NCBI GenBank assembly: GCA_965208835.1 | Contig: OZ242358.1 | Coordinates: 5,116,621 to 5,180,620, forward strand | Direction of reading: 5' to 3' | Length of the DNA: 64,000 nt | Origin: Candidatus Latescibacterota bacterium | GTDB lineage: Bacteria > Latescibacterota > UBA2968 > GCA-2709665 | In this document: positions 1 through 64,000 of the stretch, in pieces | How positions within the stretch are numbered: the first letter of the stretch is position 1 | Layout: every line of letters begins with the position of its first letter | Program-made: the position numbers and the translations under genes | The notes under the pieces: generated by a model | Seen by the model: the letters and a program-made list of their open reading frames with translations, nothing else | The model's database searches: none | What the model was told of the DNA's origin: nothing

Positions 1-160
1 TAAACAGGATAGAGTCACAAAGACCCGAGTGTCGCCCGCTGTTTCGAATTCTTCAAATGAGCCTTTGGACCACAAATCGCGCAACACCAATGTAGCCAAC
101 CCGATTCCGCAACGTCAAGCTTGAAATCGTCTCCGGGCCGGTCCCTGCTCACGGATCGAC

Positions 161-1534
161 TCAGACCCGTACCCAGTACAGGTGGTTGTCGATGGTCTCG
201 CCCTCGTGCGCGTACCGGGATTCGCCCAGCGTGTAGATGAATGAAGGACGGTCGCCCGGCGGGATAGGGTTCGCGCCGTTTTGGCGTTCCAGGGAAGGCA
301 TAACCTGACCTTGTTCCGGGTCGAACGCGAGCACCTCCCGCGGCGTGAATGTCTCGCCGTAATCGGACGATTCGAGCCAGACGACGCGTGAGAGTTCCGG
401 ATGCTCGCGCAGCCAGAAGGCGGGCAGGCCATAGATGCCCGGGGCCCAGTTCTCGTCCGGGTGCCCCAGTGCAACGAGCTGCGCGAGGACGCAAAGGACG
501 TCATCGGACGTCATTACCGGCTTGAAGCCGATGATCCCCCAACCGGGCCAGTGCGACGCCACGGCCTCGCCTAACGGCATTTCACGCCACCTCCCGGCGT
601 CGAATGTCTTCAGGAAGGCGCGACAGGGCGTGGGTGTGTGGCGAACGTAGCCGACGTAGGGTCGGTCCTTTGAGTCGACGGCCATGCCGCAGTGCTCGAT
701 GCCGGGCTTCGGGTTGTTGCTTTCACCCTCCTCCAGCAGGTCAAGCGTGTCCGACGTCGCCGGAAGCGGAACCCGCGTCCCGTCGGCCTTCTGCCAGGTG
801 CGTCCGAAGTCGAAGGAGCGCATGTACCCCACGGCCTGGTACAGACCGGCCACGTCACGCGGGTGCTCCCCAGCATTCGCCTTTCGACTCAGGAAAAAGG
901 CCATGCTCATGTGCATTGTCTTCCGGCCCGGGCCCCAAACCATATCGTTGTTCATGCCCGTGTACCCGGTGAAACGTCGCTGCCGGGTCACGACCAGTCC
1001 GCGGCTTTGCCACGGACCGGCAGGCGGTCTCTCCCAGAGTTCCATGCCGTTGTGGCTGCCGTCGCGGGCGGTGAGGTGAAGCGTGTCGTCCGGGCCGCAC
1101 ATCAGCACGGGATAGGTGTTTCGGCCAAAGGCCTGGACGGGGGTCCAGGCTGACGCATCGTGCGGCCGCAGCGATCGCTGGTACTGCAGAGGCGAGTTGT
1201 GGCCGCCCATGACCATGTGCAGGTAGCCCCGGCTATCGACCGCCAGGGTGGGACGGGAATGCTCGTCGACGCCCTCGGCCAGGATGGCGCCCGCGGTCCA
1301 CCTGCCCGTTTCATGATCGAGTGTGCGTACCCGGGCGAAGTACCTCTGATTGTATGAGTCCTGCCAGGCAATGTGGGTCCTGCCGCGGCAGGCAACGATC
1401 TTGTTCCCCGGCCCCTGGCTCGCGCGTTCGCCGGCGATCACGGACAGCAAGGCGTTGCCGAAGGCGCGATCGGCAGCGGCGAACGGGTCGCCCACGTCGC
1501 AGGTCCTGATACGGTCGAAAAATTCAGTCTCCAA
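161..1534 (-). CDS. BNR-4/sialidase-like beta-propeller protein
   Basis: Motifs 'HSRPTLAVDSRGYLHMVMGGHNS', 'TYP' and Asp-box-like 'RSFDFGRTW' and 'ESSDYGETF'. Start placed at TTG 1534 behind the RBS AAGGAGGAG (ATG 1558 is an alternative). The ORF-track extension to 1714 runs through intergenic repeats. Confidence 0.7.
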   Translation of the reverse strand: METEFFDRIRTCDVGDPFAAADRAFGNALLSVIAGERASQGPGNKIVACRGRTHIAWQDSYNQRYFARVRTLDHETGRWTAGAILAEGVDEHSRPTLAVDSRGYLHMVMGGHNSPLQYQRSLRPHDASAWTPVQAFGRNTYPVLMCGPDDTLHLTARDGSHNGMELWERPPAGPWQSRGLVVTRQRRFTGYTGMNNDMVWGPGRKTMHMSMAFFLSRKANAGEHPRDVAGLYQAVGYMRSFDFGRTWQKADGTRVPLPATSDTLDLLEEGESNNPKPGIEHCGMAVDSKDRPYVGYVRHTPTPCRAFLKTFDAGRWREMPLGEAVASHWPGWGIIGFKPVMTSDDVLCVLAQLVALGHPDENWAPGIYGLPAFWLREHPELSRVVWLESSDYGETFTPREVLAFDPEQGQVMPSLERQNGANPIPPGDRPSFIYTLGESRYAHEGETIDNHLYWVRV

Positions 1535-1636
1535 TTGCACTCCTCCTTCGTTATTCATCGAACGCCGGATGCTATGACCATTGGCGAAATCTGGCGGTGC
1601 GGTGTCGGCACTGACTGTAATGCTGGCGATGCCGGT

Positions 1637-1667
1637 GTGAAGGTGGGGCGGACATTCCTGTCTGCCC
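1637..1667 (+). repeat. REP-like palindromic element (GGACATTCCTGTC family), copy 1
   Basis: GTGAAGGTGGGGCGGACATTCCTGTCTGCCC is the exact 31-bp reverse complement of 10395-10425; a degenerate copy lies at 23511-23537. Confidence 0.75.
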
Positions 1668-1738
1668 ACGTCAAGATTCTTCTGTCGAATTGCGGAAACA
1701 AGAAGAAATCGCAAGGCTGTCGAGGGGGCACCGGTCCC

Positions 1739-2177
1739 TCACTCATATCGGAGCGCGTCCACCGGATTCGCGCGGGCCGCCCGGGTGACCTGAAGACTGA
1801 CGGCCAGGAGGACCATGAGAAGCATGAGCACGCCGCCCAGAAGAAACGTCCCAATTCCCGGATCCACGCGATACGCGAAATTCTGCAGCCAGCGTTCAGC
1901 CGCGACGTAGGTCACGGGCCATGCGATCAGGACAGCGATGCCGACCAGGACCACGTATTCTCGGGTCAGCAGAGAGATGATGCCAAATGTTGGCGCGCCC
2001 AGGACTTTGCGAATCCCGATTTCCTTGGTGCGCCTAGCGACGGAGAGCGACGTCAACCCGAAAGCGCCCAGGCACGCTATGAATACGGCGAACAAAGTCG
2101 CGTAGCCCGCTATTCTGAACCACCTGTTTTCCTCCTCGTATTGACGACTTATCAGGTCGTCGAGAAAGAAATAATAA
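1739..2177 (-). pseudogene. ABC transporter permease (FtsX/MacB-type), C-terminal fragment truncated by the IS1595 element
   Basis: 'YFFLDD...IACLGAFGL...RRTKEIGIRKVLGA...WLQNFAYR...AARANPVDALRYE' is the typical C-terminus of large FtsX-family permeases. The frame runs directly into the IS left TIR at 2178 and does not resume beyond the right TIR. Confidence 0.85.
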
Positions 2178-2197
2178 CGCGAATACAAGATATGGGC

Positions 2198-2226
2198 TTG
2201 ACAAGGTGGGCGGATTGTGTTATATT
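2198..2226 (+). promoter_or_regulatory. sigma70-type promoter of the IS transposase operon
   Basis: TTGACA (2198-2203), 17 bp, TATATT (2221-2226), with TG at the extended -10 position. The -35 box overlaps the inner end of the left TIR. Confidence 0.75.
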
Positions 2227-2271
2227 GTAAGTAACAGGGACACAACACATAACCCCCACCGGAGAGACAAC

Positions 2272-3165
2272 ATGAACCTTCACCAGATTTTCCGCAAATA
2301 CCCGACACAGGAATCCTGCATTGAATTCTTGGAGCGGGTACGGTTCGGCGATGAGCCCTTTTGCCCGTTGTGTGGCGTAGTCGGAGAGTGTAAGCGCAAG
2401 AATGACGGGGAGCGGATAGGACGCTGGAACTGTCATTCCTGCAAATCCAGCTTTAACGTCCTGTCTGGAACGATCTTCCAGAAAACCAAGATCGACCTGC
2501 AAAAATGGTTCATGGCTATCGGTATCATGCTGAACGCGAAAAAGAGCGTATCAAGCCCACAGCTGGCGCGGGACGTGGGGTTGACTCAACAGACCGCCCT
2601 TTACGTCCAGCAGCGTATTCGTTCCGAGATGGCCAGCAAACAGGGTTTCCTGCTGTTGCAGGGCATTGTTGAGGCGGACGAAACGTATGTAGGCGGCAAG
2701 CCTCGCAAGCGGAACAAGCGTAATTCTGGTAACGGTACCCCCCCCCCGAACAAACGCGGACGCGGAACGAAAAAGACCCCGATAATTGGCGTTGTTGAGC
2801 GAGGCGGCAAGGTTGTCGCGCAGGTTGCAGACGATCTGTCCGGTCGTGGCGTTATGGCGTTCATCAAGAACGCGGTCGATCCCGATGGTTCGGTATTGAT
2901 GACGGACGCCTACAAGGCGTATAACGCGGCTTCCGAGAAGTACCACCATCAAGTCATTGACCACGCCAAAGAGTATGCCCGCAATGGCGTTCACACGAAT
3001 ACGATTGAAGGCGTCTGGAGTCTGCTGAAGCGGGCATGGTATGGTTCCCATCATCACTATTCCAAGCACTTTACGCCCCTGTATGTCGCTGAAACCTGCT
3101 GGAAGTATAACAACCGGAAGAATGAACAGGCTTTTGATTCGTTCATGCGCGGGTGTTTCGCATGA
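2272..3165 (+). CDS. IS1595-family transposase (Zn ribbon + ISXO2-like DDE domain)
   Basis: CPLC...CHSC zinc ribbon, 'GTIFQKTK', 'VEADETYVGG', 'LMTD', 'HTNTIEGVWSLLKR'. ATG 2272 follows GGAGAG. Confidence 0.93.
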   Translation: MNLHQIFRKYPTQESCIEFLERVRFGDEPFCPLCGVVGECKRKNDGERIGRWNCHSCKSSFNVLSGTIFQKTKIDLQKWFMAIGIMLNAKKSVSSPQLARDVGLTQQTALYVQQRIRSEMASKQGFLLLQGIVEADETYVGGKPRKRNKRNSGNGTPPPNKRGRGTKKTPIIGVVERGGKVVAQVADDLSGRGVMAFIKNAVDPDGSVLMTDAYKAYNAASEKYHHQVIDHAKEYARNGVHTNTIEGVWSLLKRAWYGSHHHYSKHFTPLYVAETCWKYNNRKNEQAFDSFMRGCFA

Positions 3166-4712
3166 ACCGCCTCTATTATGGGGACTGCCTGACCGTGATG
3201 CAGGAATATATGCGGTCAAATAGCGTAGACCTGATTTACCTTGACCCTCCCTTCAACTCCAACCGAGAATACAATCAGATTTACAAAGATGAAACCGGAC
3301 GACCGCTCCCGGATCAGATAGACGCTTTCTGCGACCTGTGGACGCTCGACGAGGAACGAGAGCGGGCGATCCGCGCCATGCCCGTGCTGATGCGCGAAGC
3401 GGGCATAGAAGACAGTGTAGCGGCTTTCTGGCGGCTGTGGATGAACGCCTTGCGGGAGACTAATCCCCGGCTTTTGGCGTATCTGTCTTACATGGTGGAG
3501 CGGTTGCTTCATTTGAGATCGATCCTCAAGCCGACTGGATCGGTCTTTCTCCACTGCGATCCCACCGCAAGCCATTATATCAAGGTCATGATGGATGGGA
3601 TTTTTGGACACTCGAATTTCCGAAATGAAATTGTCTGGTGCTACAAGACCAGACCACAACCGAAGCGGTACTTTGGCAAAAAACACGATTGCATCCTGTT
3701 CTATTCTAACGGAGAGCAATACAGGTTCAATCACGAGAACGTCATGCGCCCGCTTTCTCCCGTGACGGTTGCCAAATACAAGCACAAAGACGAAAACGGG
3801 CGCTTGTACCGGTTGCAGGGACGGGGAATTACAGGTAGTCCGATACGCTCCGCGAAAGACGTTGATCTTAAATGGGAAACCGAGCGACCGGACTTAGTGG
3901 TGCGTGACTACTTGGACGAAAAAAAAGGCGTTGTGCTTGAAGATTGGTGGTCTGATATAGGTATACTGAATCAATCGGCAAAGGAACGTCTGGGATACCG
4001 GACTCAAAAGCCCATGCAATTGCTGGAGCGCATCATCAGGGCCAGTACAAACGAGGGCGATGTGGTCTTTGATCCGTTCTGTGGATGCGCTACAACGCTT
4101 GAGGCAGCTCATATCCACAAACGGCGATGGATCGGAATTGATATTGCAATTCACGCAATCAAGCGAGTTGCCGCGCTTCGATTGCGTGACAAGCTGGCTT
4201 TGGTCGAAAACGAAGATTTCACGATTGAAGGCGTGCCTCGCAATCTGGAAGGCGCACGGCATCTGTGGGAGCGCGACACATACCACTTCCAGAAGTGGGC
4301 GGTTGAGGAAGTAGACGGCTTTGTGACCACCAAGCGGACGGCGGACGGCGGTATCGATGGGCGGTTGTATTTCGATTGTCCGGGCAAGCCGGATCTCCAG
4401 AGCATGGCTATCGAAGTGAAGGGCGGCAAGAATGTCGGTATCCGTGACCTGCGCGCCCTACATGGCGTTCTGGAAAACGACCTCGCCATGATGGGCGGTC
4501 TGATCGTTCTGGAACCGCTTGGAGAGCGCAAAACACAGAACTTCAAGCGGGAGATGGGCAAGGCGGGAGACGTGCGTATCGGGCAAGCCGCGTATCCTGC
4601 GCTCCAGCTGTTGACCGTGCAGGACATATTCGAAGGCAAACGCTTCGATACGCCCGGCGCCGTTGGACGCGGACTATCGCAGCCTCAATTGCGCCTTGAC
4701 CCCAAACCCTAA
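3162..4712 (+). CDS. N6/N4 DNA methyltransferase (beta-type motif order) fused to a C-terminal Mrr-like PD-(D/E)xK nuclease domain
   Basis: 'LYYGDCL', motif IV 'DLIYLDPPF', 'GYRTQKP', motif I 'FDPFCGCATT', C-terminal 'ADGGIDG...AIEVKGG'. ATG 3162 overlaps the transposase stop (ATGA); its own TAA overlaps the first base of the right TIR. Confidence 0.88.
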   Translation: MNRLYYGDCLTVMQEYMRSNSVDLIYLDPPFNSNREYNQIYKDETGRPLPDQIDAFCDLWTLDEERERAIRAMPVLMREAGIEDSVAAFWRLWMNALRETNPRLLAYLSYMVERLLHLRSILKPTGSVFLHCDPTASHYIKVMMDGIFGHSNFRNEIVWCYKTRPQPKRYFGKKHDCILFYSNGEQYRFNHENVMRPLSPVTVAKYKHKDENGRLYRLQGRGITGSPIRSAKDVDLKWETERPDLVVRDYLDEKKGVVLEDWWSDIGILNQSAKERLGYRTQKPMQLLERIIRASTNEGDVVFDPFCGCATTLEAAHIHKRRWIGIDIAIHAIKRVAALRLRDKLALVENEDFTIEGVPRNLEGARHLWERDTYHFQKWAVEEVDGFVTTKRTADGGIDGRLYFDCPGKPDLQSMAIEVKGGKNVGIRDLRALHGVLENDLAMMGGLIVLEPLGERKTQNFKREMGKAGDVRIGQAAYPALQLLTVQDIFEGKRFDTPGAVGRGLSQPQLRLDPKP

Positions 4713-4781
4713 AGCCCATATCTTGTATTCGCGAATAGAAATGTTGGGAATGTTTTGTCGACTGATTCTCAGTCGGTCGTC

Positions 4782-4853
4782 TCACTCATCTCTGAGCGTA
4801 TTCGTCGGATTCAGCGTTGCGGCCATGTAAGTTTTACAATTGACGGCGATCAT
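4782..4853 (-). pseudogene. Relic 3' end of a second FtsX-type ABC permease
   Basis: Minus-strand translation 'MIAVNCKTYMAATLNPTNTLRDE*' resembles the 'AARANPVDALRYE*' terminus at 1739; no intact upstream frame. Confidence 0.45.
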
Positions 4854-4934
4854 GACGAATCCTGTCCGATCGATCAAGCCGTGAGACCAATTGCCGGATT
4901 ACCGGTGCTCTTGCATAACATCCGGTATGATCCC

Positions 4935-7900
4935 TTAGTACGTCTTCGCGATCACAAAACCGGCGTCCTTCTCGACGGTTTTGCTGGTGTTCCGGTCCCT
5001 GACAGTTACTCTCAACAGGTATTTGCCGGGCGGACGGTTTTCAAGCTCGAGTTCCACGTATTCCGCTTCCTGGGCCGCCGTGCCCTGTTGTTCGTACGTA
5101 ACGGAGAGTTCCTCACGTTTGCCTTCCCGCCATCGGGTCAGGCTGGATATGATACCGACGGCGCCGGGGTTGTCGTTCGACGTGACCGTATAGGATACTT
5201 CGTAATCCGTCTGACCAAACTCGTCCTGTGACAGGTTGTAGATCTCGTAATAGACGAATACGCTCTGGCCTTTCGCGTACGTCCGCGTGGGCATAGGGAT
5301 CACACGCACCTCACCCTTGCTGAATCTAGATCCTGTTTGCTCCTTTTCAATTTGCCAGGCGAGTTGCAGATCGCTGATCTGTAATCCTTGCCTTCCGTAC
5401 GGTTTTACGATTACCTCCTGACGATATCTGCCCCGGCTTTGGGACAATCGGTCCTTGATTCCAACCTCCATCAGGTAGCGCCCCGCGGGAACGGCCAAAC
5501 GAACCATATCCGGTACGAAGCCGTCTCGCCTTCCGGTAAGGTCGCCGTCGTTTTCAAAGTTGATCTGTCCGTCTCTTCGGTAGACTGCGCCGGTCTGCCT
5601 GTTGACCAGCGTGACGGTCCGTTCAACCTCAATTCGGGTTTCGTTCTTCTCCTGCTCGTAGTGTCCCTTTACGTGAGGAATGCCCAGATAAACTTCCAAT
5701 GAGGATTGATCGTCTCTTCGAAAGTCCGCCAGATCGTAGTAAAACGTGAAAGGGTCTTCATTGGTTTCGAGCTTGTAATAGTTGGGCGTGGCGCTGGCGG
5801 CCTGGGCGGTGACGGTTCTCGGGTTGTAACGATTCAGACTGGCCTGTTGTCGAACGGGAATCCGCGCATCCGTGGGTGACGGCGCAAAGTCGTAGATCCC
5901 GTTGTGAAATTCATCCGCAAAAGTGATCTCGATTCCGCCGCCGACGTCTGTGTAGACCCACGTCACCCATGCGACCATGGACGCATCTTCCTCGCTGGAG
6001 ACCGGCCTGTAGTTCGTGGGAGGAAGGGCATCGCTGGCGTGGTTGTTACTATCGTCCTCAATTTCCGCACTGAATTCCGGTCCTTCGCCCAAAGACTGCC
6101 GGAGGCTTTGAACGGGATAGACCGGGCCGGGATAGATGGACTCGAAGGGAGATACTTGAAGCTTATAATCTCCTGCCTTGTGACGGGTCCCGTCCACATC
6201 CACAGCGGATCGAAGAAAGTTCTTCGCTGGGACGGAGGTGCCGTAGATCGCCCGGGCAAGGCGTTCCTTGACCCGCTGGACGGCAAGGCTCTGATCCGCG
6301 TTCATCATATCGGATCGCGACCGATGGTCCGGCTCCCCGAACCGCACGTACACATCGCCGCGGCGGTCCCAGGGTTGTCGGCCTGACGAGAAGCTGCGGC
6401 GCGCGTACCACACCCGGCGATAGTGCTCCAGCTGACGTTCGTTGGCCGACGTGGTTAAATCAGGGTCTTTTTCGGTCCAGAACCTCTGCAGGAACGCTAC
6501 CTTTGACGCTTCCGGCAAGTTTTCAAAGGCTGCCAATTCGTCTTCCGACGCCACAAGGCTGATATCGCCGAAGAGCGCACGATCCTCGGCGCTCAAACTC
6601 TCCAGGTATCTGCTGAAGTATACATCAGCCTGATCGAGGGCTTCCAGTTTCAGACATGCCTGAGCCAATATGGGCAGGACTTCGGTGTCCTGGGGGTGCT
6701 GGCGGGCGTAGTCTTCCAGGAGTTCAACAATCCTGCCATACTCCCGGGACTTCAGGTAGACGGCGGCCAAACGATTCCGGCCCCGCGGATCATCGGGACG
6801 CAGAGACATGTACTGGGCGTAGTGGAGCGCCGCTCGTTCATAATCCTTGTGAAATGTCTCGTACCATTCCCCAAGAAGCAGATAGGCAGGTCCGAATGTC
6901 GGATCCATTTCCAGAAGCTTCTCACAGTCGCCTTTGACGTCGAATTCCTCTAGTGCGTACCTGATTTTGGCAATGTTGAAGCGCGCCTCGACATAGTCCC
7001 GGTCGTACTGCAGTGCCTTCTGGAAATATCGAATGGCGTCATGACGGGCTTTCGGGCGTTCCTGAAACACCAGGCCGAGGCCGTTGTACGCTTCGGCCAG
7101 TCTGTGGTCCAATCGGGTCGCCCGTTCGAACGATGCCAGCGCCTTATCCAATTGCCCCGACTCCAGGTAGGCATAGCCCGCCTTCGCGTGTCCCAGCGCG
7201 AAACGAGGCGCCACCCGCGATACCATTTCCAGCGCCTGAGGCGCAAGCGGATTCCCGGCTTCCAGCAGGGCGACCCCGGCAGAGAGAATAGAGTCGACCT
7301 GCGCGCGACCGATAGCCCGGTCCTGCACGCGGTCGCCAGGGGGATCACGGACCAGTTCAACCAGCCGACCTTTATAGAAGAAGCTGGTCAACATCGCTTC
7401 GTCCCGGTCCGCGTCAGACCGATAGAAGTAGCTGAACTCGCGACCGGATTCTGGGTCCGCAGGAGACCGAAAAAGCGCATTCAGTACTTCCAGGTCTCTC
7501 TTTGCGGAAACTTGCGCTGCGGCCCAGGACTTGAGCAACGAAAGGGTTTCCGGTCGACGTCCGTCGTGCGCCAGGGCGTATGCACGGAAGAGATCCCCGA
7601 CAATCCGGAGATGGTCGCGGCAAACCCAGCGGGCGCCGTCTCTTCTGGCTTCTGCGGCTCTTCGTTCCAGTTCGCGCACGTATGCGTCAATCGGTTCAGC
7701 AAAGAATCCAATTGTCCTGTGTTGGCGGCGCATCGCCACGAATGCGGAAGCCGCCCGGCGATACTTCTTCGACGCGGCTTCAAAGTCCCATTGGTGCAGG
7801 GCTGTGTACGCCATGGCAGACGCCTGAAATGCGTTTCCAAGCGCTTGCAGCACGGCGTTTATTTTTTTCGATGCCGCATCTGACGTGCCGGTGTTGTATG

Positions 7901-8306
7901 CCTTTGTCGTGCCTCCACCCGAAACACCGGCGCTGCTTTCCTGGAAAATTCGTATCGACCCTTGATCAACGGGGAGTTCCCAGACACGCGGAGGGGACAG
8001 CGGAGATGACCTTCGTTCCATCAGGGGAATACCGATCATGTTTGTTTCAAGAGGTTTCTCACGGTAATAGAGCCGGTCTCCTGCCGAGTTCCATTCCAGG
8101 CCACGTGACTCTCCCGGGAATGTCCCGAGCCGACGTGTGTCTTGTGTCGTCTCTACCCACACTTCGGTCAGGCTCACCGGTCCCTCAGACCATGTAATCG
8201 TCCAGGCTTTCTTCTCCTTTGACGGATCGACCACGACGGTCTGTTGTGACAATGCATCGGAAATACCGATTGTCAGAATTGTCCAGATCGGCATTAAACG
8301 AAACAT
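4935..8306 (-). CDS. Exported GWxTD-domain/TPR protein, long subtype (A3)
   Basis: Hydrophobic N-terminus, TPR array, GWxTD core 'FWTEKDPDLTTSANERQLEHYRRVWYA...PWDRRGDVYVRFGEPD', C-terminal Ig-like domains ('GLQISDLQLA', 'VFVYYEIYNL', 'PGKYLLRVTVRD'). Start is uncertain (8369, 8306 or 8294). Confidence 0.85.
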   Translation of the reverse strand: MFRLMPIWTILTIGISDALSQQTVVVDPSKEKKAWTITWSEGPVSLTEVWVETTQDTRRLGTFPGESRGLEWNSAGDRLYYREKPLETNMIGIPLMERRSSPLSPPRVWELPVDQGSIRIFQESSAGVSGGGTTKAYNTGTSDAASKKINAVLQALGNAFQASAMAYTALHQWDFEAASKKYRRAASAFVAMRRQHRTIGFFAEPIDAYVRELERRAAEARRDGARWVCRDHLRIVGDLFRAYALAHDGRRPETLSLLKSWAAAQVSAKRDLEVLNALFRSPADPESGREFSYFYRSDADRDEAMLTSFFYKGRLVELVRDPPGDRVQDRAIGRAQVDSILSAGVALLEAGNPLAPQALEMVSRVAPRFALGHAKAGYAYLESGQLDKALASFERATRLDHRLAEAYNGLGLVFQERPKARHDAIRYFQKALQYDRDYVEARFNIAKIRYALEEFDVKGDCEKLLEMDPTFGPAYLLLGEWYETFHKDYERAALHYAQYMSLRPDDPRGRNRLAAVYLKSREYGRIVELLEDYARQHPQDTEVLPILAQACLKLEALDQADVYFSRYLESLSAEDRALFGDISLVASEDELAAFENLPEASKVAFLQRFWTEKDPDLTTSANERQLEHYRRVWYARRSFSSGRQPWDRRGDVYVRFGEPDHRSRSDMMNADQSLAVQRVKERLARAIYGTSVPAKNFLRSAVDVDGTRHKAGDYKLQVSPFESIYPGPVYPVQSLRQSLGEGPEFSAEIEDDSNNHASDALPPTNYRPVSSEEDASMVAWVTWVYTDVGGGIEITFADEFHNGIYDFAPSPTDARIPVRQQASLNRYNPRTVTAQAASATPNYYKLETNEDPFTFYYDLADFRRDDQSSLEVYLGIPHVKGHYEQEKNETRIEVERTVTLVNRQTGAVYRRDGQINFENDGDLTGRRDGFVPDMVRLAVPAGRYLMEVGIKDRLSQSRGRYRQEVIVKPYGRQGLQISDLQLAWQIEKEQTGSRFSKGEVRVIPMPTRTYAKGQSVFVYYEIYNLSQDEFGQTDYEVSYTVTSNDNPGAVGIISSLTRWREGKREELSVTYEQQGTAAQEAEYVELELENRPPGKYLLRVTVRDRNTSKTVEKDAGFVIAKTY

Positions 8307-8712
8307 CGCCGGCAGAATGCCGCCGAATCGGAGGGAGATATGTGGACTGGATGGATTGGGTAGATGCATTGGGATCCAGATCTTCGGAATTTTCTCGCGG
8401 AATGCAGAAAGTGGAGTCTAACCTGATTAATTCAAGAATCGACGGATAATGAATTTCACGGAAGCAGAAAGAGCTTCCGGATGAAACGAGAAACGAAAGA
8501 GCAAGGGCGGTGACGGATTTGGCGCGTTCACGCCGTTTGTATGGTGTGTGCCGGGAACACGATAGCGCCGTGGCGTCAGGTTGCCCTGAATCCCGCTATC
8601 GGAAGCACAAACACCTCCGTGGTTGTTGGTCGTTTCGATGCAAACGTGAAGGCGAGGTCAGCACGTCGATGGGTTATCGAACACCTGTTGCCAGTCTTGA
8701 GAGCTATGTGGG

Positions 8713-9825
8713 TTAAGGCGTGAAGATGAAAATCTGATCCGTAATCGACTCAGGAGAATGACCGCCATCCGTCGTCTTCAATCCGCCGGCGATAAGAACG
8801 CGGCCGTCATCGAGGAGCGTAACCGTCTGCCCGGATCGCCAAGATCCTATGTTGTGTCCCGTAGGTGAAAATACCTGGGTGTCCGGATTGTACAGTGCGA
8901 TATTGCCGTTGTCCCGGTGGATGAAAAACACCCTGCCGGACGGCAGCAGCAGGGCGGCTAAGGGATCCATTACGGAAGTTCCGGCGGGCGAGAAGGTGTT
9001 TGTCTCGGGGTTGTAGATCTCGGGAGTCTGTGCGCGACGCCCGTCTCGCCTGTAGCCGCCGACGATCATTACCCTGCCGTCCTGAAGGAGCACCGCCTTA
9101 TGGAGCATGCGGTCGACGTGCAGGCTGCCTGCCTCGGAAAAGGCTTCGGTCGAGGGATCATAGATGAAATTCTGTCCCAGCAACCATTCCCTCCCGATGG
9201 TTCTTCCTCCAACGATCAGCACGCGGCCGTCCTTCAACAAAGTCGCCGTATGCCCAAATCCTGGATGGTCCATCGCGAATGTGTCGGAAAGTGCGCCTGT
9301 AGCGGGATCGAAAACACGCCATCGTCCACCCCCGGGGTGTCCGCTGAGTAAAAGGATCTCTCCGTTGGGCAACACGGTGGCAGTCTCGGTCCCGACCGAA
9401 AAAGGTGCGTCTGCAACGGTGTCGAATCTGCCGGAATGAGGATCGTACTTCTCAATGGGGAGTCTAAGGAAACTGGATATAACCAGGACCCGACCGTCGG
9501 GAAGCAATATTCCGTGGTCCTTGCTGCGACTGGCGGTCAGGTCTCCCGTAGGCGTTGAGACCCCGGTTTCAGGATCGAAAATCTCCGCGCTGACAAGAAG
9601 ATCTTGCTCGATTACACCCCCTCCCGCAGGAGGTAGTGCCGCGTTGCCGCCGGCAATCAGGACCTTGCCATTCTGCAATAGTGTCGCGACATGCAAATTT
9701 CGCGGTCGAGTCAGATTTCCGACCTCATGGAGACCCCGTTCAAGGTCCGGCGCCGTCACCGAATCGCTTCCGCAAGCGCAGAGGCTCGAGAGGACTAACA
9801 GCGCAAGCAAGATTCTGGTGGTCAT
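8713..9825 (-). CDS. Kelch/galactose-oxidase-repeat beta-propeller lipoprotein
   Basis: Lipobox 'LSSLCAC-G', repeated 'R..HTATLLxDGRVLIxGG...EIYDP' units, and an RBS before ATG 9825. Confidence 0.88.
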   Translation of the reverse strand: MTTRILLALLVLSSLCACGSDSVTAPDLERGLHEVGNLTRPRNLHVATLLQNGKVLIAGGNAALPPAGGGVIEQDLLVSAEIFDPETGVSTPTGDLTASRSKDHGILLPDGRVLVISSFLRLPIEKYDPHSGRFDTVADAPFSVGTETATVLPNGEILLLSGHPGGGRWRVFDPATGALSDTFAMDHPGFGHTATLLKDGRVLIVGGRTIGREWLLGQNFIYDPSTEAFSEAGSLHVDRMLHKAVLLQDGRVMIVGGYRRDGRRAQTPEIYNPETNTFSPAGTSVMDPLAALLLPSGRVFFIHRDNGNIALYNPDTQVFSPTGHNIGSWRSGQTVTLLDDGRVLIAGGLKTTDGGHSPESITDQIFIFTP

Positions 9826-9879
9826 TTTCTTCTTCCCTCGTTGAGGAATGAACTGACATCCCCACAACGTATCAGCCGT

Positions 9880-10085
9880 CGCCGACCCCTTCGACAGGCT
9901 CAGGGCAGCGCCTTCGACCCTTCGACAGGCTCAGGGACCGTAGGCCCAGGGCAGCGCGTTCGACATTTCGACGAACTCAATGCAGGCAGGCTTAGGGCAG
10001 GTTACGGGTCTCCTGAAAGCGGCCCAATGACGTTAAATGAACGAATTAACGCGTGGTCATTGAGCTTGTCGAAATGCCCGCTATT
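9880..10085. repeat. Cluster of CTTCGACA(G/A)GCTCAGG REP-like units
   Basis: CCCTTCGACAGGCTCAGGG occurs twice at about 9887-9937, with degenerate and inverted units to about 10075. The same family occurs at 23110-23235 and 36060-36185. Confidence 0.7.
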
Positions 10086-10127
10086 CAACGACGCTTCGAC
10101 CCCTCGACGATGGTTATTGCGAAGCAT

Positions 10128-10425
10128 GTCATTCTAAGCGCAGCGAAGACTCTCCCGTCCGTTCCGTGCAGCAGGACGACGTGCTGCCTCTCAGGTGTCG
10201 CCACGTGGTAATTGCACTGGGTTGATCCCATGCTGCAGTAGATCCTTCGTCGGCCTGGGGCGCCTCTGCACGACAATCTGATCTCATGTGAATGAAACAG
10301 AAGTGATTCCTGGACGTTGCACCCTGGCCTCCTCTGGATGACAGCGGGAAGCATCGTGCTTGACGATCGGCCAGCCTGTCATTCTGAGCGATGCGGGCAG
10401 ACAGGAATGTCCGCCCCACCTTCAC
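10128..10425. repeat. Mosaic of REP-like units (GTCATTCT[A/G]AGCG family plus GGACATTCCTGTC copy 2)
   Basis: GTCATTCTAAGCGCAGCGAAG at 10128, GTCATTCTGAGCG at 10378, and a 31-bp copy at 10395-10425. Confidence 0.6.
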
Positions 10426-10552
10426 TTCGGCTTCCTCACTGCTTATGTTGGGATTCGATCCTGCCGTTCTCTTCGCTGACGTCGCTTGGCGTGTATATCC
10501 TGAATCCCGTAGAGCCGTTATTCCATCCATGTTTCGGTTGGCCCCGACAATC

Positions 10553-10625
10553 CTATTCTGCGATCACAAAACCGGCGCCCTTTTCGACGGTTACGCCGCT
10601 GTTGCTGTCGTGGATCAGATACTGT
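10553..10625 (-). pseudogene. Relic 3' end of a GWxTD long-subtype paralogue
   Basis: Translates 'QYLIHDSNSGVTVEKGAGFVIAE*' versus A3 'VTVRDRNTSKTVEKDAGFVIAKTY*'. DNA ATCACAAAACCGGCG(C/T)CCTT(T/C)TCGACGGTT is shared with 4951-4980. Confidence 0.75.
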
Positions 10626-10666
10626 ATCAAATGTCCACCCGTAATCCGCACGCACGCCCACCTCGG

Positions 10667-11761
10667 CTAAGGGCGGTACGCAAGTATCTGATCGATGGAC
10701 TCTCCATTTTTTGACCCGCCAATAATCAGCACACGCCCGTCGCGAAGCGCAGTAACGCTATACAGCTTGTAGTCTAGCCCGATACTGTGGCCTGTGGGAT
10801 GAAATGTCCCGTTTTCAGGGTCGTAGAGTACCACGTCGCCGTTGCGGAGGATGAAAAATACATTCCCATTATTTAAAACAGCGGCAGCTCGAATCTGCTC
10901 GCTGCCCGGGCTCCCTGCGGGCAAAAACGTGCCGTTGGTGGGGTCGTAACGCTCAGCGGCCGTGACCTGCGTCGGAGAGGACGGATCACCTATTCTGCCG
11001 CCTGCAATGAACACGCTGCCGTTCCGAAGCAGCAGCGCCGCATGTCCGTATCGCTCGTGCGTCAGACCCCCGACCTTCGTAATAATATTGGACGATGGGT
11101 CGTAGATTTCAGAATCTCTAACCGCACGATCGGTAATGCCACCGGTAATCAAGGCCCGCCCATCCCGCAGCATTGTCGCCGTATATGCCCCGCGAGGGAC
11201 CGCCAGCCTGTTCTTGAATTCAAACTCGCCCGTTTCCGGATCGATCGTCCAGATCGCGCCGGATCGACCGAATGCAAGGATTTTTCCATCTGAAAGCGCC
11301 ATGGATTTGGAGATTTTTTCGAATGCGGGATTGAATTGAACTGGCGTAAATTCGCCGGTTCGTGGATTGAATATTTCCACCGGGTAAGTCTTTGAACGGG
11401 TATGCTGAGTTGCGCTTGCAAATACAACCCGGCCGTCTGGCAGCAACGTTCCCTTGTCGTTCATTCGTGCGGTCGACATGCTGTGGGTTGCCCTGGAGGA
11501 TCCGGTTTCGGGATCGAAAATCTCCGCACTGCTATGATACGTCGCGTATGCATCGGGCCCACCCGTCGCGGCGCCTCCACCGATAAGTACCCTTCCGTCC
11601 TGCAACAATATCGAGTAGTGCGAGTGCCGCTTGTCCGTCATGCGTCCGGCGACTGCAAAGCCGATCCGTTCGCTCTTCGCCTCCGGGGACGTCGGCGCGG
11701 GCGAACCGCAACCCATCAGGCTTGAGACAATTGCCAGTGCGGAAATCATCCTGACGGTCAT
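10667..11761 (-). CDS. Kelch/galactose-oxidase-repeat beta-propeller lipoprotein (paralogue)
   Basis: Lipobox 'SSLMGC-G', repeats such as 'HYSILLQDGRVLIGGG...SAEIFDP', and a C-terminal 'IDQILAYRP' like the neighbour's 'TDQIFIFTP'. Confidence 0.88.
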   Translation of the reverse strand: MTVRMISALAIVSSLMGCGSPAPTSPEAKSERIGFAVAGRMTDKRHSHYSILLQDGRVLIGGGAATGGPDAYATYHSSAEIFDPETGSSRATHSMSTARMNDKGTLLPDGRVVFASATQHTRSKTYPVEIFNPRTGEFTPVQFNPAFEKISKSMALSDGKILAFGRSGAIWTIDPETGEFEFKNRLAVPRGAYTATMLRDGRALITGGITDRAVRDSEIYDPSSNIITKVGGLTHERYGHAALLLRNGSVFIAGGRIGDPSSPTQVTAAERYDPTNGTFLPAGSPGSEQIRAAAVLNNGNVFFILRNGDVVLYDPENGTFHPTGHSIGLDYKLYSVTALRDGRVLIIGGSKNGESIDQILAYRP

Positions 11762-11840
11762 CGAATGTCCTTCCACGGAAAATAAACGGGTAAAACCAAA
11801 TCAGAAATCCACATCTCCCCAGATTTCATGCCTACGGCGT

Positions 11841-11993
11841 GTTCCTTAAAAGCGGGGAGACGGAAGAGGTAAGAGGTGAGAGATCGTCTGCCTTGTGTGG
11901 ATTCAACTCAGGCCGCAGGCAAGTGGAGAGAATAAATCGGGCAAGGTCTTCATCTCCCGTCTACCCTCTCCCCTCTACCCGCCTTTGAGGAAC
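11841..11993 (+). repeat. Structured ~130-200 bp intergenic repeat (GCCTTG...GGCAAGG core), copy A
   Basis: Purine-rich arm, core GAGATCGTCTGCCTTGTG...GCCGCAGGC...GGCAAGG, pyrimidine-rich arm. The ends GTTCCTTAAAAGCGGG and CCCGCCTTTGAGGAAC are near-perfect inverted repeats. Homologous to 47033, 49602 and 59901. Confidence 0.7.
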
Positions 11994-12020
11994 CTCTCGC
12001 CCTGAATCCAGCAGGCATTA

Positions 12021-15000
12021 CTAAGGCGCAATAACAAACACAACGTCTTTCTCCGCCGTTTCACCGCTGTTCCTGTCTTCGATTGATACCTTCAGCGAGT
12101 ATCGGCCCGGAACCTGTTCAGCGAGGTCCAATTCAACATATTCCACTTCCTGTGCCGCCTCCCCCTGCTGTTCGTAGGTGACGGCCAGTTCCTCGCGTAT
12201 CCCGGGTCGCCAGCGGAAGAGGCGGGAGATGTTGCTGGTTGCTCCCGGTATGTCTCTGGATGTGATCGTGTGGGATACAGTGTAATTGGTCTGCCCGAAC
12301 CCGTCTTTCGCCAGGTTGTAGATTTCATAGTACACGAACACGCCCTGGCCTTTCTTGAACGTCCGCGACGGCATTGGAACGACGTTCAGGTCTCCCTTGT
12401 TGAACGGGCTGTCCGCTCTTTCCTCTGCTACCTTCCAGGCCAGTTCCAGGTCGCTGATTTGCAGCCGGTCCTCTCCATACGGCTCCACAACAACCTGCTG
12501 GCTGTAGGCGCCCATGCGTCCTCTGAGCCGGTCCTGCGACCTCACCTCCAGACGGTAGGCGCCGGGCGGCAGGTTCAGCTTCAGCACGCCGGGAACCTGG
12601 ATGCCCTCTCCGGCCTGGTTTCCTTTCGCCTCGTACGTCAATCCATCCGATTGCCGGTAGACCGTGTCCAGCGTGGATGAAATCAGCGCCGCATGGTGCG
12701 TGAGCACCTGACGCGTGACGTTCTCTTCCGAATCGTAGTGGGCAGGCAGGATGGGGACCCCGTAGTAGATTTCCAGGAGGCTGCGGTCATCCTCGCCCCT
12801 GAAGTCAGCCAGTGAATAGTGGAAATCGAGAGGCGCCGACTCCTCTTCCGGCGCATAGTAATTGGGTGTTACACGTGCCGCTCGCTTGTAGATCTCTCTT
12901 GGAGAGTGGGTTCTTAACTTTGCGGTCTGGCCGAGGTCAATGTCACCCCGGTCGGGCGGCATCGGGGCGTATTCGTACGTTCCGGCGCCGAATTCGTCCG
13001 TAAAGGTGATTTCAAGGCCGCCGCCCACGTTTGTATAGATCCACGTTTCCCACGGGATGGTGCTCATGTCTTCGCCGGAAGTAACCGGTTGATAGTTGCC
13101 AAACCCCAGTCGCTTGTCCATATCCATGAGCCCCAGCTTGACGGTATCCATAACGTCCTCCACCGGTACGGGTCCCTCAAACCCTCCACCCCCACCGGAG
13201 AATTCATCCCCACCTCCGGAACTACCGCCTTCGCCGGGCGGTCCCACATTACCCCTACGCGGACCCGGAGTCTCCGCTTCTGGAAACTCGTACCATTCGC
13301 CCTCGAGTCGTCGCTTGCCGCGTATGGGAAAGACCGGCCCCGTAAACGTCTCTCCCATTCCATCGCCGCCGTAGATATTCGCGGCGAGGCGTTCCTTGAC
13401 CCGCTGAACGGCCAGGCTTTGTTTGTAGTTGGGCCGATCCGATCTGGAGCGGTGGTCCGGTTCTCCAAACCGGATGTAGACCTCGCCTCTGATGTCCCAC
13501 GGCTGCTTGTTCTCCGAAAATTCCGTGAGCGCCTGCCAGACACGACGGTAGTGTTCCAGCAGGCGTTCGTTTACCGGCGTGGACAGGTCCGGATCGCGGT
13601 CGTTCCAGAACCGTTTCAGGAATGCGGCCCGTTCACGCTCGGGAGTATCGTTGAATTCGGCCAATTCTTCCGATGACGAGACCAGGCGGATATCTTCGTA
13701 CAAACCACGCTCATCCGGCGCGAGTTTTTTTACGTAGTCCTGAAAGAACTCCATTGCCATGTCGGCCTTTCCCTGCTTCATGGACGCCTGCGCGACGATC
13801 GGCATGAGTTCAATCGCATCGGGGTTCTCCGCGACGAAACCCAGCAGCTTCGCCATGATTTTCTCGTAGTCTTCGATCATCAGGTAGGCGACGCCCAGCC
13901 GGCTGCGCAGACCGGAATCGCCGGGTCTCAGCGCCATATATCGGGTGTACCAGACAATGGCCTGTTCGTAGTCCTTCCAGAAATCGGCGTACCACTCGCC
14001 CATCAGGCGATAGGCGTCCGCATAGTCCGGGTCGAGCTCCAGCACCCGTTCGACCGCGCGGCCCACGTCGTATTCATTCAACTGGTAGCGCATTCTTGCG
14101 ATCTGATATCGGGCGTCCACGTACCCGTGGTCACGGGCAAGGGCCTCCTGGAAATAGTGGATGGCCAGGTTGCGTTCCTTCGGAATCTCCGCGTAGACCA
14201 GACCCACACCGTAATAGGCCCTGGCGCCTCCCTGTAGAGAGATCGCTTTCTTGAAAGCCCACATCGCCCGCTCGTAGTCTTCCGCCTTGTAGTACGCGTG
14301 GCCGAGTTCGATATGGAGAGGCGCGTCCTTCGGGCGCTGGACGGCAACGAGACGGAACAGTCCGGCCGCCTCCCGCAGCCGGTTCTCTCTGGTGCGCTGC
14401 ACCACAACCGCGAAAAGAGAGTCGACCGTCTCGGAACGCATATCCACCGCCTCGAGGCTTCGCGCATCCGGCGTTTGCGTCAGGTGAAGATACCGGTCCG
14501 AGTGCCGGAAACACGCCAGGATTGGCATGCCGGGAGCGGCGTCCGGCCGATATAGATATTCGATCAACGGCTCCGAATCGGAAGTTGTCGGACAGCTGAA
14601 GACAATGTCGAGGACTTCCTTGTCTCGCCTGAGTTCCGGTTCGCTGGACGCCTGCATATCTACGTTCTGTTTCATCCACCCATACAGAACGCTGTGTTCA
14701 TTCGGAAGGGCGCCGTGCTTTTCGGCGTAGCGGTGCGCCAAGTCGTTCAATACGAGCATGTGTTCCAGGCAGGCATGCTCTCCTGCGGCGGCGCCGGTTC
14801 TCAGCTGTTGCTCGCGCAGCGTCGCCACGTACGCGAGGCAGCTTGCTTTCGACATCCGGAGGTCCTTGTGATGTTTATGGAATCCCGCGAACATCCGTTC
14901 AACGGCCTTTCGCGCGTCCTTCTCTCTGTGGCGGTCCGCCCGGTGCACGGCTGAATTCATCCGGCTGATCCGGATCATTCCTCTTTGAAGTTCAGCCAGG

Positions 15001-15809
15001 GCTCTATGAAGGGAAGCCTGTTCCCGAGCGTCCGGAGTGGATTCGAATTCGGCGCGAGGGGCCTGAGCAGTAGCACGAACGCTGGCGGCTTCGAAGGCGG
15101 TTTCAGTACCCACTTCTCCGGTTTCCACGTGAATGAATTTCACGTCTTCCAACGTCGAATCACTCTCGACAAAGTAGATTTTCGCACCGTCTCCGGACCA
15201 ACGCGGGGCACCGGTTGACCTGCCAATCCAGAGTCGCGTTGCCTGTCCCGATCGGTCAACCCTCCAGAGCCCCGGTCGACCCCAGTCCACCAGCGCGTCC
15301 CACTCGCCCCGCACCGCGAGAAAGTGGCCGTCGGGCGAGAGGGCAAGGTCCAATGGATTGAGCTCTGGAGGGAGCGGCCAGCGGGACTCGTCCGATCCGT
15401 CGATCGCCAATTCCCAAATCCGATTCTTGACTATCGGCAGGCTGCGGCCACCCGAGAGATAGGATCCGAACGCGGGATATCTGAGGCCGTGTTCGAGATA
15501 GACCAGAGCGCTGCCGTCAGGCAGGAATCCGAGGGAGCCCGCCGCACCCGGATAGGTCCTGATCCTTTCGCGACTGGCGCCGCCGTCTCGGGACAGCCAT
15601 ATCTCCGTCAGCAACGCCCTCCGTTCGCCCTGTTGGACGGAGTACGTGCGCATCTGGCCATTTGGAGACATCACTGATCGGATCTCCGCTAAGGCGGGGG
15701 GTTGTGGGTACAACAGCATTGCCGCAAGCAACACCGTCCCATACGACAATCCGGTACCGGGAGTCGTCCGTGCGGCATTAAGGTTGTTTGTCGTCTTAGA
15801 ATCGACCAT
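12021..15809 (-). CDS. Exported GWxTD-domain/TPR protein, long subtype (A2), with N-terminal TolB-like propeller
   Basis: Signal-like 'VLLAAMLLYPQPPALA', 'ALSPDG' and 'PRWSGDG' blades, TPRs, 'FWNDRDPDLSTPVNERLLEHYRRVWQA...PWDIRGEVYIRFGEPD', Ig-like C-terminus. Start is uncertain (ORF open to 15905; ATG 15809 chosen). Confidence 0.85.
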   Translation of the reverse strand: MVDSKTTNNLNAARTTPGTGLSYGTVLLAAMLLYPQPPALAEIRSVMSPNGQMRTYSVQQGERRALLTEIWLSRDGGASRERIRTYPGAAGSLGFLPDGSALVYLEHGLRYPAFGSYLSGGRSLPIVKNRIWELAIDGSDESRWPLPPELNPLDLALSPDGHFLAVRGEWDALVDWGRPGLWRVDRSGQATRLWIGRSTGAPRWSGDGAKIYFVESDSTLEDVKFIHVETGEVGTETAFEAASVRATAQAPRAEFESTPDAREQASLHRALAELQRGMIRISRMNSAVHRADRHREKDARKAVERMFAGFHKHHKDLRMSKASCLAYVATLREQQLRTGAAAGEHACLEHMLVLNDLAHRYAEKHGALPNEHSVLYGWMKQNVDMQASSEPELRRDKEVLDIVFSCPTTSDSEPLIEYLYRPDAAPGMPILACFRHSDRYLHLTQTPDARSLEAVDMRSETVDSLFAVVVQRTRENRLREAAGLFRLVAVQRPKDAPLHIELGHAYYKAEDYERAMWAFKKAISLQGGARAYYGVGLVYAEIPKERNLAIHYFQEALARDHGYVDARYQIARMRYQLNEYDVGRAVERVLELDPDYADAYRLMGEWYADFWKDYEQAIVWYTRYMALRPGDSGLRSRLGVAYLMIEDYEKIMAKLLGFVAENPDAIELMPIVAQASMKQGKADMAMEFFQDYVKKLAPDERGLYEDIRLVSSSEELAEFNDTPERERAAFLKRFWNDRDPDLSTPVNERLLEHYRRVWQALTEFSENKQPWDIRGEVYIRFGEPDHRSRSDRPNYKQSLAVQRVKERLAANIYGGDGMGETFTGPVFPIRGKRRLEGEWYEFPEAETPGPRRGNVGPPGEGGSSGGGDEFSGGGGGFEGPVPVEDVMDTVKLGLMDMDKRLGFGNYQPVTSGEDMSTIPWETWIYTNVGGGLEITFTDEFGAGTYEYAPMPPDRGDIDLGQTAKLRTHSPREIYKRAARVTPNYYAPEEESAPLDFHYSLADFRGEDDRSLLEIYYGVPILPAHYDSEENVTRQVLTHHAALISSTLDTVYRQSDGLTYEAKGNQAGEGIQVPGVLKLNLPPGAYRLEVRSQDRLRGRMGAYSQQVVVEPYGEDRLQISDLELAWKVAEERADSPFNKGDLNVVPMPSRTFKKGQGVFVYYEIYNLAKDGFGQTNYTVSHTITSRDIPGATSNISRLFRWRPGIREELAVTYEQQGEAAQEVEYVELDLAEQVPGRYSLKVSIEDRNSGETAEKDVVFVIAP

Positions 15810-15905
15810 CTGGCCTGTCCCAGCTACTGCCTCTGAAGAAAACATCCTGGAGCACAATACTCCAGGACACGGAGAATTACGTTTACGAATCTTAATTTCG
15901 GTCAA

Positions 15906-16952
15906 TTATCTGCGGACCATCAGCACGCGAAATCCGGTACGACTTCCTCTCAAGCCCCTCGTCCGCACAGCAGACCGGACTTCAAGGACGTCGTCCAGAT
16001 ACGCCCCCCCCTTGATAACGATAAATTCACCCGGAAATGCGTAACCGGCCAATTCAACGGGCGTGGGTTGATCAGGTCCCCTGGGATCGGTCTGCGGCTC
16101 TCCCGTATAAGGACCGTAGACATCCTGCACCCATTCCCAGACATTCCCGTGCATATCGTACAATCCCCACGGATTCGCAAAAACACCGCCTGTTTCCTGT
16201 GGCTCCGGGTTTCCGTATGCGACAATCCCGTTCTCCAGAACAGTTGCGCTGCGCGAGTTTTCGTAATAGCGCGCGTAACTGCCGACGTGACTGGGGTCGG
16301 CACCAAATGACCACGCCGTTGTTGTGCCAGCCCTGCACGCGTATTCCCACTCCGCCTCCGTGGGCAAACGGAAAATATCCCTCCCTTTTGTTTCGTTCAA
16401 TCTACGGACGAAAGTCTGGACATCCCTCCAAGGCAAATTAAACGCCGGAAAATTCGCCTTTCTGGGGTCTCCTTCGACGCCGGGTGTCGACCACGGTCTC
16501 GTATTCATTACGGCCTCCCACTGCGCCTGCGTGACTTCATATTTACCCAAGTAGAACCCCTTCGTGATCGTGACCTCATGTTGGGGACCCTCATCGTCAT
16601 CTCGACCGGACTCTGAATCGGGCGATCCCATCATAAACCGCCCCGGTTGTATCCACACCATTTCCAGGTCTATCCCTCTCGGAAGCGTTATAGTGATGTT
16701 CTCTTCCGGCATACCTTCGCCAAACCGCTTCGCGAAGAGGATGAAATCCGGAAAATCGACACTTCCGCTGCCATCAAGGTCGAAATTGGACTGATTTGAC
16801 CCGAACGCCTGCGCGAACAGGATGAAGTCCCCGAAGTCCACAATGCCATTGGCGTCGAAATCGGCGTTACGGGAGGCCTGGGCGATCAAATGCTGCTTCG
16901 ACGCCAATAGCGCTCCGACGGCAAGCAACGCGATAATTGCATTTCGTCTCAT
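15906..16952 (-). CDS. Secreted FGE-sulfatase (SUMF1/EgtB/PvdO)-fold protein with N-terminal EF-hand/dockerin-like module, copy 1
   Basis: Signal peptide, 'ADFDANGIVDFGDF...FDLDGSGSVDFPDF', 'FMMGS...EGPQHEV...KYEVTQAQW', 'RLPTEAEWEYACRAGT', 'NPWGLYDMHGNVWEW', terminal 'GFR'. RBS CAGGAGA. Confidence 0.92.
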   Translation of the reverse strand: MRRNAIIALLAVGALLASKQHLIAQASRNADFDANGIVDFGDFILFAQAFGSNQSNFDLDGSGSVDFPDFILFAKRFGEGMPEENITITLPRGIDLEMVWIQPGRFMMGSPDSESGRDDDEGPQHEVTITKGFYLGKYEVTQAQWEAVMNTRPWSTPGVEGDPRKANFPAFNLPWRDVQTFVRRLNETKGRDIFRLPTEAEWEYACRAGTTTAWSFGADPSHVGSYARYYENSRSATVLENGIVAYGNPEPQETGGVFANPWGLYDMHGNVWEWVQDVYGPYTGEPQTDPRGPDQPTPVELAGYAFPGEFIVIKGGAYLDDVLEVRSAVRTRGLRGSRTGFRVLMVRR

Positions 16953-17065
16953 TTTACACAAATCTCCTGCTGGTCAACGAACCACGACGCGTGCGCGATT
17001 CGGTATATGACGTCTCAATGCCCAAGACCATTATCGATAAGGCGATTCACGGCTCCTGATCGAAC
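16953..17065 (-). repeat. Conserved spacer of the tandem FGE array
   Basis: CAACGAACCACGACGCGTGCG...GA(T/C)AAGGCGA(T/C)TCACGG recurs at 18095-18206 and 19257-19376, so gene plus spacer were duplicated as one unit. Confidence 0.85.
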
Positions 17066-18094
17066 TTACCTGTATTCCATCAACAAGCGAAATCCGGTGA
17101 AGTCGTTTGGCACCCACCCGACCGATCGGGAAGCCGACCGTATCCACTCGGGGCGGTCGAAACTGGATCCTCCTCGTTCGACGTGGCTGCCACTAGGAGT
17201 GCGACTTCCAGTGGGACCTTCGGGGCCCCCGGGATCAACCTGCGGCTGTTCTGAGAATGGACCGAAGTAATCCTGCACCAACTCCCGCACATTCCCGTGC
17301 ATATCGTACAGGCCCCAGGGGTTTGGAAATACACTTCCTGTTTCCTGAACCTCCGGGCTTCCATAGGCTATGCTACCGTCATTCCTAACGATCGTCGTTC
17401 GTGAGTTCTCATAATAACGTGCGAAATCGGCGATTCGGGTGGAATCCTCACCGAACGACCAGCGGGTCGTCGTGCCGGCCCTGCACGCATATTCCCACTC
17501 CGCCTCCGTGGGCAATCGGAAGACGTCCTTTCCTTCCGCATCGTTCAGTTTACGGATGAATGTCTCGACGTGCTGCCAGCGCATTCTGTTGGCCGGAAAG
17601 TTCCCCCGGTCCTGAGAAACCGATCCCGTAACCCAGGGACTGGTATTCATTACGCTTTCCCACTGCGCCTGCGTGACTTCGTACTTTCCGAGGTAGAATC
17701 CCTTTGTGATCGTTACCTGATGCTGGGGACCCTCGTGATCCTCCCTACCGGACTCAGAATCGGGCGATCCCATCAGGAACCTTCCAGGCTGGATCCAGAC
17801 CATCGCCAGCTTCACATCGCCGGGAAGCGTTATGGTGATGCTTTCTTCCGGCGCGCCCTCCCCGAACTGCTTCGCAAAGAGAATGAAGTCCGGAAAGTCC
17901 ACGTTCCCGTTGCCGTCTAGATCGAAACCGGATTGATCGGACCCGAACGCCTGAGCGAAGAGGATAAAATCACCGAAATCCACAATACCATTGGCGTCGA
18001 AATCCGCATCACGGGCGGACTGGGCTGTCGCAATCTGTTTCGCAGTCAGCATCGCTGCGAGGGCAAGCAAGCCAATAATTGCATTTCGTCTCAT
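17066..18094 (-). CDS. Secreted FGE-fold protein with EF-hand/dockerin-like module, copy 2
   Basis: Same architecture and motifs as copy 1. Confidence 0.92.
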   Translation of the reverse strand: MRRNAIIGLLALAAMLTAKQIATAQSARDADFDANGIVDFGDFILFAQAFGSDQSGFDLDGNGNVDFPDFILFAKQFGEGAPEESITITLPGDVKLAMVWIQPGRFLMGSPDSESGREDHEGPQHQVTITKGFYLGKYEVTQAQWESVMNTSPWVTGSVSQDRGNFPANRMRWQHVETFIRKLNDAEGKDVFRLPTEAEWEYACRAGTTTRWSFGEDSTRIADFARYYENSRTTIVRNDGSIAYGSPEVQETGSVFPNPWGLYDMHGNVRELVQDYFGPFSEQPQVDPGGPEGPTGSRTPSGSHVERGGSSFDRPEWIRSASRSVGWVPNDFTGFRLLMEYR

Positions 18095-18206
18095 TTCACA
18101 CAGATCTCCTGCTAATCAACGAACCACGACGCGTGCGTGATTCAGCGTATGACGTGCAATGACCGGGACCACTATCGATAAGGCGATTCACGGCACCTGA
18201 TCGAAC

Positions 18207-19256
18207 TCACCTGTATTCCATCAGCAATCGAAACCCAACTCGGTGACTGCCACCTGCGCCGCGAACACGCATCGCCGACCGCATTCTGAGAGCGGTGTCG
18301 AAGTAATAGCCCCCTCTGGCAACATGGAATGACCCCTGCCATCCTGCATTGACATTTTCAAACTCCGCAGGCTCGGGCGGCCCTCTCGGATCGATCTGCG
18401 CCTCTCCTGAATACGGGGCCCAGTAATCCTGAACCCATTCCAACACATTCCCGTACATATCGTATAGGCCCCACGGATTCGGCAATACGCTTCCCGTCTC
18501 CTGAGGCTCCAGGCTGCCGTAGACCACGCGGCCGTCCGGCATCAACGTCGCATTCCGCGAGTTCTCACGATAGCGGGCATAATCGCCGATACGGCTCGAG
18601 TCGGCTCCGAAAAACCACGTCGTCGTAGTGCCTGCCCTGCACGCATATTCCCACTCCGCCTCCGTCGGCAACCGGAAAATGTCCTTTCCTTCCGCCTCGT
18701 TCAATCTCCGAATGAATGACTGTATCCACTCCCAACGCGCGCTGCGAGCCGGGTATCTTGTCTTCTCGAGTTCATCGGTTGCTCCGAACCGCTCCCACGG
18801 ACGCGTATTCATCACGCTCTGCCACTGCGCCTGGGTGACTTCGTATTTACCGAGGTAAAACCCCTGAGTAATGGTAACTTCGTGCTGAGGACCCTCGTCA
18901 TCCCGGCGCCCCGGCTCTGTATCGGGCGATCCCATCAGAAAGCGGCCGGGCTGGATCCAGACCATCGCCAGCTTCGCGCCGCCTGGAAGCGTCACAGCAA
19001 TATTCCTTTCGGGTGCGCCCTCCCCGAACTGCTTCGCAAAGAGAACAAAGTCCGGAAAGTCCACATTCCCGTTGCCGTCGAGATCGAAACCGGATTGATC
19101 GGACCCGAACGCCTGAGCGAAGAGGATAAAATCACCGAAATCCACAATGCCATTGGCGTCGAAATCCGCGTCACGGGAGGGTTGGGCGATTACAATCTGT
19201 TTCGCAGTCAGCATCGCGCCAAGGGCAATCAAGCCGATAATTGCATTTCGTCTCAT
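18207..19256 (-). CDS. Secreted FGE-fold protein with EF-hand/dockerin-like module, copy 3
   Basis: Same architecture; the N-terminal module is nearly identical in DNA to copy 2. Confidence 0.92.
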   Translation of the reverse strand: MRRNAIIGLIALGAMLTAKQIVIAQPSRDADFDANGIVDFGDFILFAQAFGSDQSGFDLDGNGNVDFPDFVLFAKQFGEGAPERNIAVTLPGGAKLAMVWIQPGRFLMGSPDTEPGRRDDEGPQHEVTITQGFYLGKYEVTQAQWQSVMNTRPWERFGATDELEKTRYPARSARWEWIQSFIRRLNEAEGKDIFRLPTEAEWEYACRAGTTTTWFFGADSSRIGDYARYRENSRNATLMPDGRVVYGSLEPQETGSVLPNPWGLYDMYGNVLEWVQDYWAPYSGEAQIDPRGPPEPAEFENVNAGWQGSFHVARGGYYFDTALRMRSAMRVRGAGGSHRVGFRLLMEYR

Positions 19257-19376
19257 TTCACACAAATCTCCTGCTTGTCAACGAACCACGACGCGTGCGG
19301 GATTCAGCATTCGGCGTACAATGCCTCAATGCCCGGGACCAATCCCGACAAGGCGACTCACGGATCTATACTGATT

Positions 19377-20414
19377 TTACCTGTTTTCCATCAACAAGCG
19401 AAATCCGGTGAGGATATTCCGGCGCCAACCACGGTATCTGACAGCCGACCGTATCGCTATAGGGCGATCTTGGTACGATCCCCCTCTCTCAACGTGGCTG
19501 TTATGCGGTGCTTGTCCTTCAGTCGGCCACGCAGGACCCTTCGGATCGATCTGGGGCTCGTCTGAGTACGGACCGTAAAAATCCTGCACCCACTCACGTG
19601 CGTTCCCGTGCATATCGTATAGCCCCCACGGGTTCGGAAAGACGCTACCCGTCTCCTGTGCCTCAGGGTTTCCATACGCTATGCTACCGTCATCTCTGAC
19701 GATCACCGCCCGTGAGTTTTCGTTATAACGTACGTAATCCGCGATGCGGGTCGAATCCTCACCGAACGACCAGCGGCTCGTCGTACCGGCCCTGCAAGCG
19801 TATTCCCATTCCGCTTCCGTCGGTAATCGGAATATATCACTTCCTTCTGCTTCGTTTAATCTGCGAATGAAGCCCTCAACGTCTTGCCAGTCCATGTTGA
19901 CCGCTGGAAATTTGCCTTTCGTCTGATCTTCTGCAACGCCAGCCCAATTCCAGGGGCGGGAGTTCATTACGCTCTCCCATTGAGCCCTTGTCACTTCATA
20001 TTTGCCGAAATAGTATCCTGTTGTGATAGTTACTACACGCTGGGGGCCCTCATCCTCATTTCGACCCGACTCAGAATTTGGCGATCCCATCAGGAACCTG
20101 CCGGGTTGGATCCAGACCATTTCGAGTTTCGCACTGCCTGGAAGCGTTACCGTAACGTCCTCTTCCGGCGCACCCTCACCAAATTGCTCAGCAAATAGGA
20201 TAAAATCCGGAAAATCGACGATTCCGTTGCCGTCAAGGTCGAAATTGGATTGCTCAGACCCGAACGCCTGCGCGAACAGAATGAAATCTCCGAAATCCAC
20301 AATGCCATTTGCGTCGAAATCCGCATTACCTGCGGATTGGGCTGTCAGAAGCGGCGTTGAAGCCAACAGCGTTCCAAGGGCGACGAACAGGGTTATGGCG
20401 TACCGTCTCACCAT
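19377..20414 (-). CDS. Secreted FGE-fold protein with EF-hand/dockerin-like module, copy 4 (first in transcription order)
   Basis: Same architecture; start 'MVRRYAITL' at 20414. Confidence 0.92.
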   Translation of the reverse strand: MVRRYAITLFVALGTLLASTPLLTAQSAGNADFDANGIVDFGDFILFAQAFGSEQSNFDLDGNGIVDFPDFILFAEQFGEGAPEEDVTVTLPGSAKLEMVWIQPGRFLMGSPNSESGRNEDEGPQRVVTITTGYYFGKYEVTRAQWESVMNSRPWNWAGVAEDQTKGKFPAVNMDWQDVEGFIRRLNEAEGSDIFRLPTEAEWEYACRAGTTSRWSFGEDSTRIADYVRYNENSRAVIVRDDGSIAYGNPEAQETGSVFPNPWGLYDMHGNAREWVQDFYGPYSDEPQIDPKGPAWPTEGQAPHNSHVERGGSYQDRPIAIRSAVRYRGWRRNILTGFRLLMENR

Positions 20415-20642
20415 TTCCAGGATGCCTTCAAACCGCCTGGTGCAGGTATATGTGAGCGCCAAAGTTCAGGTTTCCAGTGACCGACAGTCTTTACTATGCA
20501 CAAGCACAGTGACTCGTCAATTCTATAAAATAAATTCATTTGAAATATTAATCAAGGTTCAGCGAAATCGACCGGGTTCAATGAATTGGTCTGCGGAAGG
20601 AGCCGGACAACAGGCCGCGGGCCTTCCCGAACGCCTTGATCT

Positions 20643-23033
20643 TCAATCAATAACGCGGAACAACGCGTCGCGTGACACAACCTGCCCGTTATGCATGTCC
20701 CTGACCCTCACTGATAGTCGGTGAACGCCTGCGGGCACGTGGCTCAAGTCAATCTGCAGATACGTGAAGTCATCCTCGCGATCACCCTCGTACCGCGCCG
20801 TAATCGTCGTCTCAACCCCCTCTTTGCTTCGACCCATCTTCCTGATCCGGCTGGCAAGTTCATCCTCTTCAGGAAACACATATCTCACACGATACGTCAC
20901 TTCCTCTTCTCGTCCCCTTACGAAAAGGTCCGGGCTCACGTCCCGGCTTGTTACGAAAACACCCGCAGGCGGCTGATCTTCATCAATCGGCAACCGTGCT
21001 TGTCGGCCCGTTTGTCTGTGTCGGCTCTCTTGCTCGAATGCCACCTCCAATTGAACGCCGCCTTGCCGCAGTCGCTCCGCCATGAACAGGTATGGATCAA
21101 TCTCTTCACGAACCGGCCGGCCGATACGATACGAGATTTCATATTCCGTGCGCCCGTACCTGTCCCGCTTGAGATTGTACACCTCAAGATAGATAAATGC
21201 GGGTTCCGAACGATGGTAGGTACGTAGAGGATTCGCCACGACCTTGAGATCGTCTCGTCCCCCCGGAAACGGCGTCCGCGTTTCGATGTGGGTAGCCAAC
21301 AATAAATCGCTGACTGACAATAAAGAATCCACGGCCAGGAACCTGCGCTTTTCCTGAAATGTCCCGATTGATCGCCGCGTCCGATCACGCATCTCCACCA
21401 CCAATTGATACGTGCCCGGCGCCAACCTGAACACCCTTTGAAATACCAGATGATCTTCCCGAAAACTGTCAGCGGATGGGTACCCGGTTTTTGTCAATAC
21501 TGGCCATCGCACCTTGAGATCGGACCGATTTCGATATACCTCGTTCCAGAGTTCGTCGAAAAGAAAAAGGCCGTTTTCCAGCACGATTGTGCTGTCCACA
21601 TTCGTGACCGACACATTATACTTCGGCAGTACATACGACAGTTCCGCGCGAAGCCTTCCCCTATCCTTGAATGTAGCCAACTGGTAGGGAATTCTATATT
21701 TGCTGTGCCGATACGGGTCGGTATAGTGAGATGGTGTATGGTTGAACACGTATTGACCAGAGGTACGTGTCGTATCGAAACGCCAGGCGTCAAACCCGTC
21801 CCAATTGCGAAACGTTATTGAGAATCCATCATAGAACCACGTTTCCAGATGGTCTGGTCTTTCGAAATCGGGTCTTACAGAAATTCGGCGCAGGTATTTC
21901 CCGAACTTGATATAGGCCTTGCCCATCGCCGTCCGCCAGCCGGGAATGCTCTTCAATCGTCTGCTAAAGCGCAGATTCGCGTAAGCCACTCGTCCATAGT
22001 GTTCGAGTCTTCTTTCGTTATACTCAGTCAAATACAACGGATCCCGCTTTCTCCAGAACCGGGAGAGTTCCGGGGTGTCCTCCCAGGGGTGATGCGCCCC
22101 TACAAATCGATCTCGGCCCATAGTGGGTAACATGCGCTTTTCCTGCTTTGTGGCGACAAGTTCGACAGATTCCATCAGTGCGCGCTCATCGGGGTCCATC
22201 TGGCGAATCGCCTGATCGTAGAATCGAAAGGCGGCGTCCTGCTCGCCGATAGTTTGATATCCAAATCCGATATACAGAAGCGCATCCTTATCGCCCGGCA
22301 CCTCCCCCAGAAGTTTTCGCGATACGTGAATCAATCCCTCTGGGTTGCCGCTTTCAAAATGAATCAGTCCCAGATAGTAATAGGCATCTCTTAGTTTCGA
22401 ATCGCTTTCGATACTATGTTCGAAGTGACTTATCGCCCTGACGCGATCTTTTTCTCCAAAATCCCTCCAATAAAACAGGTGCCTTGTCTTTGGTTCTCCG
22501 GCAAACGACCCTTCTACGATATCCACATATTGCATGTCGATGAATTTTTCAAAGTCCTTAAGGGCGTAATATCCCGCCATGAATGCTGATTCAGCATTAC
22601 CAGGATGCGCACTGGAAATTTCCTCGTATTTCTTCGCGGAATTATACCAGAATCCTTGTTTTCCCAGCAACTCGGCAAGCTTCAACTGATATGTGACATT
22701 TGTGGAATCCAGGCGTATCGCATTGTTCAGGGCGTTCCGGGCGCTTTGCCGGTCCATGGGCGTGTCAAGCGACATATACAGCTTCGCGACTTCATAATGC
22801 GCAGGTGCAAAGTCCCTGTCAGCTCCCAAAGCTGAACGGAAAGCCTCGAAACTCTCGTCTACGGTAACACTTCCAACTTGCTCCATCGCAGTCTCATAGA
22901 GCCTTTCGGCAAGCTGACTATCGCCGGCGGCAATCGGCGCCGAGAGGTATAATCCGTGAAACAGTACGGCGCAGATCGATGAAGTCAGGCACGTGCGGCG
23001 TCTGTGCAGTTCGCAAATCCTTGGGAATGGCAT
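20643..23033 (-). CDS. Exported GWxTD-domain/TPR protein, short subtype (B2)
   Basis: Signal-like N-terminus, TPRs, 'FWRKRDPLYLTEYNERRLEHYGRVAYANLRFS...GWRTAMGKAYIKFG', 'SDLLLA', 'YLEVYNL'. Confidence 0.88.
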   Translation of the reverse strand: MPFPRICELHRRRTCLTSSICAVLFHGLYLSAPIAAGDSQLAERLYETAMEQVGSVTVDESFEAFRSALGADRDFAPAHYEVAKLYMSLDTPMDRQSARNALNNAIRLDSTNVTYQLKLAELLGKQGFWYNSAKKYEEISSAHPGNAESAFMAGYYALKDFEKFIDMQYVDIVEGSFAGEPKTRHLFYWRDFGEKDRVRAISHFEHSIESDSKLRDAYYYLGLIHFESGNPEGLIHVSRKLLGEVPGDKDALLYIGFGYQTIGEQDAAFRFYDQAIRQMDPDERALMESVELVATKQEKRMLPTMGRDRFVGAHHPWEDTPELSRFWRKRDPLYLTEYNERRLEHYGRVAYANLRFSRRLKSIPGWRTAMGKAYIKFGKYLRRISVRPDFERPDHLETWFYDGFSITFRNWDGFDAWRFDTTRTSGQYVFNHTPSHYTDPYRHSKYRIPYQLATFKDRGRLRAELSYVLPKYNVSVTNVDSTIVLENGLFLFDELWNEVYRNRSDLKVRWPVLTKTGYPSADSFREDHLVFQRVFRLAPGTYQLVVEMRDRTRRSIGTFQEKRRFLAVDSLLSVSDLLLATHIETRTPFPGGRDDLKVVANPLRTYHRSEPAFIYLEVYNLKRDRYGRTEYEISYRIGRPVREEIDPYLFMAERLRQGGVQLEVAFEQESRHRQTGRQARLPIDEDQPPAGVFVTSRDVSPDLFVRGREEEVTYRVRYVFPEEDELASRIRKMGRSKEGVETTITARYEGDREDDFTYLQIDLSHVPAGVHRLSVRVRDMHNGQVVSRDALFRVID

Positions 23034-23109
23034 TGTAAGAACCCTGGCGCGGCTTCGTGATGTTCAGCCGCAACCTGATAGGTGGCAGCGAATGCGCGTC
23101 CGTTTGATG

Positions 23110-23235
23110 GACCAATCACTCCCCCCTTGAAGGGGAGTCGCAAAAGCCGAGCAGGTCTGTGAGCCGCTGTCCTGAGACTGCCGAAGGGTTGTCGATGGTT
23201 CGAAGGCGCCGCCCTGAGCTTGTCGAAGGGACCGG
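23110..23235 (-). repeat. Composite REP-like element, inverted copy of 36060-36185
   Basis: CCAATCACTCCCCCCTTGAAGGGGAGTCGCAAAAGCCGAGC and CCCTGAGCTTGTCGAAGGG match the reverse complement of the 36 kb element. Confidence 0.75.
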
Positions 23236-23568
23236 CGAACGCTGATGCGGTCGGGGGATTTCAACGCCTTACCTTTCCAGGCAACGCGAACAGGAATGCA
23301 CCCGATTTGCATCGAAGGCATACAATGAGGTCGTTTCCCGATTCCAGTCTCTTAATCGATCGTAAAACCTGTGTACGCGACCGTGCTCCTGCCCGCAAAC
23401 GACTCTCAAAACAACAATACTCAGCTCATGCTGGTCGCCTGTCCTGGAGCCATGGGGAACCGGCAGGCGACGTTCCCAATTGCCGTGATCTTCACTCAAT
23501 CACAACGAGGGTGGGGGCAGACATTCCTGTCGTGCCCTTCTCTTTTCCCCTGCCTGATATGGACCGAC

Positions 23569-26500
23569 CTATCGTGTGATAACAAACACCACGTCTTTCT
23601 CCGCCGTTTCGCCGCTGTTGCCATCCTCGATTGATACCCTGAGAGAGTATCGGCCCGGAACCTGTTCATCCAGCGCGAGTTCCACGTATTCCATTTCCCG
23701 TTCAGCATCACCCAGTTGTTCGTACGTAACGGCCAGTTCTTCTCTCTTGCCGGCTTCCCACCGGAAGAGTCGGGAGATATTGCTCACGTTGCCCGGTGAT
23801 TCCCTCGATGTGATCGTGTAGGAGACGTTGTACTTTGTCTGCCCGAACTCATCCTTATTCAAATTGTAAATCTCGTAGTAGACGAATACGCTCTGGCCCT
23901 TCCTGTAAGTTCGGGAAGGCATCGGGACGACATGTAGGTCTCCTTTGGTGAACTTTCCGGATTGTCTGGTTTCGCCAACCTGCCATGCCAGTTCCAGGTC
24001 GCTGATCCGCAGCCCCTCCTCGCCATATGGCTCCACAACGACCTGCTGCTGATAGATGCCTATTCGCCCTCTCACGCGGTCCTGTGACTTCACCTCCAGA
24101 CGGTAGGCGCCGGGCGGCAGGTTCAGCTTCAGGACGTCGAGCGCCATCAGGCCTTCTCCGGCCTGGTTGCCTGCGGCTTCGTAGGTGATCTCACCGGTTT
24201 GCCGGTAGACCGTATCCAGCGACGATGATATGAGCGCCGCATGGTGCGTCAGAACCTGGCGAGTTACATCTTCTTCGAATACGTAGTGACCCGGAAGGAT
24301 TGGAACTCCATAATAGATCTCCAATACGCTACGATCGTCACTACCCCTGAAGTCAGCCAGCGAATAGTGAAAATCCAGAGGTGGTTTTTCGTCTTCCGGG
24401 ACATAGAAATCTGGAGCAACCGACGACGCTCGTTGGAACACGGATCGAGGAGAATTGGTACTCAACGAAGCGGACTGACGTATTGACCTTCCTCCCTGGT
24501 TGGTCGGTATCGGGGCATAGTCATAGGTTCCGGAACCGATTTCGTCTGTAAAAGTGATTTCAATGCCACCCGCCACGTCAACATAGATCCATGTCTCCCA
24601 GGGAACCGTACTTGGGTCGTCGCCTGAAGTTACCGGATGATAGTCACCGAATCCAAGCCGTTCGTCCATTGGCAAAATTCCGATACGGACTTCGTCATCA
24701 GGGGCCGGTGAAGGCGTTGTGACCTCCTCAACGGCAGATGTACCTCCTTCGGAGGTCCCCGAGCCTGTTGAGGCACCAATTCCAAAATCATCGGCAGGGA
24801 CATCACCTACATCGTCCAGATCGGACGATCCGGATGCATTCTCATTGTTGATGTCTTTCAAATCATACCAGGCACCATCCAACTGTTTGAGGCTGCGTAC
24901 GGGGTACACAGGTCCAACGAACGTGTGCGCCCCGACGTCGCTCTTGTAAATCTGGAAAGCGAGGCGCTCCTTGACCCGCTGTACTTCAAGGCTCTGTTTG
25001 AAATTGGGGTCGTCCGACCTTGATCGATGGTCGGGTTCACCGAACCGAATATAGACTTCGCCTCGTGCATCCCAGGGCTTTTTACTCTTGGAGAACTCCG
25101 TGAGCGCGTACCAGACCCTTCTGTAGTGTTCAAGTTGACGTTCATTGACGGGGGTTGACAGATCCGGGTCTTTGGAATTCCAGAAGCGCTCCAAATAATC
25201 AGCACGGTCGGTACCCTCGGCTTCGCCAAGGCTCTTTAGTTCTTCGCTGGACGCAATACGCGTTACATCTTCGTACCATTTTTGCTCATCCGGGGCAAGA
25301 CCGGAAATGTAGTCTTCGAAGAACCTCATTGCCATATCCAAACTGTCCTGCTTAATGGCGGAAATCGCAACGATGGGCATCAGCTTGATTGAATTCGGAT
25401 GCCTTTGGACAAAGTTGAATAGATGGTTCAAAATCTTCGAATAATCTCTGACTTTCAAGTATGCGATTCCGAGGCTGCGTTGCGCATCTGCATCTTCCGG
25501 TTGAAGGGCGAGGTATTTGGTATACCATACAACGGCCTTTTCAAATTCCCACGACAGGTTCAGATAGTAGTCTGCGATCAACAAATAGGCGCCGGCATGC
25601 TCGGGGTCCAGATCCAGTACTCTTTTTGCTTCCAATTCGGCATCGCGTTCCTTCATGTCGTATCGCACTCTAGCCATCTGGTACCGGGCATCCACAAACC
25701 TCCGATCTTTGATCAACGCTTCAGTGAAATGGTGGATGGCAAAATGCCGCTGCATGGGCCACGTCTTGTAGAGCATTCCCAGCCCATAATGCGCCTCCGC
25801 CTTACTTCCCAGCCTCAGAGCCCGGTGGAACGCTTCCTTCGATTCCTTGAATCTCTTCATTGTCAATAGAATGTGCCCCAGACTGATATATGCTTCAGGA
25901 TCCTTCGGTCTTTGGCGTGCGACATTTCGGAAAATCAAGCGCGCCTGTTCCAGTTTTTCCCGGTTCACGGCCAGGTTGCCAAGGAAGACAAGACTGTCTA
26001 CGCGAGCCGGTTGTAGTGCTGACCTCTTCGTGCGAATGCCTTCCGGTCCGGCGGTGCCGTATATCTGCTCTCGACTGTGCCAGAAACAGGCGAAGACCGG
26101 TGCGCCGGGCAACTTTTCGGGCTTGTAAAGATAGTCGCTGAAAAGCTTGTATTCGAAGTTCGCCGGGCAGGAGAACAGCAAGTCGAGGATCGCGATCTTG
26201 TCTTTTCGTTCGTTTCCCGCGGGCGAACCTCCGAGCTTTTCTTGAATCGTCCATTCATGTAGTTCTTCAAGGTTCGAAGGATCCCTCTCGTCATGGACTC
26301 GCTTAAATCCCTGTATCAAGCCCAGCATGCCGGTTAAGTGCTCTTGACATATGGTGGATTCCGTTTCGTGTTTCTTCGATTCAATCCAGAATTCACAGAC
26401 GTTGATATATCTCGTGCAACTCTTCCTGGAGAGGCCGTATTTTGCGGCTTTGTCGTAGAGGCGGCTAAATGCGCTTCTGGCATTCTTAAACATCTTTTCC

Positions 26501-27339
26501 GCGTGTTTTTCGTTTCCTCTGTGCAGCGCATTCTTGCCGCGTATATAGAGGTTGAGACCGGCGCCGATCATGCCCAACACGATTTCCGAAGAGTCCGTTT
26601 GGTCCAAGACGGCAGTAGAAAGCGCCCTCGAGTTGGACTCTCGATGCCGGTTTTCGTTCTTGGACCTGGCTTCTACCGCTTGTGCCTCACTAATCTCTCC
26701 ACTGTTGACGTGAATACGGATCGTCTTCGATCCATCCTGAATTCGGCACGAAACAGACGTTCCATCAGCTGACCACAATACAGGGGGCTTCACTTTGCCG
26801 GCAAACAGAAGCTTGATACCGGCCCCTTGGGCCGATACCCACAGGCCAGTGTTGATTCTCTCGAAAGAGTTCCCTCTGTATCCTACCATCGCCAATTTGC
26901 GTCCATCGGGAGATAGCGCTATGTCGTTTGGTTGAAAATCATCCGGAAGCGGCCACAATTCCTCTTCTGCGCCGTCAAGACTTAATTTCCATATCCCGTT
27001 TTTTATTATCGGAAGAGACTGTCCGCCATAATAAGAGGATGCCCAGACCTGATTTCGTAAGCTTCGCTCCAGATATATCAGGCCCTCACCAGCCGGATCA
27101 AAATGGAGATCACCCAATTCTCCAGGGTAAGTCTTGATCCTCATGGGTCGGTTATCCTCCTTCAAAACCACCCATATCTCCGTCACAGAAACCGCACCCT
27201 CGCCACGTTGCAGTCCAATTGCATGATCTCCGGCTTCCGACGTTACAGTGATTATCTCACGGCCAGACGCTTCGACAGGGCGGGGCAATGATGAAATGCA
27301 GAACGCAAACACGAGTAGACTATTTGTAATCCGAGCCAT
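23569..27339 (-). CDS. Exported GWxTD-domain/TPR protein, long subtype (A1), with N-terminal TolB-like propeller
   Basis: Signal peptide, 'IALSPDG' and 'WSADG', TPRs, 'FWNSKDPDLSTPVNERQLEHYRRVWYA...PWDARGEVYIRFGEPD'. RBS GAGGT. Confidence 0.9.
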   Translation of the reverse strand: MARITNSLLVFAFCISSLPRPVEASGREIITVTSEAGDHAIGLQRGEGAVSVTEIWVVLKEDNRPMRIKTYPGELGDLHFDPAGEGLIYLERSLRNQVWASSYYGGQSLPIIKNGIWKLSLDGAEEELWPLPDDFQPNDIALSPDGRKLAMVGYRGNSFERINTGLWVSAQGAGIKLLFAGKVKPPVLWSADGTSVSCRIQDGSKTIRIHVNSGEISEAQAVEARSKNENRHRESNSRALSTAVLDQTDSSEIVLGMIGAGLNLYIRGKNALHRGNEKHAEKMFKNARSAFSRLYDKAAKYGLSRKSCTRYINVCEFWIESKKHETESTICQEHLTGMLGLIQGFKRVHDERDPSNLEELHEWTIQEKLGGSPAGNERKDKIAILDLLFSCPANFEYKLFSDYLYKPEKLPGAPVFACFWHSREQIYGTAGPEGIRTKRSALQPARVDSLVFLGNLAVNREKLEQARLIFRNVARQRPKDPEAYISLGHILLTMKRFKESKEAFHRALRLGSKAEAHYGLGMLYKTWPMQRHFAIHHFTEALIKDRRFVDARYQMARVRYDMKERDAELEAKRVLDLDPEHAGAYLLIADYYLNLSWEFEKAVVWYTKYLALQPEDADAQRSLGIAYLKVRDYSKILNHLFNFVQRHPNSIKLMPIVAISAIKQDSLDMAMRFFEDYISGLAPDEQKWYEDVTRIASSEELKSLGEAEGTDRADYLERFWNSKDPDLSTPVNERQLEHYRRVWYALTEFSKSKKPWDARGEVYIRFGEPDHRSRSDDPNFKQSLEVQRVKERLAFQIYKSDVGAHTFVGPVYPVRSLKQLDGAWYDLKDINNENASGSSDLDDVGDVPADDFGIGASTGSGTSEGGTSAVEEVTTPSPAPDDEVRIGILPMDERLGFGDYHPVTSGDDPSTVPWETWIYVDVAGGIEITFTDEIGSGTYDYAPIPTNQGGRSIRQSASLSTNSPRSVFQRASSVAPDFYVPEDEKPPLDFHYSLADFRGSDDRSVLEIYYGVPILPGHYVFEEDVTRQVLTHHAALISSSLDTVYRQTGEITYEAAGNQAGEGLMALDVLKLNLPPGAYRLEVKSQDRVRGRIGIYQQQVVVEPYGEEGLRISDLELAWQVGETRQSGKFTKGDLHVVPMPSRTYRKGQSVFVYYEIYNLNKDEFGQTKYNVSYTITSRESPGNVSNISRLFRWEAGKREELAVTYEQLGDAEREMEYVELALDEQVPGRYSLRVSIEDGNSGETAEKDVVFVITR

Positions 27340-27442
27340 GACGTTTACCTCGTGTCATTCAAAGACACCTATTATTCGACAGAAAGCCTGAAACGAAAGA
27401 CGAGCTTCAAATTGCCACCGCGTCCAATACGTCGAGGCCGGT

Positions 27443-27674
27443 CGGCGCGAAATCCCTGTCCGCCTCTAATACTCGCTGGAAGGCTTTGATACTCTCCTCA
27501 GAGGCGACACTTCAGACCCGCTCCATCGCCGTCTCATAGAGCCTTTCGGCAAGCTGAGGATCGCCGGTGGTAATTGGCCCTGGGAGAGCGAGTCCGAGAC
27601 ACAGAACGGACGCCGACCATTGAAGTCGACCTTGTGCGGCGCCTATGCAGTTCAATATTTCGACGGAGCGGCAT
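27443..27674 (-). pseudogene. Decayed 5' fragment of a short-subtype GWxTD paralogue
   Basis: 'MPLRRNIELHRRRT...[frameshift]...GDPQLAERLYETAMERV*SVASEESIKAFQRVLEADRDFAP' aligns with the B2 N-terminus 'MPFPRICELHRRRT...GDSQLAERLYETAMEQVGSV...ADRDFAP'. Shared DNA: GTCTCATAGAGCCTTTCGGCAAGCTGA. Confidence 0.85.
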
Positions 27675-27855
27675 TGCGTGTGCATTCAAATTCACATCGA
27701 GGAGAAACCGTCGATAAGTTGCGGATTAGAAAAATGAACCTTGCATTGGATTCCTACGGAGAGAAAAAGGGCTTGAACCAAGCGGTTGGAACATACCAGA
27801 TACGGCATGGTGTGGCCCAAGGATTCGAACGCAAGACCCGATCCTGATCGGGATT

Positions 27856-30207
27856 CTATTCAACCACACGGAACACTACGTCCCGTTCAGCGGTCTGACC
27901 GGTGTAGAGGTCCTTCACAGCAACGACCAGCTTGTGGAAACCCGCCGGGGCGCTGCTGGCATTGATCTGCAGGAATGTGAAGTCATCGTTCTTATATCCC
28001 TGGTAACGTGCTGTAACAGTAGTTTCCGCTCCTTTACGCAAACGAGACGCTGCTTCGATCTCCTCGGAAATCTTATTGCGTTCCGGCAGGATGTACTTTA
28101 CTCGATAACTCACGGACGGCTGTGCCTGACCACTATCCTTAGTGTCCCCTACGATAGTCTGAATCTCCGTGACGGCACCCTCGCCCGGTACGTCCAGAGC
28201 GGCGAAGCGTTCCGGGAAAATTTCATCCGGTTTCGGCTGCGTTAATCGGTAGGAAATCCGGTATTTGGTTCTCCCGAATCGGTCCTTTCTCAGATTGTAA
28301 ATCTCAAGATAGAGAAAGACCGGCTCCGAACGCCCGTAGGTGTGTAGGGGATTTGGCGTGACCCGAAGATCTTCACGACCCTCGGGAAAGGCCGATTTTG
28401 GCTCAATCCCAGAAGCCAATAGTAGATCGCTCATCGCCACTAACGAGTCAGTCTCCCGAAATACCAGCCGTTCGTGAAAGGTCCCTATCGATCCAGTGCC
28501 ATGGTCCCGAACCTCCACTACGAGACGGTGCGGCACCGGCGAGACACGCAGCGTTCGGAATGACACAACATGGTTGCGCCTTAAACTTTCACTCTTTGTC
28601 CTTTTCCTTGTGTCGAAAACTGGCCACCGCATGGTCACGCCCATCTTCTTCCGATATACCTCATTCCAGTAATCATTGAAAATAAACACCCCATCATCCA
28701 AGTCCAGGAATCCACCGGGATCTGAAACCTGCACGCGCGCCTTAGGGATGGCGTAGGCGAACTCGACGCGAATACTGTCACGCTCCCTGAAAGCGGCGAC
28801 TTGGCGCGGCATCCGATATTTCACGTCACTATAGGGGTCAACGTAACGCTGTGGTGTATTTTGAAATACCTGTCGTGCGTGTGGCCGCGTTCCTTTCAAA
28901 CGTTCCCGTCGGCTTTTTCCCGAATAAAAGTCTCCCAGATCATCTCGCATCCTTGTAATCTTGACTGCACTCTTACCCACACACACCCAATAGTCCTTCG
29001 TCGATTCTCTCGCACTCCTTCCTGTATTCGATCCTCGCGCAAAACGCCAGGCGTCCAAACCGTCACCGTTCTCGAACCAAATGCGAAACTTCCCATAATT
29101 CCAAACCTTCCAGTTGGTAAAGACATCTCGACCTATATATCGTCCGAATTTGATGAACGCTTTCCCCGGATCAGTCTGCCACCCCATGATGCCCTTGAAA
29201 GGGCGGGAAAACCTGAGATTTGCGTAAGCAACCCGCCCGTAGTGTTCCATCTTTCGTTCATTGAATTCCGTCAGAAACAGGGGATCCTGCTTGCGCCAGA
29301 AGCTTTCGACACTGTCATTTGTCCAAATCTCACTTCCATTGTGATCGATTGTAACCGCCTGAGCCATACGTCTCGTTTCTTCCTTTGACGCGATAATGTC
29401 CACCGACTCCATCAAGGATCGCTCTTCGACGGTCATTCGTTCAATGGCTCGCCGGTAATAGTCATAAGCTACGTCCATTTCACCGAGCATATGATAGCCA
29501 AGACCACAGAACAAGAATGCATCCTTGTCATCGGGAAATTGTCTCAAAAGACGCTTGAACAGCAATACCAACGCTTCCGGTTCTCCAGTCTCGACATGGA
29601 GGAGTCCCATCATTTTGTACGCGCCTTTAAATCCAGGATCCGCTTCAATGCTTTGCCTCAAAAGCCCGTGCGCGCGTTCCACGGCTCTTTCGGCGAAACC
29701 CTTCCAGTAGAACACATGAACATCACGAGATTTTTTGAAGGAGACGAATTCCTTTTTATCGATCAACGCGAGATACTCCTGTACCGCGAAAAATCCCGCC
29801 CGGTACGCACCTTCTGCATTGCCTGTGTGAATACTTGCCATCTTTTGAAATTGTCGTCCCGCATTGTACGTGAATCCCTGCCTGCTCAGCAACTCACCCA
29901 TTGTCAACTGGTATTCGCTGTTCGACGGATCAATCCGTATGGCCTCGTTCAGCGCGTTACGTGCGCTCTGGCGCGTAAGTGGCGTGTTCATTTCGTTGTA
30001 CAGTTTTGCAATCTGATAGTGCGCTGGCGCGAATTCCCAGTCCAGCTTAAGGACCTGCTCAAATGCGTTGATACCCTCCTTCGGTGGTACCTGGCCGATC
30101 TGAGTCAATGCTTCGCGATAGAGCGAGTCCACTCGCGCAGACTTTGACAAGGCGAGTACATCGCTTGCCGACTGGAACATTAACATTGAGACCAATAGAT
30201 GTCTCAT
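27856..30207 (-). CDS. Exported GWxTD-domain/TPR protein, short subtype (B1)
   Basis: Signal peptide, TPRs, 'FWRKQDPLFLTEFNERKMEHYGRVAYANLRFS...GWQTDPGKAFIKFG' (canonical GWxTD). RBS GGAGGAG. Confidence 0.9.
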   Translation of the reverse strand: MRHLLVSMLMFQSASDVLALSKSARVDSLYREALTQIGQVPPKEGINAFEQVLKLDWEFAPAHYQIAKLYNEMNTPLTRQSARNALNEAIRIDPSNSEYQLTMGELLSRQGFTYNAGRQFQKMASIHTGNAEGAYRAGFFAVQEYLALIDKKEFVSFKKSRDVHVFYWKGFAERAVERAHGLLRQSIEADPGFKGAYKMMGLLHVETGEPEALVLLFKRLLRQFPDDKDAFLFCGLGYHMLGEMDVAYDYYRRAIERMTVEERSLMESVDIIASKEETRRMAQAVTIDHNGSEIWTNDSVESFWRKQDPLFLTEFNERKMEHYGRVAYANLRFSRPFKGIMGWQTDPGKAFIKFGRYIGRDVFTNWKVWNYGKFRIWFENGDGLDAWRFARGSNTGRSARESTKDYWVCVGKSAVKITRMRDDLGDFYSGKSRRERLKGTRPHARQVFQNTPQRYVDPYSDVKYRMPRQVAAFRERDSIRVEFAYAIPKARVQVSDPGGFLDLDDGVFIFNDYWNEVYRKKMGVTMRWPVFDTRKRTKSESLRRNHVVSFRTLRVSPVPHRLVVEVRDHGTGSIGTFHERLVFRETDSLVAMSDLLLASGIEPKSAFPEGREDLRVTPNPLHTYGRSEPVFLYLEIYNLRKDRFGRTKYRISYRLTQPKPDEIFPERFAALDVPGEGAVTEIQTIVGDTKDSGQAQPSVSYRVKYILPERNKISEEIEAASRLRKGAETTVTARYQGYKNDDFTFLQINASSAPAGFHKLVVAVKDLYTGQTAERDVVFRVVE

Positions 30208-30564
30208 TCCAGTGAGTCTCCTCCGATGTCTCGAGGCATTCGAGCCGCCCGGCTTTCTAATACCAAGTAGGCCCCCTTGAATTGCTAACGCATCCCGGGC
30301 TGTCTGCTATTGCATGAATCGACATTTCATCCATGAAATTCGAACCGGCATTCACAACAGGCTTCCGAGTACACCAAACCCACGTGAATTCGTCCCGCTT
30401 CCATTAGCTTCCATTATAAAAAGACACACGCCGCGCTGGGCGGGTTCAATTAACCTGAGATCTGCCCTCGGACAGAAGACCCCTGCATCCTCCAGTCGTT
30501 GCGTGACGCCTTAACCTCTTGAATTCCCGTCGGAATGGCTGGTCGCTCGGCCTTCTTCAGCACT

Positions 30565-30580
30565 TGCAATCTTCGTACCA
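30565..30580 (-). promoter_or_regulatory. sigma54 (RpoN) -24/-12 promoter
   Basis: Minus strand TGGTACGAAGATTGCA matches TGGYACG-N4-TTGCW with exact GG-N10-GC spacing and points into the GWxTD cluster. Confidence 0.85.
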
Positions 30581-30627
30581 GACTCCATAATAAAAATCGC
30601 CTGTGCGGTTACGCACAAGCGAAATAA

Positions 30628-30640
30628 AATCAATATCTTA
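30628..30640 (+). promoter_or_regulatory. IHF binding site
   Basis: AATCAATATCTTA is an exact match to WATCAANNNNTTR, sits in AT-rich context, and lies between the palindromes and the -24/-12 box. Confidence 0.65.
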
Positions 30641-30677
30641 TGAATTCACATTTTACGCTTTTTTGAAGCGTTCAATT

Positions 30678-30704
30678 CATGATGTATACATTGTATACAT
30701 CATG
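30678..30704. promoter_or_regulatory. Candidate upstream activator sequence 1 (27-bp palindrome)
   Basis: CATGATGTATACA-T-TGTATACATCATG with perfect 13-bp arms; core TGT-N11-ACA. Confidence 0.7.
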
Positions 30705-30805
30705 GTCTTTTAGATGTTGCTCCTCCTGAATCGTCCGTGTGTAGAATACTAAGTTGCAAGTTCTTACAGCTCACGCAACACTGTCTACAGTGTCACGCCC
30801 GTAAC

Positions 30806-30822
30806 TGTATACAATGTATACA
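30806..30822. promoter_or_regulatory. Candidate upstream activator sequence 2
   Basis: TGTATACA-A-TGTATACA is the exact reverse complement of the UAS1 core (30683-30699). A related palindrome ACACTGTCTACAGTGT lies at 30778-30793. Confidence 0.65.
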
Positions 30823-30845
30823 TATGCTTGCCTTGAATTCGTACC

Positions 30846-33800
30846 TTACCTCAGACCGTACCGGCTCATCATCTTTTGCAGTCCGTTTCGACTCAGCCCC
30901 AGTTGGCGCGCGGCGCGGGTGATGTTCCCGTCGCACTGATTGAGCGCTTCGACGATCATCCGCCTCTCGAGGGACGCGACACGGGACTTGAAATAACTCC
31001 CATCACCTGACCGGAGTTGCTCGGGAAGCCCGATTCTTTCTGAGAACAGATCGGCGGAGACGTCTTTGCCTTCCTCCACCAGCGCAACCGCGCGCCTTAT
31101 CTCGTTCTCCAGTTCCCGCACGTTGCCCGGCCACCCGTGATCCATCAACGCCCGCATGGCCGCTACCGTGAAACCCGGAACCGCCTTATTCTGGTCCGCG
31201 CAAAGACGGTTCACAATGTGTTCGCATAACAATGGAATGTCTTCAATGTGGCGGCGCAATGGGGGCATTTCAATCTGCAACACACGCAGTCTGTAATACA
31301 GATCCTCCCGAAAAAGGCCGTTGCGCACATCAGCTTCCAAATCACGATTCGTCGCCGCGATCACCCGCACGTCCACGTTTCGTACCTCTGCCTCGCCCAC
31401 CCGCTGGATTTCCCCGTCCTGAAGCACCCGCAACAGGCTCGATTGGAGCTGTGCGGATGCGTTTCCAATCTCGTCCAGGAAGACCGTGCCGCCGTCCGCG
31501 GATACGAACAATCCCTTCCGGTCCGACGACGCCCCGGTAAAAGCGCCCTTCCTGTGTCCGAACAGTTCGCTCTGAAGCAGCTCGTGGGTCATTGCGGCGC
31601 AGTTGGCGGAGAGAAACGGCTTCGCCTTGCGTTCGCTCCGGCTATGGATAGCCCGGGCAGCCAGCTCCTTGCCCGTACCCGTCTCACCCTGTATGAGCAC
31701 GGTCATGTCGCTTTCAGCCGCAACTTCCACCAGCTTGAAAACCTCCTGCATAACGTCGCTCTGCCCAACGAGTTCTCCCAGGCGGTAGCTTTCCCCGGTC
31801 TGTTTCTGCAAGAAAAGCGCACGTTCCTGGATCCGGGAGTACATCCGGGCGTTGACAACCGCAATGGACACCAGGTTCCCAAACGCCGACAAAAGGGCGC
31901 GGTCTTTTTCGGTAAACAGATCCTCGAGCTCCCTGTGGTCCATGTAGAGCGCGCCGATAACGCCAGATTCCCCGTGCCGTAGCGGTACGCACAGAACCGA
32001 ACGGATGCCGTAATCGGTAACACTCGACCTCTGCCTGAATCGTTCGTCTACTCGAGCGTCCAGGCTCAATACCGGCTCGTTTCGCTCCATCGTCCACTTG
32101 ATGATTCCCCGGCTGATCTCGTGCGTTTCGACATCGTCGAGGTTATGCCTTCGCGCCACTTCGACGTGAACAGTGTCCTCGTCCTTTAACGCAATCAACA
32201 CGCGTTCGGCCCGGCTCACCTTCCTCAAGCGGTCCAGAATCCGGTCCAGAAGCACGTTCAGGTCCAGGACCGACGTCAAGACCTCGGAAGCCTGGTAAAG
32301 CGTTAGCAGATGTTTCTCGGAAAGCGCGGGAGCCATCTCCTTTGCGGGAAGCGTTAATGCAGATTGCTCTGAAACCCGATCCAGAAGATCCGCCGCCTTC
32401 CCGGCAAGATAGCGCAGACTCAGCCGCTCGGCAGCCCCGCGGGCGTCTTCCAGGTACCGCCGGGCGTCGGCAAGACGACACCGCTCCAGATAGTAAGCGC
32501 CCGCTACAACGTACAGAATTACTTGCTCATGACCGTCCAGCGAGCCCTGGGCTTCCGATACATGATCGAACAGGGAATCGACATCGTCATGCCGGCCGGC
32601 CGCGGCAAGCGATTTTGCCTTCGCGGTCCATGCCATGGCGCGAATATTTCCGCCGTACTCCACGCCCGGCCAGGCCCGTTCGGCCCAGGAAAGCGCCTCT
32701 TCAACGCAGCCGGTCTCAGCCAGCGTCTCGGCCAGCAATCCGTAGGACCGGTACACATGATGCATGCGCCCGCCATCCGACAATAAGCGCTCAGCAGATC
32801 GAGCATGCGTTTCGGCACTAGCGGTGTCTCCCTGTTCCAGGGCGATCCAGCCCAATCGATGATGTGCTCCGGCCTCCGTAGACTTCGAACCTCGCCTGGC
32901 CCAGAAGTCTCGATGTTCCTGGAATATCTCCTTCGCACGATCGAAATTTCCCAGTCGGATCTCTATACGTCCCAGCAGGAAAAGACTGCCATGGCGATTG
33001 GACCGATCCCCTGCCCTGTCCATCAGATCCAATGAAGACTCAAGGAGCGTCCTGGCTGTTTCATTCCGATAGGTAAACTGTGCCGAAAACGCGAGATAAT
33101 TCAAGGCACGCGCCTCATTGACGTCCCCTCCCAATTCCCGGCATCTTTCAGCGGCTGACTCACAAAATCTCTCGGCTGTTTTCAATTCCCTCAGCTCAAA
33201 GTAGATATTGGACAATAACCCCACAACACTCATTTCAGACTCGTCGTCGCCCAATTCTCGGAAGAGACCCAGGGCCTCCGACAACACGGATTCGGCCTCT
33301 TCATAATCCCCGAAATGGATGTGGTTTATTCCCATCATCCTCAACGCGTACGCTTTCTGCCGCGGTGCATCGGCGGACACCCACCGCATGACGTGATCCA
33401 ATTCGCGCCGAGCGTCCTTGTACCGGTCACAACCGGAGAGCGCCTCGGCGTAGGCGCAGAGGAAATCCAGGTGCGCCACCGACCCGCGAGAAACGCCGGC
33501 CGGCGCGTCGGGTGAGAATGCGCCTTTTTCAAGAATCGCTTCGAACAGCTCCAGGGCGTGCGAAAAGTCCCACATCCGCAACGCCATTCGGCCGGATGCC
33601 GTTACGTACTGTGCCATTTTTTTCAGGTCGTTCGATCTCGAGAAGTGGTAAGCCAGTTCATCAAGCGTCTCCAAGCCGCCGGACTCGGAACGAGTCTCCA
33701 GCGCCCTGCCTGCCTCCAGGTGAAGTAACGTACGTCTGTTCTCGGATATGCCGTCATAAACCGCCCGTTGAATCAATCCATGAGAAAAACGATACCGTCC

Positions 33801-35732
33801 CTCTCGGTCCTGCAGATCCTTCAAGAGGCCCAGGCGAACGTGTCCCTCCAGCGTCTCCAACAACTGCAGTTCGTCTTCGCGCCAGACCTCTGCAATCAGG
33901 CCGAATGAAAACGCGCCGCGAAAGATAGAGGCATATTCCAGCGCCTGCCTTTGGGCCGAACGAAGCCGTTCCAGGCGCAACTCGATGGCCTGCACAATGC
34001 CCGAAGGCATCGGCCATTCCCTGGACTCCGGCCATCTCCACCCGCCGGCCGAATCCCTCCAAATCAAACCTTCTTCAACCGAACCGCGGATCATTTCGAC
34101 GACAAACAGAGGGTTTCCCCCGGTCTCCGCGAAAATCCTGCGAGCTTCCGCGTCGGGGACCGCCTGCTCGCCAATCAGGGACGCTGCCAGATTCCCCGTT
34201 TCCTCCATTCCGAGAGGCTCGAGTTGAAGATGCAAAACGCCGGTTGCGTCAGGCCCTCTAGTCAGGTCGTCAATTCCCCGGGGCAACGGGTCTTCGCCCA
34301 CCTTGCGGCAGGCGAGCCCGAAGACGAGGGGCACTGGATCAGGACCTCTGCTCATAAAGCCGAGGAACCGCAGGGTCAGGTCGTCGGCCCACTGCAGGTC
34401 TTCAATGCATACAAGGGTGGGCGTTTCCCGGCTCAGGTCGTCGAATAATTCTGACATAGTCTCCATTGCCGGGTACGGATCCGGCTGATCGGCGGGCGCC
34501 GGCCTTTCGATTAGCGTTAGGACTCGCCTGACGGATGCTTCCAGATCCGACGCCTGCATGCCCGGCTGTTCCGCAATGTCGCGCAGGGCTTCCAGGAATG
34601 GACCGAATGGAGTGCCGCCGTTTTCATAGCAACGCCCGGTGAGAACGCGCATTCCCTGAACGCGGGCATCGGCCTGAAACTCTTCCAGGACCTGGGACTT
34701 CCCGATACCGGCCTCTCCGCTCACCAGCACCACGCGCCCCGTCCCGTGACCGGTTTCTCTCAGGATCTCCCGTAACGCCTTCATCTCACGTTCTCGCCCC
34801 TGAAATTGAGGCTGCAGAACGGGAGCGTCCCTTGTGCCCTCGACGTGAGGTGGACTGAAAGAATCGTCGCCGCGCTCCTGATCGGACCCGGCTTCCTCCT
34901 CTTCCATGAGATCGTGCAACAGGCTCCCTACGGAACTGTAGCGATCGATGGGCTCCTTCTCCAGCAGTTTCATGACTGATTCTTCGATCGGGGAGAAAGC
35001 ACCGCCGGTAGACGGGCGCGGCGGTGGGGGCAGGTCTCTCAAATGCTGGAACATCACCGAAGCCGGATTCTCGCCCGTGAAGGGCGGTCTCCCGGTGAGA
35101 ATTTCGTATAGCACGACACCCAGAGAATACAGGTCCGACCGCTGATCCGTTCGCCGCGCACGAATCTGTTCGGGCGACATGTACTCCACGGTCCCGGTCG
35201 GTCTGCCCGGCGGCGTCACACGCTGTTCCGCGGACTCCCGAAAACGGGCCAGACCCAGATCCAGAATCGAGACCTCAAGTTCGCCTTCAAACTCGGAAAT
35301 CATAATATTCGAAGGCTTCAGGTCCCGGTGCACCACACCCTGTTCGTGGATATACGCCAGCCCATCTCCGATCTGCCGGATGAGGGGAAGGAGCCATACC
35401 GTTCTCAGCCTCTCGAGGTCTTCCACGCTGGCGATCAGGTCGGATAGGGGGCGGCCCCGGATATAATCCATGGAAAAATACGGCTTCCCCGCGTGTAGTC
35501 CCCACCTGTGGGAACGGACAATCCGCGCATGCCGGATTCTGGAGAGAATATTGAACTCCCTCAGGAATCTCCGCTGCGCCTCGTCTCCCACGATATTCAA
35601 CATCTTCAGCGCTACCGTTGCGTCATCGTTCACGTCGCGCGCACGGTATACGGTACCCAGCCCACCGCTGCCAATCGCATCAAGAATCTCGTAACGCCCG
35701 TCGACAACCGTTCCAGCGTTTAACTCGGACAT
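30846..35732 (-). CDS. Multidomain sigma54-dependent activator: Ser/Thr kinase + STAND-type (AAA_16) ATPase + TPR + GAF + bEBP AAA+ + Fis-type HTH
   Basis: Kinase motifs 'GSGGLG', 'VALK', 'HRDLKPSN', 'DLGLA', 'YMSPE', 'SDLYSLG'; first ATPase 'GEAGIGKS' and 'IEDLQWAD'; GAF 'IRSVLCVPL'; bEBP 'GETGTGKE', 'SELFGHRKGAFTGA', 'FLDEIG', 'WPGNVREL'; HTH 'GNITRAARQLGLSR'. Confidence 0.95.
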   Translation of the reverse strand: MSELNAGTVVDGRYEILDAIGSGGLGTVYRARDVNDDATVALKMLNIVGDEAQRRFLREFNILSRIRHARIVRSHRWGLHAGKPYFSMDYIRGRPLSDLIASVEDLERLRTVWLLPLIRQIGDGLAYIHEQGVVHRDLKPSNIMISEFEGELEVSILDLGLARFRESAEQRVTPPGRPTGTVEYMSPEQIRARRTDQRSDLYSLGVVLYEILTGRPPFTGENPASVMFQHLRDLPPPPRPSTGGAFSPIEESVMKLLEKEPIDRYSSVGSLLHDLMEEEEAGSDQERGDDSFSPPHVEGTRDAPVLQPQFQGREREMKALREILRETGHGTGRVVLVSGEAGIGKSQVLEEFQADARVQGMRVLTGRCYENGGTPFGPFLEALRDIAEQPGMQASDLEASVRRVLTLIERPAPADQPDPYPAMETMSELFDDLSRETPTLVCIEDLQWADDLTLRFLGFMSRGPDPVPLVFGLACRKVGEDPLPRGIDDLTRGPDATGVLHLQLEPLGMEETGNLAASLIGEQAVPDAEARRIFAETGGNPLFVVEMIRGSVEEGLIWRDSAGGWRWPESREWPMPSGIVQAIELRLERLRSAQRQALEYASIFRGAFSFGLIAEVWREDELQLLETLEGHVRLGLLKDLQDREGRYRFSHGLIQRAVYDGISENRRTLLHLEAGRALETRSESGGLETLDELAYHFSRSNDLKKMAQYVTASGRMALRMWDFSHALELFEAILEKGAFSPDAPAGVSRGSVAHLDFLCAYAEALSGCDRYKDARRELDHVMRWVSADAPRQKAYALRMMGINHIHFGDYEEAESVLSEALGLFRELGDDESEMSVVGLLSNIYFELRELKTAERFCESAAERCRELGGDVNEARALNYLAFSAQFTYRNETARTLLESSLDLMDRAGDRSNRHGSLFLLGRIEIRLGNFDRAKEIFQEHRDFWARRGSKSTEAGAHHRLGWIALEQGDTASAETHARSAERLLSDGGRMHHVYRSYGLLAETLAETGCVEEALSWAERAWPGVEYGGNIRAMAWTAKAKSLAAAGRHDDVDSLFDHVSEAQGSLDGHEQVILYVVAGAYYLERCRLADARRYLEDARGAAERLSLRYLAGKAADLLDRVSEQSALTLPAKEMAPALSEKHLLTLYQASEVLTSVLDLNVLLDRILDRLRKVSRAERVLIALKDEDTVHVEVARRHNLDDVETHEISRGIIKWTMERNEPVLSLDARVDERFRQRSSVTDYGIRSVLCVPLRHGESGVIGALYMDHRELEDLFTEKDRALLSAFGNLVSIAVVNARMYSRIQERALFLQKQTGESYRLGELVGQSDVMQEVFKLVEVAAESDMTVLIQGETGTGKELAARAIHSRSERKAKPFLSANCAAMTHELLQSELFGHRKGAFTGASSDRKGLFVSADGGTVFLDEIGNASAQLQSSLLRVLQDGEIQRVGEAEVRNVDVRVIAATNRDLEADVRNGLFREDLYYRLRVLQIEMPPLRRHIEDIPLLCEHIVNRLCADQNKAVPGFTVAAMRALMDHGWPGNVRELENEIRRAVALVEEGKDVSADLFSERIGLPEQLRSGDGSYFKSRVASLERRMIVEALNQCDGNITRAARQLGLSRNGLQKMMSRYGLR

Positions 35733-36059
35733 AGTTAACCCGGCGAAAATTCTCCTGCGTACACGATACCAAAATCGTTCACGTTCTCTCTAATTACCCA
35801 TCATGGATTTGTCGCAAGTGCCCACGCAATTGTGACCGTCGAGAATAGGGAACTGTATGGTTCGAGAATCCAATCAACGATGAGCATTCAACCCCTTCGA
35901 ACCCTCACCGTATCGGCCGGGGGATGGGCGGTCTGACAGATGATGGCTGAGAGCCGACAGCTTTTAGACCTTACAATAAGACTTCAACGCAAGATGCGTA
36001 CATACTCAGAAAATGCTGCTCGCATACCGTATGGTGTTGTCATCCCCCCACCGCATCAG

Positions 36060-36185
36060 CCGTCACCGGCCCTTCGACACTCCTTCGGCCCTTCGACAAG
36101 CTCAGGGACCGGAGGCTCAGGACAACCGCTCAGGGGACAGCTCGGCTTCTGCGACTCCCCCTCAAGGGGGGAGTGATTGGACGAT
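36060..36185 (+). repeat. Composite REP-like element (CTTCGACAAGCTCAGG units + GACTCCCCCTCAAGGGGGGAGT hairpin)
   Basis: Homologous to 23110-23235 (inverted) and to 9880-10085. Confidence 0.75.
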
Positions 36186-36309
36186 CAGACCGGCGCGCGC
36201 GTTCCCTGCCACCGATTTGGTTGTGGCTGAGCAACGCGAAGCCGCGCCAGTTGAAACTGACCTGGTATCCATCGAGGTCGAGACGCCCGGTCAGGTTGCC
36301 GATCAACAA

Positions 36310-38160
36310 TTACTCCGGGTACCGCCGTTCCGCCGGTTTCACCCACCATTCCAGAAAGTCGGTCCATCCCGACGGATACCAATTTACTCCTCGAAACCGC
36401 CGGCTGTACGCCGTTACCCCACGGCCCACAAAAAGAAACGTATACGGCTGCTCCTCGTGCAGGATTTCCTGGAGCCTGCGGTAGAGTGAAATCCGCCGTT
36501 CAGTGTCAAACGTACGGCGATACCGTTTCAGTATCCGATCCGCCTCTTCATTCTCGAAACACGAATAATTCCCGCCGTCCTCCACCTGCGACGAATGCCA
36601 ACTCGAATAGAGGTCGAGAGGCACCGCCGGATGGCTTCCTCCGCCGGAGAATAACGCCTCGATCTCCCGCTTTCGCAACCGCTTGAGGTAAATGGAATAG
36701 TCGATTTCGCGTACGTTGCAGTCGATTCCCACGTCCGCCAGTTCGTCTTGCAGAACCAGGCCGATGTCCTTGCTGAGTTGAGATCCTGCCGGTACCAGGA
36801 ATTCAAACCTGAATGCGGTCTGGTCACCGTCCACAACCCGATCCAGAACGCCGTCGCCGTCTGTATCGAACCAGCCTGCCGCCTGAAGCAACGAGACCGC
36901 ATGATCGCGGTCGTATTGGAGCGGTTCCAGGCCGGCGTAATATTCCGGACGGGTCATATGCACCGGTCCGTCGATGGTAACCCCGAGTCCATGGATCAAA
37001 TCTCGAATAATGCTCTTGCGCGGCGTCAGATGCGTCATCGCCCTGCGGACCCGTGTATCGCGAAAAATCGGATGGGTGTTGTTCCAGATGATGTAGTTGA
37101 TACCGCTGGCGTATCGGATGACCTTGAGAAAACGCGACGTAAATTCAGGCGACCAGCTTTTCTCCTTGAACGGCAGGGGATACATGTTCAAAACGTCCAG
37201 ATTTCCATTGGTCAGTTCGATAAACGCGGCATCCGGATTGACGACCACTTTGAAAACCAATTTATCGACGAAACCGGAAGGTGGAAGGTCCTTCCTGCCG
37301 CTTCCCCAATAGTTCGGGTCACGGTCCAGAACGGTCTTCCCGGTTGACGCCGCATCTTCGACTGAGGATACGAGCACGTAGGGGCCGGACCCCAGTACGC
37401 GGCGGTTGAAATCCCTGTTGAACCGCTCCGCGAAACGCCGCACCAGGTCGGCCTGCTGACCTGCCTCCCACGTACCGTCGATGAGCGTCTCGATGGATAC
37501 GCCATCCATCAACCCGTCCGGGTCGTAGTAGTGTTTCGGCAGGATCCACCTTCGTCCGATGTTGATCGCATTATAGAAATACGGTTCGCCGTAGACAAAC
37601 GTGATCCTGTAGGGTCCTTCCAACCGGACCGCTTTGAGGTCCTTGAACCCGCTTCGCATGTATCCGGATAACTGGACCTCCGGATTCTTGATCACCTTGA
37701 AGCTGAACAAGACGTCCGCCGCGGTCACCGGCCTGCCGTCCGAAAAACGGGCGTCTTCCCTAATGTCGAATGTATACGAAAGCTTGTCCGGGGACACCGC
37801 CGGATAAGCGACGGCCAGTTTTCCCTTGAATTGGTATGGCGGCGCGTTCTCTCTATACAGCAAAGGCTCGAGCATGTTCTCCAGGATTCTATGAGAGCCA
37901 TAGTCCACCTTTTTGTACGGGTTCAGCGTTGCGGGCTCAGAAAACGCGTGGAGAACCAGCCAGTCCCCGTAGACAGGGCGTTCGTTCCCTTCGTACCTCG
38001 CCGGAACCTTCTCGATGCCGTCGAGTACCATCAGCCCCTGATCCTCCGCGAGAATCTGCTCGACTTTTTTCCATATTTCACCGGTGCCAGCGTCGACGAT
38101 GAAGAAGCTGAAGAAATTCGTAAGGGCGAACAAGACCGTACTTGCAATTGACGTGTTCAA
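36310..38160 (-). CDS. ABC transporter substrate-binding protein, family 5 (peptide/nickel type), no adjacent permease
   Basis: 'EPATLNP', 'YTFDIREDARFSDGRPVTAADVLFSF', 'GSGPY', 'FRDTRVRRAM', 'LQEILHEEQPY'. Start is uncertain (38211 or 38160). Confidence 0.85.
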   Translation of the reverse strand: MNTSIASTVLFALTNFFSFFIVDAGTGEIWKKVEQILAEDQGLMVLDGIEKVPARYEGNERPVYGDWLVLHAFSEPATLNPYKKVDYGSHRILENMLEPLLYRENAPPYQFKGKLAVAYPAVSPDKLSYTFDIREDARFSDGRPVTAADVLFSFKVIKNPEVQLSGYMRSGFKDLKAVRLEGPYRITFVYGEPYFYNAINIGRRWILPKHYYDPDGLMDGVSIETLIDGTWEAGQQADLVRRFAERFNRDFNRRVLGSGPYVLVSSVEDAASTGKTVLDRDPNYWGSGRKDLPPSGFVDKLVFKVVVNPDAAFIELTNGNLDVLNMYPLPFKEKSWSPEFTSRFLKVIRYASGINYIIWNNTHPIFRDTRVRRAMTHLTPRKSIIRDLIHGLGVTIDGPVHMTRPEYYAGLEPLQYDRDHAVSLLQAAGWFDTDGDGVLDRVVDGDQTAFRFEFLVPAGSQLSKDIGLVLQDELADVGIDCNVREIDYSIYLKRLRKREIEALFSGGGSHPAVPLDLYSSWHSSQVEDGGNYSCFENEEADRILKRYRRTFDTERRISLYRRLQEILHEEQPYTFLFVGRGVTAYSRRFRGVNWYPSGWTDFLEWWVKPAERRYPE

Positions 38161-38271
38161 AGGAGCCACCAATGAATGACAAGCTTTATCACCGTTAATC
38201 ACCCGCTGCAAAGCTCATCTGTCCAAAATCGTTTAATCCAACCGCTACCACGACATGATCCACCTGTAACC

Positions 38272-38419
38272 GGAGCGAGGGGATCCTACCCTCGAATTTC
38301 GCGTCACCTACCGACAATCGCGCCGAGAGTCTGACGCGTCCATTCAAACCGACACCGGTTCTCGGAAAACACCGCGTGCGACGAGTTATCTGATCTCGAG
38401 GGCAGGATGCCCTCGCTCC
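38272..38419. repeat. Inverted pair of REP-like palindromes
   Basis: GGAGCGAGGGGATCCTACCCTCGA (38272-38295) and TCGAGGGCAGGATGCCCTCGCTCC (38396-38419). Confidence 0.6.
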
Positions 38420-38939
38420 CGGGAATGCCAACCACGCCGGTCCGAAATCAGTTTCAGTCTTGGACTGCCGCGGCCAAAAGAGGGGGATCTGCATTGGCAC
38501 TTCGAAGCGACTGTCAAGAGAACCAGGTACTTGCGCATCCAAGATCGTCTTTTTCAAGCTATCTTGGTCAGCAGTGAGTCGGAATAATGACGGAAACCAA
38601 GTCTTGATGGCTCATGGTCAACACGAAATACGCCCCCGGGGGTACCGGAGGCGCGTAAAGGACGTCGATCTTCTTTCAGGTGCTGCCCAACGGTGGGTCC
38701 GGCTTACCCCTGAAATCGCCTGGCCGAAAGCGCACGAATATAAGCGCGAATTAATGAACTGTCAAATGTGAACGGCACTTATCGGTCAAGACTTCATCTG
38801 CAGGGATAGAAAAAACCGTCGCATTGTTGAAATAGCGCTGAAGTCCGGAATAGAAGCCGCATATCGACGAGGGTTAGACCGATGGGAATGGTGCGGGGAT
38901 GTTGCAAGTTTGGCCCTAAACCTATGAATATGACGCGAC

Positions 38940-38972
38940 GACGCCCCGGCAAACGGGTTGTGCCGGGGCGTC
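38940..38972. terminator. GC-rich hairpin, probable terminator downstream of the TA pair
   Basis: GACGCCCCGGCA, 9-nt loop, TGCCGGGGCGTC (12-bp perfect stem). No strong U-tract. Confidence 0.5.
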
Positions 38973-39006
38973 AGTATGATTAAATCTCGCTTTTTCAACG
39001 AAGAAA

Positions 39007-39366
39007 TCATCGAATGCCGGACATTCTTCTTTCCTCTCTCCGCGTCTTGTCATACGCACTTTGCCGATTTTCCATCTCTACCACATGAACTTTCCCCTCA
39101 ATCCGCTTGTAGTAGATCCTGTAAGCACCCTTATCAATCCTGAACATCGGATCATTCGGAGGACGACCCTGTATCTTGATAGATCTCCGTCTATTCACAG
39201 GGTCTTTGAGACCTTCTATCGCCTCAAGAACGCGACTTCCCACATTCGGTTGCACCTTACGCTCAATAAACCGTGAAACACGCCGGTATATGATAACTTC
39301 CTGATATACCGACTCCTCCGAGTTTTCTGGCTTTGTCTGCTCCTGATGACCCCGATTTCCGCGCAC
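39007..39366 (-). CDS. RelE/ParE-superfamily toxin (putative)
   Basis: Small basic protein 'VSRFIER...RVLEAIEGLKDP...IKIQG...MFRIDKGAYRIYY...VHVVEMENRQSAY'. The GTG start overlaps the upstream TAG. Confidence 0.7.
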   Translation of the reverse strand: MRGNRGHQEQTKPENSEESVYQEVIIYRRVSRFIERKVQPNVGSRVLEAIEGLKDPVNRRRSIKIQGRPPNDPMFRIDKGAYRIYYKRIEGKVHVVEMENRQSAYDKTRREERRMSGIR

Positions 39367-39569
39367 TACCTGCCAGGCTTTATCCTTGCAATAAACCGCC
39401 GCTGTTCCTCCTGCGACAACGGACGGTTTTTCACGGTACGAATGTCTTCATCTATCTGCAAAGACCGCGCCAGAAAAGGGTCTTCCATATCTTCTTGAAT
39501 CACGTCTTCAGGACGCTCGCCACGTCTGACCCGCTCAATCAACCTCATTGCGACATCGACAACTCCCAT
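39366..39569 (-). CDS. Putative antitoxin (67 aa)
   Basis: 'MGVVDVAMRLIERVRRGERPEDVIQEDMEDPFLARSLQIDED...', RBS GGAGG, translationally coupled to the RelE-like gene. Confidence 0.55.
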   Translation of the reverse strand: MGVVDVAMRLIERVRRGERPEDVIQEDMEDPFLARSLQIDEDIRTVKNRPLSQEEQRRFIARIKPGR

Positions 39570-39674
39570 TTCATCCTCCGTTGTCGTTTCCGTCCATTGC
39601 ACCAGTAGCCCTGATGTGACTCTTCGTCCTATTTTCCGTTCGTTTGACTGGTAGAATGCAATCTGATGGTTTTC

Positions 39675-40034
39675 TGGTGGAGGCGGCGGGAATCGAACCC
39701 GCGTCCGAAAGCAGATCAACGACAGCGTCTACGTGTGTAGTTTACCTTTTGAATCTCACGTGCGGGCGCCCCGGTAAACGGGGTTGCCGGCACGCCAGTT
39801 CAATCAACTCTCGCTCACGGACCCTCGAACGGAGGTCCGCGAGCCAGCCCGCATAAGTCGGCGCTCCGGTCGGGCCCTGCGGGCGAAGCCCGTCGGAACG
39901 GACTGCGTTTTAGTTACGCAGCCATTGCGTACGTATCGTCCGCAATTATAGAGTGTTCCCACAGTTTAACGAGGACATGGGACCTCGACACGCAGCCATC
40001 GCCTCTCCACCCCCGTCGAATCCAGGTCGCCCCC
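39675..40034 (-). ncRNA. ssrA: tmRNA
   Basis: 5' GGGGGCGACCTGGATTCGAC and 3' GGTTCGATTCCCGCCGCCTCCACCA, acceptor stem with G3-U pair. Tag frame 39943-39914 after ATAATT encodes (A)ADDTYAMAA*. Confidence 0.97.
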
Positions 40035-40080
40035 ACACGAGTGTTCTGTCCCGGGCAGCCTGGTCGCCCGGGCAGGTGAA

Positions 40081-40109
40081 AATATAGCCCGGCTGGACTT
40101 CCCTGTCAA
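40081..40109 (-). promoter_or_regulatory. sigma70-type promoter of ssrA
   Basis: TTGACA, 17 bp, TATATT, about 45 bp upstream of the mature 5' end. Confidence 0.75.
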
Positions 40110-40199
40110 GCCGGGCGCTGCAATCCGGATACACAGGTTCCACCGGACCGGACGCAGATTCGAGAGCGTTCGCCTGCTTCCGGTCCCGCGGGCGACTCG

Positions 40200-41036
40200 T
40201 CATTCTACACGAAAGAGGACGGAATCCGCGGCCATGGATGCGAATAACCCGATTCCGCCCTCGATATGAAATCGAGGTTCGTCGAGCGTGGCCCCGTCCT
40301 GCTGGCTCGAGATCAGAAAGTCTCCGTAATTCTCGTCCAGGGAAAAGACCAGAAACGAATAGGATCCATAATAGGAAAACTGAAGGGGATTCAACGTCTG
40401 GGATTGCCCTTGCAGGAACCGCCATTGGTCCGCCCTGGCGATACTGTCCCTCAGTGCGCCGAATCCTGTAGTGTCAATCGCACCGCCGAAGCCGCCGCCA
40501 AACCGCCCGCCTCCGAACTGGCTCTCCGGTGGAATTCGCTCCAGAAGTTCCAAAGCCTGCCTTGACGTGACATAACCGCCATTTGTCTCGCCTTCCCACG
40601 TCACACGATACGGATCGCCGCCGACGTAAACCACGGGCGCCCCCGAAGCCATCGGCGGGAACGGCACGGTCGTCTGCGCGGTCGCCGTCCCCAACCCCGT
40701 CGTGACCGACAGATGGTAGGTTTTTCCCGGTTGGACGACCAGGTCCGGCTGATGGTAGGTGCCTGGCTTGTCCGGTACGGATGATAGAGAATGCGTTACG
40801 CCGTCCACCGTTATCGTGACGCCTGCATCGGAAAGCGCGCTGGCGTCGCGATCGTATTCGCTCGAAAGCGGCATCGTCGTGCCCACGAATAAATCGGAGA
40901 CGTTGCTTCCCGCTTGAAGATAGCCTTCGATAAGAATCGTCTCTTTGAATTCCCCCAGCGACTCTGTCGGCGACGTACTGCACGCGCCGGACCCAAGACC
41001 AACAACCGCACACAGAATCAAACGCAAATTGATCAT
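40200..41036 (-). CDS. DUF4249-like lipoprotein, partner of the TonB receptor
   Basis: Lipobox 'LGSGAC', 'ILIEGYL', 'VQPGKTYHLSV...TAQTTVP', 'HIEGGIGLF'; lies directly downstream of the receptor. Confidence 0.75.
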   Translation of the reverse strand: MINLRLILCAVVGLGSGACSTSPTESLGEFKETILIEGYLQAGSNVSDLFVGTTMPLSSEYDRDASALSDAGVTITVDGVTHSLSSVPDKPGTYHQPDLVVQPGKTYHLSVTTGLGTATAQTTVPFPPMASGAPVVYVGGDPYRVTWEGETNGGYVTSRQALELLERIPPESQFGGGRFGGGFGGAIDTTGFGALRDSIARADQWRFLQGQSQTLNPLQFSYYGSYSFLVFSLDENYGDFLISSQQDGATLDEPRFHIEGGIGLFASMAADSVLFRVE

Positions 41037-41059
41037 ATAAATTCCCTCCGCCGGCCGTC

Positions 41060-43507
41060 CTACATGTTGAATCGTAGACCGACACTCGGCAAAATGGGCT
41101 GTAATAACACATCCTGTACCAGAACTTCCGGCTCGGTCGCATCGAACGAGCGATACCACACGTTACGCCGGTTGTAGACATTGAACACGCTGAACACCAG
41201 CTCCCCTTCGACGCCGCCCAGGTTTATTTCACGCGTGACGCCAAGATCGAGCCGATGATAGGCCGGCAGCCGGTAGGCGTTCTTTTCCGAAACATGGACG
41301 TAGGGTATGGTCTGTCCTGTAGGCTGTTGCACCTCATAACGCGCCTCCGGGATCGTATAGGCCTGTCCTGTGCCATATACCCAGTTCAAGTTTAGGTTCC
41401 AGCCTCTGCCCACGTAATAGTCGGTCACCAGGGAAAGGTCATGACGTCGATCGTACTTTGGCGGAAACGGTTCGCCATGATTCAGGTCCGCAAATGTGTG
41501 CTCCGTTTTGCTCAGGGTGTATCCGATCCAACCCTTCAGGCGCCCTTCCGTCTTCCGAAGCAGGATCTCTCCGCCGTAGGATGTGCCCGATCCCGTCACA
41601 AACAGGTCGGAGAGGGGTGTGGAGTCGTCAAGACGCACCTGAGACTGGAATTCCACGAGGTCCTCGAGTTCCTTGTGATAATACTCCAGATCGACCTGCC
41701 ATCCTTCGTTTGGCGTCAACATGAGGCCGAATGCGCTGTGAACGGCTTTGCCCGGCGTCAGGGTCTCGTCCACCGGCAGCCACATATCCGTCGTGTACGT
41801 GTTGGCTTCTATCGAAATCAGGTTGACGAACTGGTGGTAAATGCCCCAGCCGCCCTTGAACGCGAACTTCTCATCGAGTTGGAACAGTCCCGTCGCGCGC
41901 GGCGACCATCGGGTATAATCGCCGCTGTTGAAGTGACTCACGCGAATCCCGGGCGTCAGTTCCAGACGACCCAGGCGCATCACATGCTCGAGGTAGCCCG
42001 TCTGGTACAGCGACGCGGTATTGATTCCCGTACGGATCGAATCGCCCACACCCTGCCGGTAAAAGGCGTCGTAGGCCGTGAGTTGGGCGCCGAAACGCGT
42101 GGTGTGATAGGGGCCCGAATAGAGGTCGAACGTCGCCTTCGCCGTGACGTCGTTCAGCTCGTTGTTGCGATTCAGCCCGAATCCACGCCCCTGGCGGCCC
42201 TCTCCACCTTGCCCCGCCTGATCGGCGTTCTGGTTCGTCGCGACGTCGAAATTCGAGATGTATCGGCTTGCCGAAATCTGGACGTTGCCGATCAGGTTGT
42301 CGGCGTAGATGCGCTGCCATTTGAACCGCGCGATCTGGTTGCCCCAGTCCATGAGTTGTTCTCGCGTCTGCTGGCGAAACGACGGCAGGGATAGATCCAG
42401 CGCGTCACGGCCCGCGTAGCCGCTGATGGAAATGCTGTTATTGTCCGACACGTCCAGGTTCAGCTTGAAATTCGTATCGTAGAATCCGTAGTCCTGATCG
42501 AAGTCGCCTGTCTGCTGTTGAAAGTTGAATCTCGTCCCTCCAAACCGCCCGCCGCCAAACCCGCCGCCGCCGAATCGGGGCGGCCCGCCGCCAGCGCCAG
42601 GGCTCGCCGAAATCGTGCCTATCCGGGTGCTGAACATCTCGTCTACCAAGTGGCTGAAAAGCGGCGACTCCAGGACCTCCTGGTAGGTACGTCGACCTGA
42701 CAGCATCCAGGATCCGCGATCGCCCACGGGTCCTTCGATCGTCAGACCCGCGCTGATGAGGTCCATGGATCCTCTGGCATCCAGAGATTTCCGGTTGCCG
42801 TCGAGGTTCGTAATATCGAGTACGCTCGACAGCCGGTCGCCGTACCGCGCGGGAAATGTGCCCTTGATTAATGTCACGTCCTTCAGCGCATCGGGATTAA
42901 ACGTGCTGAAGAAGCCGAACAGGTGGTTCGGGTTATAGACGACCACGTCGTCGAGGAGAATCAGATTCTGTCCGGGCGTGCCCCCCCGAACGTACAGCCC
43001 CGCGGAATTCTCATTGCCTGCCTGAACTCCGGGAAGAAGCTGAATGCCACGCATCAGATCGGGCTGCCCCACCGTTGGAATGCGCGCCAGTTCGGTGACG
43101 CGGGTGCCGAACGCGCTAACCGGTGTCAACTCTGTCGTCGCGACGCGGTCTCCTACGACTTCTATTTCGTCAATCGTCAACTCCACGGGATCCAGCTCGA
43201 TCACCACCCTCGCGGTCTCGACCGACTCAATGACGACGTCGACGGATCGACTGGTGTAACCTATGAAGCTCGCGGAAATGACGTGTCCGCCCGGCGGGAG
43301 ATTCCCGATAACAAAGTAACCGGACTTATCCGTGGACACCCCGATGTTCAGACTGTCGATCACGACGTTGGCATTCGGCAATGTTTCACCGTCTGTGGCG
43401 TCGCGCACCGTGCCGCGTACCGACCCGAGCCCGTAGGCCTGCGTACTGAAGCTCAACGCCGATACACAAAAAACCATCGATAAAATCCGTCTCACACGCG
43501 CCTCCAT
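41060..43507 (-). CDS. TonB-dependent outer-membrane receptor with N-terminal carboxypeptidase-regulatory-like domain
   Basis: Signal peptide, 'GTVRDATDGETLPNANV...SFIGY', plug 'QLLPGVQ...LYVRGG...NPNHLFGFFSTFN', 'RLPAYHRLDL', 'FNVYNRRN'. Confidence 0.92.
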   Translation of the reverse strand: MEARVRRILSMVFCVSALSFSTQAYGLGSVRGTVRDATDGETLPNANVVIDSLNIGVSTDKSGYFVIGNLPPGGHVISASFIGYTSRSVDVVIESVETARVVIELDPVELTIDEIEVVGDRVATTELTPVSAFGTRVTELARIPTVGQPDLMRGIQLLPGVQAGNENSAGLYVRGGTPGQNLILLDDVVVYNPNHLFGFFSTFNPDALKDVTLIKGTFPARYGDRLSSVLDITNLDGNRKSLDARGSMDLISAGLTIEGPVGDRGSWMLSGRRTYQEVLESPLFSHLVDEMFSTRIGTISASPGAGGGPPRFGGGGFGGGRFGGTRFNFQQQTGDFDQDYGFYDTNFKLNLDVSDNNSISISGYAGRDALDLSLPSFRQQTREQLMDWGNQIARFKWQRIYADNLIGNVQISASRYISNFDVATNQNADQAGQGGEGRQGRGFGLNRNNELNDVTAKATFDLYSGPYHTTRFGAQLTAYDAFYRQGVGDSIRTGINTASLYQTGYLEHVMRLGRLELTPGIRVSHFNSGDYTRWSPRATGLFQLDEKFAFKGGWGIYHQFVNLISIEANTYTTDMWLPVDETLTPGKAVHSAFGLMLTPNEGWQVDLEYYHKELEDLVEFQSQVRLDDSTPLSDLFVTGSGTSYGGEILLRKTEGRLKGWIGYTLSKTEHTFADLNHGEPFPPKYDRRHDLSLVTDYYVGRGWNLNLNWVYGTGQAYTIPEARYEVQQPTGQTIPYVHVSEKNAYRLPAYHRLDLGVTREINLGGVEGELVFSVFNVYNRRNVWYRSFDATEPEVLVQDVLLQPILPSVGLRFNM

Positions 43508-44086
43508 TTTTCCCCCGGCGGTTGTTGATTGAGACTCAGGCAGCCGTTTTGTTAGATTGAGACCCTGGTCTTTCCGTTCCCTTTCCTGATTGCAAGAATG
43601 GTGTAAATTCAACCTGATGCGCATGAGACGGGCACGCAAAATTGCACATAGCGCCATACTGAGTACCCGTGCCGGTTCGGCAATGCCAAGTGAGAGGCTG
43701 CCGCGTGAAACGAGGCGTCGTAATCGAGGGGAGGCGTGTGGCGGTGTAGTGATACGAGAAACGCCTCCCCGGGGGTTTAAACGGAGAGACGTTGTTCGTC
43801 CCGAATGCCCGGGCGCAAGCCGTCAGGCGCGGGCGGTGGCTTCGCCCCATTCAATGGGCGTTGACGCGGACGGATATGGGAAGGGTGTTCGTCGACTCGA
43901 CTTCCGTTTCTGTACGGAAGAAACGACGGATCACGACGTGGCTTTGTCCGCCCGAGAATCCCGAAAAGCGCGGAATACCGTATCGGAACGTCTGACAGGA
44001 AGAGTGCGTATTAGCAGAGGAACAGGTAATTGGAAGGCGGAAAACTGGCGGGAACAATTCAGATTCAACGAAAACCTGGGGAAACG

Positions 44087-44299
44087 TCAGGAGAAGACTT
44101 TCAAGACGACGGTGAGTATAAGACTGCCAAGTGTAACAAAGGATGTGATCTGGATCCCGACAATCCATCGCAACCATTGCTGCTGGCCATCCAATCGTCT
44201 GTCAATGCTGTTGAGCCGTTCATTGATCTGCTCAATGACGCCTTCGAGTCTGGCCTGGCGGCTGTCAAGATCCGTAACTCTGGTTTCGACTTCGTTCAT
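44087..44299 (-). CDS. Small coiled-coil protein with C-terminal transmembrane helix (XhlA/DUF1640-like)
   Basis: 'RLEGVIEQINERLNSIDRRLD...RWIVGIQITSFVTL'; RBS AAGGGA; own promoter at 44342-44370. Confidence 0.65.
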   Translation of the reverse strand: MNEVETRVTDLDSRQARLEGVIEQINERLNSIDRRLDGQQQWLRWIVGIQITSFVTLGSLILTVVLKVFS

Positions 44300-44341
44300 T
44301 CTGATTCCCTTTCAACAGGCTAAATTTGGATTGCAGGACGA

Positions 44342-44370
44342 AATATACCCCGGTAGACTTTCCCCGTCAA
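44342..44370 (-). promoter_or_regulatory. sigma70-type promoter
   Basis: TTGACG, 17 bp, TATATT, upstream of 44299. Confidence 0.6.
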
Positions 44371-44680
44371 GGCCGGCAAGTTTCTTTTCCTGAAAATGTA
44401 CACCAGACTTGCCGGATATAAATCGCAAGATCAGGTACGCTGGCGGTCACCGCCCGGGCGCCGGGCTTCGCCTCATCGGCTGCCGCGTCCGGTAGGTGAG
44501 CGAACGCCATGCCCACTCTACAGGCCCGAAGCGGTACCGGCGCAGCCACAACGGCGAGGCGATGAGCTGCACGGCCCAGACGCCTGCCATCACCGCGTAG
44601 CCTCAACAGGAACATCGATGGTCGGAAAGGGGGAATCCGACGGCCACCAGTCGACGGGCAGCGGCCAACCCAGCGACCTG

Positions 44681-45230
44681 GCTATCAGCTGTCAGCCGTC
44701 AGCTATCAGCTAAACACAGAAACGAAAGGCAAAATCAAAACCTACCACTCCACGCCCCCCGCAGACCTCTCTCCCCGGCTTTCAGTGGTGGGCTGAGAGC
44801 AAACACCAAATTCAAAAACCCCTTTTCCCCAAATTCCCTGCCTACGGCGTGTTCCTTTTGAAGCGACCAAAAGGAACCAAGAGTCGCCGCTGGGCGCGGG
44901 GCCTGCCTTATGCACAGCGCGAATACCCTCACAGAACTCACCCCATACGATGGCCTGCCAACACCGGCGGATAACGCAAATCAGTGCGGGACGGAACAAC
45001 GCGCCCTGCTCCGGTAGTCCTCTCGAGTGGCATCGCGTTCGGAATCCGAATTCCTATCCGATAGCGAGACCCCGTGCGGAGATTGCGTCGGTACAGAAAT
45101 TTTGCAGTGCGGTTTTCGCTCTTGGTTTTGAGCTTAAGGCTGATAGCTGACGGCTGACAGCTTGTCTTCCTGCAGTGTGGTTTTCGCCTTTGGTCTTAAG
45201 CTGATTGCTGACGGCTGATAGCTGACAGCT
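44681..45230. repeat. Heptamer (TCAGCTA/TCAGCTG/TCAGCCG) tracts in inverted arrangement
   Basis: Tract 44681-44711 versus reverse-oriented tracts 45139-45162 and 45199-45230; another tract at about 54503-54527. Confidence 0.65.
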
Positions 45231-45243
45231 TGCCTTCCCGTTG

Positions 45244-45272
45244 TTGACCGGTGTTCCGCATTCGATTAAATT
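45244..45272 (+). promoter_or_regulatory. sigma70-type promoter of ilvD
   Basis: TTGACC, 17 bp, TAAATT. Confidence 0.5.
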
Positions 45273-45358
45273 AAATCCGGAATGAATGAAAACAAGCCGG
45301 AAAAAATCCTGGCACGCGGACAAGACGGCTTCAGTCGGATAAACGAGAAAGGAAAACC

Positions 45359-47032
45359 ATGGCGCTGAACAAGTACAGTTCGCGGATTACGCAGGTGAAG
45401 TCCCAGGGCGCGTCCCAGGCGATGTTGTACGGAACGGGAATGACCGAAGCGGACATGGACAAGGCGCAGATCGGCATCGCCAGCATGTGGTACGAGGGCA
45501 ATACGTGCAATATGCACCTGCTGGATCTGGCGGCGAAGGTGAAGCAGGGCGTGGACGCTGCCGGTCTTCTGGGCATGCGATTCAACACGATTGGCGTGAG
45601 CGACGGGATCTCCATGGGCACGGAGGGCATGAGCTTTTCGCTCCAGTCGCGGGACCTTATCGCGGATTCGATTGAAACGGTAATGGGCGCGCAGTGGTAC
45701 GACGCCAATATTTCCCTGCCAGGCTGCGACAAGAACATGCCCGGGTGTGTGATGGCGATGGGGCGGCTGAACCGGCCGTCATTGATGATCTATGGAGGTA
45801 CGATCAAGCCCGGAATTCGCGACCACAAGAAACTCGATATCGTGTCGGCTTTTCAGAGTTACGGTGAGTACCTGGCGGGCGAACTGGACGAAGCGGGTCG
45901 GAAGGACGTTGTGCAGCATTCCTGTCCCGGCGCCGGAGCCTGCGGCGGGATGTACACCGCGAATACGATGGCGTCCGCCATCGAGGCGATGGGGATGTCG
46001 CTGCCCTACAGTTCTTCGACGCCGGCAGTGGACAAAGGCAAGCTGGAAGAGTGCTTCCAAGCCGGCGCGGCCATCCGCAATCTGCTCGAGCAGGATATCA
46101 AGCCACGGGACATTATGACCCGAGAGGCATTCGAGAACGCAATGGTCGTGGTGATGGCGCTCGGCGGGTCGACCAACGCGGTGCTGCACATGGTCGCAAT
46201 CGCAAAGTCCGTTGGCGTGTCCTTGACCATCGACGATTTCCAGGCAGTGAGCGACCGGGTGCCGTTGTTGGCGGACTTCAAGCCCAGCGGGCTGTATGTG
46301 ATGGAGGATCTGCACAACGTTGGCGGAACGCCCGGCGCGATGAAGGTTCTGCTGGAGAACGGCTTCCTGAATGGAGACTGCCTGACTGTAACCGGCCGGA
46401 CGATTGCTGAAAACCTCGCGGAGTTGCCTGGCCTGGACGAGGGACAGGAGGTGGTGCGGCCCGTGGACCGTCCGATCAAGACCACGGGGCATCTGCGCAT
46501 CCTGCGGGGAAACCTGGCGTCGGAGGGCGCGGTGGCCAAGATCACTGGGAAAGAAGGGGTGCGGTTCTCCGGTCCCGCGGCGGTTTTCGACCGGGAGGAG
46601 GACCTGCTTGGCGCCGTCGAACGAAACGAAGTGAAGAAGGGATGCGTGGTGGTCATCCGTTACGAGGGACCCACGGGCGGGCCGGGCATGCCGGAGATGC
46701 TCACGCCAACGTCGGTAATCATGGGCGCAGGCCTTGGCAATGACGTCGCCTTGATTACGGACGGACGGTTCTCGGGTGGATCGCACGGTTTCGTCGTCGG
46801 GCACATCACGCCCGAAGCGCAGGAGGGCGGCACGATCGCCCTTGTCGAGAATGGGGACGTGATTACAATCGACGCGGAAGCCAACGAGATCAGCGTGGAC
46901 CTGAGCGACGTGGAACTGGCCGAGCGGCGTGCGGCGTGGACCGCGCCTCCGTACAAAGCCTCGCAGGGGACGCTCTACAAATACATCAAGACCGTGACCA
47001 CGGCGTCCGAGGGATGCGTGACGGACGAATAA
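45359..47032 (+). CDS. ilvD: Dihydroxy-acid dehydratase
   Basis: 'EGNTCNMHL', 'GVSDGISMG', 'PGCDKNMPG', '[12 protein letters not shown]', 'GGSTNAVLH', '[11 protein letters not shown]'. Confidence 0.98.
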
Positions 47033-47160
47033 AGGCGGGTAGACGTAAGACGGGAGAGGGGAGAGATTGCCTGCCTTGTGAGGTTTCTTCTCGTGCCGGA
47101 GGCAAGGAGGAATAACATACCGGGCAAGGATTTCTTCTACCGTCTACCGTCTCCCCTCTT
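47033..47160 (+). repeat. Structured intergenic repeat, copy B (between convergent ilvD and glpK)
   Basis: GCGGGTAGACGTAAG...GAGATTGCCTGCCTTGTGAGGTTTCTTCTCGTGCCGGAGGCAAGGAGGAATAACATACCGGGCAAGG...CTACCGTCT. Confidence 0.8.
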
Positions 47161-48655
47161 CCGGATTTTCCGGATTCCCGTGGTGGCGGGCGGTTCGAAC
47201 GGCGTGACGCCAGCGATTCAGCAGGGCGTCGCGCTTTTTCTTTGGCATGGCAGGTTCGAAGGTGCGTTCCGGTGGATTGAGATCTGAAAGTGCGTCAGGG
47301 CCCATCCAGAAACCGGTCGCAAGCCCCGCGAGCATGGCGGCGCCCAGGGCGGTGGTCTCGGTGTGGCGGGGGCGGATCACCGGCGTATCGAGAATATCGG
47401 CCTGGAATTGCATGAGGAAGTCGTTGGCGGAGGCGCCACCGTCAACCCTCATGCCGGCGACGGGACGCCCCGTGTCGGCGGTCATGGCATCCACCAGCGC
47501 GGCGCTCTGGTACGCGATGGATTCGAGGGCGGCGCGGGCGATGTGGGCGCGTTCGGTACCCCGGTTGATGCCGACGATCGTCCCGCGTGCGTCCGGATCC
47601 CAGTACGGCGCGCCGAGGCCGGTGAAGGCGGGGACGAGATAGACGCCGCCATTGTCCGGAACCGATCGCGCGAGCGCTTCGGTTTCGGACGCATTCGCGA
47701 TCAGACCGAGACCGTCGCGCAACCATTGGACGGCCGAGCCGGCGCTGAAGACGGAGCCCTCAAGGGCGAATGAGGGACGGCCGCGGGAATCGCATGCAAG
47801 CGTGGTGAGCAGGCCATTCCGCGACGGAAACGCTTCCGAGCCCGTGTGGAACAGGGCGAAGCAGCCGGTACCGTACGTGTTCTTTACGTCACCCTCGGAT
47901 ACGCCGCGCTGCCCGAAGAGCGCCGCCTGTTGGTCTCCTGCGATACCGGCAATGGGGATCCCTTCCGGCAGCGGACCCGCGCCCCGGGTGGTTCCGAACA
48001 CATGGGCCGAGCGATGAACCTCAGGGAGAATAGCCCGGGGGATGTTGAACGCGTCGAGAAGGTCCGGTTCCCATTCGCGCGAATGGATATTGAAACACAT
48101 GGTGCGGGAGGCATTGGTCAGGTCCGTCGCGTGAACGGCGCCCCCGGTGAGCCGGTAGAGGAGGTAGGCGTCGATCGTGCCAAAGCAGACGTCGCCGGCC
48201 TCCGCCCGGCGACGGAGCCGGGCTACGTTTTCCATTAACCAGACGATTTTGGTCGCGGAAAAGTAGGCGTCGATCACAAGCCCGGTCTTCATTCGGACCA
48301 TCTCTTCCAGGCCCTGCTCCCGGTAGCGCCGGCAAATGTCGGCGGTCCGGCGGCACTGCCACACGATGGCGTCGTGCACCGGTTCTCCGGTGCGACGGTC
48401 CCAGATGACCGTGGTTTCCCGCTGGTTGGCGATCCCGATACCCGCAACCTCGCACGGGCGGATGCCCGAGTTCCTGATCGCGTCGGCGATCACCGCGCAG
48501 GTGGAGCGCCAGATTTCATCCGCATTGTGAGAAACCCACCCGGGTTGAGGATAGATCTGGTTGAACTCCGCGTAGGCGCGGCCGACGATTTCGCCTCCGC
48601 TGTTGATGACGAGCACGGTCGTCCCGGTGGTGCCCTGGTCAATTGAGAGAATCAT
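47144..48655 (-). CDS. glpK: Glycerol kinase
   Basis: 'SIDQGTTGT', 'NQRETT', 'AIVWQCRRT', 'TNASRT', 'AGDQQAALFG', 'KNTYGTG', 'PAFTGLGAPYWD'. Alternative start at 48679. Confidence 0.97.
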   Translation of the reverse strand: MILSIDQGTTGTTVLVINSGGEIVGRAYAEFNQIYPQPGWVSHNADEIWRSTCAVIADAIRNSGIRPCEVAGIGIANQRETTVIWDRRTGEPVHDAIVWQCRRTADICRRYREQGLEEMVRMKTGLVIDAYFSATKIVWLMENVARLRRRAEAGDVCFGTIDAYLLYRLTGGAVHATDLTNASRTMCFNIHSREWEPDLLDAFNIPRAILPEVHRSAHVFGTTRGAGPLPEGIPIAGIAGDQQAALFGQRGVSEGDVKNTYGTGCFALFHTGSEAFPSRNGLLTTLACDSRGRPSFALEGSVFSAGSAVQWLRDGLGLIANASETEALARSVPDNGGVYLVPAFTGLGAPYWDPDARGTIVGINRGTERAHIARAALESIAYQSAALVDAMTADTGRPVAGMRVDGGASANDFLMQFQADILDTPVIRPRHTETTALGAAMLAGLATGFWMGPDALSDLNPPERTFEPAMPKKKRDALLNRWRHAVRTARHHGNPENPEEGRR

Positions 48656-48715
48656 AGAGACGTCCGGCGCGGATCGCACGCTTGAGTCTGATTGGGTCGC
48701 TGTCGCATCGCCATC

Positions 48716-49564
48716 TCACGAATCCCTTTCTTCGATCGGGATCGCCTGCTCTGATAATGCGCCCTCTTCCCATTTTTCCAGCCGAATTCCGCCATTTTCC
48801 AATACCGCATAAGTGCATTGCTGGATCCAGTCGCCCAGAACGACCAGTTCGCCTGTGCGTTCGCTTCGGGCATCTTTGTGGTCCCCGGGACGCATCTCCG
48901 TGACTGCCCGATCGCCTGGGGAACCTCCCACGCGGGCGTGGAGCGTGAAGTGGTAGTGGCCGTGGATGACGATGTCGACGCCCTGAGCGAATTTTTCCCG
49001 TGCGGCCCTGTAGAGAATGTCCCGGTTACCGGAGCCCCGCCTTCGGATCCGGTACTCTGACAGCCGGGAGGTGTACCTGGCGAGGACGGCCCCGAGGTCC
49101 GGATGAAGTAATCTGAACAGGGCCACGCAGAACCGGTTTTTCAGAATGCCCCGGCTGAGGCGGAACCGCCAGTCGGTCCGGATTTCGTCTCCGTGGGCAA
49201 TGTGGATCCTGAGGTCCTGGTGGGTAACCGTGATCGGGCCGCCCGGCAGTTCAACGCCAAGTTGGCCGGAGAAGTATTCGCCCGGCCACAGGTCGTGATT
49301 CCCCGGCAGGTAGATCACGCGAACGCCCGCGTCCACAAGGTTGTACAGTTCGAACAGGATTCGTGCGCCATTTGAAGGGATCGTCGTGCGGTACTCGAAC
49401 CAGAAGTCAAAGAGGTCGCCGACGATGTATAACGCCCGCGCGTCGCGCCGGATGGATTTCAGGAAGTCGATCAGGACGTCTTCCCGCTCGCGAGCGCTGC
49501 CATCCAGGTCGGGCGCTCCTATATGGACGTCTGAGATGAAATAGATCCGTTCCAATGTCGTCAC
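48716..49564 (-). CDS. lpxH: UDP-2,3-diacylglucosamine diphosphatase-like metallophosphoesterase
   Basis: 'FISDVH', 'GDLFDFWFEY', 'GNHD', 'HGD', 'GHYH', 'LGDW'. Confidence 0.8.
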   Translation of the reverse strand: MTTLERIYFISDVHIGAPDLDGSAREREDVLIDFLKSIRRDARALYIVGDLFDFWFEYRTTIPSNGARILFELYNLVDAGVRVIYLPGNHDLWPGEYFSGQLGVELPGGPITVTHQDLRIHIAHGDEIRTDWRFRLSRGILKNRFCVALFRLLHPDLGAVLARYTSRLSEYRIRRRGSGNRDILYRAAREKFAQGVDIVIHGHYHFTLHARVGGSPGDRAVTEMRPGDHKDARSERTGELVVLGDWIQQCTYAVLENGGIRLEKWEEGALSEQAIPIEERDS

Positions 49565-49601
49565 CGATGTCGGGAAAAGCAGCTGTCAGCCAAAACCAAA
49601 G

Positions 49602-49812
49602 AGCGGGTAGACGTAAGCCGGGAGACGGTAGAGAACCACCCCCCGCCCCACCACCTGGTGAGAAGGTAGACGGGAGAGGGTAGAGATTGCCTGCCTTGCA
49701 AGGTTTCTTCTCACGCCGCAGGCTAGTCGGAGGAACATATTGGCAAGGGCTTCTTCTCCCGTCTCACCTCTACCGTCTCCCCGCATTTCTTCTACCGGCT
49801 TCCCTCTACCGT
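49602..49812 (+). repeat. Structured intergenic repeat, copy C
   Basis: Same arms and core (GAGATTGCCTGCCTTGCAAGGTTTCTTCTC...GGAGGAACATATTGGCAAGG), with an expanded left arm. Confidence 0.8.
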
Positions 49813-51993
49813 CTAACGGTTTTCTCTCAGCAACTGCCTGATAACGGACGCCTGGGGATCGTTTGGATTCAGTTCCAGCACCCTTCGAAGGTTGGCTCTT
49901 GCTTCCTCCAATCGATTCAGCGCGCCATAGGCCAGGCCCAGGTTGAAGTAGGCGTTCGTGAGCCGGGGGTTGATCTGAATGGCTTTCTGAAGGTACGGGA
50001 TCGCCTTTTCAAACTGACCCATATTGTGGTAGGTCCCGCCAATGTTCAGGTAAGTCTGAGCGTTGGCCAGGGCGGGTTGCAGCTCGAGCGCGGTCTCGAG
50101 GTGCTCAACGGCCTCTTCGTACCGTCCCAGGCCATGGAATGACGCGCCTATATTAACGTGCGCGCCCGGGTGTCCGGGTTGTCGTTCAAGCGCTTTCCTG
50201 AGCGGGTCCAGGGCTTCGTTGTATCTTCCCGCCTCGTTGTAGGCGGCGCCGAGATTGACAAGCCCGAGCGCGCCTTGCGGCTGGAGTTCAACCGCTTTCC
50301 TGAGGTGGTCTATCGCGGCCGCGTGCCGCCCTGCGCCCAGGTATGCAGTACCCAGATTGATATGCGCCTCAGCCAGGTCGGGCTGGATTTCCGTTGCCTT
50401 CCTGAGGTGTTCGATCCCGCGATCCGGCCGACCGAGGTCGCAATAAATGATTCCCACGGACAACCAGTGGCGCGGATTCTGCGGATTCGCATCCAGCGCA
50501 CGCTTATAGGCGTTCAGCGCGGGTACCGTCTTCCCCCGCAGCCGGTAGTACGTTCCGAGTGTCTCCCATCCGTAGGATGCGGCATGCCCGTTCAGCCTGC
50601 CCATGAGGTGTACGTATCGGGTCTCGGCGGCCGCGGGGTTGGCGTTCAGGCCTATCCACAGCAGGGTGTGCAGGGCGGCGGCCGCGCAAATGACAGAGAC
50701 GCTTCGGTGGGTCCGCTCGTCCTGACGACGGCGTTCCAGCAGCGCCGCGGCGGCCCAGAGTGTGAGCGGCAGGGCCGGAAGCGCCAGGATGTCCCAATCT
50801 CTGAAGGCGCCGATTTCAGGGTTTGCAATAAACGTGAAGAAGAGTGGGACCGCGGCGGCCGAAAGCAGGAATGAATGGTGACGACAGTCCTTTCCACCGA
50901 ACAGAAACACCGCCATCGCCGCTGCGGGGGCCGACAGGATCTGCAGATTGACAAAATCCAGCAGATGGGAGACGGAGGCGATGCTGTAGGGCACGTGAAA
51001 GCCCGGATCGGCAAACAGCGGGAGAATGTGGTGTTTCCCACCGGTCCGCTCCAGAAAGGCGCCGAAGTCGAAGCCGGCGATCCAGAAGACGAGCAGGGTG
51101 GCCAGCGGGGCACTGCAAATCGCGGCCAGTTTGTCCGCGACGTTTTTCCATCGCGGCATCGACGTCTCGCGGCGCCGATATCCGCAGTACCCGAGGATGA
51201 GCAGGGAGGGCGCAAAGAGAACAAACAGAAAGTGGAACGGAACGAGCAGTCCCAGCACCAGCGCGGGCACATAGAGGGGCGCCCGGCCTTCCAGACTCCG
51301 AAGACCCGCCAGCAGATACAGCAGACTGGCCGGCATATAGAAAGCATAGTTCTCCACGTATCCGAAGAAGAGCTGCACGTATCCACCGGTGAGAAGGAAG
51401 GCGAATACCACGGATTTCTCACGGCCGTTCCTTCCGAGGGCGCCGGCCGTGGCGAAAGCCAGCACCAGATAGAGAAGGCCGGAAGCATAGCTGTAGACAC
51501 GGTACGTGTTTTCGGCGGTTCGCCAGAGCGCGGCGCCTGCGTCATGCAGGAGTCGAATCAGAGCGAAGGTGAGCGGCGCCCGGTCGACGCGCTCTGTCAT
51601 GCCGGCCTCCAGTTCCCGCAAATAGAGATAGCCGTCGCCCAGGAGGTGCCGCGCCGACTGCAACGCCATGAATCCGGCAAGAGCCAGCAGAATGAACAGC
51701 GTGCGGACGATCCAGGTCAGGACGCCTTTGCCCCAGAGTGCGTCGGGAAGCGCCGCGACGAGAGCGTGAACCCGTGCCCGAACGCACGGAACGAAAGCGA
51801 GTATCGCGAGCAGGATGAAAACAGCCCGCAGCGAATCAGGATAATAGTAGAGAAGGTCAGCGCCCCAGAAGGGATTGGGACGCCAGTAGGCGAGAAGAAC
51901 GTGGAGACCCAGGAACGCGGCTGCGACGGTCGCGGGTTGCCGGATTCCGATGTGGCGTTGCCGCTTTGATTTTCGCGCTTGTCTCCGGCTCAA
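49813..51993 (-). CDS. Polytopic membrane protein (GT-C glycosyltransferase-like) with C-terminal TPR array
   Basis: About 12 hydrophobic segments with 'LLGDG', 'QLFFGYVENY', 'RDWD' loop motifs, followed by about 7 TPRs. The GT-C call is inferred. Confidence 0.7.
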   Translation of the reverse strand: MSRRQARKSKRQRHIGIRQPATVAAAFLGLHVLLAYWRPNPFWGADLLYYYPDSLRAVFILLAILAFVPCVRARVHALVAALPDALWGKGVLTWIVRTLFILLALAGFMALQSARHLLGDGYLYLRELEAGMTERVDRAPLTFALIRLLHDAGAALWRTAENTYRVYSYASGLLYLVLAFATAGALGRNGREKSVVFAFLLTGGYVQLFFGYVENYAFYMPASLLYLLAGLRSLEGRAPLYVPALVLGLLVPFHFLFVLFAPSLLILGYCGYRRRETSMPRWKNVADKLAAICSAPLATLLVFWIAGFDFGAFLERTGGKHHILPLFADPGFHVPYSIASVSHLLDFVNLQILSAPAAAMAVFLFGGKDCRHHSFLLSAAAVPLFFTFIANPEIGAFRDWDILALPALPLTLWAAAALLERRRQDERTHRSVSVICAAAALHTLLWIGLNANPAAAETRYVHLMGRLNGHAASYGWETLGTYYRLRGKTVPALNAYKRALDANPQNPRHWLSVGIIYCDLGRPDRGIEHLRKATEIQPDLAEAHINLGTAYLGAGRHAAAIDHLRKAVELQPQGALGLVNLGAAYNEAGRYNEALDPLRKALERQPGHPGAHVNIGASFHGLGRYEEAVEHLETALELQPALANAQTYLNIGGTYHNMGQFEKAIPYLQKAIQINPRLTNAYFNLGLAYGALNRLEEARANLRRVLELNPNDPQASVIRQLLRENR

Positions 51994-52033
51994 CTTCCGG
52001 ACCCTCCTGCTGTGTGCGGGACGGTTTTCTCGC

Positions 52034-52062
52034 TTGACGCGTGCACCCGATAAGGATATGTT
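52034..52062 (+). promoter_or_regulatory. sigma70-type promoter
   Basis: TTGACG, 17 bp, TATGTT, upstream of the reductase. Confidence 0.45.
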
Positions 52063-52276
52063 AAAACGTACCTCGTGATGAATCTATTCCGCCCTTGTGC
52101 TTCTGAGACCTATTCAGCCCGACAATAAAGTCCATCCGGGCTGCGGCCGGCCCTTGCGGTCGAAATACTGCGTTGCGCTCCCTCGCCGAATCGAAGGATG
52201 GGACTCGGTCGCACGCCTTGTCCTCGTCCACAATCGCTCGGCCTCGCATGCAGAGCGACTTTATCATCGGACTGCT

Positions 52277-53530
52277 ATGCCGGATCCTCAACGAACCACC
52301 TATGATGTCATAATCGTCGGCGCGGGCCCGGCGGGCGCCGCCGCAGCACTGTACGCGTCGCGGCACGGTCTCAAGACCCTTCTCCTGGACAAGTCCACTT
52401 TTCCAAGAGACAAGATCTGCGGCGACGCCCTGTCGGGGAAAGCCGTAGCCATTCTGCTCGAACTCGGCCTTCTCGAAAAGACCCGGGACCTGCCCGGAGC
52501 GCTTATCAACAAGATCGTTTTCAGCAGCCCCGATCACGTGGATGCCTGGATCGACCTGGAGCGGCATACCCTTCACGACATCGGTACCGGGCGGAATATC
52601 CCCATGGAGGGATTTGTCATCCGCCGGACGGTTTTTGACGCCTTTCTCTTCCAGGAAGCCCGAAACAGTGTCGACGCATGCATCGAGGGATTTACGGTTA
52701 AAGACCTGGTTCGGCAGAATGGGACCGTCAGTGGTGTAACCGGAAGCGCCAACGGACAGCAGCAGACTTACCGCGCCAACCTGGTCCTGGGATGCGACGG
52801 CTTCAATTCCATCGTCGCGCGGCGGACCGGGCAATATCGCCACGACGGCCGTCACTGGGTTGTTGCACTGCGTTGCTACTACGAAAACGTGACGGGACTG
52901 AAGGACCAGATTGAACTGCACTTCGTCAACGAAGTCCTGCCGGGGTACTTCTGGGCCTTCCCCCTTGAGAACGGCTATGCGAACGTCGGCATCGGCATGC
53001 TACACAGCAGCCTCAAGCGCCGCAAGGTCAATCTGAAGGACGCGCTGCAGCAGGTGATCAGCCGCCCGCCTTTCGACCGGCGGTTTGCCGATGCGCGGGC
53101 CATGGAAGAACCCATCGGATGGAATCTGCCCATTGGCAGCATCCGCAGGAAGAGCTATGGCAACGGGTTCATGCTGCTGGGCGACGCCGCCGGGCTGATC
53201 GACCCCTTCACGGGGGAGGGCATCGGAAACGCCCTTTACGCCGCGCGTTTCGCAACGCAGGTCGCCGCGGAAGCCAAATCGGCGAATAACTTCAGCGAAG
53301 CCTTCCTGAAACGATACGAAGACCGACTCTGGGATGCAATTGGCGACGAACTCAGAACCAGCAAGCGCCTGCAGGATCTGGGCCGCTGGCGTCCCCTGCT
53401 CAACCTCGTCATTCAAAAAGCAGCGCGGAATCAACAGATCAGCGATCTCATCACCGGCATGATCGCCAACGCCGTTCCCAAGAAAAAGCTCTTCAGCCCG
53501 TTTTTTTATTTCGGGCTCCTCTTCAAGTAA
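52277..53530 (+). CDS. Geranylgeranyl reductase-family FAD-dependent oxidoreductase
   Basis: 'YDVIIVGAGPAG', 'FPRDKICGD', 'PGYFWAFP...ANVGIG', 'GDAAGLIDPFTGEGI'. Confidence 0.92.
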   Translation: MPDPQRTTYDVIIVGAGPAGAAAALYASRHGLKTLLLDKSTFPRDKICGDALSGKAVAILLELGLLEKTRDLPGALINKIVFSSPDHVDAWIDLERHTLHDIGTGRNIPMEGFVIRRTVFDAFLFQEARNSVDACIEGFTVKDLVRQNGTVSGVTGSANGQQQTYRANLVLGCDGFNSIVARRTGQYRHDGRHWVVALRCYYENVTGLKDQIELHFVNEVLPGYFWAFPLENGYANVGIGMLHSSLKRRKVNLKDALQQVISRPPFDRRFADARAMEEPIGWNLPIGSIRRKSYGNGFMLLGDAAGLIDPFTGEGIGNALYAARFATQVAAEAKSANNFSEAFLKRYEDRLWDAIGDELRTSKRLQDLGRWRPLLNLVIQKAARNQQISDLITGMIANAVPKKKLFSPFFYFGLLFK

Positions 53531-53561
53531 TAAACTGATCGCTCACAAAGGAGGACGCAAC

Positions 53562-54497
53562 ATGAAATCTCCGTGCACCTCTTCGTTCCTGTGTCTCGCC
53601 GTTCTATTTTCGATCGGTGCATCCATGCATGCCAGGGAGAAAGTCACCCTTCACGTCACGTATCCGGACGGACGCACCGTCAAGTATAAGCACAAATATT
53701 CCGTGGCCTTCAAGAGCGACCGCTCGGAAGTGATCGTGCCGGGACGCACCAGGCGCGGATTTACCTCCGGCGAGATCAGAGGCGAGTGGCGAAGCCGGGA
53801 AATTGTCCATGCCGGTGCGGATGGTGAATCCGAAGAGAAAGCCACCCGCCTTGTCGCAAAGGTCAGCAAGGCCGTCAACGGCTTTTTCTTCGAGAACAAA
53901 CGTCTCACGCACGACCAGTTCCCATATACGCTGGAGCAGTTGGACGACTGGGAACTCACGTGGTTTCTCTCGCCGGACGGAACGGTTCAGCGGCACACAA
54001 GCGATAAATCCCCGCGAGAACTCAACCGCCCGGACATCCTCACGGACCTGTTGCAGGTCTGGTCGCCCGAACTTCACCCGGTATTTCCGCAGAACCCGGT
54101 CGGCCCCGGTGACACCTGGACCGGCGAAACGAACTTCAAAACGCCGATCCTGGTTCTGGATGACGAAGCCGTGGTCGAAGTCAAGAGTACTTACAAAGTG
54201 AAAAACGTCACCACGAAGAAGGGCAATAAAGTCGTCACGCTTGAGGAAGACAGAAATGTCCGTTTCAAAGCCATTCTCAATATTGGCTCTCTTCACCTGG
54301 TCGTCGACGGTACCGGAGAAGGCCAGGGCACCTGGGTCATCGACGCCACCCGCGGCATCGTCATTTCACACAAAGTGCGGACGAACCTCACGCGCCCCGA
54401 GGTAAGACGAATAGACCACCGGAAACCCGTGGACAACATCCGCGCCGAAATCGACCTTTCCTACGAACGGAAACTGGATAAGGTGGAGAAGGAATAA
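53562..54497 (+). CDS. Exported beta-rich hypothetical protein (DUF6263-like)
   Basis: RBS AAGGAGG, signal peptide, 'FPQNPVGPGDTW' motif. Confidence 0.65.
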   Translation: MKSPCTSSFLCLAVLFSIGASMHAREKVTLHVTYPDGRTVKYKHKYSVAFKSDRSEVIVPGRTRRGFTSGEIRGEWRSREIVHAGADGESEEKATRLVAKVSKAVNGFFFENKRLTHDQFPYTLEQLDDWELTWFLSPDGTVQRHTSDKSPRELNRPDILTDLLQVWSPELHPVFPQNPVGPGDTWTGETNFKTPILVLDDEAVVEVKSTYKVKNVTTKKGNKVVTLEEDRNVRFKAILNIGSLHLVVDGTGEGQGTWVIDATRGIVISHKVRTNLTRPEVRRIDHRKPVDNIRAEIDLSYERKLDKVEKE

Positions 54498-54534
54498 AAA
54501 AACAGCGATCAGCTATCAGCAGTCAGCGAGAAGC

Positions 54535-54635
54535 GGGCGCCCACAAGGGGCGCCCCTACAATTTCCTTCATTCATTATGATTTGAATCCAAATCGCATTT
54601 CCCCTACCGTGTAGGGGCAACCCTTGTGGTTGCCC
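54535..54635. repeat. Inverted pair of GTAG-family REP palindromes
   Basis: GGGCGCCCACAAGGGGCGCCCCTACA (54535-54560) and TGTAGGGGCAACCCTTGTGGTTGCCC (54610-54635). Confidence 0.75.
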
Positions 54636-54649
54636 CCGTCTCGGCATCC

Positions 54650-55534
54650 ATGCGCGACCAGAATAAAGCCTACCTCTTCGCCATAGCCACGGTTCTTCTC
54701 TGGTCGACCGTCGCCTCCGCCTTCAAGATCACCCTTCGATACCTGGACCCCCTGCAGCTTCTTTTCTATGCAAGCCTGGCGTCCGCCTTCACCCTGGCGC
54801 TCATTGTCGCAATCCAGGGCAAAAGAAGCCTGATCTTCTCGTACTCAAAGCGACAATACCTGAAGTCCCTCCTGCTGGGTCTGCTCAACCCGTGCCTCTA
54901 CTACGTGATCCTGTTCAAGGCTTACGATCTTCTGCCTGCTCAGGAAGCTCAGCCCCTGAACTACACCTGGGCGATCACACTCTCGCTCCTGTCCATTCCT
55001 CTATTGAGACAACGCATCAGACCGCGGGAAATCCTCGCCGGGTTCGTGTGTTATTCCGGCGTCCTGGTCATCTCCACGCGCGGCAACCTCCTGGACTTCG
55101 GGCTGTCTGATCCGCTCGGCGTGACACTGGCCCTCGCCAGCACGATCGTCTGGGCCCTGTACTGGATCTACAACACGCGTGATGACCGGGACGTGGTCGT
55201 AGGCCTTTTCCTGAACTTCACGTTTGCCCTGCCATTCATATTCGTCCTTTGTCTGCTCTTCTCGGAAATCCGTATATCCAGTCTCAACGGCCTGATGGGC
55301 GCCGCGTACGTCGGCATCGTCGAAATGGGCATCGCCTTTGTGTTCTGGCTCATCGCCTTACGCCTCTCGGAGACAACGGCCAGAGTTGCCAACCTGATCT
55401 TCATCTCTCCATTCGTCTCCCTGTTCTTCATCCATTTCCTTGTCGGCGAAGCAATCCTGCCGTCCACCCCGATCGGGCTGATTCTCATCGTCGCCGGCCT
55501 GCTTATCCAGCGTCCCGGTTCGCGATCGACCTGA
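54650..55534 (+). CDS. DMT/EamA-family transporter
   Basis: About 10 TM helices; 'LLWSTVASAFK', 'YDLLPAQEAQPLNYTW', 'NLIFISPF'. Confidence 0.9.
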   Translation: MRDQNKAYLFAIATVLLWSTVASAFKITLRYLDPLQLLFYASLASAFTLALIVAIQGKRSLIFSYSKRQYLKSLLLGLLNPCLYYVILFKAYDLLPAQEAQPLNYTWAITLSLLSIPLLRQRIRPREILAGFVCYSGVLVISTRGNLLDFGLSDPLGVTLALASTIVWALYWIYNTRDDRDVVVGLFLNFTFALPFIFVLCLLFSEIRISSLNGLMGAAYVGIVEMGIAFVFWLIALRLSETTARVANLIFISPFVSLFFIHFLVGEAILPSTPIGLILIVAGLLIQRPGSRST

Positions 55535-55552
55535 AAAGCCAGGAATGATCTC

Positions 55553-55587
55553 TTGACATTTTATCCTGAAGTTACCATATTGGGAAC
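55553..55587 (+). promoter_or_regulatory. higBA promoter with overlapping imperfect palindromic operator
   Basis: TTGACA, 17 bp, CATATT; palindrome GTTACCATATTGGGAAC (55571-55587) covers the -10 box. Confidence 0.65.
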
Positions 55588-55616
55588 ATAGGCACTGCGT
55601 ATCAAGGTAATCAACC

Positions 55617-55913
55617 ATGCACGTTATCACACGCAAGAGACTCCTGGAATTCTGGAGAAAGCATTCGGATTCCCAGAGGCCCCTGAAAGCCTGGCTGGCC
55701 ATCGTAAGGTCAAAAAGCTATCTCAGCCCCTACGAAGTTCGACGTGACTTTCCTTCTGCGAGTTTCCTCGGAGGAACGCGAACGATTTTCAACATCGGAG
55801 GCAACAAATACAGGCTGATTGTCGATATGCGGTACGACCTCGGGAGGATCTACATCCGACACGTGCTTACACACGAAGAATACAACAGAAGATCTCGAAT
55901 TGGCGACTTATAA
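55617..55913 (+). CDS. higB: HigB-family toxin (mRNA interferase)
   Basis: 'MHVITRKRLLEFW...FPSAS...IFNIGGNKYRLI...LTHEEY'. Confidence 0.92.
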   Translation: MHVITRKRLLEFWRKHSDSQRPLKAWLAIVRSKSYLSPYEVRRDFPSASFLGGTRTIFNIGGNKYRLIVDMRYDLGRIYIRHVLTHEEYNRRSRIGDL

Positions 55914-56331
55914 ACAACCTGCAAAGGCGTTGGATATGACCAGTTTGCTGGACTTCTCAAAACCACATGTGTTGCGAAACGAAGCCGAATACGACGCGGC
56001 CGTATGTGAAATCGACGGCCTGTTGGATGCCGATCCCGAACCGGGTTCAGAAGCATACGAGCGCCTGGAGTTTCTTTCCGTTCTGGTACAGGCTTACGAA
56101 GACGTCCGGATTCCCCTCGATGAAACGTTGGAGCCCAAGGAGATCGTGGAGTTCATGCTGGAACAGAAAGGACTCTCGCGAACGGATCTCGCCGAATGGC
56201 TTGGTGGGAGAAGCCGCGTTTCCGAATTCTACAACGGCAGGCGAACCCTGTCCATTCGGCAGATCAGGCGCCTCACCGAAAACCTGGGCATCCCTGCGGA
56301 CTTGCTGATCGCGCGTGACAAGAATCGTTGA
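55900..56331 (+). CDS. higA: HigA-family antitoxin (HTH_3)
   Basis: 'RNEAEYDAA...LVQAYE...FMLEQKGLSRTDL...SRVSEFYNGRRTLS...IPADLLI'. Start TTG 55900 or ATG 55936. Confidence 0.9.
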   Translation: MATYKQPAKALDMTSLLDFSKPHVLRNEAEYDAAVCEIDGLLDADPEPGSEAYERLEFLSVLVQAYEDVRIPLDETLEPKEIVEFMLEQKGLSRTDLAEWLGGRSRVSEFYNGRRTLSIRQIRRLTENLGIPADLLIARDKNR

Positions 56332-56483
56332 ACCGGCGATCTAAGCTCGCTGCCTGTCATCAATTCCGCAACCGGCAACTGCAAAGCCGTCAGTCTTCGA
56401 TTCAGGCCGACTGACGGCTTGTTCTTTCTTCTCGCGAATGCACCAGGTTGCGGCCCCGCGATCCGATTACGATTCACCGGAGC

Positions 56484-56918
56484 TTATTCCCGGGCTCTGA
56501 GCATGGAGAAGCCCATTGCGGCCAGGAGCAACGGCAGGGCGGCGTCGATCACAATCCACACCGCGGAAACCGTTTCCATAGCAATGGCGGTGAATCCGGG
56601 ACTGTGGAGGTTGAAGAAGTTCCAGAAGAAGAGAATGCCGACAAACAGAAGGCCGTAGAACTGGACGTTGGCTTCGAGATATTCGCGTGTTACGGAAGCG
56701 CCGCCGCCTTCACCGCCGGCGTCGCGCTTGCGAATATATCCGAAGATCACGCCCAAGACGATTGCCAGCACCATGAGCGCGTTGAATTTGCTCCAATGCG
56801 GGCTGTATGGACTGGCTTCGGTGGAAGTATAATACAGGGGTTCTACGACCGTATGGATTGCCACCACGGCCGCGACGATAATGAGATAGACGCCAACGAT
56901 GCGTTTGAACGAATCCAT
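56484..56918 (-). CDS. Hypothetical 4-TM membrane protein
   Basis: Four hydrophobic segments; RBS AAGGAG before ATG 56918. Confidence 0.7.
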   Translation of the reverse strand: MDSFKRIVGVYLIIVAAVVAIHTVVEPLYYTSTEASPYSPHWSKFNALMVLAIVLGVIFGYIRKRDAGGEGGGASVTREYLEANVQFYGLLFVGILFFWNFFNLHSPGFTAIAMETVSAVWIVIDAALPLLLAAMGFSMLRARE

Positions 56919-57122
56919 GCGTAGCTTCTCCTTTCCTTTGTGCGACACGTCAATGAGCACGGCCCGGGTGACGAACCGCGATAGACACCGGCCAGAAACC
57001 GTCGTCGAAATATAGCTCCCGTGACGGACCGGGACAAACAGAACCCCGCGGTCCGGGAAACAAGTGGCGCCGGTGGTTTCCCTTTCATATTTGAATAGAC
57101 GCCGGTCAGGCGCGATTGCGGC

Positions 57123-58571
57123 CTACAGAAACGGAAACATCTCCGTGGGCTCATACCCCGGCATCACCGACCGGTGTTCACGTCCCACAATCAACCTGTC
57201 GCCGTCGGTGAATCCCTCCGGCCGACCCTCGAGAAACCGGATCAATCGCTTCCGCCATGGGGACAGCAGTTCATCCGAACCTTCCGCCATCGACAGGTCG
57301 CGAAGTTCGTGCGGGTTCTCGTCCAGGTCGAACAGGTGTTCCCGGCCCGTCTGCGTGAACCAGACGTACTTGTGGCGACCGTCCGTCACAAAGTGATTTC
57401 CATGCTCGTACGCGTAACACCCCGAGTGTTCGCCGTGCAACACGTCGCGTACGCCATCCGATTCGCCGCACACCACCGGCACCAGGCTCCTGCCCGTGCA
57501 CGTTTCCGGCACCTCCAGGCCGCACGCATCCAGAATTGTCGGCATGATGTCCTGCAGCCCCACCGGCGTTCGGCACGTCACCGACTCGGGCGCTCCCCAA
57601 CTCCGCGGCGGCCGAATCAGAAACGGCACCCGCGCTGAAGCCTCGAACGGCCACGTTTTCCGGAACAGGTGGTGGTCCCCGAGCATCTCTCCGTGGTCCG
57701 ACGTGAAGATGACAAGGCAGTCGTTCAGCAGCCCCCTCTCGAACTGAATCAACCTCCCGATCTGATCGTCGATGAAATTCACCATCCCGTAGTACGCCGC
57801 GCGCGCGCACTGCATATCGTGGGCACTCAGACAGATCTCCGAAGCGTCCGGATCCAGACCCTTCGGTGGTGCGTCGAACCGCGCAGCCCAATCTCCCACG
57901 ACCGGTTCCGGCAATGTGCGATTGATATAGCGGTCATAGTAGACCCCTGGCGGCGTCAACGGCGGATGGGGATCGATGAAGGAGAGATTGAGAAAGAACG
58001 GCGTGGATGGATCCCGCTTCTTAAGAAACGCCATTGCCCGGTCCACGCACCAGAACGTATGCATCTGCTCTTCGGGCAGATGGTGCGGTCGTCCCACCCA
58101 TCCGTTTGCCGAAATTCCGTGGGCCATCCCCGGATCCACCTCCGTGCGTCCGTGATGTTCCCGCAGCCAGTCCACGTAGTCGTTCTCCCGCCCCCGCGTG
58201 GCGTCCGCCAGCTGCATGTGCTCGAATCCATACCGCTTGCGCATTGGCGACAGGTGCAGCTTTCCGATCATTTCCGACTGATATCCCGCCCTGGACAGTT
58301 CTCCGGCGAGCGTATGCTGCGGATGCCACTCCGTTCCCTGAAACCCCACCACGCCATTCGACGCCGGCGCCGTGCCGGTCATGAGAGATCGCCTTGCGGG
58401 GATACAGCTGGGACACTCAGAGTAACCGCGCCCGAAAAACGCCCCCGTACCGCCCAGCCAGTCCATATTGGGCGTCTGCAGGCCCTCCGGCGCATTGGGA
58501 TCCAGGCCCACGCAATCCCCTCGCTGCTGATCGGTCATGATCAACACCACGTTTGGCCGCTCTTCCGGCAT
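57123..58571 (-). CDS. Cys-type sulfatase (arylsulfatase family S1)
   Basis: 'PNVVLIMTDQQR', signature 'CIPARRSLMTG', 'GKLH', 'DPHPP', 'SDHGEMLGDH'. Confidence 0.93.
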   Translation of the reverse strand: MPEERPNVVLIMTDQQRGDCVGLDPNAPEGLQTPNMDWLGGTGAFFGRGYSECPSCIPARRSLMTGTAPASNGVVGFQGTEWHPQHTLAGELSRAGYQSEMIGKLHLSPMRKRYGFEHMQLADATRGRENDYVDWLREHHGRTEVDPGMAHGISANGWVGRPHHLPEEQMHTFWCVDRAMAFLKKRDPSTPFFLNLSFIDPHPPLTPPGVYYDRYINRTLPEPVVGDWAARFDAPPKGLDPDASEICLSAHDMQCARAAYYGMVNFIDDQIGRLIQFERGLLNDCLVIFTSDHGEMLGDHHLFRKTWPFEASARVPFLIRPPRSWGAPESVTCRTPVGLQDIMPTILDACGLEVPETCTGRSLVPVVCGESDGVRDVLHGEHSGCYAYEHGNHFVTDGRHKYVWFTQTGREHLFDLDENPHELRDLSMAEGSDELLSPWRKRLIRFLEGRPEGFTDGDRLIVGREHRSVMPGYEPTEMFPFL

Positions 58572-58583
58572 TTTACACTCCTT

Positions 58584-59822
58584 TCATACAATGCCCAGTG
58601 CCCTGTCTATCTCCGCCTGATAGGCGTCGATTTCGCCACTTTCCACCTCCGCAATCTTTACCGCCCGACCCGCTCTGGCCGACTCCAATACCGCGTAGAC
58701 GGCCGCTACGTCCTTCATTCCCTCCGTTCCGTCCACTTCTACTTCCATGCCCTCCGCGATGGCCTCGCCAAACTCGTAATACTCCATAGCGAGAAGCTTC
58801 CAGTCGACCTCGCGATCCGCTGCCGTCATCCCGCCGGGAAAGAAATGGGCGGCCAGCGCATCCTGTTCAAAGCCCTCCGCCTGTGCCAGCATTTCTTCCT
58901 GTTCCTGGAAATCGCCGCGCCCCCGACGCATCCGAACCCTGCCGCCACGGGTCCCGTAACCCTCGATGCACCCCTCAGTACCCAAAATCAACTGCGTACT
59001 GCAACCCCCGTACCCGCCCAGTCCAACCACCCAGCTCACCGTGGCGCCTCCGGCCATGCGAAACACCGCCACCGACGAATCCTCCGCGTCGGCCGGGACT
59101 TCAGGCGCCATGTCTTCGTATTGTTTCTGGTAAAACTCATAGGGCCTCCACATCGTATCGGCCTTCCGCCGTACGGGCTCCACCAGCCGTACGTCACCGT
59201 ACACTTCGTGGATATCGCCCAACTGATAACGGATCAGGTCGGCAAAGTGGACCCCCATGTCCACCAGAGGCCCGCCGCGAGTCTTGAGGTGGCGCCACGG
59301 CGTGATGAAAATCCGGTCCCCCTCGCTCACTTCGTGAAACAGACCCATGTACGGTGTCCCGATCGCGCCGCTGGACACGATGTGGTGCGCCAGCCTTGCG
59401 GAGGGATCCCGCCGGTAGTTTTCCGCCACCGATAACACGCGTCCGTTCCGCTCCGCCGCCCGGATCATCATGTGACAGGCCCGAACGGTAATCGCCATCG
59501 GTTTTTCCACCATCACGTGCAGGCCCAGATTCAGCGCTTCGCAAGCGACCTCATGATGCACGGCGGGATCGGTCACCACGTCGACGGCATCCAGTTCCGG
59601 CATCGCTGCTGCCATTGCCTCCAGATCCGTAAAGATCGCGGGTTCCGCCCCCAGCAATTTTTCGGCCTCTGCGGCAGCCATCCCGGCATTCTCCGGATTG
59701 ATGTCGCACAACGCCCTCAAGTCGATCCTGTTGAACGGCGTCTGTGCGAGCGAACGGAGACCATAAAGGTGTCTCGTTCCCATACCGCCGCACCCTACCA
59801 GTCCCAGGTTGATCCGGTCCAT
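58584..59822 (-). CDS. Gfo/Idh/MocA-family oxidoreductase
   Basis: 'GLVGCGGMG', 'HVMVEKP', 'AENYR', 'GGPLVDMGVH'. Confidence 0.92.
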   Translation of the reverse strand: MDRINLGLVGCGGMGTRHLYGLRSLAQTPFNRIDLRALCDINPENAGMAAAEAEKLLGAEPAIFTDLEAMAAAMPELDAVDVVTDPAVHHEVACEALNLGLHVMVEKPMAITVRACHMMIRAAERNGRVLSVAENYRRDPSARLAHHIVSSGAIGTPYMGLFHEVSEGDRIFITPWRHLKTRGGPLVDMGVHFADLIRYQLGDIHEVYGDVRLVEPVRRKADTMWRPYEFYQKQYEDMAPEVPADAEDSSVAVFRMAGGATVSWVVGLGGYGGCSTQLILGTEGCIEGYGTRGGRVRMRRGRGDFQEQEEMLAQAEGFEQDALAAHFFPGGMTAADREVDWKLLAMEYYEFGEAIAEGMEVEVDGTEGMKDVAAVYAVLESARAGRAVKIAEVESGEIDAYQAEIDRALGIV

Positions 59823-59900
59823 ATCGGTCTCTTTTGTCGGAATTCAGCGCCCACCTGCTTCAGCACCGCTTGACACAAGGGTCGTGTTCGATTTTCTTCA

Positions 59901-60065
59901 AAGGACGGGAAGACGTAAGCCGGGAGAATGGAGAGATAGCCTGCCTTGTGAGGATTCTTCTCGTGCCAAAGGCAACGAGGAATAACATACCCGGCAATGA
60001 TCTCATCTACCGTCTTACGTCTTGCGTCTACCCGATTTCCTCATCTCTACCGTCTTACCGCATTA
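59901..60065 (+). repeat. Structured intergenic repeat, copy D
   Basis: AGACGTAAGCCGGGAGA...GAGATAGCCTGCCTTGTGAGGATTCTTCTCGTGCCAAAGGCAACGAGGAATAACATACCCGGCAATG...CTACCGTCTTACGTCT. Confidence 0.8.
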
Positions 60066-60110
60066 CTTCTACCTTTTTCCTTCTACCTTCTTCCTTTATA
60101 GGGTTTCTAT

Positions 60111-60962
60111 ATGATCCCGATCGGTTTCAGCACCTATGCCACGCAGAAGGTGGACGTCTTCGAAGCCCTGCCGAGAATTCGCGCGATCGGCTACGACGCT
60201 ATCGAAATCGCCATCGGCGACGCATGGCCCACGGCGCCACGAAAGCTAAATCTGAACACGAGGCGCAGACTTGCCGACACCCTGCGGGATCTCGGCTTTC
60301 CGCCACCGGCCCTTTTCGGCCCGGTTTCCACGTGCGCCCGGGACAGCGACCGGCAGGCGATGCGAGCCGGTTTTGTCCGAAACTGCATCCTCGCCGAAGA
60401 CTTGAATTTCGACGGCAATCCCGCCATCATCACGACCACGGTGAGCGGTCCCCTGACGAATTGGAATACCGACAGGGAATCCGTCGCTGCCGACCTGATG
60501 GAACTTGCGGATCTCGCAGCCGAACATCACGTCATCCTGGCCGTGGAACCGCACGTCGGCGCAATCCTGGACACTCCCGAAAAAGCGGCGTGGCTCATGG
60601 AGAACACCGGTCATCCCAATCTGAAAATCCACTTCGACCACAGCCACTTTCACGTGCAGGGCATCGACCTCAGGCACGCCGCCGACCTCTGCCTGCCCGA
60701 CACCGTCCACATCCACATCAAAGACGGGTATATGAACGACGGCGCCGTGACCTTCCTGTTGCCGGGCGAAGGAAGCCTTGACCTCAACGAATACTTCAAG
60801 ACCCTGCTCGATGCCGGAACCGAAGTACCCGTTGGCGCGGAGGTGAGCGCCATGATCTGGAGCCGGCCCGGGTACGACCCGTGGCAGGCCGCGGATTTCT
60901 GCTACCGTGCGCTTGCCTCCGCTAGGGAGCAGGCCATCGTCGAATCATCGACGCCGGATTGA
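60111..60962 (+). CDS. Sugar phosphate isomerase/epimerase (xylose isomerase-like TIM barrel)
   Basis: 'GYDAIEI', 'LAVEPH', 'FDHSH', 'HIHIKD', 'PGEG', 'AEVS'. Confidence 0.88.
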   Translation: MIPIGFSTYATQKVDVFEALPRIRAIGYDAIEIAIGDAWPTAPRKLNLNTRRRLADTLRDLGFPPPALFGPVSTCARDSDRQAMRAGFVRNCILAEDLNFDGNPAIITTTVSGPLTNWNTDRESVAADLMELADLAAEHHVILAVEPHVGAILDTPEKAAWLMENTGHPNLKIHFDHSHFHVQGIDLRHAADLCLPDTVHIHIKDGYMNDGAVTFLLPGEGSLDLNEYFKTLLDAGTEVPVGAEVSAMIWSRPGYDPWQAADFCYRALASAREQAIVESSTPD

Positions 60963-61006
60963 ACCGGGCAGACAATCCGGTTGTCGAAAACCCGGTTTTC
61001 CGGATG

Positions 61007-63232
61007 CTACAAGCTCCTCATTGTCCCCATCCGGTACGTCGGGTGACGCTCCATCTCCAGGGCCGCGTGACAGTAAAACGGATATACGCTCCACTCGACA
61101 CACCCCAGGAGATCGGGTTTCCCGTCGCCGTTGAAATCACCCGGCCACGCGTTCGGGCCGTGAACCGTAAACGCGATCTCCTCGCCGTAGCACCTGAATT
61201 CTCTCGGCAGGTCGAACACCGGAGCATCCAACGAACCCACGTTGCGCAGCAGGTAGATCTTTCCCGTCCCCGCGACGTTATACACCAGGTCGATCAATCC
61301 ATCCCCGTCCCAATCCACGGCGCGGAACGACTCTGTCCAGTGTTTCATCCGGCCCACGATGGAATCGTCGATCTTCCGCCCGTCCACGAGCCGCACGTGG
61401 TCATCCCGTTTCAGTCTTCGGGAGCCCTGCTCGTCCCGATATTGAACGAACAGCGTTGCTTTTCGTGTATGGTCGTGCGCGATAAAGTCCATCATCCCGT
61501 CGCCGTTCCAGTCCGCGAACGCCGCGCCGGTCCGCCAGAAAAACGGCGCACGCGCATCGTAGGGATAGGGACTGTTGGTCAGGGTCCCGTCGGCGGCCTC
61601 CCTGCCCGACTCCGCCCTCAGACCATCGGAATCCGGGAATCCATCCACTTCCAGAAAACGGCGAGCTCCAAACCTGGGTTCTTCACGCGTGCCGATATTC
61701 CGATACCAGACAATCCGGTTCGTTTCGTTCGGGAGCATCAGGTCCGGCAGGCCGTCGCCGTCCCAATCCACGAATACGGGATAGGGATATCCCATATTGT
61801 GCCAGTGGTTGCTGTGCAGAATCTCATCGCGCAGCACCTGGATCGGTTGGCCCTCTGAATAAATCAGTTCCGGCTCCTTCCAGGCCGGCCGCTCATTGCT
61901 CCCGCTATTGATAACCACACGCGGCCAACCGTAACCCCCGCCGATGACGAGATCGGAGACTCCGTCGCCATTCCAGTCGCACGAACAAGGCCACGCCTGA
62001 TCGCTCAATGACATCACGGCAGAAATAGAAAGGGCCCTTCCCCGGTGTTCGAATCGAGGATGGCCGCCGCGCGTTCCAACCCGTTCGTAGAATGAGAGAT
62101 TCTGAAACGCGTTGTGCTGCACCAGAATCCCGCTCCGCCGGCCGTCCGTTACCGTGCTGATCCGGCTGCAGGATCCCTGCTCCAGGTCTCCCAGCTGCTG
62201 CTCCGGTCCGAACCGGGGCGGTTCTCCTCCCAGATTCTTCCGCCATCTCAGCGTATGGTCACACCCGCCAGCGGGCGTGGCCATGACGTCCGGCAATCCG
62301 TCGCCGTCGAGATCCAGGAACGCGAGCTGTTTCCCGGCCTGAAGATCGACCGCCTCGGCGGCCCTGAACGGCCAGCCGTCCGGATTCAGGTTCCTGATAT
62401 AGTGTCCGTTTACCACCAGGTCGGGAACGCCGTTCCCGTTGAGATCCACGATGCAGATGCCCCCGTTCTGGGCCACCGGCGCCGGAATCTCGATATCCTT
62501 CACGAAGACGGGCAGCCCGCCCCCGTCTCGTTCTCCTGAATTGAGGTAGACCGTTACCCCGGTATCACGCATCCCCGCGTACACGATATCGGGCAGCCCG
62601 TTGCCGTTCAGATCGGAGAAATCCGCTTCGGCGTAAACGGCCGGGAAGTGCTTGAGTTCGCGGGATCCTCGCTTCTCAACGTAGCGCAACCGGGCAAGAT
62701 CTCCGAACGTGAGGTCCTCATCCGGACCCACGCGGGGATAACAGACAATGCCGCTGACGGGCGACCCCGGTCGATAGTAATAATTCCAGCACCCCGCCAG
62801 ATCGGCGCGGCCGTCGCCGGTGACATCAACGAGCCGCATGGAATGCGCGAGCGTAATCGGGCGCGGGACCCCGGCGTTATATCGCAGAAGATCGCCTACG
62901 CCGACCATAGGTGTGTACTTCTGCGGCTGCAGCGGCTGCCTTTCCGGCAGCGTGCGAAATCGGATTTCATAATCCGTATGGTCCGGGTCTTCAATCACCC
63001 ACTCGATTCTGCCCCTGTCGCCATAGGCGAAGTCCTCGGTCCTGGCGAACGCGACCGGCTGTCCTGAGGTTAGATCCACAACCTCGATGGAATTCGGATC
63101 GAACCGGCCGGTGGCTTCGGCCTCCCGTACCATGCGACCGAAATCTATCTCCACCGACATCGGAATACGCCCGAGATCCGCGGGCAGCGCCGACGTCACC
63201 CCCAGCCTGAATCCATATCGAACGCCGGCCAT
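61007..63232 (-). CDS. FG-GAP/VCBS-repeat protein
   Basis: About 9 DxxGDGxxD(L/I) motifs; no obvious signal peptide. Confidence 0.85.
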   Translation of the reverse strand: MAGVRYGFRLGVTSALPADLGRIPMSVEIDFGRMVREAEATGRFDPNSIEVVDLTSGQPVAFARTEDFAYGDRGRIEWVIEDPDHTDYEIRFRTLPERQPLQPQKYTPMVGVGDLLRYNAGVPRPITLAHSMRLVDVTGDGRADLAGCWNYYYRPGSPVSGIVCYPRVGPDEDLTFGDLARLRYVEKRGSRELKHFPAVYAEADFSDLNGNGLPDIVYAGMRDTGVTVYLNSGERDGGGLPVFVKDIEIPAPVAQNGGICIVDLNGNGVPDLVVNGHYIRNLNPDGWPFRAAEAVDLQAGKQLAFLDLDGDGLPDVMATPAGGCDHTLRWRKNLGGEPPRFGPEQQLGDLEQGSCSRISTVTDGRRSGILVQHNAFQNLSFYERVGTRGGHPRFEHRGRALSISAVMSLSDQAWPCSCDWNGDGVSDLVIGGGYGWPRVVINSGSNERPAWKEPELIYSEGQPIQVLRDEILHSNHWHNMGYPYPVFVDWDGDGLPDLMLPNETNRIVWYRNIGTREEPRFGARRFLEVDGFPDSDGLRAESGREAADGTLTNSPYPYDARAPFFWRTGAAFADWNGDGMMDFIAHDHTRKATLFVQYRDEQGSRRLKRDDHVRLVDGRKIDDSIVGRMKHWTESFRAVDWDGDGLIDLVYNVAGTGKIYLLRNVGSLDAPVFDLPREFRCYGEEIAFTVHGPNAWPGDFNGDGKPDLLGCVEWSVYPFYCHAALEMERHPTYRMGTMRSL

Positions 63233-63236
63233 GCAG

Positions 63237-63776
63237 TTACCCCGTCTTCAGCCGTCCCTGAAACGCGTCCCTGAACCACTGCATCTTCGGGTCGATCACA
63301 AAGATGCAGTAGGGTTGGGCGCGATTCGAACGATAGTAGTTCTGATGGTAATCTTCGGCCCGGTAGAATTCAGCCATCGGCGAAATCTCGGTCACGATAG
63401 GATCCTTCCAAAGTTCCGACGCGTCCGTCTCCGACATGGATTGGACCGCTTCCGCCCGCTGGGCATCGTCGTGATAGAATATCACCGACCGGTACTGCGT
63501 GCCCACGTCCGCACCCTGGCGGTTCAACGTTGTGGGGTCGTGGGTGCGCCAGAACACGTCCAGCAGGTCCCGGAAGGAAACCGTCTCCGGTTCGAATCGG
63601 ATCTGTACCACCTCGGCATGTCCCGTGGTCCCCTGGCACACCTCCTGGTAGGTCGGATTCGGAACCGATCCTCCCGCATATCCCGAGACCACTTCCAGCA
63701 CGCCTTTCAGGTCCTGATAGAATGCCTCTACGCACCAGAAGCATCCCCCTCCGAACGTCGCGCGTTCTTCGTCCAT
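63237..63776 (-). CDS. msrA: Peptide-methionine (S)-S-oxide reductase
   Basis: 'GGGCFWC', 'SGYAGG', 'GTTGHAE', 'HDPTTLNRQGADVGTQYRS', 'AEDYHQNY'. Confidence 0.97.
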   Translation of the reverse strand: MDEERATFGGGCFWCVEAFYQDLKGVLEVVSGYAGGSVPNPTYQEVCQGTTGHAEVVQIRFEPETVSFRDLLDVFWRTHDPTTLNRQGADVGTQYRSVIFYHDDAQRAEAVQSMSETDASELWKDPIVTEISPMAEFYRAEDYHQNYYRSNRAQPYCIFVIDPKMQWFRDAFQGRLKTG

Positions 63777-64000
63777 TTTATACTCCTGGAAGATATTACC
63801 CTTAATTCCGCAATAACCGCAACGCGGCACCGCGACGGAACTTTTCGAATCGGGCCGAAGTGGTAATTAGGTAGGACATTTTTTCCGTTTACATCCAGTG
63901 TCCAGGTGTATCCTGTTAATCCGCAGTCTAATCGCCTTTACTAACTGGCACATGTTTGAATTAACGTCCCCGAAAAATGACGAATCCAGGTTACTTTCTC

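Follow-up and report, generated by a model that had tools for sequence, protein, structure and literature searches.

The 64-kb window of a Candidatus Latescibacterota genome (the whole stretch of DNA analysed, 64,000 nucleotides) carries a long run of genes headed by a giant regulator, which raises the question of whether the regulator and the exported proteins encoded behind it form one functional system. The initial annotation proposed an inducible envelope or surface recognition apparatus under a dedicated one-component switch. The analysis presented here points to a narrower answer: the locus is a regulon particular to its lineage, made up of proteins that bind at the envelope or surface, and it does not amount to a conserved system; what is truly unknown in it is the GWxTD family. 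The reading that the block is a lineage-specific sigma-54 regulon, born when a pre-existing regulator-promoter cassette gained new cargo, is given a probability of about 0.5.

Organization of the locus

Open reading frame calls combined with Pfam and NCBIfam scans of the 64-kb window revealed 12 consecutive intact genes, all located on the minus strand (Table 1). One regulator gene (REG) is followed by genes of five TPR-GWxTD, four FGE-fold and two Kelch proteins, and the gene run reported by the initial annotation is thereby borne out. The signal-peptide-like or lipobox N-termini ascribed to the 11 products behind REG are likewise visible by eye, with the lipobox-like motifs LMGC in K1 and LCAC in K2.

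Table 1. Genes and regulatory features of the block, with positions in the window, listed from the regulator to the distal end.
Feature	Position	Strand	Characteristics
REG	30846-35732	-	1628-aa kinase/AAA_16/TPR/GAF/sigma-54 activator
Distal candidate enhancer (UAS)	30806-30822	.	TGTATACA-N-TGTATACA, a perfect 17-bp palindrome with its midpoint ~235 bp upstream of the -24 GG
Proximal candidate enhancer (UAS)	30683-30699	.	identical palindrome, its midpoint upstream of the -24 GG by ~112 bp
Hairpin	30597-30622	-	11 pairs (7 G-C), then TTTTTATTAT; between proximal palindrome and promoter
Sigma-54 (-24/-12) promoter	30565-30580	-	TGGTACGAAGATTGCA, strict match
Leader	30208-30564	-	~350 nt, promoter to G1
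G1	27856-30207	-	short-type TPR-GWxTD, 783 aa; GWxTD aa 265-361, then tandem beta-sandwiches
G2	23569-27339	-	long-type GWxTD, 1256 aa; N-terminal extension, then TPR, GWxTD aa 689-780
G3	20643-23033	-	short-type TPR-GWxTD, 796 aa; GWxTD aa 315-402
F1-F4	19377-20462, 18207-19265, 17066-18094, 15906-16961	-	PF03781 tandem paralogues
G4	12021-15905	-	long-type GWxTD, 1294 aa; GWxTD aa 736-825
K1	10667-11776	-	Kelch beta-propeller, 369 aa; lipobox-like N-terminus
K1-K2 gap	9868-10666		dispersed short repeats
K2	8713-9867	-	Kelch beta-propeller, 384 aa; lipobox-like N-terminus
G5	4935-8369	-	long-type GWxTD, 1144 aa; GWxTD aa 602-687; final gene in the block

Several features of the block and its surroundings would suit a plastic chromosome region. 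Three gaps of the block contain inserted dispersed repeats, and those of the K1-K2 gap have 108 matches elsewhere in the genome. A 133-aa open reading frame (10129-10530) situated in this repeat-made gap was rejected as a gene, having no family match. The block has a GC content of 0.555 compared with 0.595 for the genome, and just 2.9% of 30-kb windows fall below the value of the block. Genes of an IS1595 transposase and of a DNA methylase are situated at the distal end of the block and a tmRNA (39675-40034) lies 4 kb upstream of REG. As regards a possible genomic island at this tmRNA, a scan of 10 flanking ORFs revealed no integrase.

The repeats, the low GC content, the transposase with the methylase, and the tmRNA are all in line with an alternative according to which there is no functional unit at all, the block being a product of birth-and-death expansion of exported repeat families, with REG controlling at most G1. 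The abundance of the GWxTD family points in the same direction, with 32 matches in this genome, many of them arrayed, and between 8 and 44 copies per genome across the order. However, all 12 genes are intact and share a single strand. This alternative is considered less likely than the regulon, and the evidence from related genomes bearing on it is given below.

The regulator

The Pfam scan of REG revealed, in order: (i) a Pkinase domain (residues 14-233); (ii) an AAA_16 domain (309-470); (iii) TPR repeats; (iv) a GAF domain (1157-1292); (v) a Sigma54_activat domain (1321-1488) and (vi) a C-terminal HTH_8 domain (1586-1625). The sigma-54 AAA+ domain (PF00158, E 4.6e-71) possesses the Walker A sequence GETGTGK, GAFTGA at 1396 and the Walker B sequence VFLDE at 1417. 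Together with the HTH, the promoter described below and the one rpoN copy of the genome, these features make REG look like a functional bEBP, as far as its sequence can tell. The STAND module consists of AAA_16 followed by TPR, as in STAND NTPase-TPR proteins, and scores 111 bits for PF13191 and 81 bits for TPR_12, both over the cut-off; its Walker A motif is GEAGIGKS, and a match to TPR_MalT stays below the cut-off. In the kinase domain, which is of the Hanks Ser/Thr type, the motifs GSGGLG, VALK, HRDLK and SPE are present and DLG replaces DFG. The giant kinase-STAND-sigma54 one-component regulator of the initial annotation was therefore recovered with all its domains.

Partial NCBIfam matches to NifA, NorR and TIGR03903 were obtained for REG, all below the family cut-offs. 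REG resembles NifA/NorR-type bEBPs (385 bits for NifA at a cut-off of 529, 355 bits for NorR at a cut-off of 476) in the order of GAF, AAA+ with GAFTGA and Fis-type HTH, and its locus resembles theirs in having, some 110-235 bp ahead of a -24/-12 promoter that adjoins the regulator gene, candidate enhancer sites. In contrast to these proteins, REG carries about 1150 extra N-terminal residues with the Hanks kinase, the AAA_16 STAND module and the TPRs. A literature search of titles yielded no paper describing such a kinase-STAND-TPR-GAF-sigma-54 fusion. Residues 310-720, from AAA_16 onward, align to the TOMM kinase/cyclase fusion TIGR03903 (261 bits, cut-off 706), a protein of kinase-STAND type that is catalogued among peptide-modification clusters; the REG family similarly adjoins peptide and maturase genes in relatives. 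REG differs from TIGR03903 in that it has no cyclase domain and a sigma-54 activator output, and in that the peptide cluster is gone from the window.

Promoter region and leader

The sigma-54 promoter which the initial annotation placed after the regulator was confirmed. The sequence TGGTACGAAGATTGCA is the sole strict match in the window, where 0.08 are expected and 8 of 100 shuffled sequences reach one, and it belongs to the 18 strict matches of the whole genome. A weight matrix derived from 20 sites of relatives gives this promoter a score of 25.1 bits; the runner-up in the block (13.0 bits) is located within coding sequence. Upstream of it, the palindrome has two matches in the window with none expected and no other exact copy in the 5.18-Mb genome; both copies are present in relatives too. 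The hairpin that separates the proximal palindrome from the promoter is most simply explained as the terminator of the REG gene. Each of the 13 aligned loci retains it, with base changes in both loop and stem.

Neither the strict scan nor the weight matrix identified a second sigma-54 promoter in any intergenic gap of the block, so the transcript probably spans much or all of the 25-kb block. We infer the start, the extent and the inducibility of this transcript from sequence. The regulon reading has to reckon with gaps of 516, 535, 799 and 343 bp inside the block, which could hold sigma-70-type promoters. Scans of the block for sigma-70 promoters and for terminators remained at chance level, with the exception of the hairpin mentioned above.

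Within the leader, a block of about 30 nt (~30418-30449) with a T-run at its end is kept in five of the six relatives with GWxTD cargo, L020 being the one without it. The leader contains no conserved ORF and has no Rfam family match.

Conservation of the cassette and probable exchange of its cargo

Throughout the order, 19 of 20 loci retain the cassette formed by REG, the palindromes, the hairpin and the promoter, even where REG identity falls to 43%, and the GG-N10-GC site is found at a constant distance from the REG stop in 19 of 20 loci. GWxTD genes stand behind the promoter in each of the six closest relatives examined (REG 78-91% identical; the set omits G005, with 89% identity), and the FGE-fold/long GWxTD/Kelch set does so in five of them. 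The order FGE-fold, G4, K1 recurs in L017-L020, where G4 and K1 are separated by only 15-46 bp. In L016 an F4-like gene is followed by G4, within which the fetched 20 kb end, while G014 (L021) has neither an FGE-fold gene nor a close G4 homologue within the 20 kb fetched.

Copy number and gene order of the block vary among the six close relatives, frameshifted copies occur in L018 and gene fragments lie between genes. This fluidity, including the absence of FGE-fold genes from G014, counts against the regulon reading and favours the expansion of gene families without any functional unit. The recurring order in L017-L020 and the tight G4-K1 spacing there speak against such an expansion as the whole explanation.

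In 10 of the 20 cassette loci the cargo is of another kind, namely a small peptide and a radical-SAM/SPASM maturase. A SBP_bac_5 gene is located upstream of REG in 11 of 12 regulator loci (all but L014), and it is also there in L012, L013 and L015, three loci that carry a peptide with a radical-SAM gene as cargo downstream (L022, L024 and L027). Because this gene is common to relatives of both cargo types, the cargo appears to have been swapped in place. No maturase orthologue was found in the genome of the window (best match 22% identical), and a precursor with a maturase after the promoter is present neither in the window nor in the rest of this genome. The pairing of REG with GWxTD genes is a recent, genus-level rewiring of a pre-existing switch. 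The cassette has remained intact despite the loss of its old cargo, which argues that it is still in use and, by the same token, against a block that lacks any functional unit.

The view that the regulator, as bEBPs often do, sits beside its target promoter agrees with the position of REG directly upstream and with the GWxTD cargo of the closest relatives. A switch dedicated to this cargo does not fit the peptide and maturase found at half of the loci.

The GWxTD proteins

All five GWxTD proteins exceed the TIGR04514 cut-off of 28 bits (G1, 50.0; G2, 59.5; G3, 56.4; G4, 64.1; G5, 56.3 bits), whereas PF20094 is over its cut-off in G4 only. In the N-terminal extensions of the long type, that of G2 included, only sub-threshold PD40 hints were detected. 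An AF2 model of G1 residues 265-783 (pLDDT 85.6) presents tandem beta-sandwiches, and it is by this model only that the Ig-like folds named in the initial annotation find support. The whole C-terminal model matched only beta-sandwich proteins, with TM values below 0.2, and a confident model of the GWxTD domain by itself gave no PDB match at E <= 0.001 and hence no solved enzyme. A PDB profile search with the GWxTD proteins retrieved only TPR proteins, and an Atlas search only GWxTD clusters (0.86-0.87), with nothing left once those were skipped. The statement that the domain has no established function agrees with a full-text literature search, in which no mention of it was found.

Partial matches of the G1-G5 TPRs to TPR lipoproteins of envelope machines, which are also exported (PrsT of PEP-CTERM systems, PilW, Tgl and GltE), lie far below the cut-off and concern the TPR only; those families contain nothing comparable to the GWxTD domain or to the beta-sandwich tail.

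Across 74 sequences with a mean column identity of 15%, the residues W40, P45, N52, E53, R61, G84 and G91 (numbered in the 265-783 piece) are invariant, and a D, an R and an H are nearly so. Judged from the alignment, the invariant polar residues would suit an enzyme as well as a binder. The family comprises 2708 cluster representatives and, by the automatic taxon labels of the Atlas, is commonest in Eiseniibacteriota, Gemmatimonadota and Acidobacteriota; it is therefore not confined to the Latescibacterota lineage. Among sampled genomes, GWxTD was present in 29 of 29 from families f1 and f2, the genome of the window not included in the count, and in 0 of 15 from family f3.

The neighbourhoods of GWxTD genes in relatives show how loosely they are tied to the other components. 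No Kelch or FGE-fold gene accompanies 50 of the 69 GWxTD loci, or any of the 12 long-type loci of the sister family. Outside the closest relatives the genes are thus unlinked, which is one of the findings that the initial annotation had itself named as speaking against its proposal. The 50 loci also favour the reading without a functional unit, against which stands the adjacency of GWxTD and Kelch genes, seen at 12 of these 69 loci and again in the genome of the window, where it occurs in a second cluster. As this second cluster has no such regulator, it weighs against the regulon reading as well.

FGE-fold and Kelch proteins

The products of F1-F4 (PF03781, E 1e-38 to 4e-42; paralogues 64-73% identical to F1) each consist of a signal peptide, two weak EF-hand/dockerin-like Ca-loop repeats and the FGE-sulfatase, C-type-lectin-like fold. 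In FGE the PF03781 fold bears two catalytic cysteines close to its C-terminus. F1-F4 share this fold and give partial matches to FGE structures, but they were rejected as true FGE: their sole conserved cysteine is that of EYACRAG, the C-terminal segment is devoid of cysteine, and the catalytic cysteine position of FGE reads RGGSYxDRPxxIRSAxR. The assertion that no product of the block has a recognisable catalytic motif finds support in these FGE-fold proteins, which lack the cysteine pair.

The best solved relative of F4 is PvdO, a periplasmic protein of pyoverdine maturation (PDB 5hha, E 7e-23), exported like F4 and, to our knowledge, also without the FGE cysteine pair. F1-F4 differ from it by their two dockerin-like repeats, their presence as four tandem paralogues and the absence of pyoverdine genes nearby, and with 108-114 bits at a cut-off of 500 (NF051459) they were not accepted as PvdO. 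Assignment to PorK/GldK of the type IX secretion ring was also rejected (TIGR03525, 71-75 bits, cut-off 350), the PorK structure being matched in part.

The most divergent part of the four paralogues is the 3' 180 nt. These divergent ends and a match to the T. denticola variable protein 2y3c suggested a diversity-generating retroelement, a candidate discarded because the genome has no reverse-transcriptase (RVT_1) match and no template repeat was detected, the last 240 nt of F1-F4 matching only each other. Paralogues that differ most in the loops at the C-terminal end of the lectin fold would also suit a sponge-symbiont island, in which TPR, Kelch and lectin-fold "eukaryotic-like" proteins bind sponge matrix or cells on a host cue. 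In one study, TPR proteins are reported to be the predominant eukaryotic-like class in sponge-associated Latescibacterota MAGs (PMC12993501), and sequencing runs labelled as sponge and marine metagenomes share a small part of the DNA, which is a weak indication. Such an island is nevertheless quite unlikely, given the size of the GWxTD family and the phyla in which it is commonest.

The dockerin-like repeats score 23-25 bits for NF041540, below the cut-off of 29, although two repeats are visible in the alignment. The N-terminal repeat of F1 has 23 further short matches in the genome, and cohesin (PF00963) exceeds its cut-off at three places of the genome, at 4.917, 4.928 and 0.628 Mb, with matches in open reading frames that are 1625 and 1557 aa long. 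These observations could be accommodated by a cellulosome-type capture or remodelling of polymers, with dockerin-tagged lectin-fold proteins on cohesin scaffoldins and GWxTD as an unrecognised enzyme acting on a glycan or on an envelope polymer of the cell itself. Both the invariant residues (N, E, R) and the near-invariant ones (D, R, H) of GWxTD, and a type I phosphodiesterase gene inside the second, paralogous GWxTD and Kelch cluster, would agree with it. We hold it to be very improbable, since the Pfam and NCBIfam scans identified no glycoside hydrolase, lyase or transporter gene in the block, the GWxTD model matches no solved enzyme, and the dockerin match itself is sub-threshold.

K1 and K2 are Kelch proteins, with 76.8 and 85.1 bits for Kelch_6 at a cut-off of 25.3. 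Their scores as radical copper oxidases of the GlxA/galactose oxidase type (31.5 and 46 bits, cut-off 800) led to rejection of that assignment.

Proposed regulon

In the lineage-specific regulon that we favour, a cytoplasmic cue would be sensed by the kinase/STAND-TPR/GAF part of REG, which would then oligomerise on the two palindromes and open the sigma-54 promoter, sending the transcript into G1. The products would be exported, the Kelch proteins as membrane-anchored lipoproteins. F1-F4 may act as non-catalytic, PvdO-like lectin-fold binders, docked by their dockerin-like repeats on cohesin proteins encoded elsewhere, and their divergent C-terminal loops could confer differing specificities. 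The TPR-GWxTD-beta-sandwich proteins are candidate envelope scaffolds, and a single ligand or substrate, shared by all of them, would be handled at their near-invariant polar GWxTD site. The predicted outcome is an inducible envelope or surface binding set, with host matrix, a polymer or the cell's own envelope as candidate ligands. What endures of the recognition apparatus originally proposed is its set of exported, binding-type scaffolds; a single conserved system does not, because the cargo differs between relatives and GWxTD genes are mostly unlinked.

A bolder interpretation, which we regard as speculative and unlikely, treats GWxTD as an envelope domain of new fold with an enzyme-like invariant site, and the long GWxTD protein, the dockerin-tagged lectin-fold protein and the Kelch lipoprotein as what in this lineage became a true multiprotein surface apparatus, which displaced a thioether-peptide cluster under a portable kinase-STAND-GAF sigma-54 switch. 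If true, the same cue would be answered by a surface-recognition response instead of a secreted peptide.

The locus opens a way into a large, unstudied family of exported proteins without solved relative, placed behind a promoter and a regulator which are workable in a reporter host. With its giant kinase-STAND-GAF sigma-54 activator, it is also a clear example from nature of how a regulon is rewired, in that the regulator-enhancer-terminator-promoter cassette stays constant and the cargo is exchanged. At the same time it is a caution that tandem arrays of expanded exported families, seen in one genome, may be misread as "systems".

The peptide-maturase cargo of relatives

Originally the switch would not have served GWxTD cargo; in most relatives it would drive the small peptide and a thioether-type radical-SAM maturase. 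The maturase of L023 resembles the thioether maturases of the SCIFF and PapB types, with scores below the family cut-offs (254 bits for TIGR03974, cut-off 425; 243 bits for PapB, cut-off 340). The same switch in relatives points to an undescribed radical-SAM peptide family: the L023 maturase is preceded by a conserved, cysteine-bearing peptide of 64 aa, which has no family match.

Gene content and genomic setting of the block

The genome (5.18 Mb) is a single contig, with the window as its final 64 kb. ORF calling recovered twelve minus-strand genes at 4935-35732, all intact, and family profile scans assigned the eleven genes following the giant regulator (REG) to five TPR-GWxTD, four FGE-fold (PF03781) and two Kelch genes, as the initial annotation had proposed. 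All five GWxTD proteins exceed the TIGR04514 cut-off; the short type is represented by two (783 and 796 aa), the long type by three (1144-1294 aa). The signal-peptide-like or lipobox N-termini ascribed to the eleven REG-following products were confirmed by eye.

The larger gaps of the block are accounted for by inserted repeats and one gene fragment. A thirteenth ORF (10129-10530) was rejected as a gene, because it has no family match and lies in a gap composed of short repeats with over 100 copies in the genome. The spacing between the long GWxTD gene G4 and the Kelch gene K1 is 244 bp in the window versus 15-46 bp in relatives. In the gap between G1 and G2 (27340-27855), about 200 bp match the 5' region of the short GWxTD gene G3, and that of a G3-like gene, at 72-73% identity; a short GWxTD gene has probably been lost here, leaving this stretch behind. 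Similar fragments are also present in relatives.

The GC content of the block is 0.555 compared to 0.595 for the genome, with just 2.9% of 30-kb windows being GC-poorer. A tmRNA gene borders the block at one end, an IS1595 transposase and a DNA methylase at the other. tmRNA genes are frequent insertion sites of islands; the 10 flanking ORFs that were scanned include no integrase.

Features of the block and its flanks (window positions)
Feature	Position	Strand	Remarks
IS1595-family transposase overlapping start of N6/N4 DNA methylase	2206-4712	+	directly past last block gene
Dispersed-repeat gap	9868-10666		108 matches elsewhere in genome
Dispersed-repeat gap	11777-12020		127 matches elsewhere in genome
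Divergent 3' ends of F1-F4 (C-terminal ~60 codons)	15906-16140, 17066-17300, 18207-18440, 19377-19610		
Dispersed-repeat gap	23034-23568		43 matches elsewhere in genome
Sigma-54 promoter TGGTACGAAGATTGCA	30565-30580		strict -24/-12 match
Hairpin, 11 pairs	30597-30622		with T-run
Exact 17-bp palindrome, second copy	30683-30699		
Exact 17-bp palindrome, first copy	30806-30822		
tmRNA gene	39675-40034	-	Rfam RF00023, 208.6 bits; 4 kb upstream of REG

The regulator and its control region

REG (1628 aa) possesses, in this order, Pkinase, AAA_16, TPR, GAF, Sigma54_activat, AAA_lid and HTH_8 domains. The kinase part retains the Gly loop, Lys and HRD, with DLG replacing DFG; the STAND Walker A is present, and the activator core carries an intact GAFTGA. 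Behind the REG stop codon follow successively two palindromes, a hairpin and a sigma-54 promoter. The promoter, previously predicted after the regulator, is the sole strict -24/-12 site of the window (0.08 expected; 18 genome-wide), and the genome encodes one rpoN gene. The palindrome has no further exact copy in the whole genome. With a weight matrix derived from sites in relatives, the promoter scores 25.1 bits; the best site inside the block (13.0 bits) falls within the G4 coding sequence, and no further sigma-54 site was found in the intergenic gaps. The regulatory half is a sound and testable model, in which REG acts as a one-component sigma-54 switch on candidate enhancer sites of its own. 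This kind of switch is already known; the sensor architecture of REG is undescribed.

The leader of about 350 nt ahead of G1 contains no conserved ORF and no Rfam match. Within it, outside any ORF, a block of about 30 nt ending in a T-run (~30418-30449, minus strand) is kept in five of the six aligned GWxTD-cargo relatives (missing in locus L020), and may act in attenuation or as a binding site. A weak sigma-54-like site (35988-36003, minus strand; 12.0 bits with the family matrix) lies about 260 bp upstream of the REG start codon; autoregulation through it is possible, but unsupported.

Conservation of the cassette and exchange of its cargo

Full-length REG relatives occur across the whole order (43-91% identity), often two or three per genome. 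Among 20 of them, for which 20 kb downstream was fetched, a GG-N10-GC promoter stands at a constant distance from the regulator stop codon in 19 loci and palindromes of the same type in 13; the hairpin is alignable in all 13 genus-level loci. The cassette is old, unlike its cargo. GWxTD genes follow the promoter in six loci, those of the closest relatives, with 78-91% regulator identity (G005, a seventh, was left out), whereas ten (L022-L027, L032-L035) encode a conserved peptide of about 60 aa and then a radical-SAM/SPASM enzyme of about 490 aa. Three loci (L029-L031) carry a short activator gene, and one (L028) none of these types. A switch dedicated to this cargo, as proposed, is not supported beyond the closest relatives.

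An SBP_bac_5 gene lies upstream of REG in the window and in 11 of 12 regulator loci (the exception being L014), including L012, L013 and L015, all with peptide-cluster cargo. Its presence upstream of both cargo types indicates that the cargo was exchanged in place. Locus L023 is intermediate: 6 kb beyond its peptide and maturase genes lie an FGE-fold and a G4-like gene. The window's genome contains no orthologue of the maturase. The "system" is young: a switch that passed from a peptide cluster to a block made up of members of expanding exported families.

In the ten peptide loci the pair lies within the first 2.2 kb after the regulator, behind the same sigma-54 promoter. Genus-level peptides share the pattern ..NGRI..C.WP.FP.LPPP, and sister-family peptides the C-terminal end PFPDDDDDWDDFD. 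The nearest families of the enzyme are the SCIFF and PapB thioether maturases, yet its scores stay under their cut-offs. L022 further encodes a six-bladed propeller, redoxin, ABC exporter, rhodanese, S8 peptidase, Kelch protein, C39-like peptidase and RND pump, so that its cargo forms a peptide-product cluster. The ten loci appear to represent a family of peptide products not yet described, controlled by a giant kinase-STAND-bEBP regulator.

Linkage of GWxTD, Kelch and FGE-fold genes

In a census of 81 genomes of the phylum, GWxTD was present in all 29 sampled genomes of the order's two families (8-44 matches each, the window's own genome excluded, which has 32), in 0/15 of their sister family, and rarely in the rest (9/36 genomes, 1-6 matches). 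The six closest relatives vary in block content: the block opens with one to four short GWxTD genes, and FGE-fold genes number zero to five, with frameshifted copies in L018. The order FGE-fold, G4, K1 recurs in L017-L020, while L016 stops inside G4. Linkage is borne out among close relatives and fades beyond them: of 69 loci around short-type GWxTD genes, 50 lack both Kelch and FGE-fold homologues, which occur in 12 and 9 loci, respectively, and 0/12 long-type loci of the GWxTD-bearing sister family have either.

A second cluster of the window's genome (C1:222888-252186; L002, L003) holds five GWxTD, eight Kelch and one type I phosphodiesterase gene, together with genes for an HTH_3 protein and a 527-aa protein without family match; neither an FGE-fold gene nor a giant regulator was found in it. 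Just upstream (C1:202351-219902; L001) lie a divergent histidine kinase and NtrC-type response regulator, a strict sigma-54 site (205371-205386) and then five tandem MacB_PCD/FtsX permeases (763-890 aa).

Predicted functions of the products

The GWxTD family counts 2708 representatives in a 50%-clustered library (E <= 0.001), and no paper naming it was found in the literature searched, in line with its presumed lack of an established function. The C-terminal 519 aa of G1, modelled at pLDDT 85.6, form a small alpha+beta GWxTD domain and tandem beta-sandwiches, for which Foldseek returned beta-sandwich proteins only (RbmA, factor XIII, arrestin; TM <0.2). For the GWxTD domain modelled alone (pLDDT 84.0), no PDB structure reached E <= 0.001. 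Polar and aromatic side chains make up most of its nearly invariant positions. By appearance the products are binders and scaffolds of the cell surface or envelope, though an enzymatic role is just as possible for GWxTD. Of the inducible envelope or surface recognition apparatus initially suggested, the switch stands as a model; the binding function is a plausible inference.

The absence of catalytic motifs holds for F1-F4, the FGE-fold proteins, although not necessarily for GWxTD. The solved structure nearest to F4 is PvdO. FGEs carry a catalytic cysteine pair; none is found at that position in F1-F4, and their assignment as FGEs was therefore rejected. They diverge most over the final 180 nt (invariant columns 17-32%, versus <=77% elsewhere). 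Retroelement-driven diversification of these ends was rejected, as the genome has neither reverse transcriptase nor template repeat. Each N-terminus bears two dockerin-like repeats, scoring under the NCBIfam cut-off and present at many further places in the genome. Cohesin domains occur at three genomic loci. The matches in C1:4917220-4927971 fall in two open frames (1625 and 1557 aa), whose products are candidate scaffoldins to which the genome's numerous dockerin-like N-termini could attach.

Follow-up and report, generated by a model that had tools for sequence, protein, structure and literature searches.

Our analysis suggests that the DNA directly downstream of a large activator gene in Candidatus Latescibacterota is a sigma-54 enhancer-promoter unit belonging to that gene, a reading to which we assign a probability of roughly 60%. 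We analyzed a 64,000-nucleotide stretch of contig OZ242358.1 (hereafter, the window) together with nine orthologous loci of 65-91% identity (L001-L009). The complete chromosomes matched in the search for these loci include OZ244744.1, OZ242180.1, OZ250150.1, and OZ220733.1. Across these ten genomes, the promoter, palindromic dyads, an A/T-rich IHF-like tract, and a NifA/ZraR-like activator module are inherited together with fixed spacing. On the grounds of adjacency and analogy, we infer that the palindromes are candidate binding sites of the neighboring activator. Mean pairwise identities were calculated over the eight non-redundant loci, for which other spacer columns (41.6%), the region behind the promoter (40.9%), and the fourfold sites of the last 500 activator codons (54.9%) provide comparison values. 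A Myxococcota relative (L032) was rejected as an outgroup for the layout, since its frame stops past the STAND/TPR part and its GAF-AAA+ part lies separate, making it not comparable. The features are collected in Table 1.

Table 1. Features of the activator-promoter region, in window coordinates; centers are relative to the predicted transcription start.
Feature	Coordinates	Strand	Basis or remark
Activator gene, 1628 aa	30846..35732	-	Pfam and sequence
Distal 17-bp palindrome, candidate UAS 2	30806..30822	.	center ~-260
Third, degenerate motif copy	30773..30789	-	center ~-227, 33 bp from distal center
Proximal 17-bp palindrome, candidate UAS 1	30683..30699	.	center ~-137
Small hairpin, ACGCT-N7-AGCGT	30655..30671	-	covariation and RNAalifold
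IHF-consensus match AATCAATATCTTA in conserved A/T-rich tract	30628..30640	+	center ~-80
Intrinsic-terminator-like hairpin with T-run	30587..30622	-	ends ~7 nt before -24 element
Sigma-54 promoter TGGTACGAAGATTGCA (-24 GG, -12 GC)	30565..30580	-	sequence
Predicted leader, ~346 nt	30208..30553	-	sequence
First gene behind promoter, 783-aa TPR/GWxTD-domain protein	27856..30207	-	Pfam TPR, NCBIfam

As the original prediction had held, there is a -24/-12 box, here on the minus strand: TGGYACGNNNNTTGCW has a single exact match in the window, TGGTACGAAGATTGCA (0.02 expected; 2 of 100 shuffled sequences have one), whose GG and GC stand at canonical spacing. Taking C30566 as position -12 places the start at about 30554. 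The GG and GC are invariant in all ten loci, the full pattern is exact in six, and pairwise identity across the element is 87.7%. One-mismatch and relaxed patterns elsewhere in the window were rejected as further sigma-54 promoters because they occur near chance frequency (6 relaxed patterns found vs. 2.97 expected) and none is accompanied by dyads. The exact IHF consensus that had been claimed upstream of the box, AATCAATATCTTA, is a real match. Taken by itself, it is no more frequent than chance would give: the window contains two occurrences against 1.35 expected, and 36 of 100 shuffles reach 2. Just two of the ten loci, themselves almost identical, carry the consensus exactly; in six more, one or two mismatches occur at the aligned place, and L008 and L009 show one or two at a place one base off. 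Pairwise identity of the tract is 64.1%.

Two 17-bp palindromes with palindromic halves, TGTATACAWTGTATACA, were found where they had been predicted, and all three predicted centers (-137 and -260 for the palindromes, -80 for the IHF match) were recovered. These are the sole matches in the window even when three mismatches are allowed (2 found vs. 0.01 expected; none of 100 shuffles reaches 2), and all four TGTATACA octamers of the window are their halves (0.14 expected). In the window, the proximal dyad lengthens to a 27-bp palindrome (30678-30704). The alignment further revealed a third motif copy, absent from the earlier reading, as a conserved 14-nt block, TGTAGACAGTGTTG (30776-30789), which is complementary to the distal palindrome. 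In five of the ten loci, the highest position-weight-matrix (PWM) score between the palindromes falls on this copy (-202 to -204) and is low, at 0-11 bits.

All ten loci keep the proximal palindrome, centered between -108 and -114 relative to the first G of the GG; a shift of as much as 6 bp means that helical phasing is not strictly kept, which counts against the enhancer reading. The distal palindrome is kept in seven loci (center -235 to -237; PWM 22-29 bits). It is replaced in L004 by another dyad, TGCAGACGTTATCTGCA, which differs by two symmetric compensatory changes, and is degenerate or lost in L008 and L009. Pairwise identity is 84.9% for the proximal palindrome, 74.2% for the third block, and 69.3% for the distal palindrome. 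The dyads are thus conserved in sequence and position at least 80 bp upstream of the promoter. They read TGTATAC-N3-GTATACA with a conserved core GTMKAC-N3-GTMKAC. In L003 and L005, ACA/TGT has changed jointly to ACG/CGT in four of five half-sites; in L008, one half has turned to GTCGAC and is self-palindromic still; the halves in L004 and L003 have lost their self-symmetry, yet the dyad of 17 bp is intact. The flanks of the proximal dyad extend the palindrome with differing, unrelated sequences in four lineages. When the window and L001-L009 (245,607 bases) were scanned, every PWM match of at least 19 bits (n = 17, ten of them training sites of the matrix) was a proximal or distal site, and the best match in 23 other loci (323,733 bases) reached 12.1 bits. 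With no more strong copies in the approximately 246 kb examined, the regulon looks local. A 15- to 18-bit match at 41173-41189, conserved 10-11 kb upstream, falls within a TonB-receptor-like ORF, at its 3' end, and was taken as coding conservation.

The activator consists, according to Pfam, of Pkinase (1.4e-46), AAA_16 (a STAND NTPase; 8.7e-32), TPR, GAF (1.3e-17), Sigma54_activat (PF00158; 4.6e-71), and Fis-type HTH_8 (PF02954; 2.5e-11) domains, and thus combines an AAA+ sigma54-interaction domain with a C-terminal HTH at about residues 1570-1628. Its translation shows GETGTGKE, GAFTGA, and FLDEIG (Walker motifs and GAFTGA), and its C-terminal module is nearest to NifA, NorR, and ZraR in NCBIfam and PDB comparisons. 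The predicted elements do lie directly 3' of this gene, whose stop codon is 24 nt ahead of the distal palindrome, and the distance from stop to GG is 267-275 bp in all ten loci. Phylogenetic footprinting downstream of orthologous activators, proposed with the original prediction, recovered activator, proximal palindrome, -24/-12 box, and spacing together in 10/10 loci. The full enhancer layout claimed there was upheld for these elements, but three of the ten loci have an altered distal site or none. All ten loci share one recognition helix, LSRNGLQK(M/K)M, with those 37 listed proteins that are at least 61% identical and keep the C-terminus (P0001 and P0007 end before or inside the helix). Because the helix is invariant, covariation of regulator and operator cannot be shown; this invariance, together with the changed or lost distal sites and the rarity of the exact IHF consensus, counts against the enhancer reading.

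Proteins of kinase-STAND-TPR-GAF-sigma54-HTH architecture are abundant in public protein sets: kinase and sigma-54 domains are both present in 116 of the best 120 protein matches, and in several cases two such proteins are encoded on one contig. In paralogues of about 42% identity, the recognition helix is ITRAGLQKKIN or MTRVGLHKKIN. A full-text literature search found no paper on this architecture, on GWxTD, or naming a sigma-54 activator for these palindromes. No second activator paralogue was found in the window or in the flanks of L001-L009. Among the 36 window ORFs of at least 120 aa scanned for domains, there was no other transcription-factor gene beside the palindromes, the sole other HTH match being an HTH_3 protein approximately 25 kb off (55819-56331), and no Sigma54 factor domain. 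A search for an autoregulation motif upstream of the activator gene (35733-36309) detected no PWM match of at least 8 bits.

Another feature absent from the earlier reading is a predicted intrinsic terminator (30597-30622), downstream of the activator and on the same strand, that separates the IHF-like tract from the -24 box; transcripts would end at about 30590. Its stem has 11 pairs, of which seven are G-C, with the loop TAAC, and is followed by TTTTTATTAT; the predicted RNA fold is -19 kcal/mol (z -4.7). The hairpin has the hallmarks of its class, and its pairing is kept in relatives: 95.7% of cells in nine distinct rows are paired, U-G/U-A/C-G alternate at two pairs, and A-U or G-U replaces U-A at the base. 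Pairwise identity is 78.0%. With this conserved terminator between the tract and the -24 box, the enhancer would lie inside the activator's own 3' UTR. The small hairpin is paired in 78.3% of cells with five of six pairs changed on both sides, and its covariation is 0.415 vs. 0.215 in shuffled alignments (0/500). The covariation in the 3' UTR hints at RNA hairpins.

Behind the promoter, the 783-aa protein matches the GWxTD family TIGR04514 of NCBIfam at 50 bits (cutoff 28), and its gene heads a long co-directional cluster. The first downstream gene differs among genomes, being TPR/GWxTD, transposase-interrupted, or radical-SAM. Collinear similarity to the window ends, counted from the GG, at +14 in L006, +111 in L002, and +160 and +162 in L001 and L007, respectively. 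That collinearity ends past the promoter argues for the activator-enhancer-promoter block as the stable unit. Six loci have in common a leader block around TTGAACCCGCC...GTGTCTTTT. A conserved RNA fold in the leader was considered and dropped (RNAalifold, five leaders, -7.5 kcal/mol, one compensated pair). Leader repeats were also rejected as mediators of cargo exchange, the window's three paralogous TPR/GWxTD genes being without convincing upstream similarity. Rfam searches at the gathering score detected only tmRNA in the whole window, and a search of 30100-30900 at E values up to 1 yielded just two sub-threshold chance matches.

In the mechanism that we propose, dimers of the activator's C-terminal Fis-type HTH would bind the dyads, and the kinase-STAND-TPR-GAF part would control assembly of the AAA+ ring. 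DNA bent by IHF or by the A/T tract would carry the ring to the sigma-54 holoenzyme, where ATP hydrolysis via the GAFTGA loop would open the promoter. The activator transcript would cross the dyads and end at the conserved terminator just before the -24 element, which would place the enhancer in the activator's 3' UTR and insulate the target promoter from read-through. The unit would drive whichever gene stands behind it in a given genome. We suggest, quite tentatively, that activator gene, enhancer, terminator, and target promoter might form a compact co-inherited cassette whose palindromes have dual use, as activator sites in the DNA and as 3' UTR hairpins in the RNA. If so, transcribing the activator gene would mean passing through its own enhancer and perhaps clearing it, so that activator synthesis and target firing would be coupled. 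Standing at the edge of a recombining repeat-protein gene set, such a cassette would be a fixed expression head with exchangeable cargo.

Given that all the palindromes lie upstream of the terminator on the activator strand, they might act mainly as RNA stem-loops, their likeness to UASs being secondary. The distal arm with the third block, the proximal hairpin, the small hairpin, and the terminator would then set mRNA stability, processing, or termination. The 261-nt 3' UTR folds at -81.5 kcal/mol (z -6.2). In the helix of distal palindrome and third block, 87.2% of cells are paired, six pairs have changed on both sides (0/500 shuffles), and covariation is 0.311 vs. 0.219, with slid controls at 0.123 or less. 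The proximal flanks covary as well (0.357 vs. 0.157; 0/500), as does the small hairpin, and the distal place in L004 holds a hairpin-capable dyad of other sequence. Flank extension and distal/third-block covariation, which are also expected of 3' UTR hairpins, count against the enhancer reading. However, palindromic copies of one motif are mutually complementary by construction, so that the distal/third-block pairing cannot separate RNA pairing from shared protein specificity, and quasi-palindrome template switching could lengthen palindromes without selection. The 17-mer cores are conserved in sequence, with just one of seven core pairs ever changing on both sides, whereas true structure-only helices nearby vary freely. 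A near-constant core beside a small hairpin and dyad flanks that vary with compensation points to sequence-specific recognition of the core. Moreover, a hairpin leaves the duplication of the 17-mer, its self-palindromic halves, and the fixed 267-275 bp length unexplained, minimum-energy folds differ among orthologues, and no Rfam family matches. We consider a primarily RNA-level role unlikely.

It is quite unlikely, in our assessment, that the palindromes are operators of another protein encoded elsewhere, such as a GntR/FCD-type repressor, whose role would be to modulate the sigma-54 promoter or else the activator gene at its 3' end. A GntR-type regulator had been named as a rival in the original prediction, and a precedent exists: PMC7797058 describes Atu1419 of Agrobacterium fabrum as a tetrameric GntR/FCD repressor that binds the 10-mer ATGTATACAT. 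Each 17-mer contains this operator, which has the form (N)yGT(N)xAC(N)y, once and perfectly (30814-30823 and 30682-30691), and this counts against the enhancer reading. With one dimer per 8-10-bp palindrome, a tetramer could cover one 17-mer. Self-palindromic halves would be needless for a single dimer of a sigma-54 activator (bEBP), and the GTCGAC half of L008 remains self-palindromic. On the other hand, no GntR-family gene is present among the 36 window ORFs scanned, and 110-240 bp separate the sites from the -24/-12 box downstream, which is the only recognizable promoter and is not overlapped by them. In the passages of PMC7797058 consulted, by contrast, palindromes for Atu1419 either overlap with the -10 box or sit between -10 and -35. 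L004 and L003 keep the 17-bp dyad despite the broken symmetry of its halves, and in all ten loci the sites accompany the activator. Finally, it is extremely improbable that the motif matches stand together by chance and serve no regulation: the IHF consensus alone and the relaxed -24/-12 patterns do occur at chance frequency, but the expected counts of 0.01 for the palindrome pair and 0.02 for the exact promoter box, and conservation of the elements well above fourfold-site identity in nine further genomes, contradict it.

The enhancer-promoter unit likely provides a candidate binding site for a little-known regulator class in uncultured bacteria. Conserved and sharply bounded, its 300 bp offer a concrete DNA fragment and a motif for first experiments. 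If the many kinase-STAND-bEBP paralogues are built alike, each may have a private operator directly 3' of its gene.

One close parallel is the nifH layout, in which a UAS of consensus TGT-N10-ACA bound by NifA is followed by an IHF site and the -24/-12 promoter. The C-terminal module of the activator has the same GAF-AAA+-HTH order, and its best NCBIfam match is NifA (TIGR01817; 6.8e-115, residues 1140-1561), at 384.8 bits and thus below the cutoff of 528.85. TGT...ACA dyads likewise lie approximately 100-250 bp upstream of -24/-12 with an IHF-like tract between. Unlike the NifA sites, however, the dyad is TGT-N11-ACA (17 bp), and the activator has approximately 1140 extra N-terminal residues with kinase, STAND NTPase, and TPRs. 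Its predicted targets are TPR/GWxTD, transposase-interrupted, or radical-SAM genes rather than nif genes, and the enhancer follows the activator gene on the 3' side, before the terminator of that gene. NtrC sites are also 17-bp dyads, with 7-3-7 geometry. The PDB chain nearest to the AAA+ and HTH_8 part is ZraR (1ojl; 2.2e-85, query residues 19-323 of 327), and two strong dyads with a weaker one would suit assembly of a hexamer from dimers. In contrast to NtrC and ZraR, the activator has no receiver domain and is presumably controlled by the kinase-STAND-TPR-GAF part fused to it; the half-sites are unrelated in sequence as well. MalT is a STAND-type activator that works with sigma-70 through a LuxR-type HTH. 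The AAA_16 domain of our activator is similarly followed by a MalT-like TPR sensor (PF17874; 4.3e-09, below cutoff), and ligand-driven oligomerization on several sites is a plausible means of controlling ring assembly, whereas its output module combines a sigma-54 AAA+ domain and a Fis-type HTH. Since the cis layout is canonical, the gain from this unit is a handle rather than a new principle, its unusual points being an enhancer placed before the terminator of its own activator gene and an exchangeable cargo.

The two palindromes and the promoter that the original prediction had placed 3′ of the activator gene are confirmed. All relevant elements lie on the minus strand, and with C30566 taken as −12 the positions first proposed for the dyads (−137 and −260) and for the IHF match (−80) are correct. 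The 17-mer pattern matches exactly twice in the window even at three mismatches (0.01 expected), and all four TGTATACA octamers in the window belong to these two 17-mers (0.14 expected). Matches to the degenerate core GTMKAC-N3-GTMKAC are confined to the dyads (0.07 expected), and the exact promoter pattern is unique in the window (0.02 expected). The IHF consensus occurs twice versus 1.35 expected, which alone is not significant. We also observed that five of the 22 TGAATTC matches in the window (at four places) crowd into 456 bp (30385–30840), with GAATTCA on the minus strand at 30840, 30648, 30526, and 30391; one of these places is the palindrome TGAATTCA, adjoining the IHF match.

Features of the activator and the region 3′ of its gene, with mean pairwise identity among eight non-redundant loci (L005 and L006, which duplicate L003 and the window here, left out)
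Feature	Position	Strand	Identity (%)	Remark
Pkinase	residues 14–233 of 1628-aa activator, ORF 30846–35732	−		domain match
AAA_16	activator residues 309–470			domain match
TPR repeats	activator			domain match
GAF	activator residues 1157–1292			domain match
Sigma54_activat + AAA lid	Sigma54_activat at activator residues 1321–1488			domain match
HTH_8	activator residues 1586–1625			domain match
Fourfold sites, last 500 activator codons			54.9	
Distal 17-mer	30822..30806	−	69.3	first base 24 nt past activator stop
Third block TGTAGACAGTGTTG, 14 nt	30789..30776	−	74.2	conserved; 33 bp from distal centre
Proximal 17-mer	30699..30683	−	84.9	123 bp beyond distal, centre to centre
Small hairpin	30671..30655	−		covaries
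IHF tract			64.1	
Predicted terminator hairpin, 11 bp, G+C-rich, then TTTTTATTAT	30622..30597 + T-run	−	78.0	between IHF-like tract and −24 box
−24/−12 box TGGTACGAAGATTGCA	30580..30565	−	87.7	sigma-54 promoter pattern
Remaining spacer			41.6	
Region behind promoter			40.9	

A single search of genome contigs returned 32 loci, nine of which (L001–L009, titled as Candidatus Latescibacterota MAGs, Gemmatimonadota MAGs, or an uncultured bacterium) carry a full-length activator orthologue (65–91% identity); the other 23, whose bEBPs or kinases are unrelated, were used as controls. Alignment of the window with the nine loci, from the activator stop codon through the promoter, revealed sharply conserved islands within a weakly conserved spacer. 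The original prediction had proposed such footprinting, and its outcome is favorable: the proximal dyad is kept in 10/10 loci, centered −108 to −114 from the first G of the −24 GG element, with one to four mismatches in its variants (the furthest being TGTCGACATTGTCTACG in L008). GG and GC are invariant in all ten, six match the full promoter pattern exactly, and the aligned C-terminus lies 267–275 bp from GG throughout. The distal dyad scores at least 22 bits in seven of the ten loci, at −235 to −237; TGCAGACGTTATCTGCA takes its place in L004, and it is degenerate in L008 and L009. The exact IHF consensus initially reported is a real match in the window, but is exact only there and in L006; six other loci have one or two mismatches at the aligned place, L008 and L009 have one or two mismatches one base off, and genuine conservation is limited to the A/T-rich tract.

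A symmetrized weight matrix, trained on the seven distinct proximal sites, gave 17 hits of at least 19 bits in 245,607 bases, every one at a proximal or distal dyad; ten of these are training sites, which leaves just the seven distal ones as independent hits. The top score in the control loci (323,733 bases) was 12.1 bits. Separately, a motif-like 17-mer (15.5 bits) lies at 41173–41189, at the 3′ end of a TonB-receptor-like ORF just before the DUF4249 gene, with same-place counterparts in L003 (15.5 bits) and L004 (18.3 bits); it probably reflects coding conservation.

Protein searches placed the activator in a large family. Among the best 120 relatives, PF00069 and PF00158 are both listed for all except four shorter proteins (P0040, P0042, P0044, and P0045); P0001–P0039 share 61–99% identity with the activator, and the following group at most 49%. 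Entries with a name, from Gemmatimonadota or Candidatus Poribacteria MAGs, are called "sigma 54-interacting transcriptional regulator" or "protein kinase." Motifs readable in the activator translation are HRDLKPSN (kinase part), GEAGIGKS (STAND part), and GETGTGKE, GAFTGA, and FLDEIG (sigma-54 module). The ten loci and all listed orthologues whose C-terminus is intact share one recognition helix, LSRNGLQK(M/K)M, and paralogues of about 42% identity carry ITRAGLQKKIN or MTRVGLHKKIN. In P0001 (99% identical, 1611 aa), an unrelated 14-residue tail replaces the HTH after ...RRMIVEALD, which may result from a frameshift or an assembly error or represent a natural variant lacking the HTH. In the Myxococcota MAG locus L032 (5254–9792), a related frame ends after the kinase-STAND-TPR part (stop 8350–8352) and the GAF-AAA+ part is encoded separately downstream, hence a split or frameshifted form. 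The activator ORF is six codons longer in L001, L003, L005, and L007 (NDTNSE, EKANSE, NDMNSQ), so that the distal dyad begins about 9 nt past the stop there; the homologous bases follow a TAA in the window.

Three elements had been missed originally: the terminator, the small hairpin, and the third block. The terminator hairpin folds at −19 kcal/mol (z −4.7), with 95.7% of cells paired over nine distinct rows, U-G/U-A/C-G alternation at two pairs, and a basal pair altered on both sides. Since U-G pairs function only in RNA of the minus strand, this hairpin is most simply read as the predicted intrinsic terminator of the activator gene, whose position past the dyads would place them in the transcribed activator 3′ UTR. 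The third block corresponds to one and a half half-sites and, in five of the ten loci, holds the top matrix position between the dyads (−202 to −204), with low scores.

We consider it somewhat probable (roughly 60%) that the dyads are bound by the adjacent activator. They are inherited together with it, their distance from the promoter is typical of a UAS, their geometry is one that Fis-type HTH dimers use, and the C-terminal module of the activator is closest to NifA, NorR, and ZraR. The dyad cores are conserved at the level of sequence rather than structure, four of five half-sites changed in concert in L003/L005, and a scan of 36 window ORFs found no regulator gene other than the activator beside the dyads. 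Because the recognition helix is the same at all ten loci, the case gains nothing from covariation. The original assignment of the dyads as this activator's operator is partly supported, and the conserved, co-inherited layout stands.

The precedent that cuts the other way is a GntR/FCD-type repressor, which binds exactly ATGTATACAT (PMC7797058); one perfect copy of this operator sequence lies within each 17-mer. A search of the full-text literature (few subscription journals) found this GntR precedent and no sigma-54 activator named for the dyad sequence. The dyads may also act as RNA hairpins in the activator 3′ UTR, which as a whole folds at z −6.2. Flanks of the proximal dyad lengthen the palindrome using unrelated sequences in different loci (27 bp in the window, 35 bp in L001, GATGA/TCATC in L002, CAGA/TCTG in L003), and these flanks alone covary at 0.357 versus 0.157 when shuffled (0 of 500; slid controls ≤0.19). 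In the RNAalifold prediction, the distal dyad forms a helix with the third block (87.2% paired) in which six pairs are altered at both positions (0 of 500 shuffles). However, any two copies of a palindromic motif are necessarily complementary, minimum-energy folds vary between orthologues, and template-switch mutation can extend palindromes without selection; we therefore regard a role as RNA as a possible additional function rather than the main one. Identity of the activator with NifA was rejected, as it scores below cutoff, the dyads are spaced differently, and none of the targets is a nif gene.

With the nearest downstream start codon at 30207, the promoter is followed by a predicted leader of about 346 nt and a long co-directional cluster. 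This encodes three TPR proteins, two with a GWxTD match (783 aa, NCBIfam TIGR04514, above cutoff; 1256 aa, Pfam, below cutoff), and also four FGE-sulfatase-domain paralogues, one more GWxTD protein, and two Kelch proteins. The four SUMF1-like paralogues (342–361 aa) stand in tandem at 15906–20462 (−) between GWxTD/TPR and Kelch-repeat proteins, and at least three share a repeat-bearing N-terminus. Upstream synteny (SBP_bac_5, DUF4249, TonB-type receptor) is kept, and the first gene behind the promoter varies between otherwise syntenic loci: differing TPR/GWxTD paralogues in the window, L001, L002, L003, L005, L006, and L007; a DDE_3 (IS630-like) transposase ORF with HTH_32/HTH_29 before the first TPR gene in L004 (13605–14690); and a radical-SAM gene in the two most divergent loci, L008 (13486–14958) and L009 (13481–14968). 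The L008 protein carries a PqqD domain, as RiPP maturases do; about 350 nt of leader precede both radical-SAM genes. Counted from GG, collinear similarity with the window nucleotide sequence stops at +14 in L006, +111 in L002, +160/+162 in L001/L007, and +703 in L003/L005. The varying downstream gene and these breakpoints indicate that the stable unit is activator, enhancer, terminator, and promoter. A leader block, TTGAACCCGCC...GTGTCTTTT (window ~30430–30470 (−), ~130–190 nt past the promoter), is common to the window, L001, L003, L004, L006, and L007 despite differing early leaders or downstream genes, with no supported fold among the leaders examined. Elsewhere, the window contains a tmRNA gene (39675–40034 (−); tag peptide ADDTYAMAA) with a relaxed −24/−12 match, TGGCGCGGTCTTTGCA, just downstream (39457–39472), and an IS1595-family transposase ORF followed directly by an N6/N4 DNA methylase ORF (2206–4712 (+)).

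The full-text literature, searched with few subscription journals covered and hence giving weak evidence, yielded no description of the kinase-STAND-TPR-GAF-sigma54-HTH architecture or of GWxTD proteins. The N-terminal kinase-STAND-TPR part of the activator resembles MalT-type oligomerization control (PF17874 match below cutoff). Classical NifA and NtrC enhancers work through an IHF-assisted loop, and the window layout, which is comparable to theirs, belongs to a known kind of sigma-54 enhancer system. Less ordinary are the predicted location of the enhancer within the 3′ UTR of the activator gene and the exchangeable cargo genes, and the main value lies in a conserved, testable candidate operator for an unstudied activator family.
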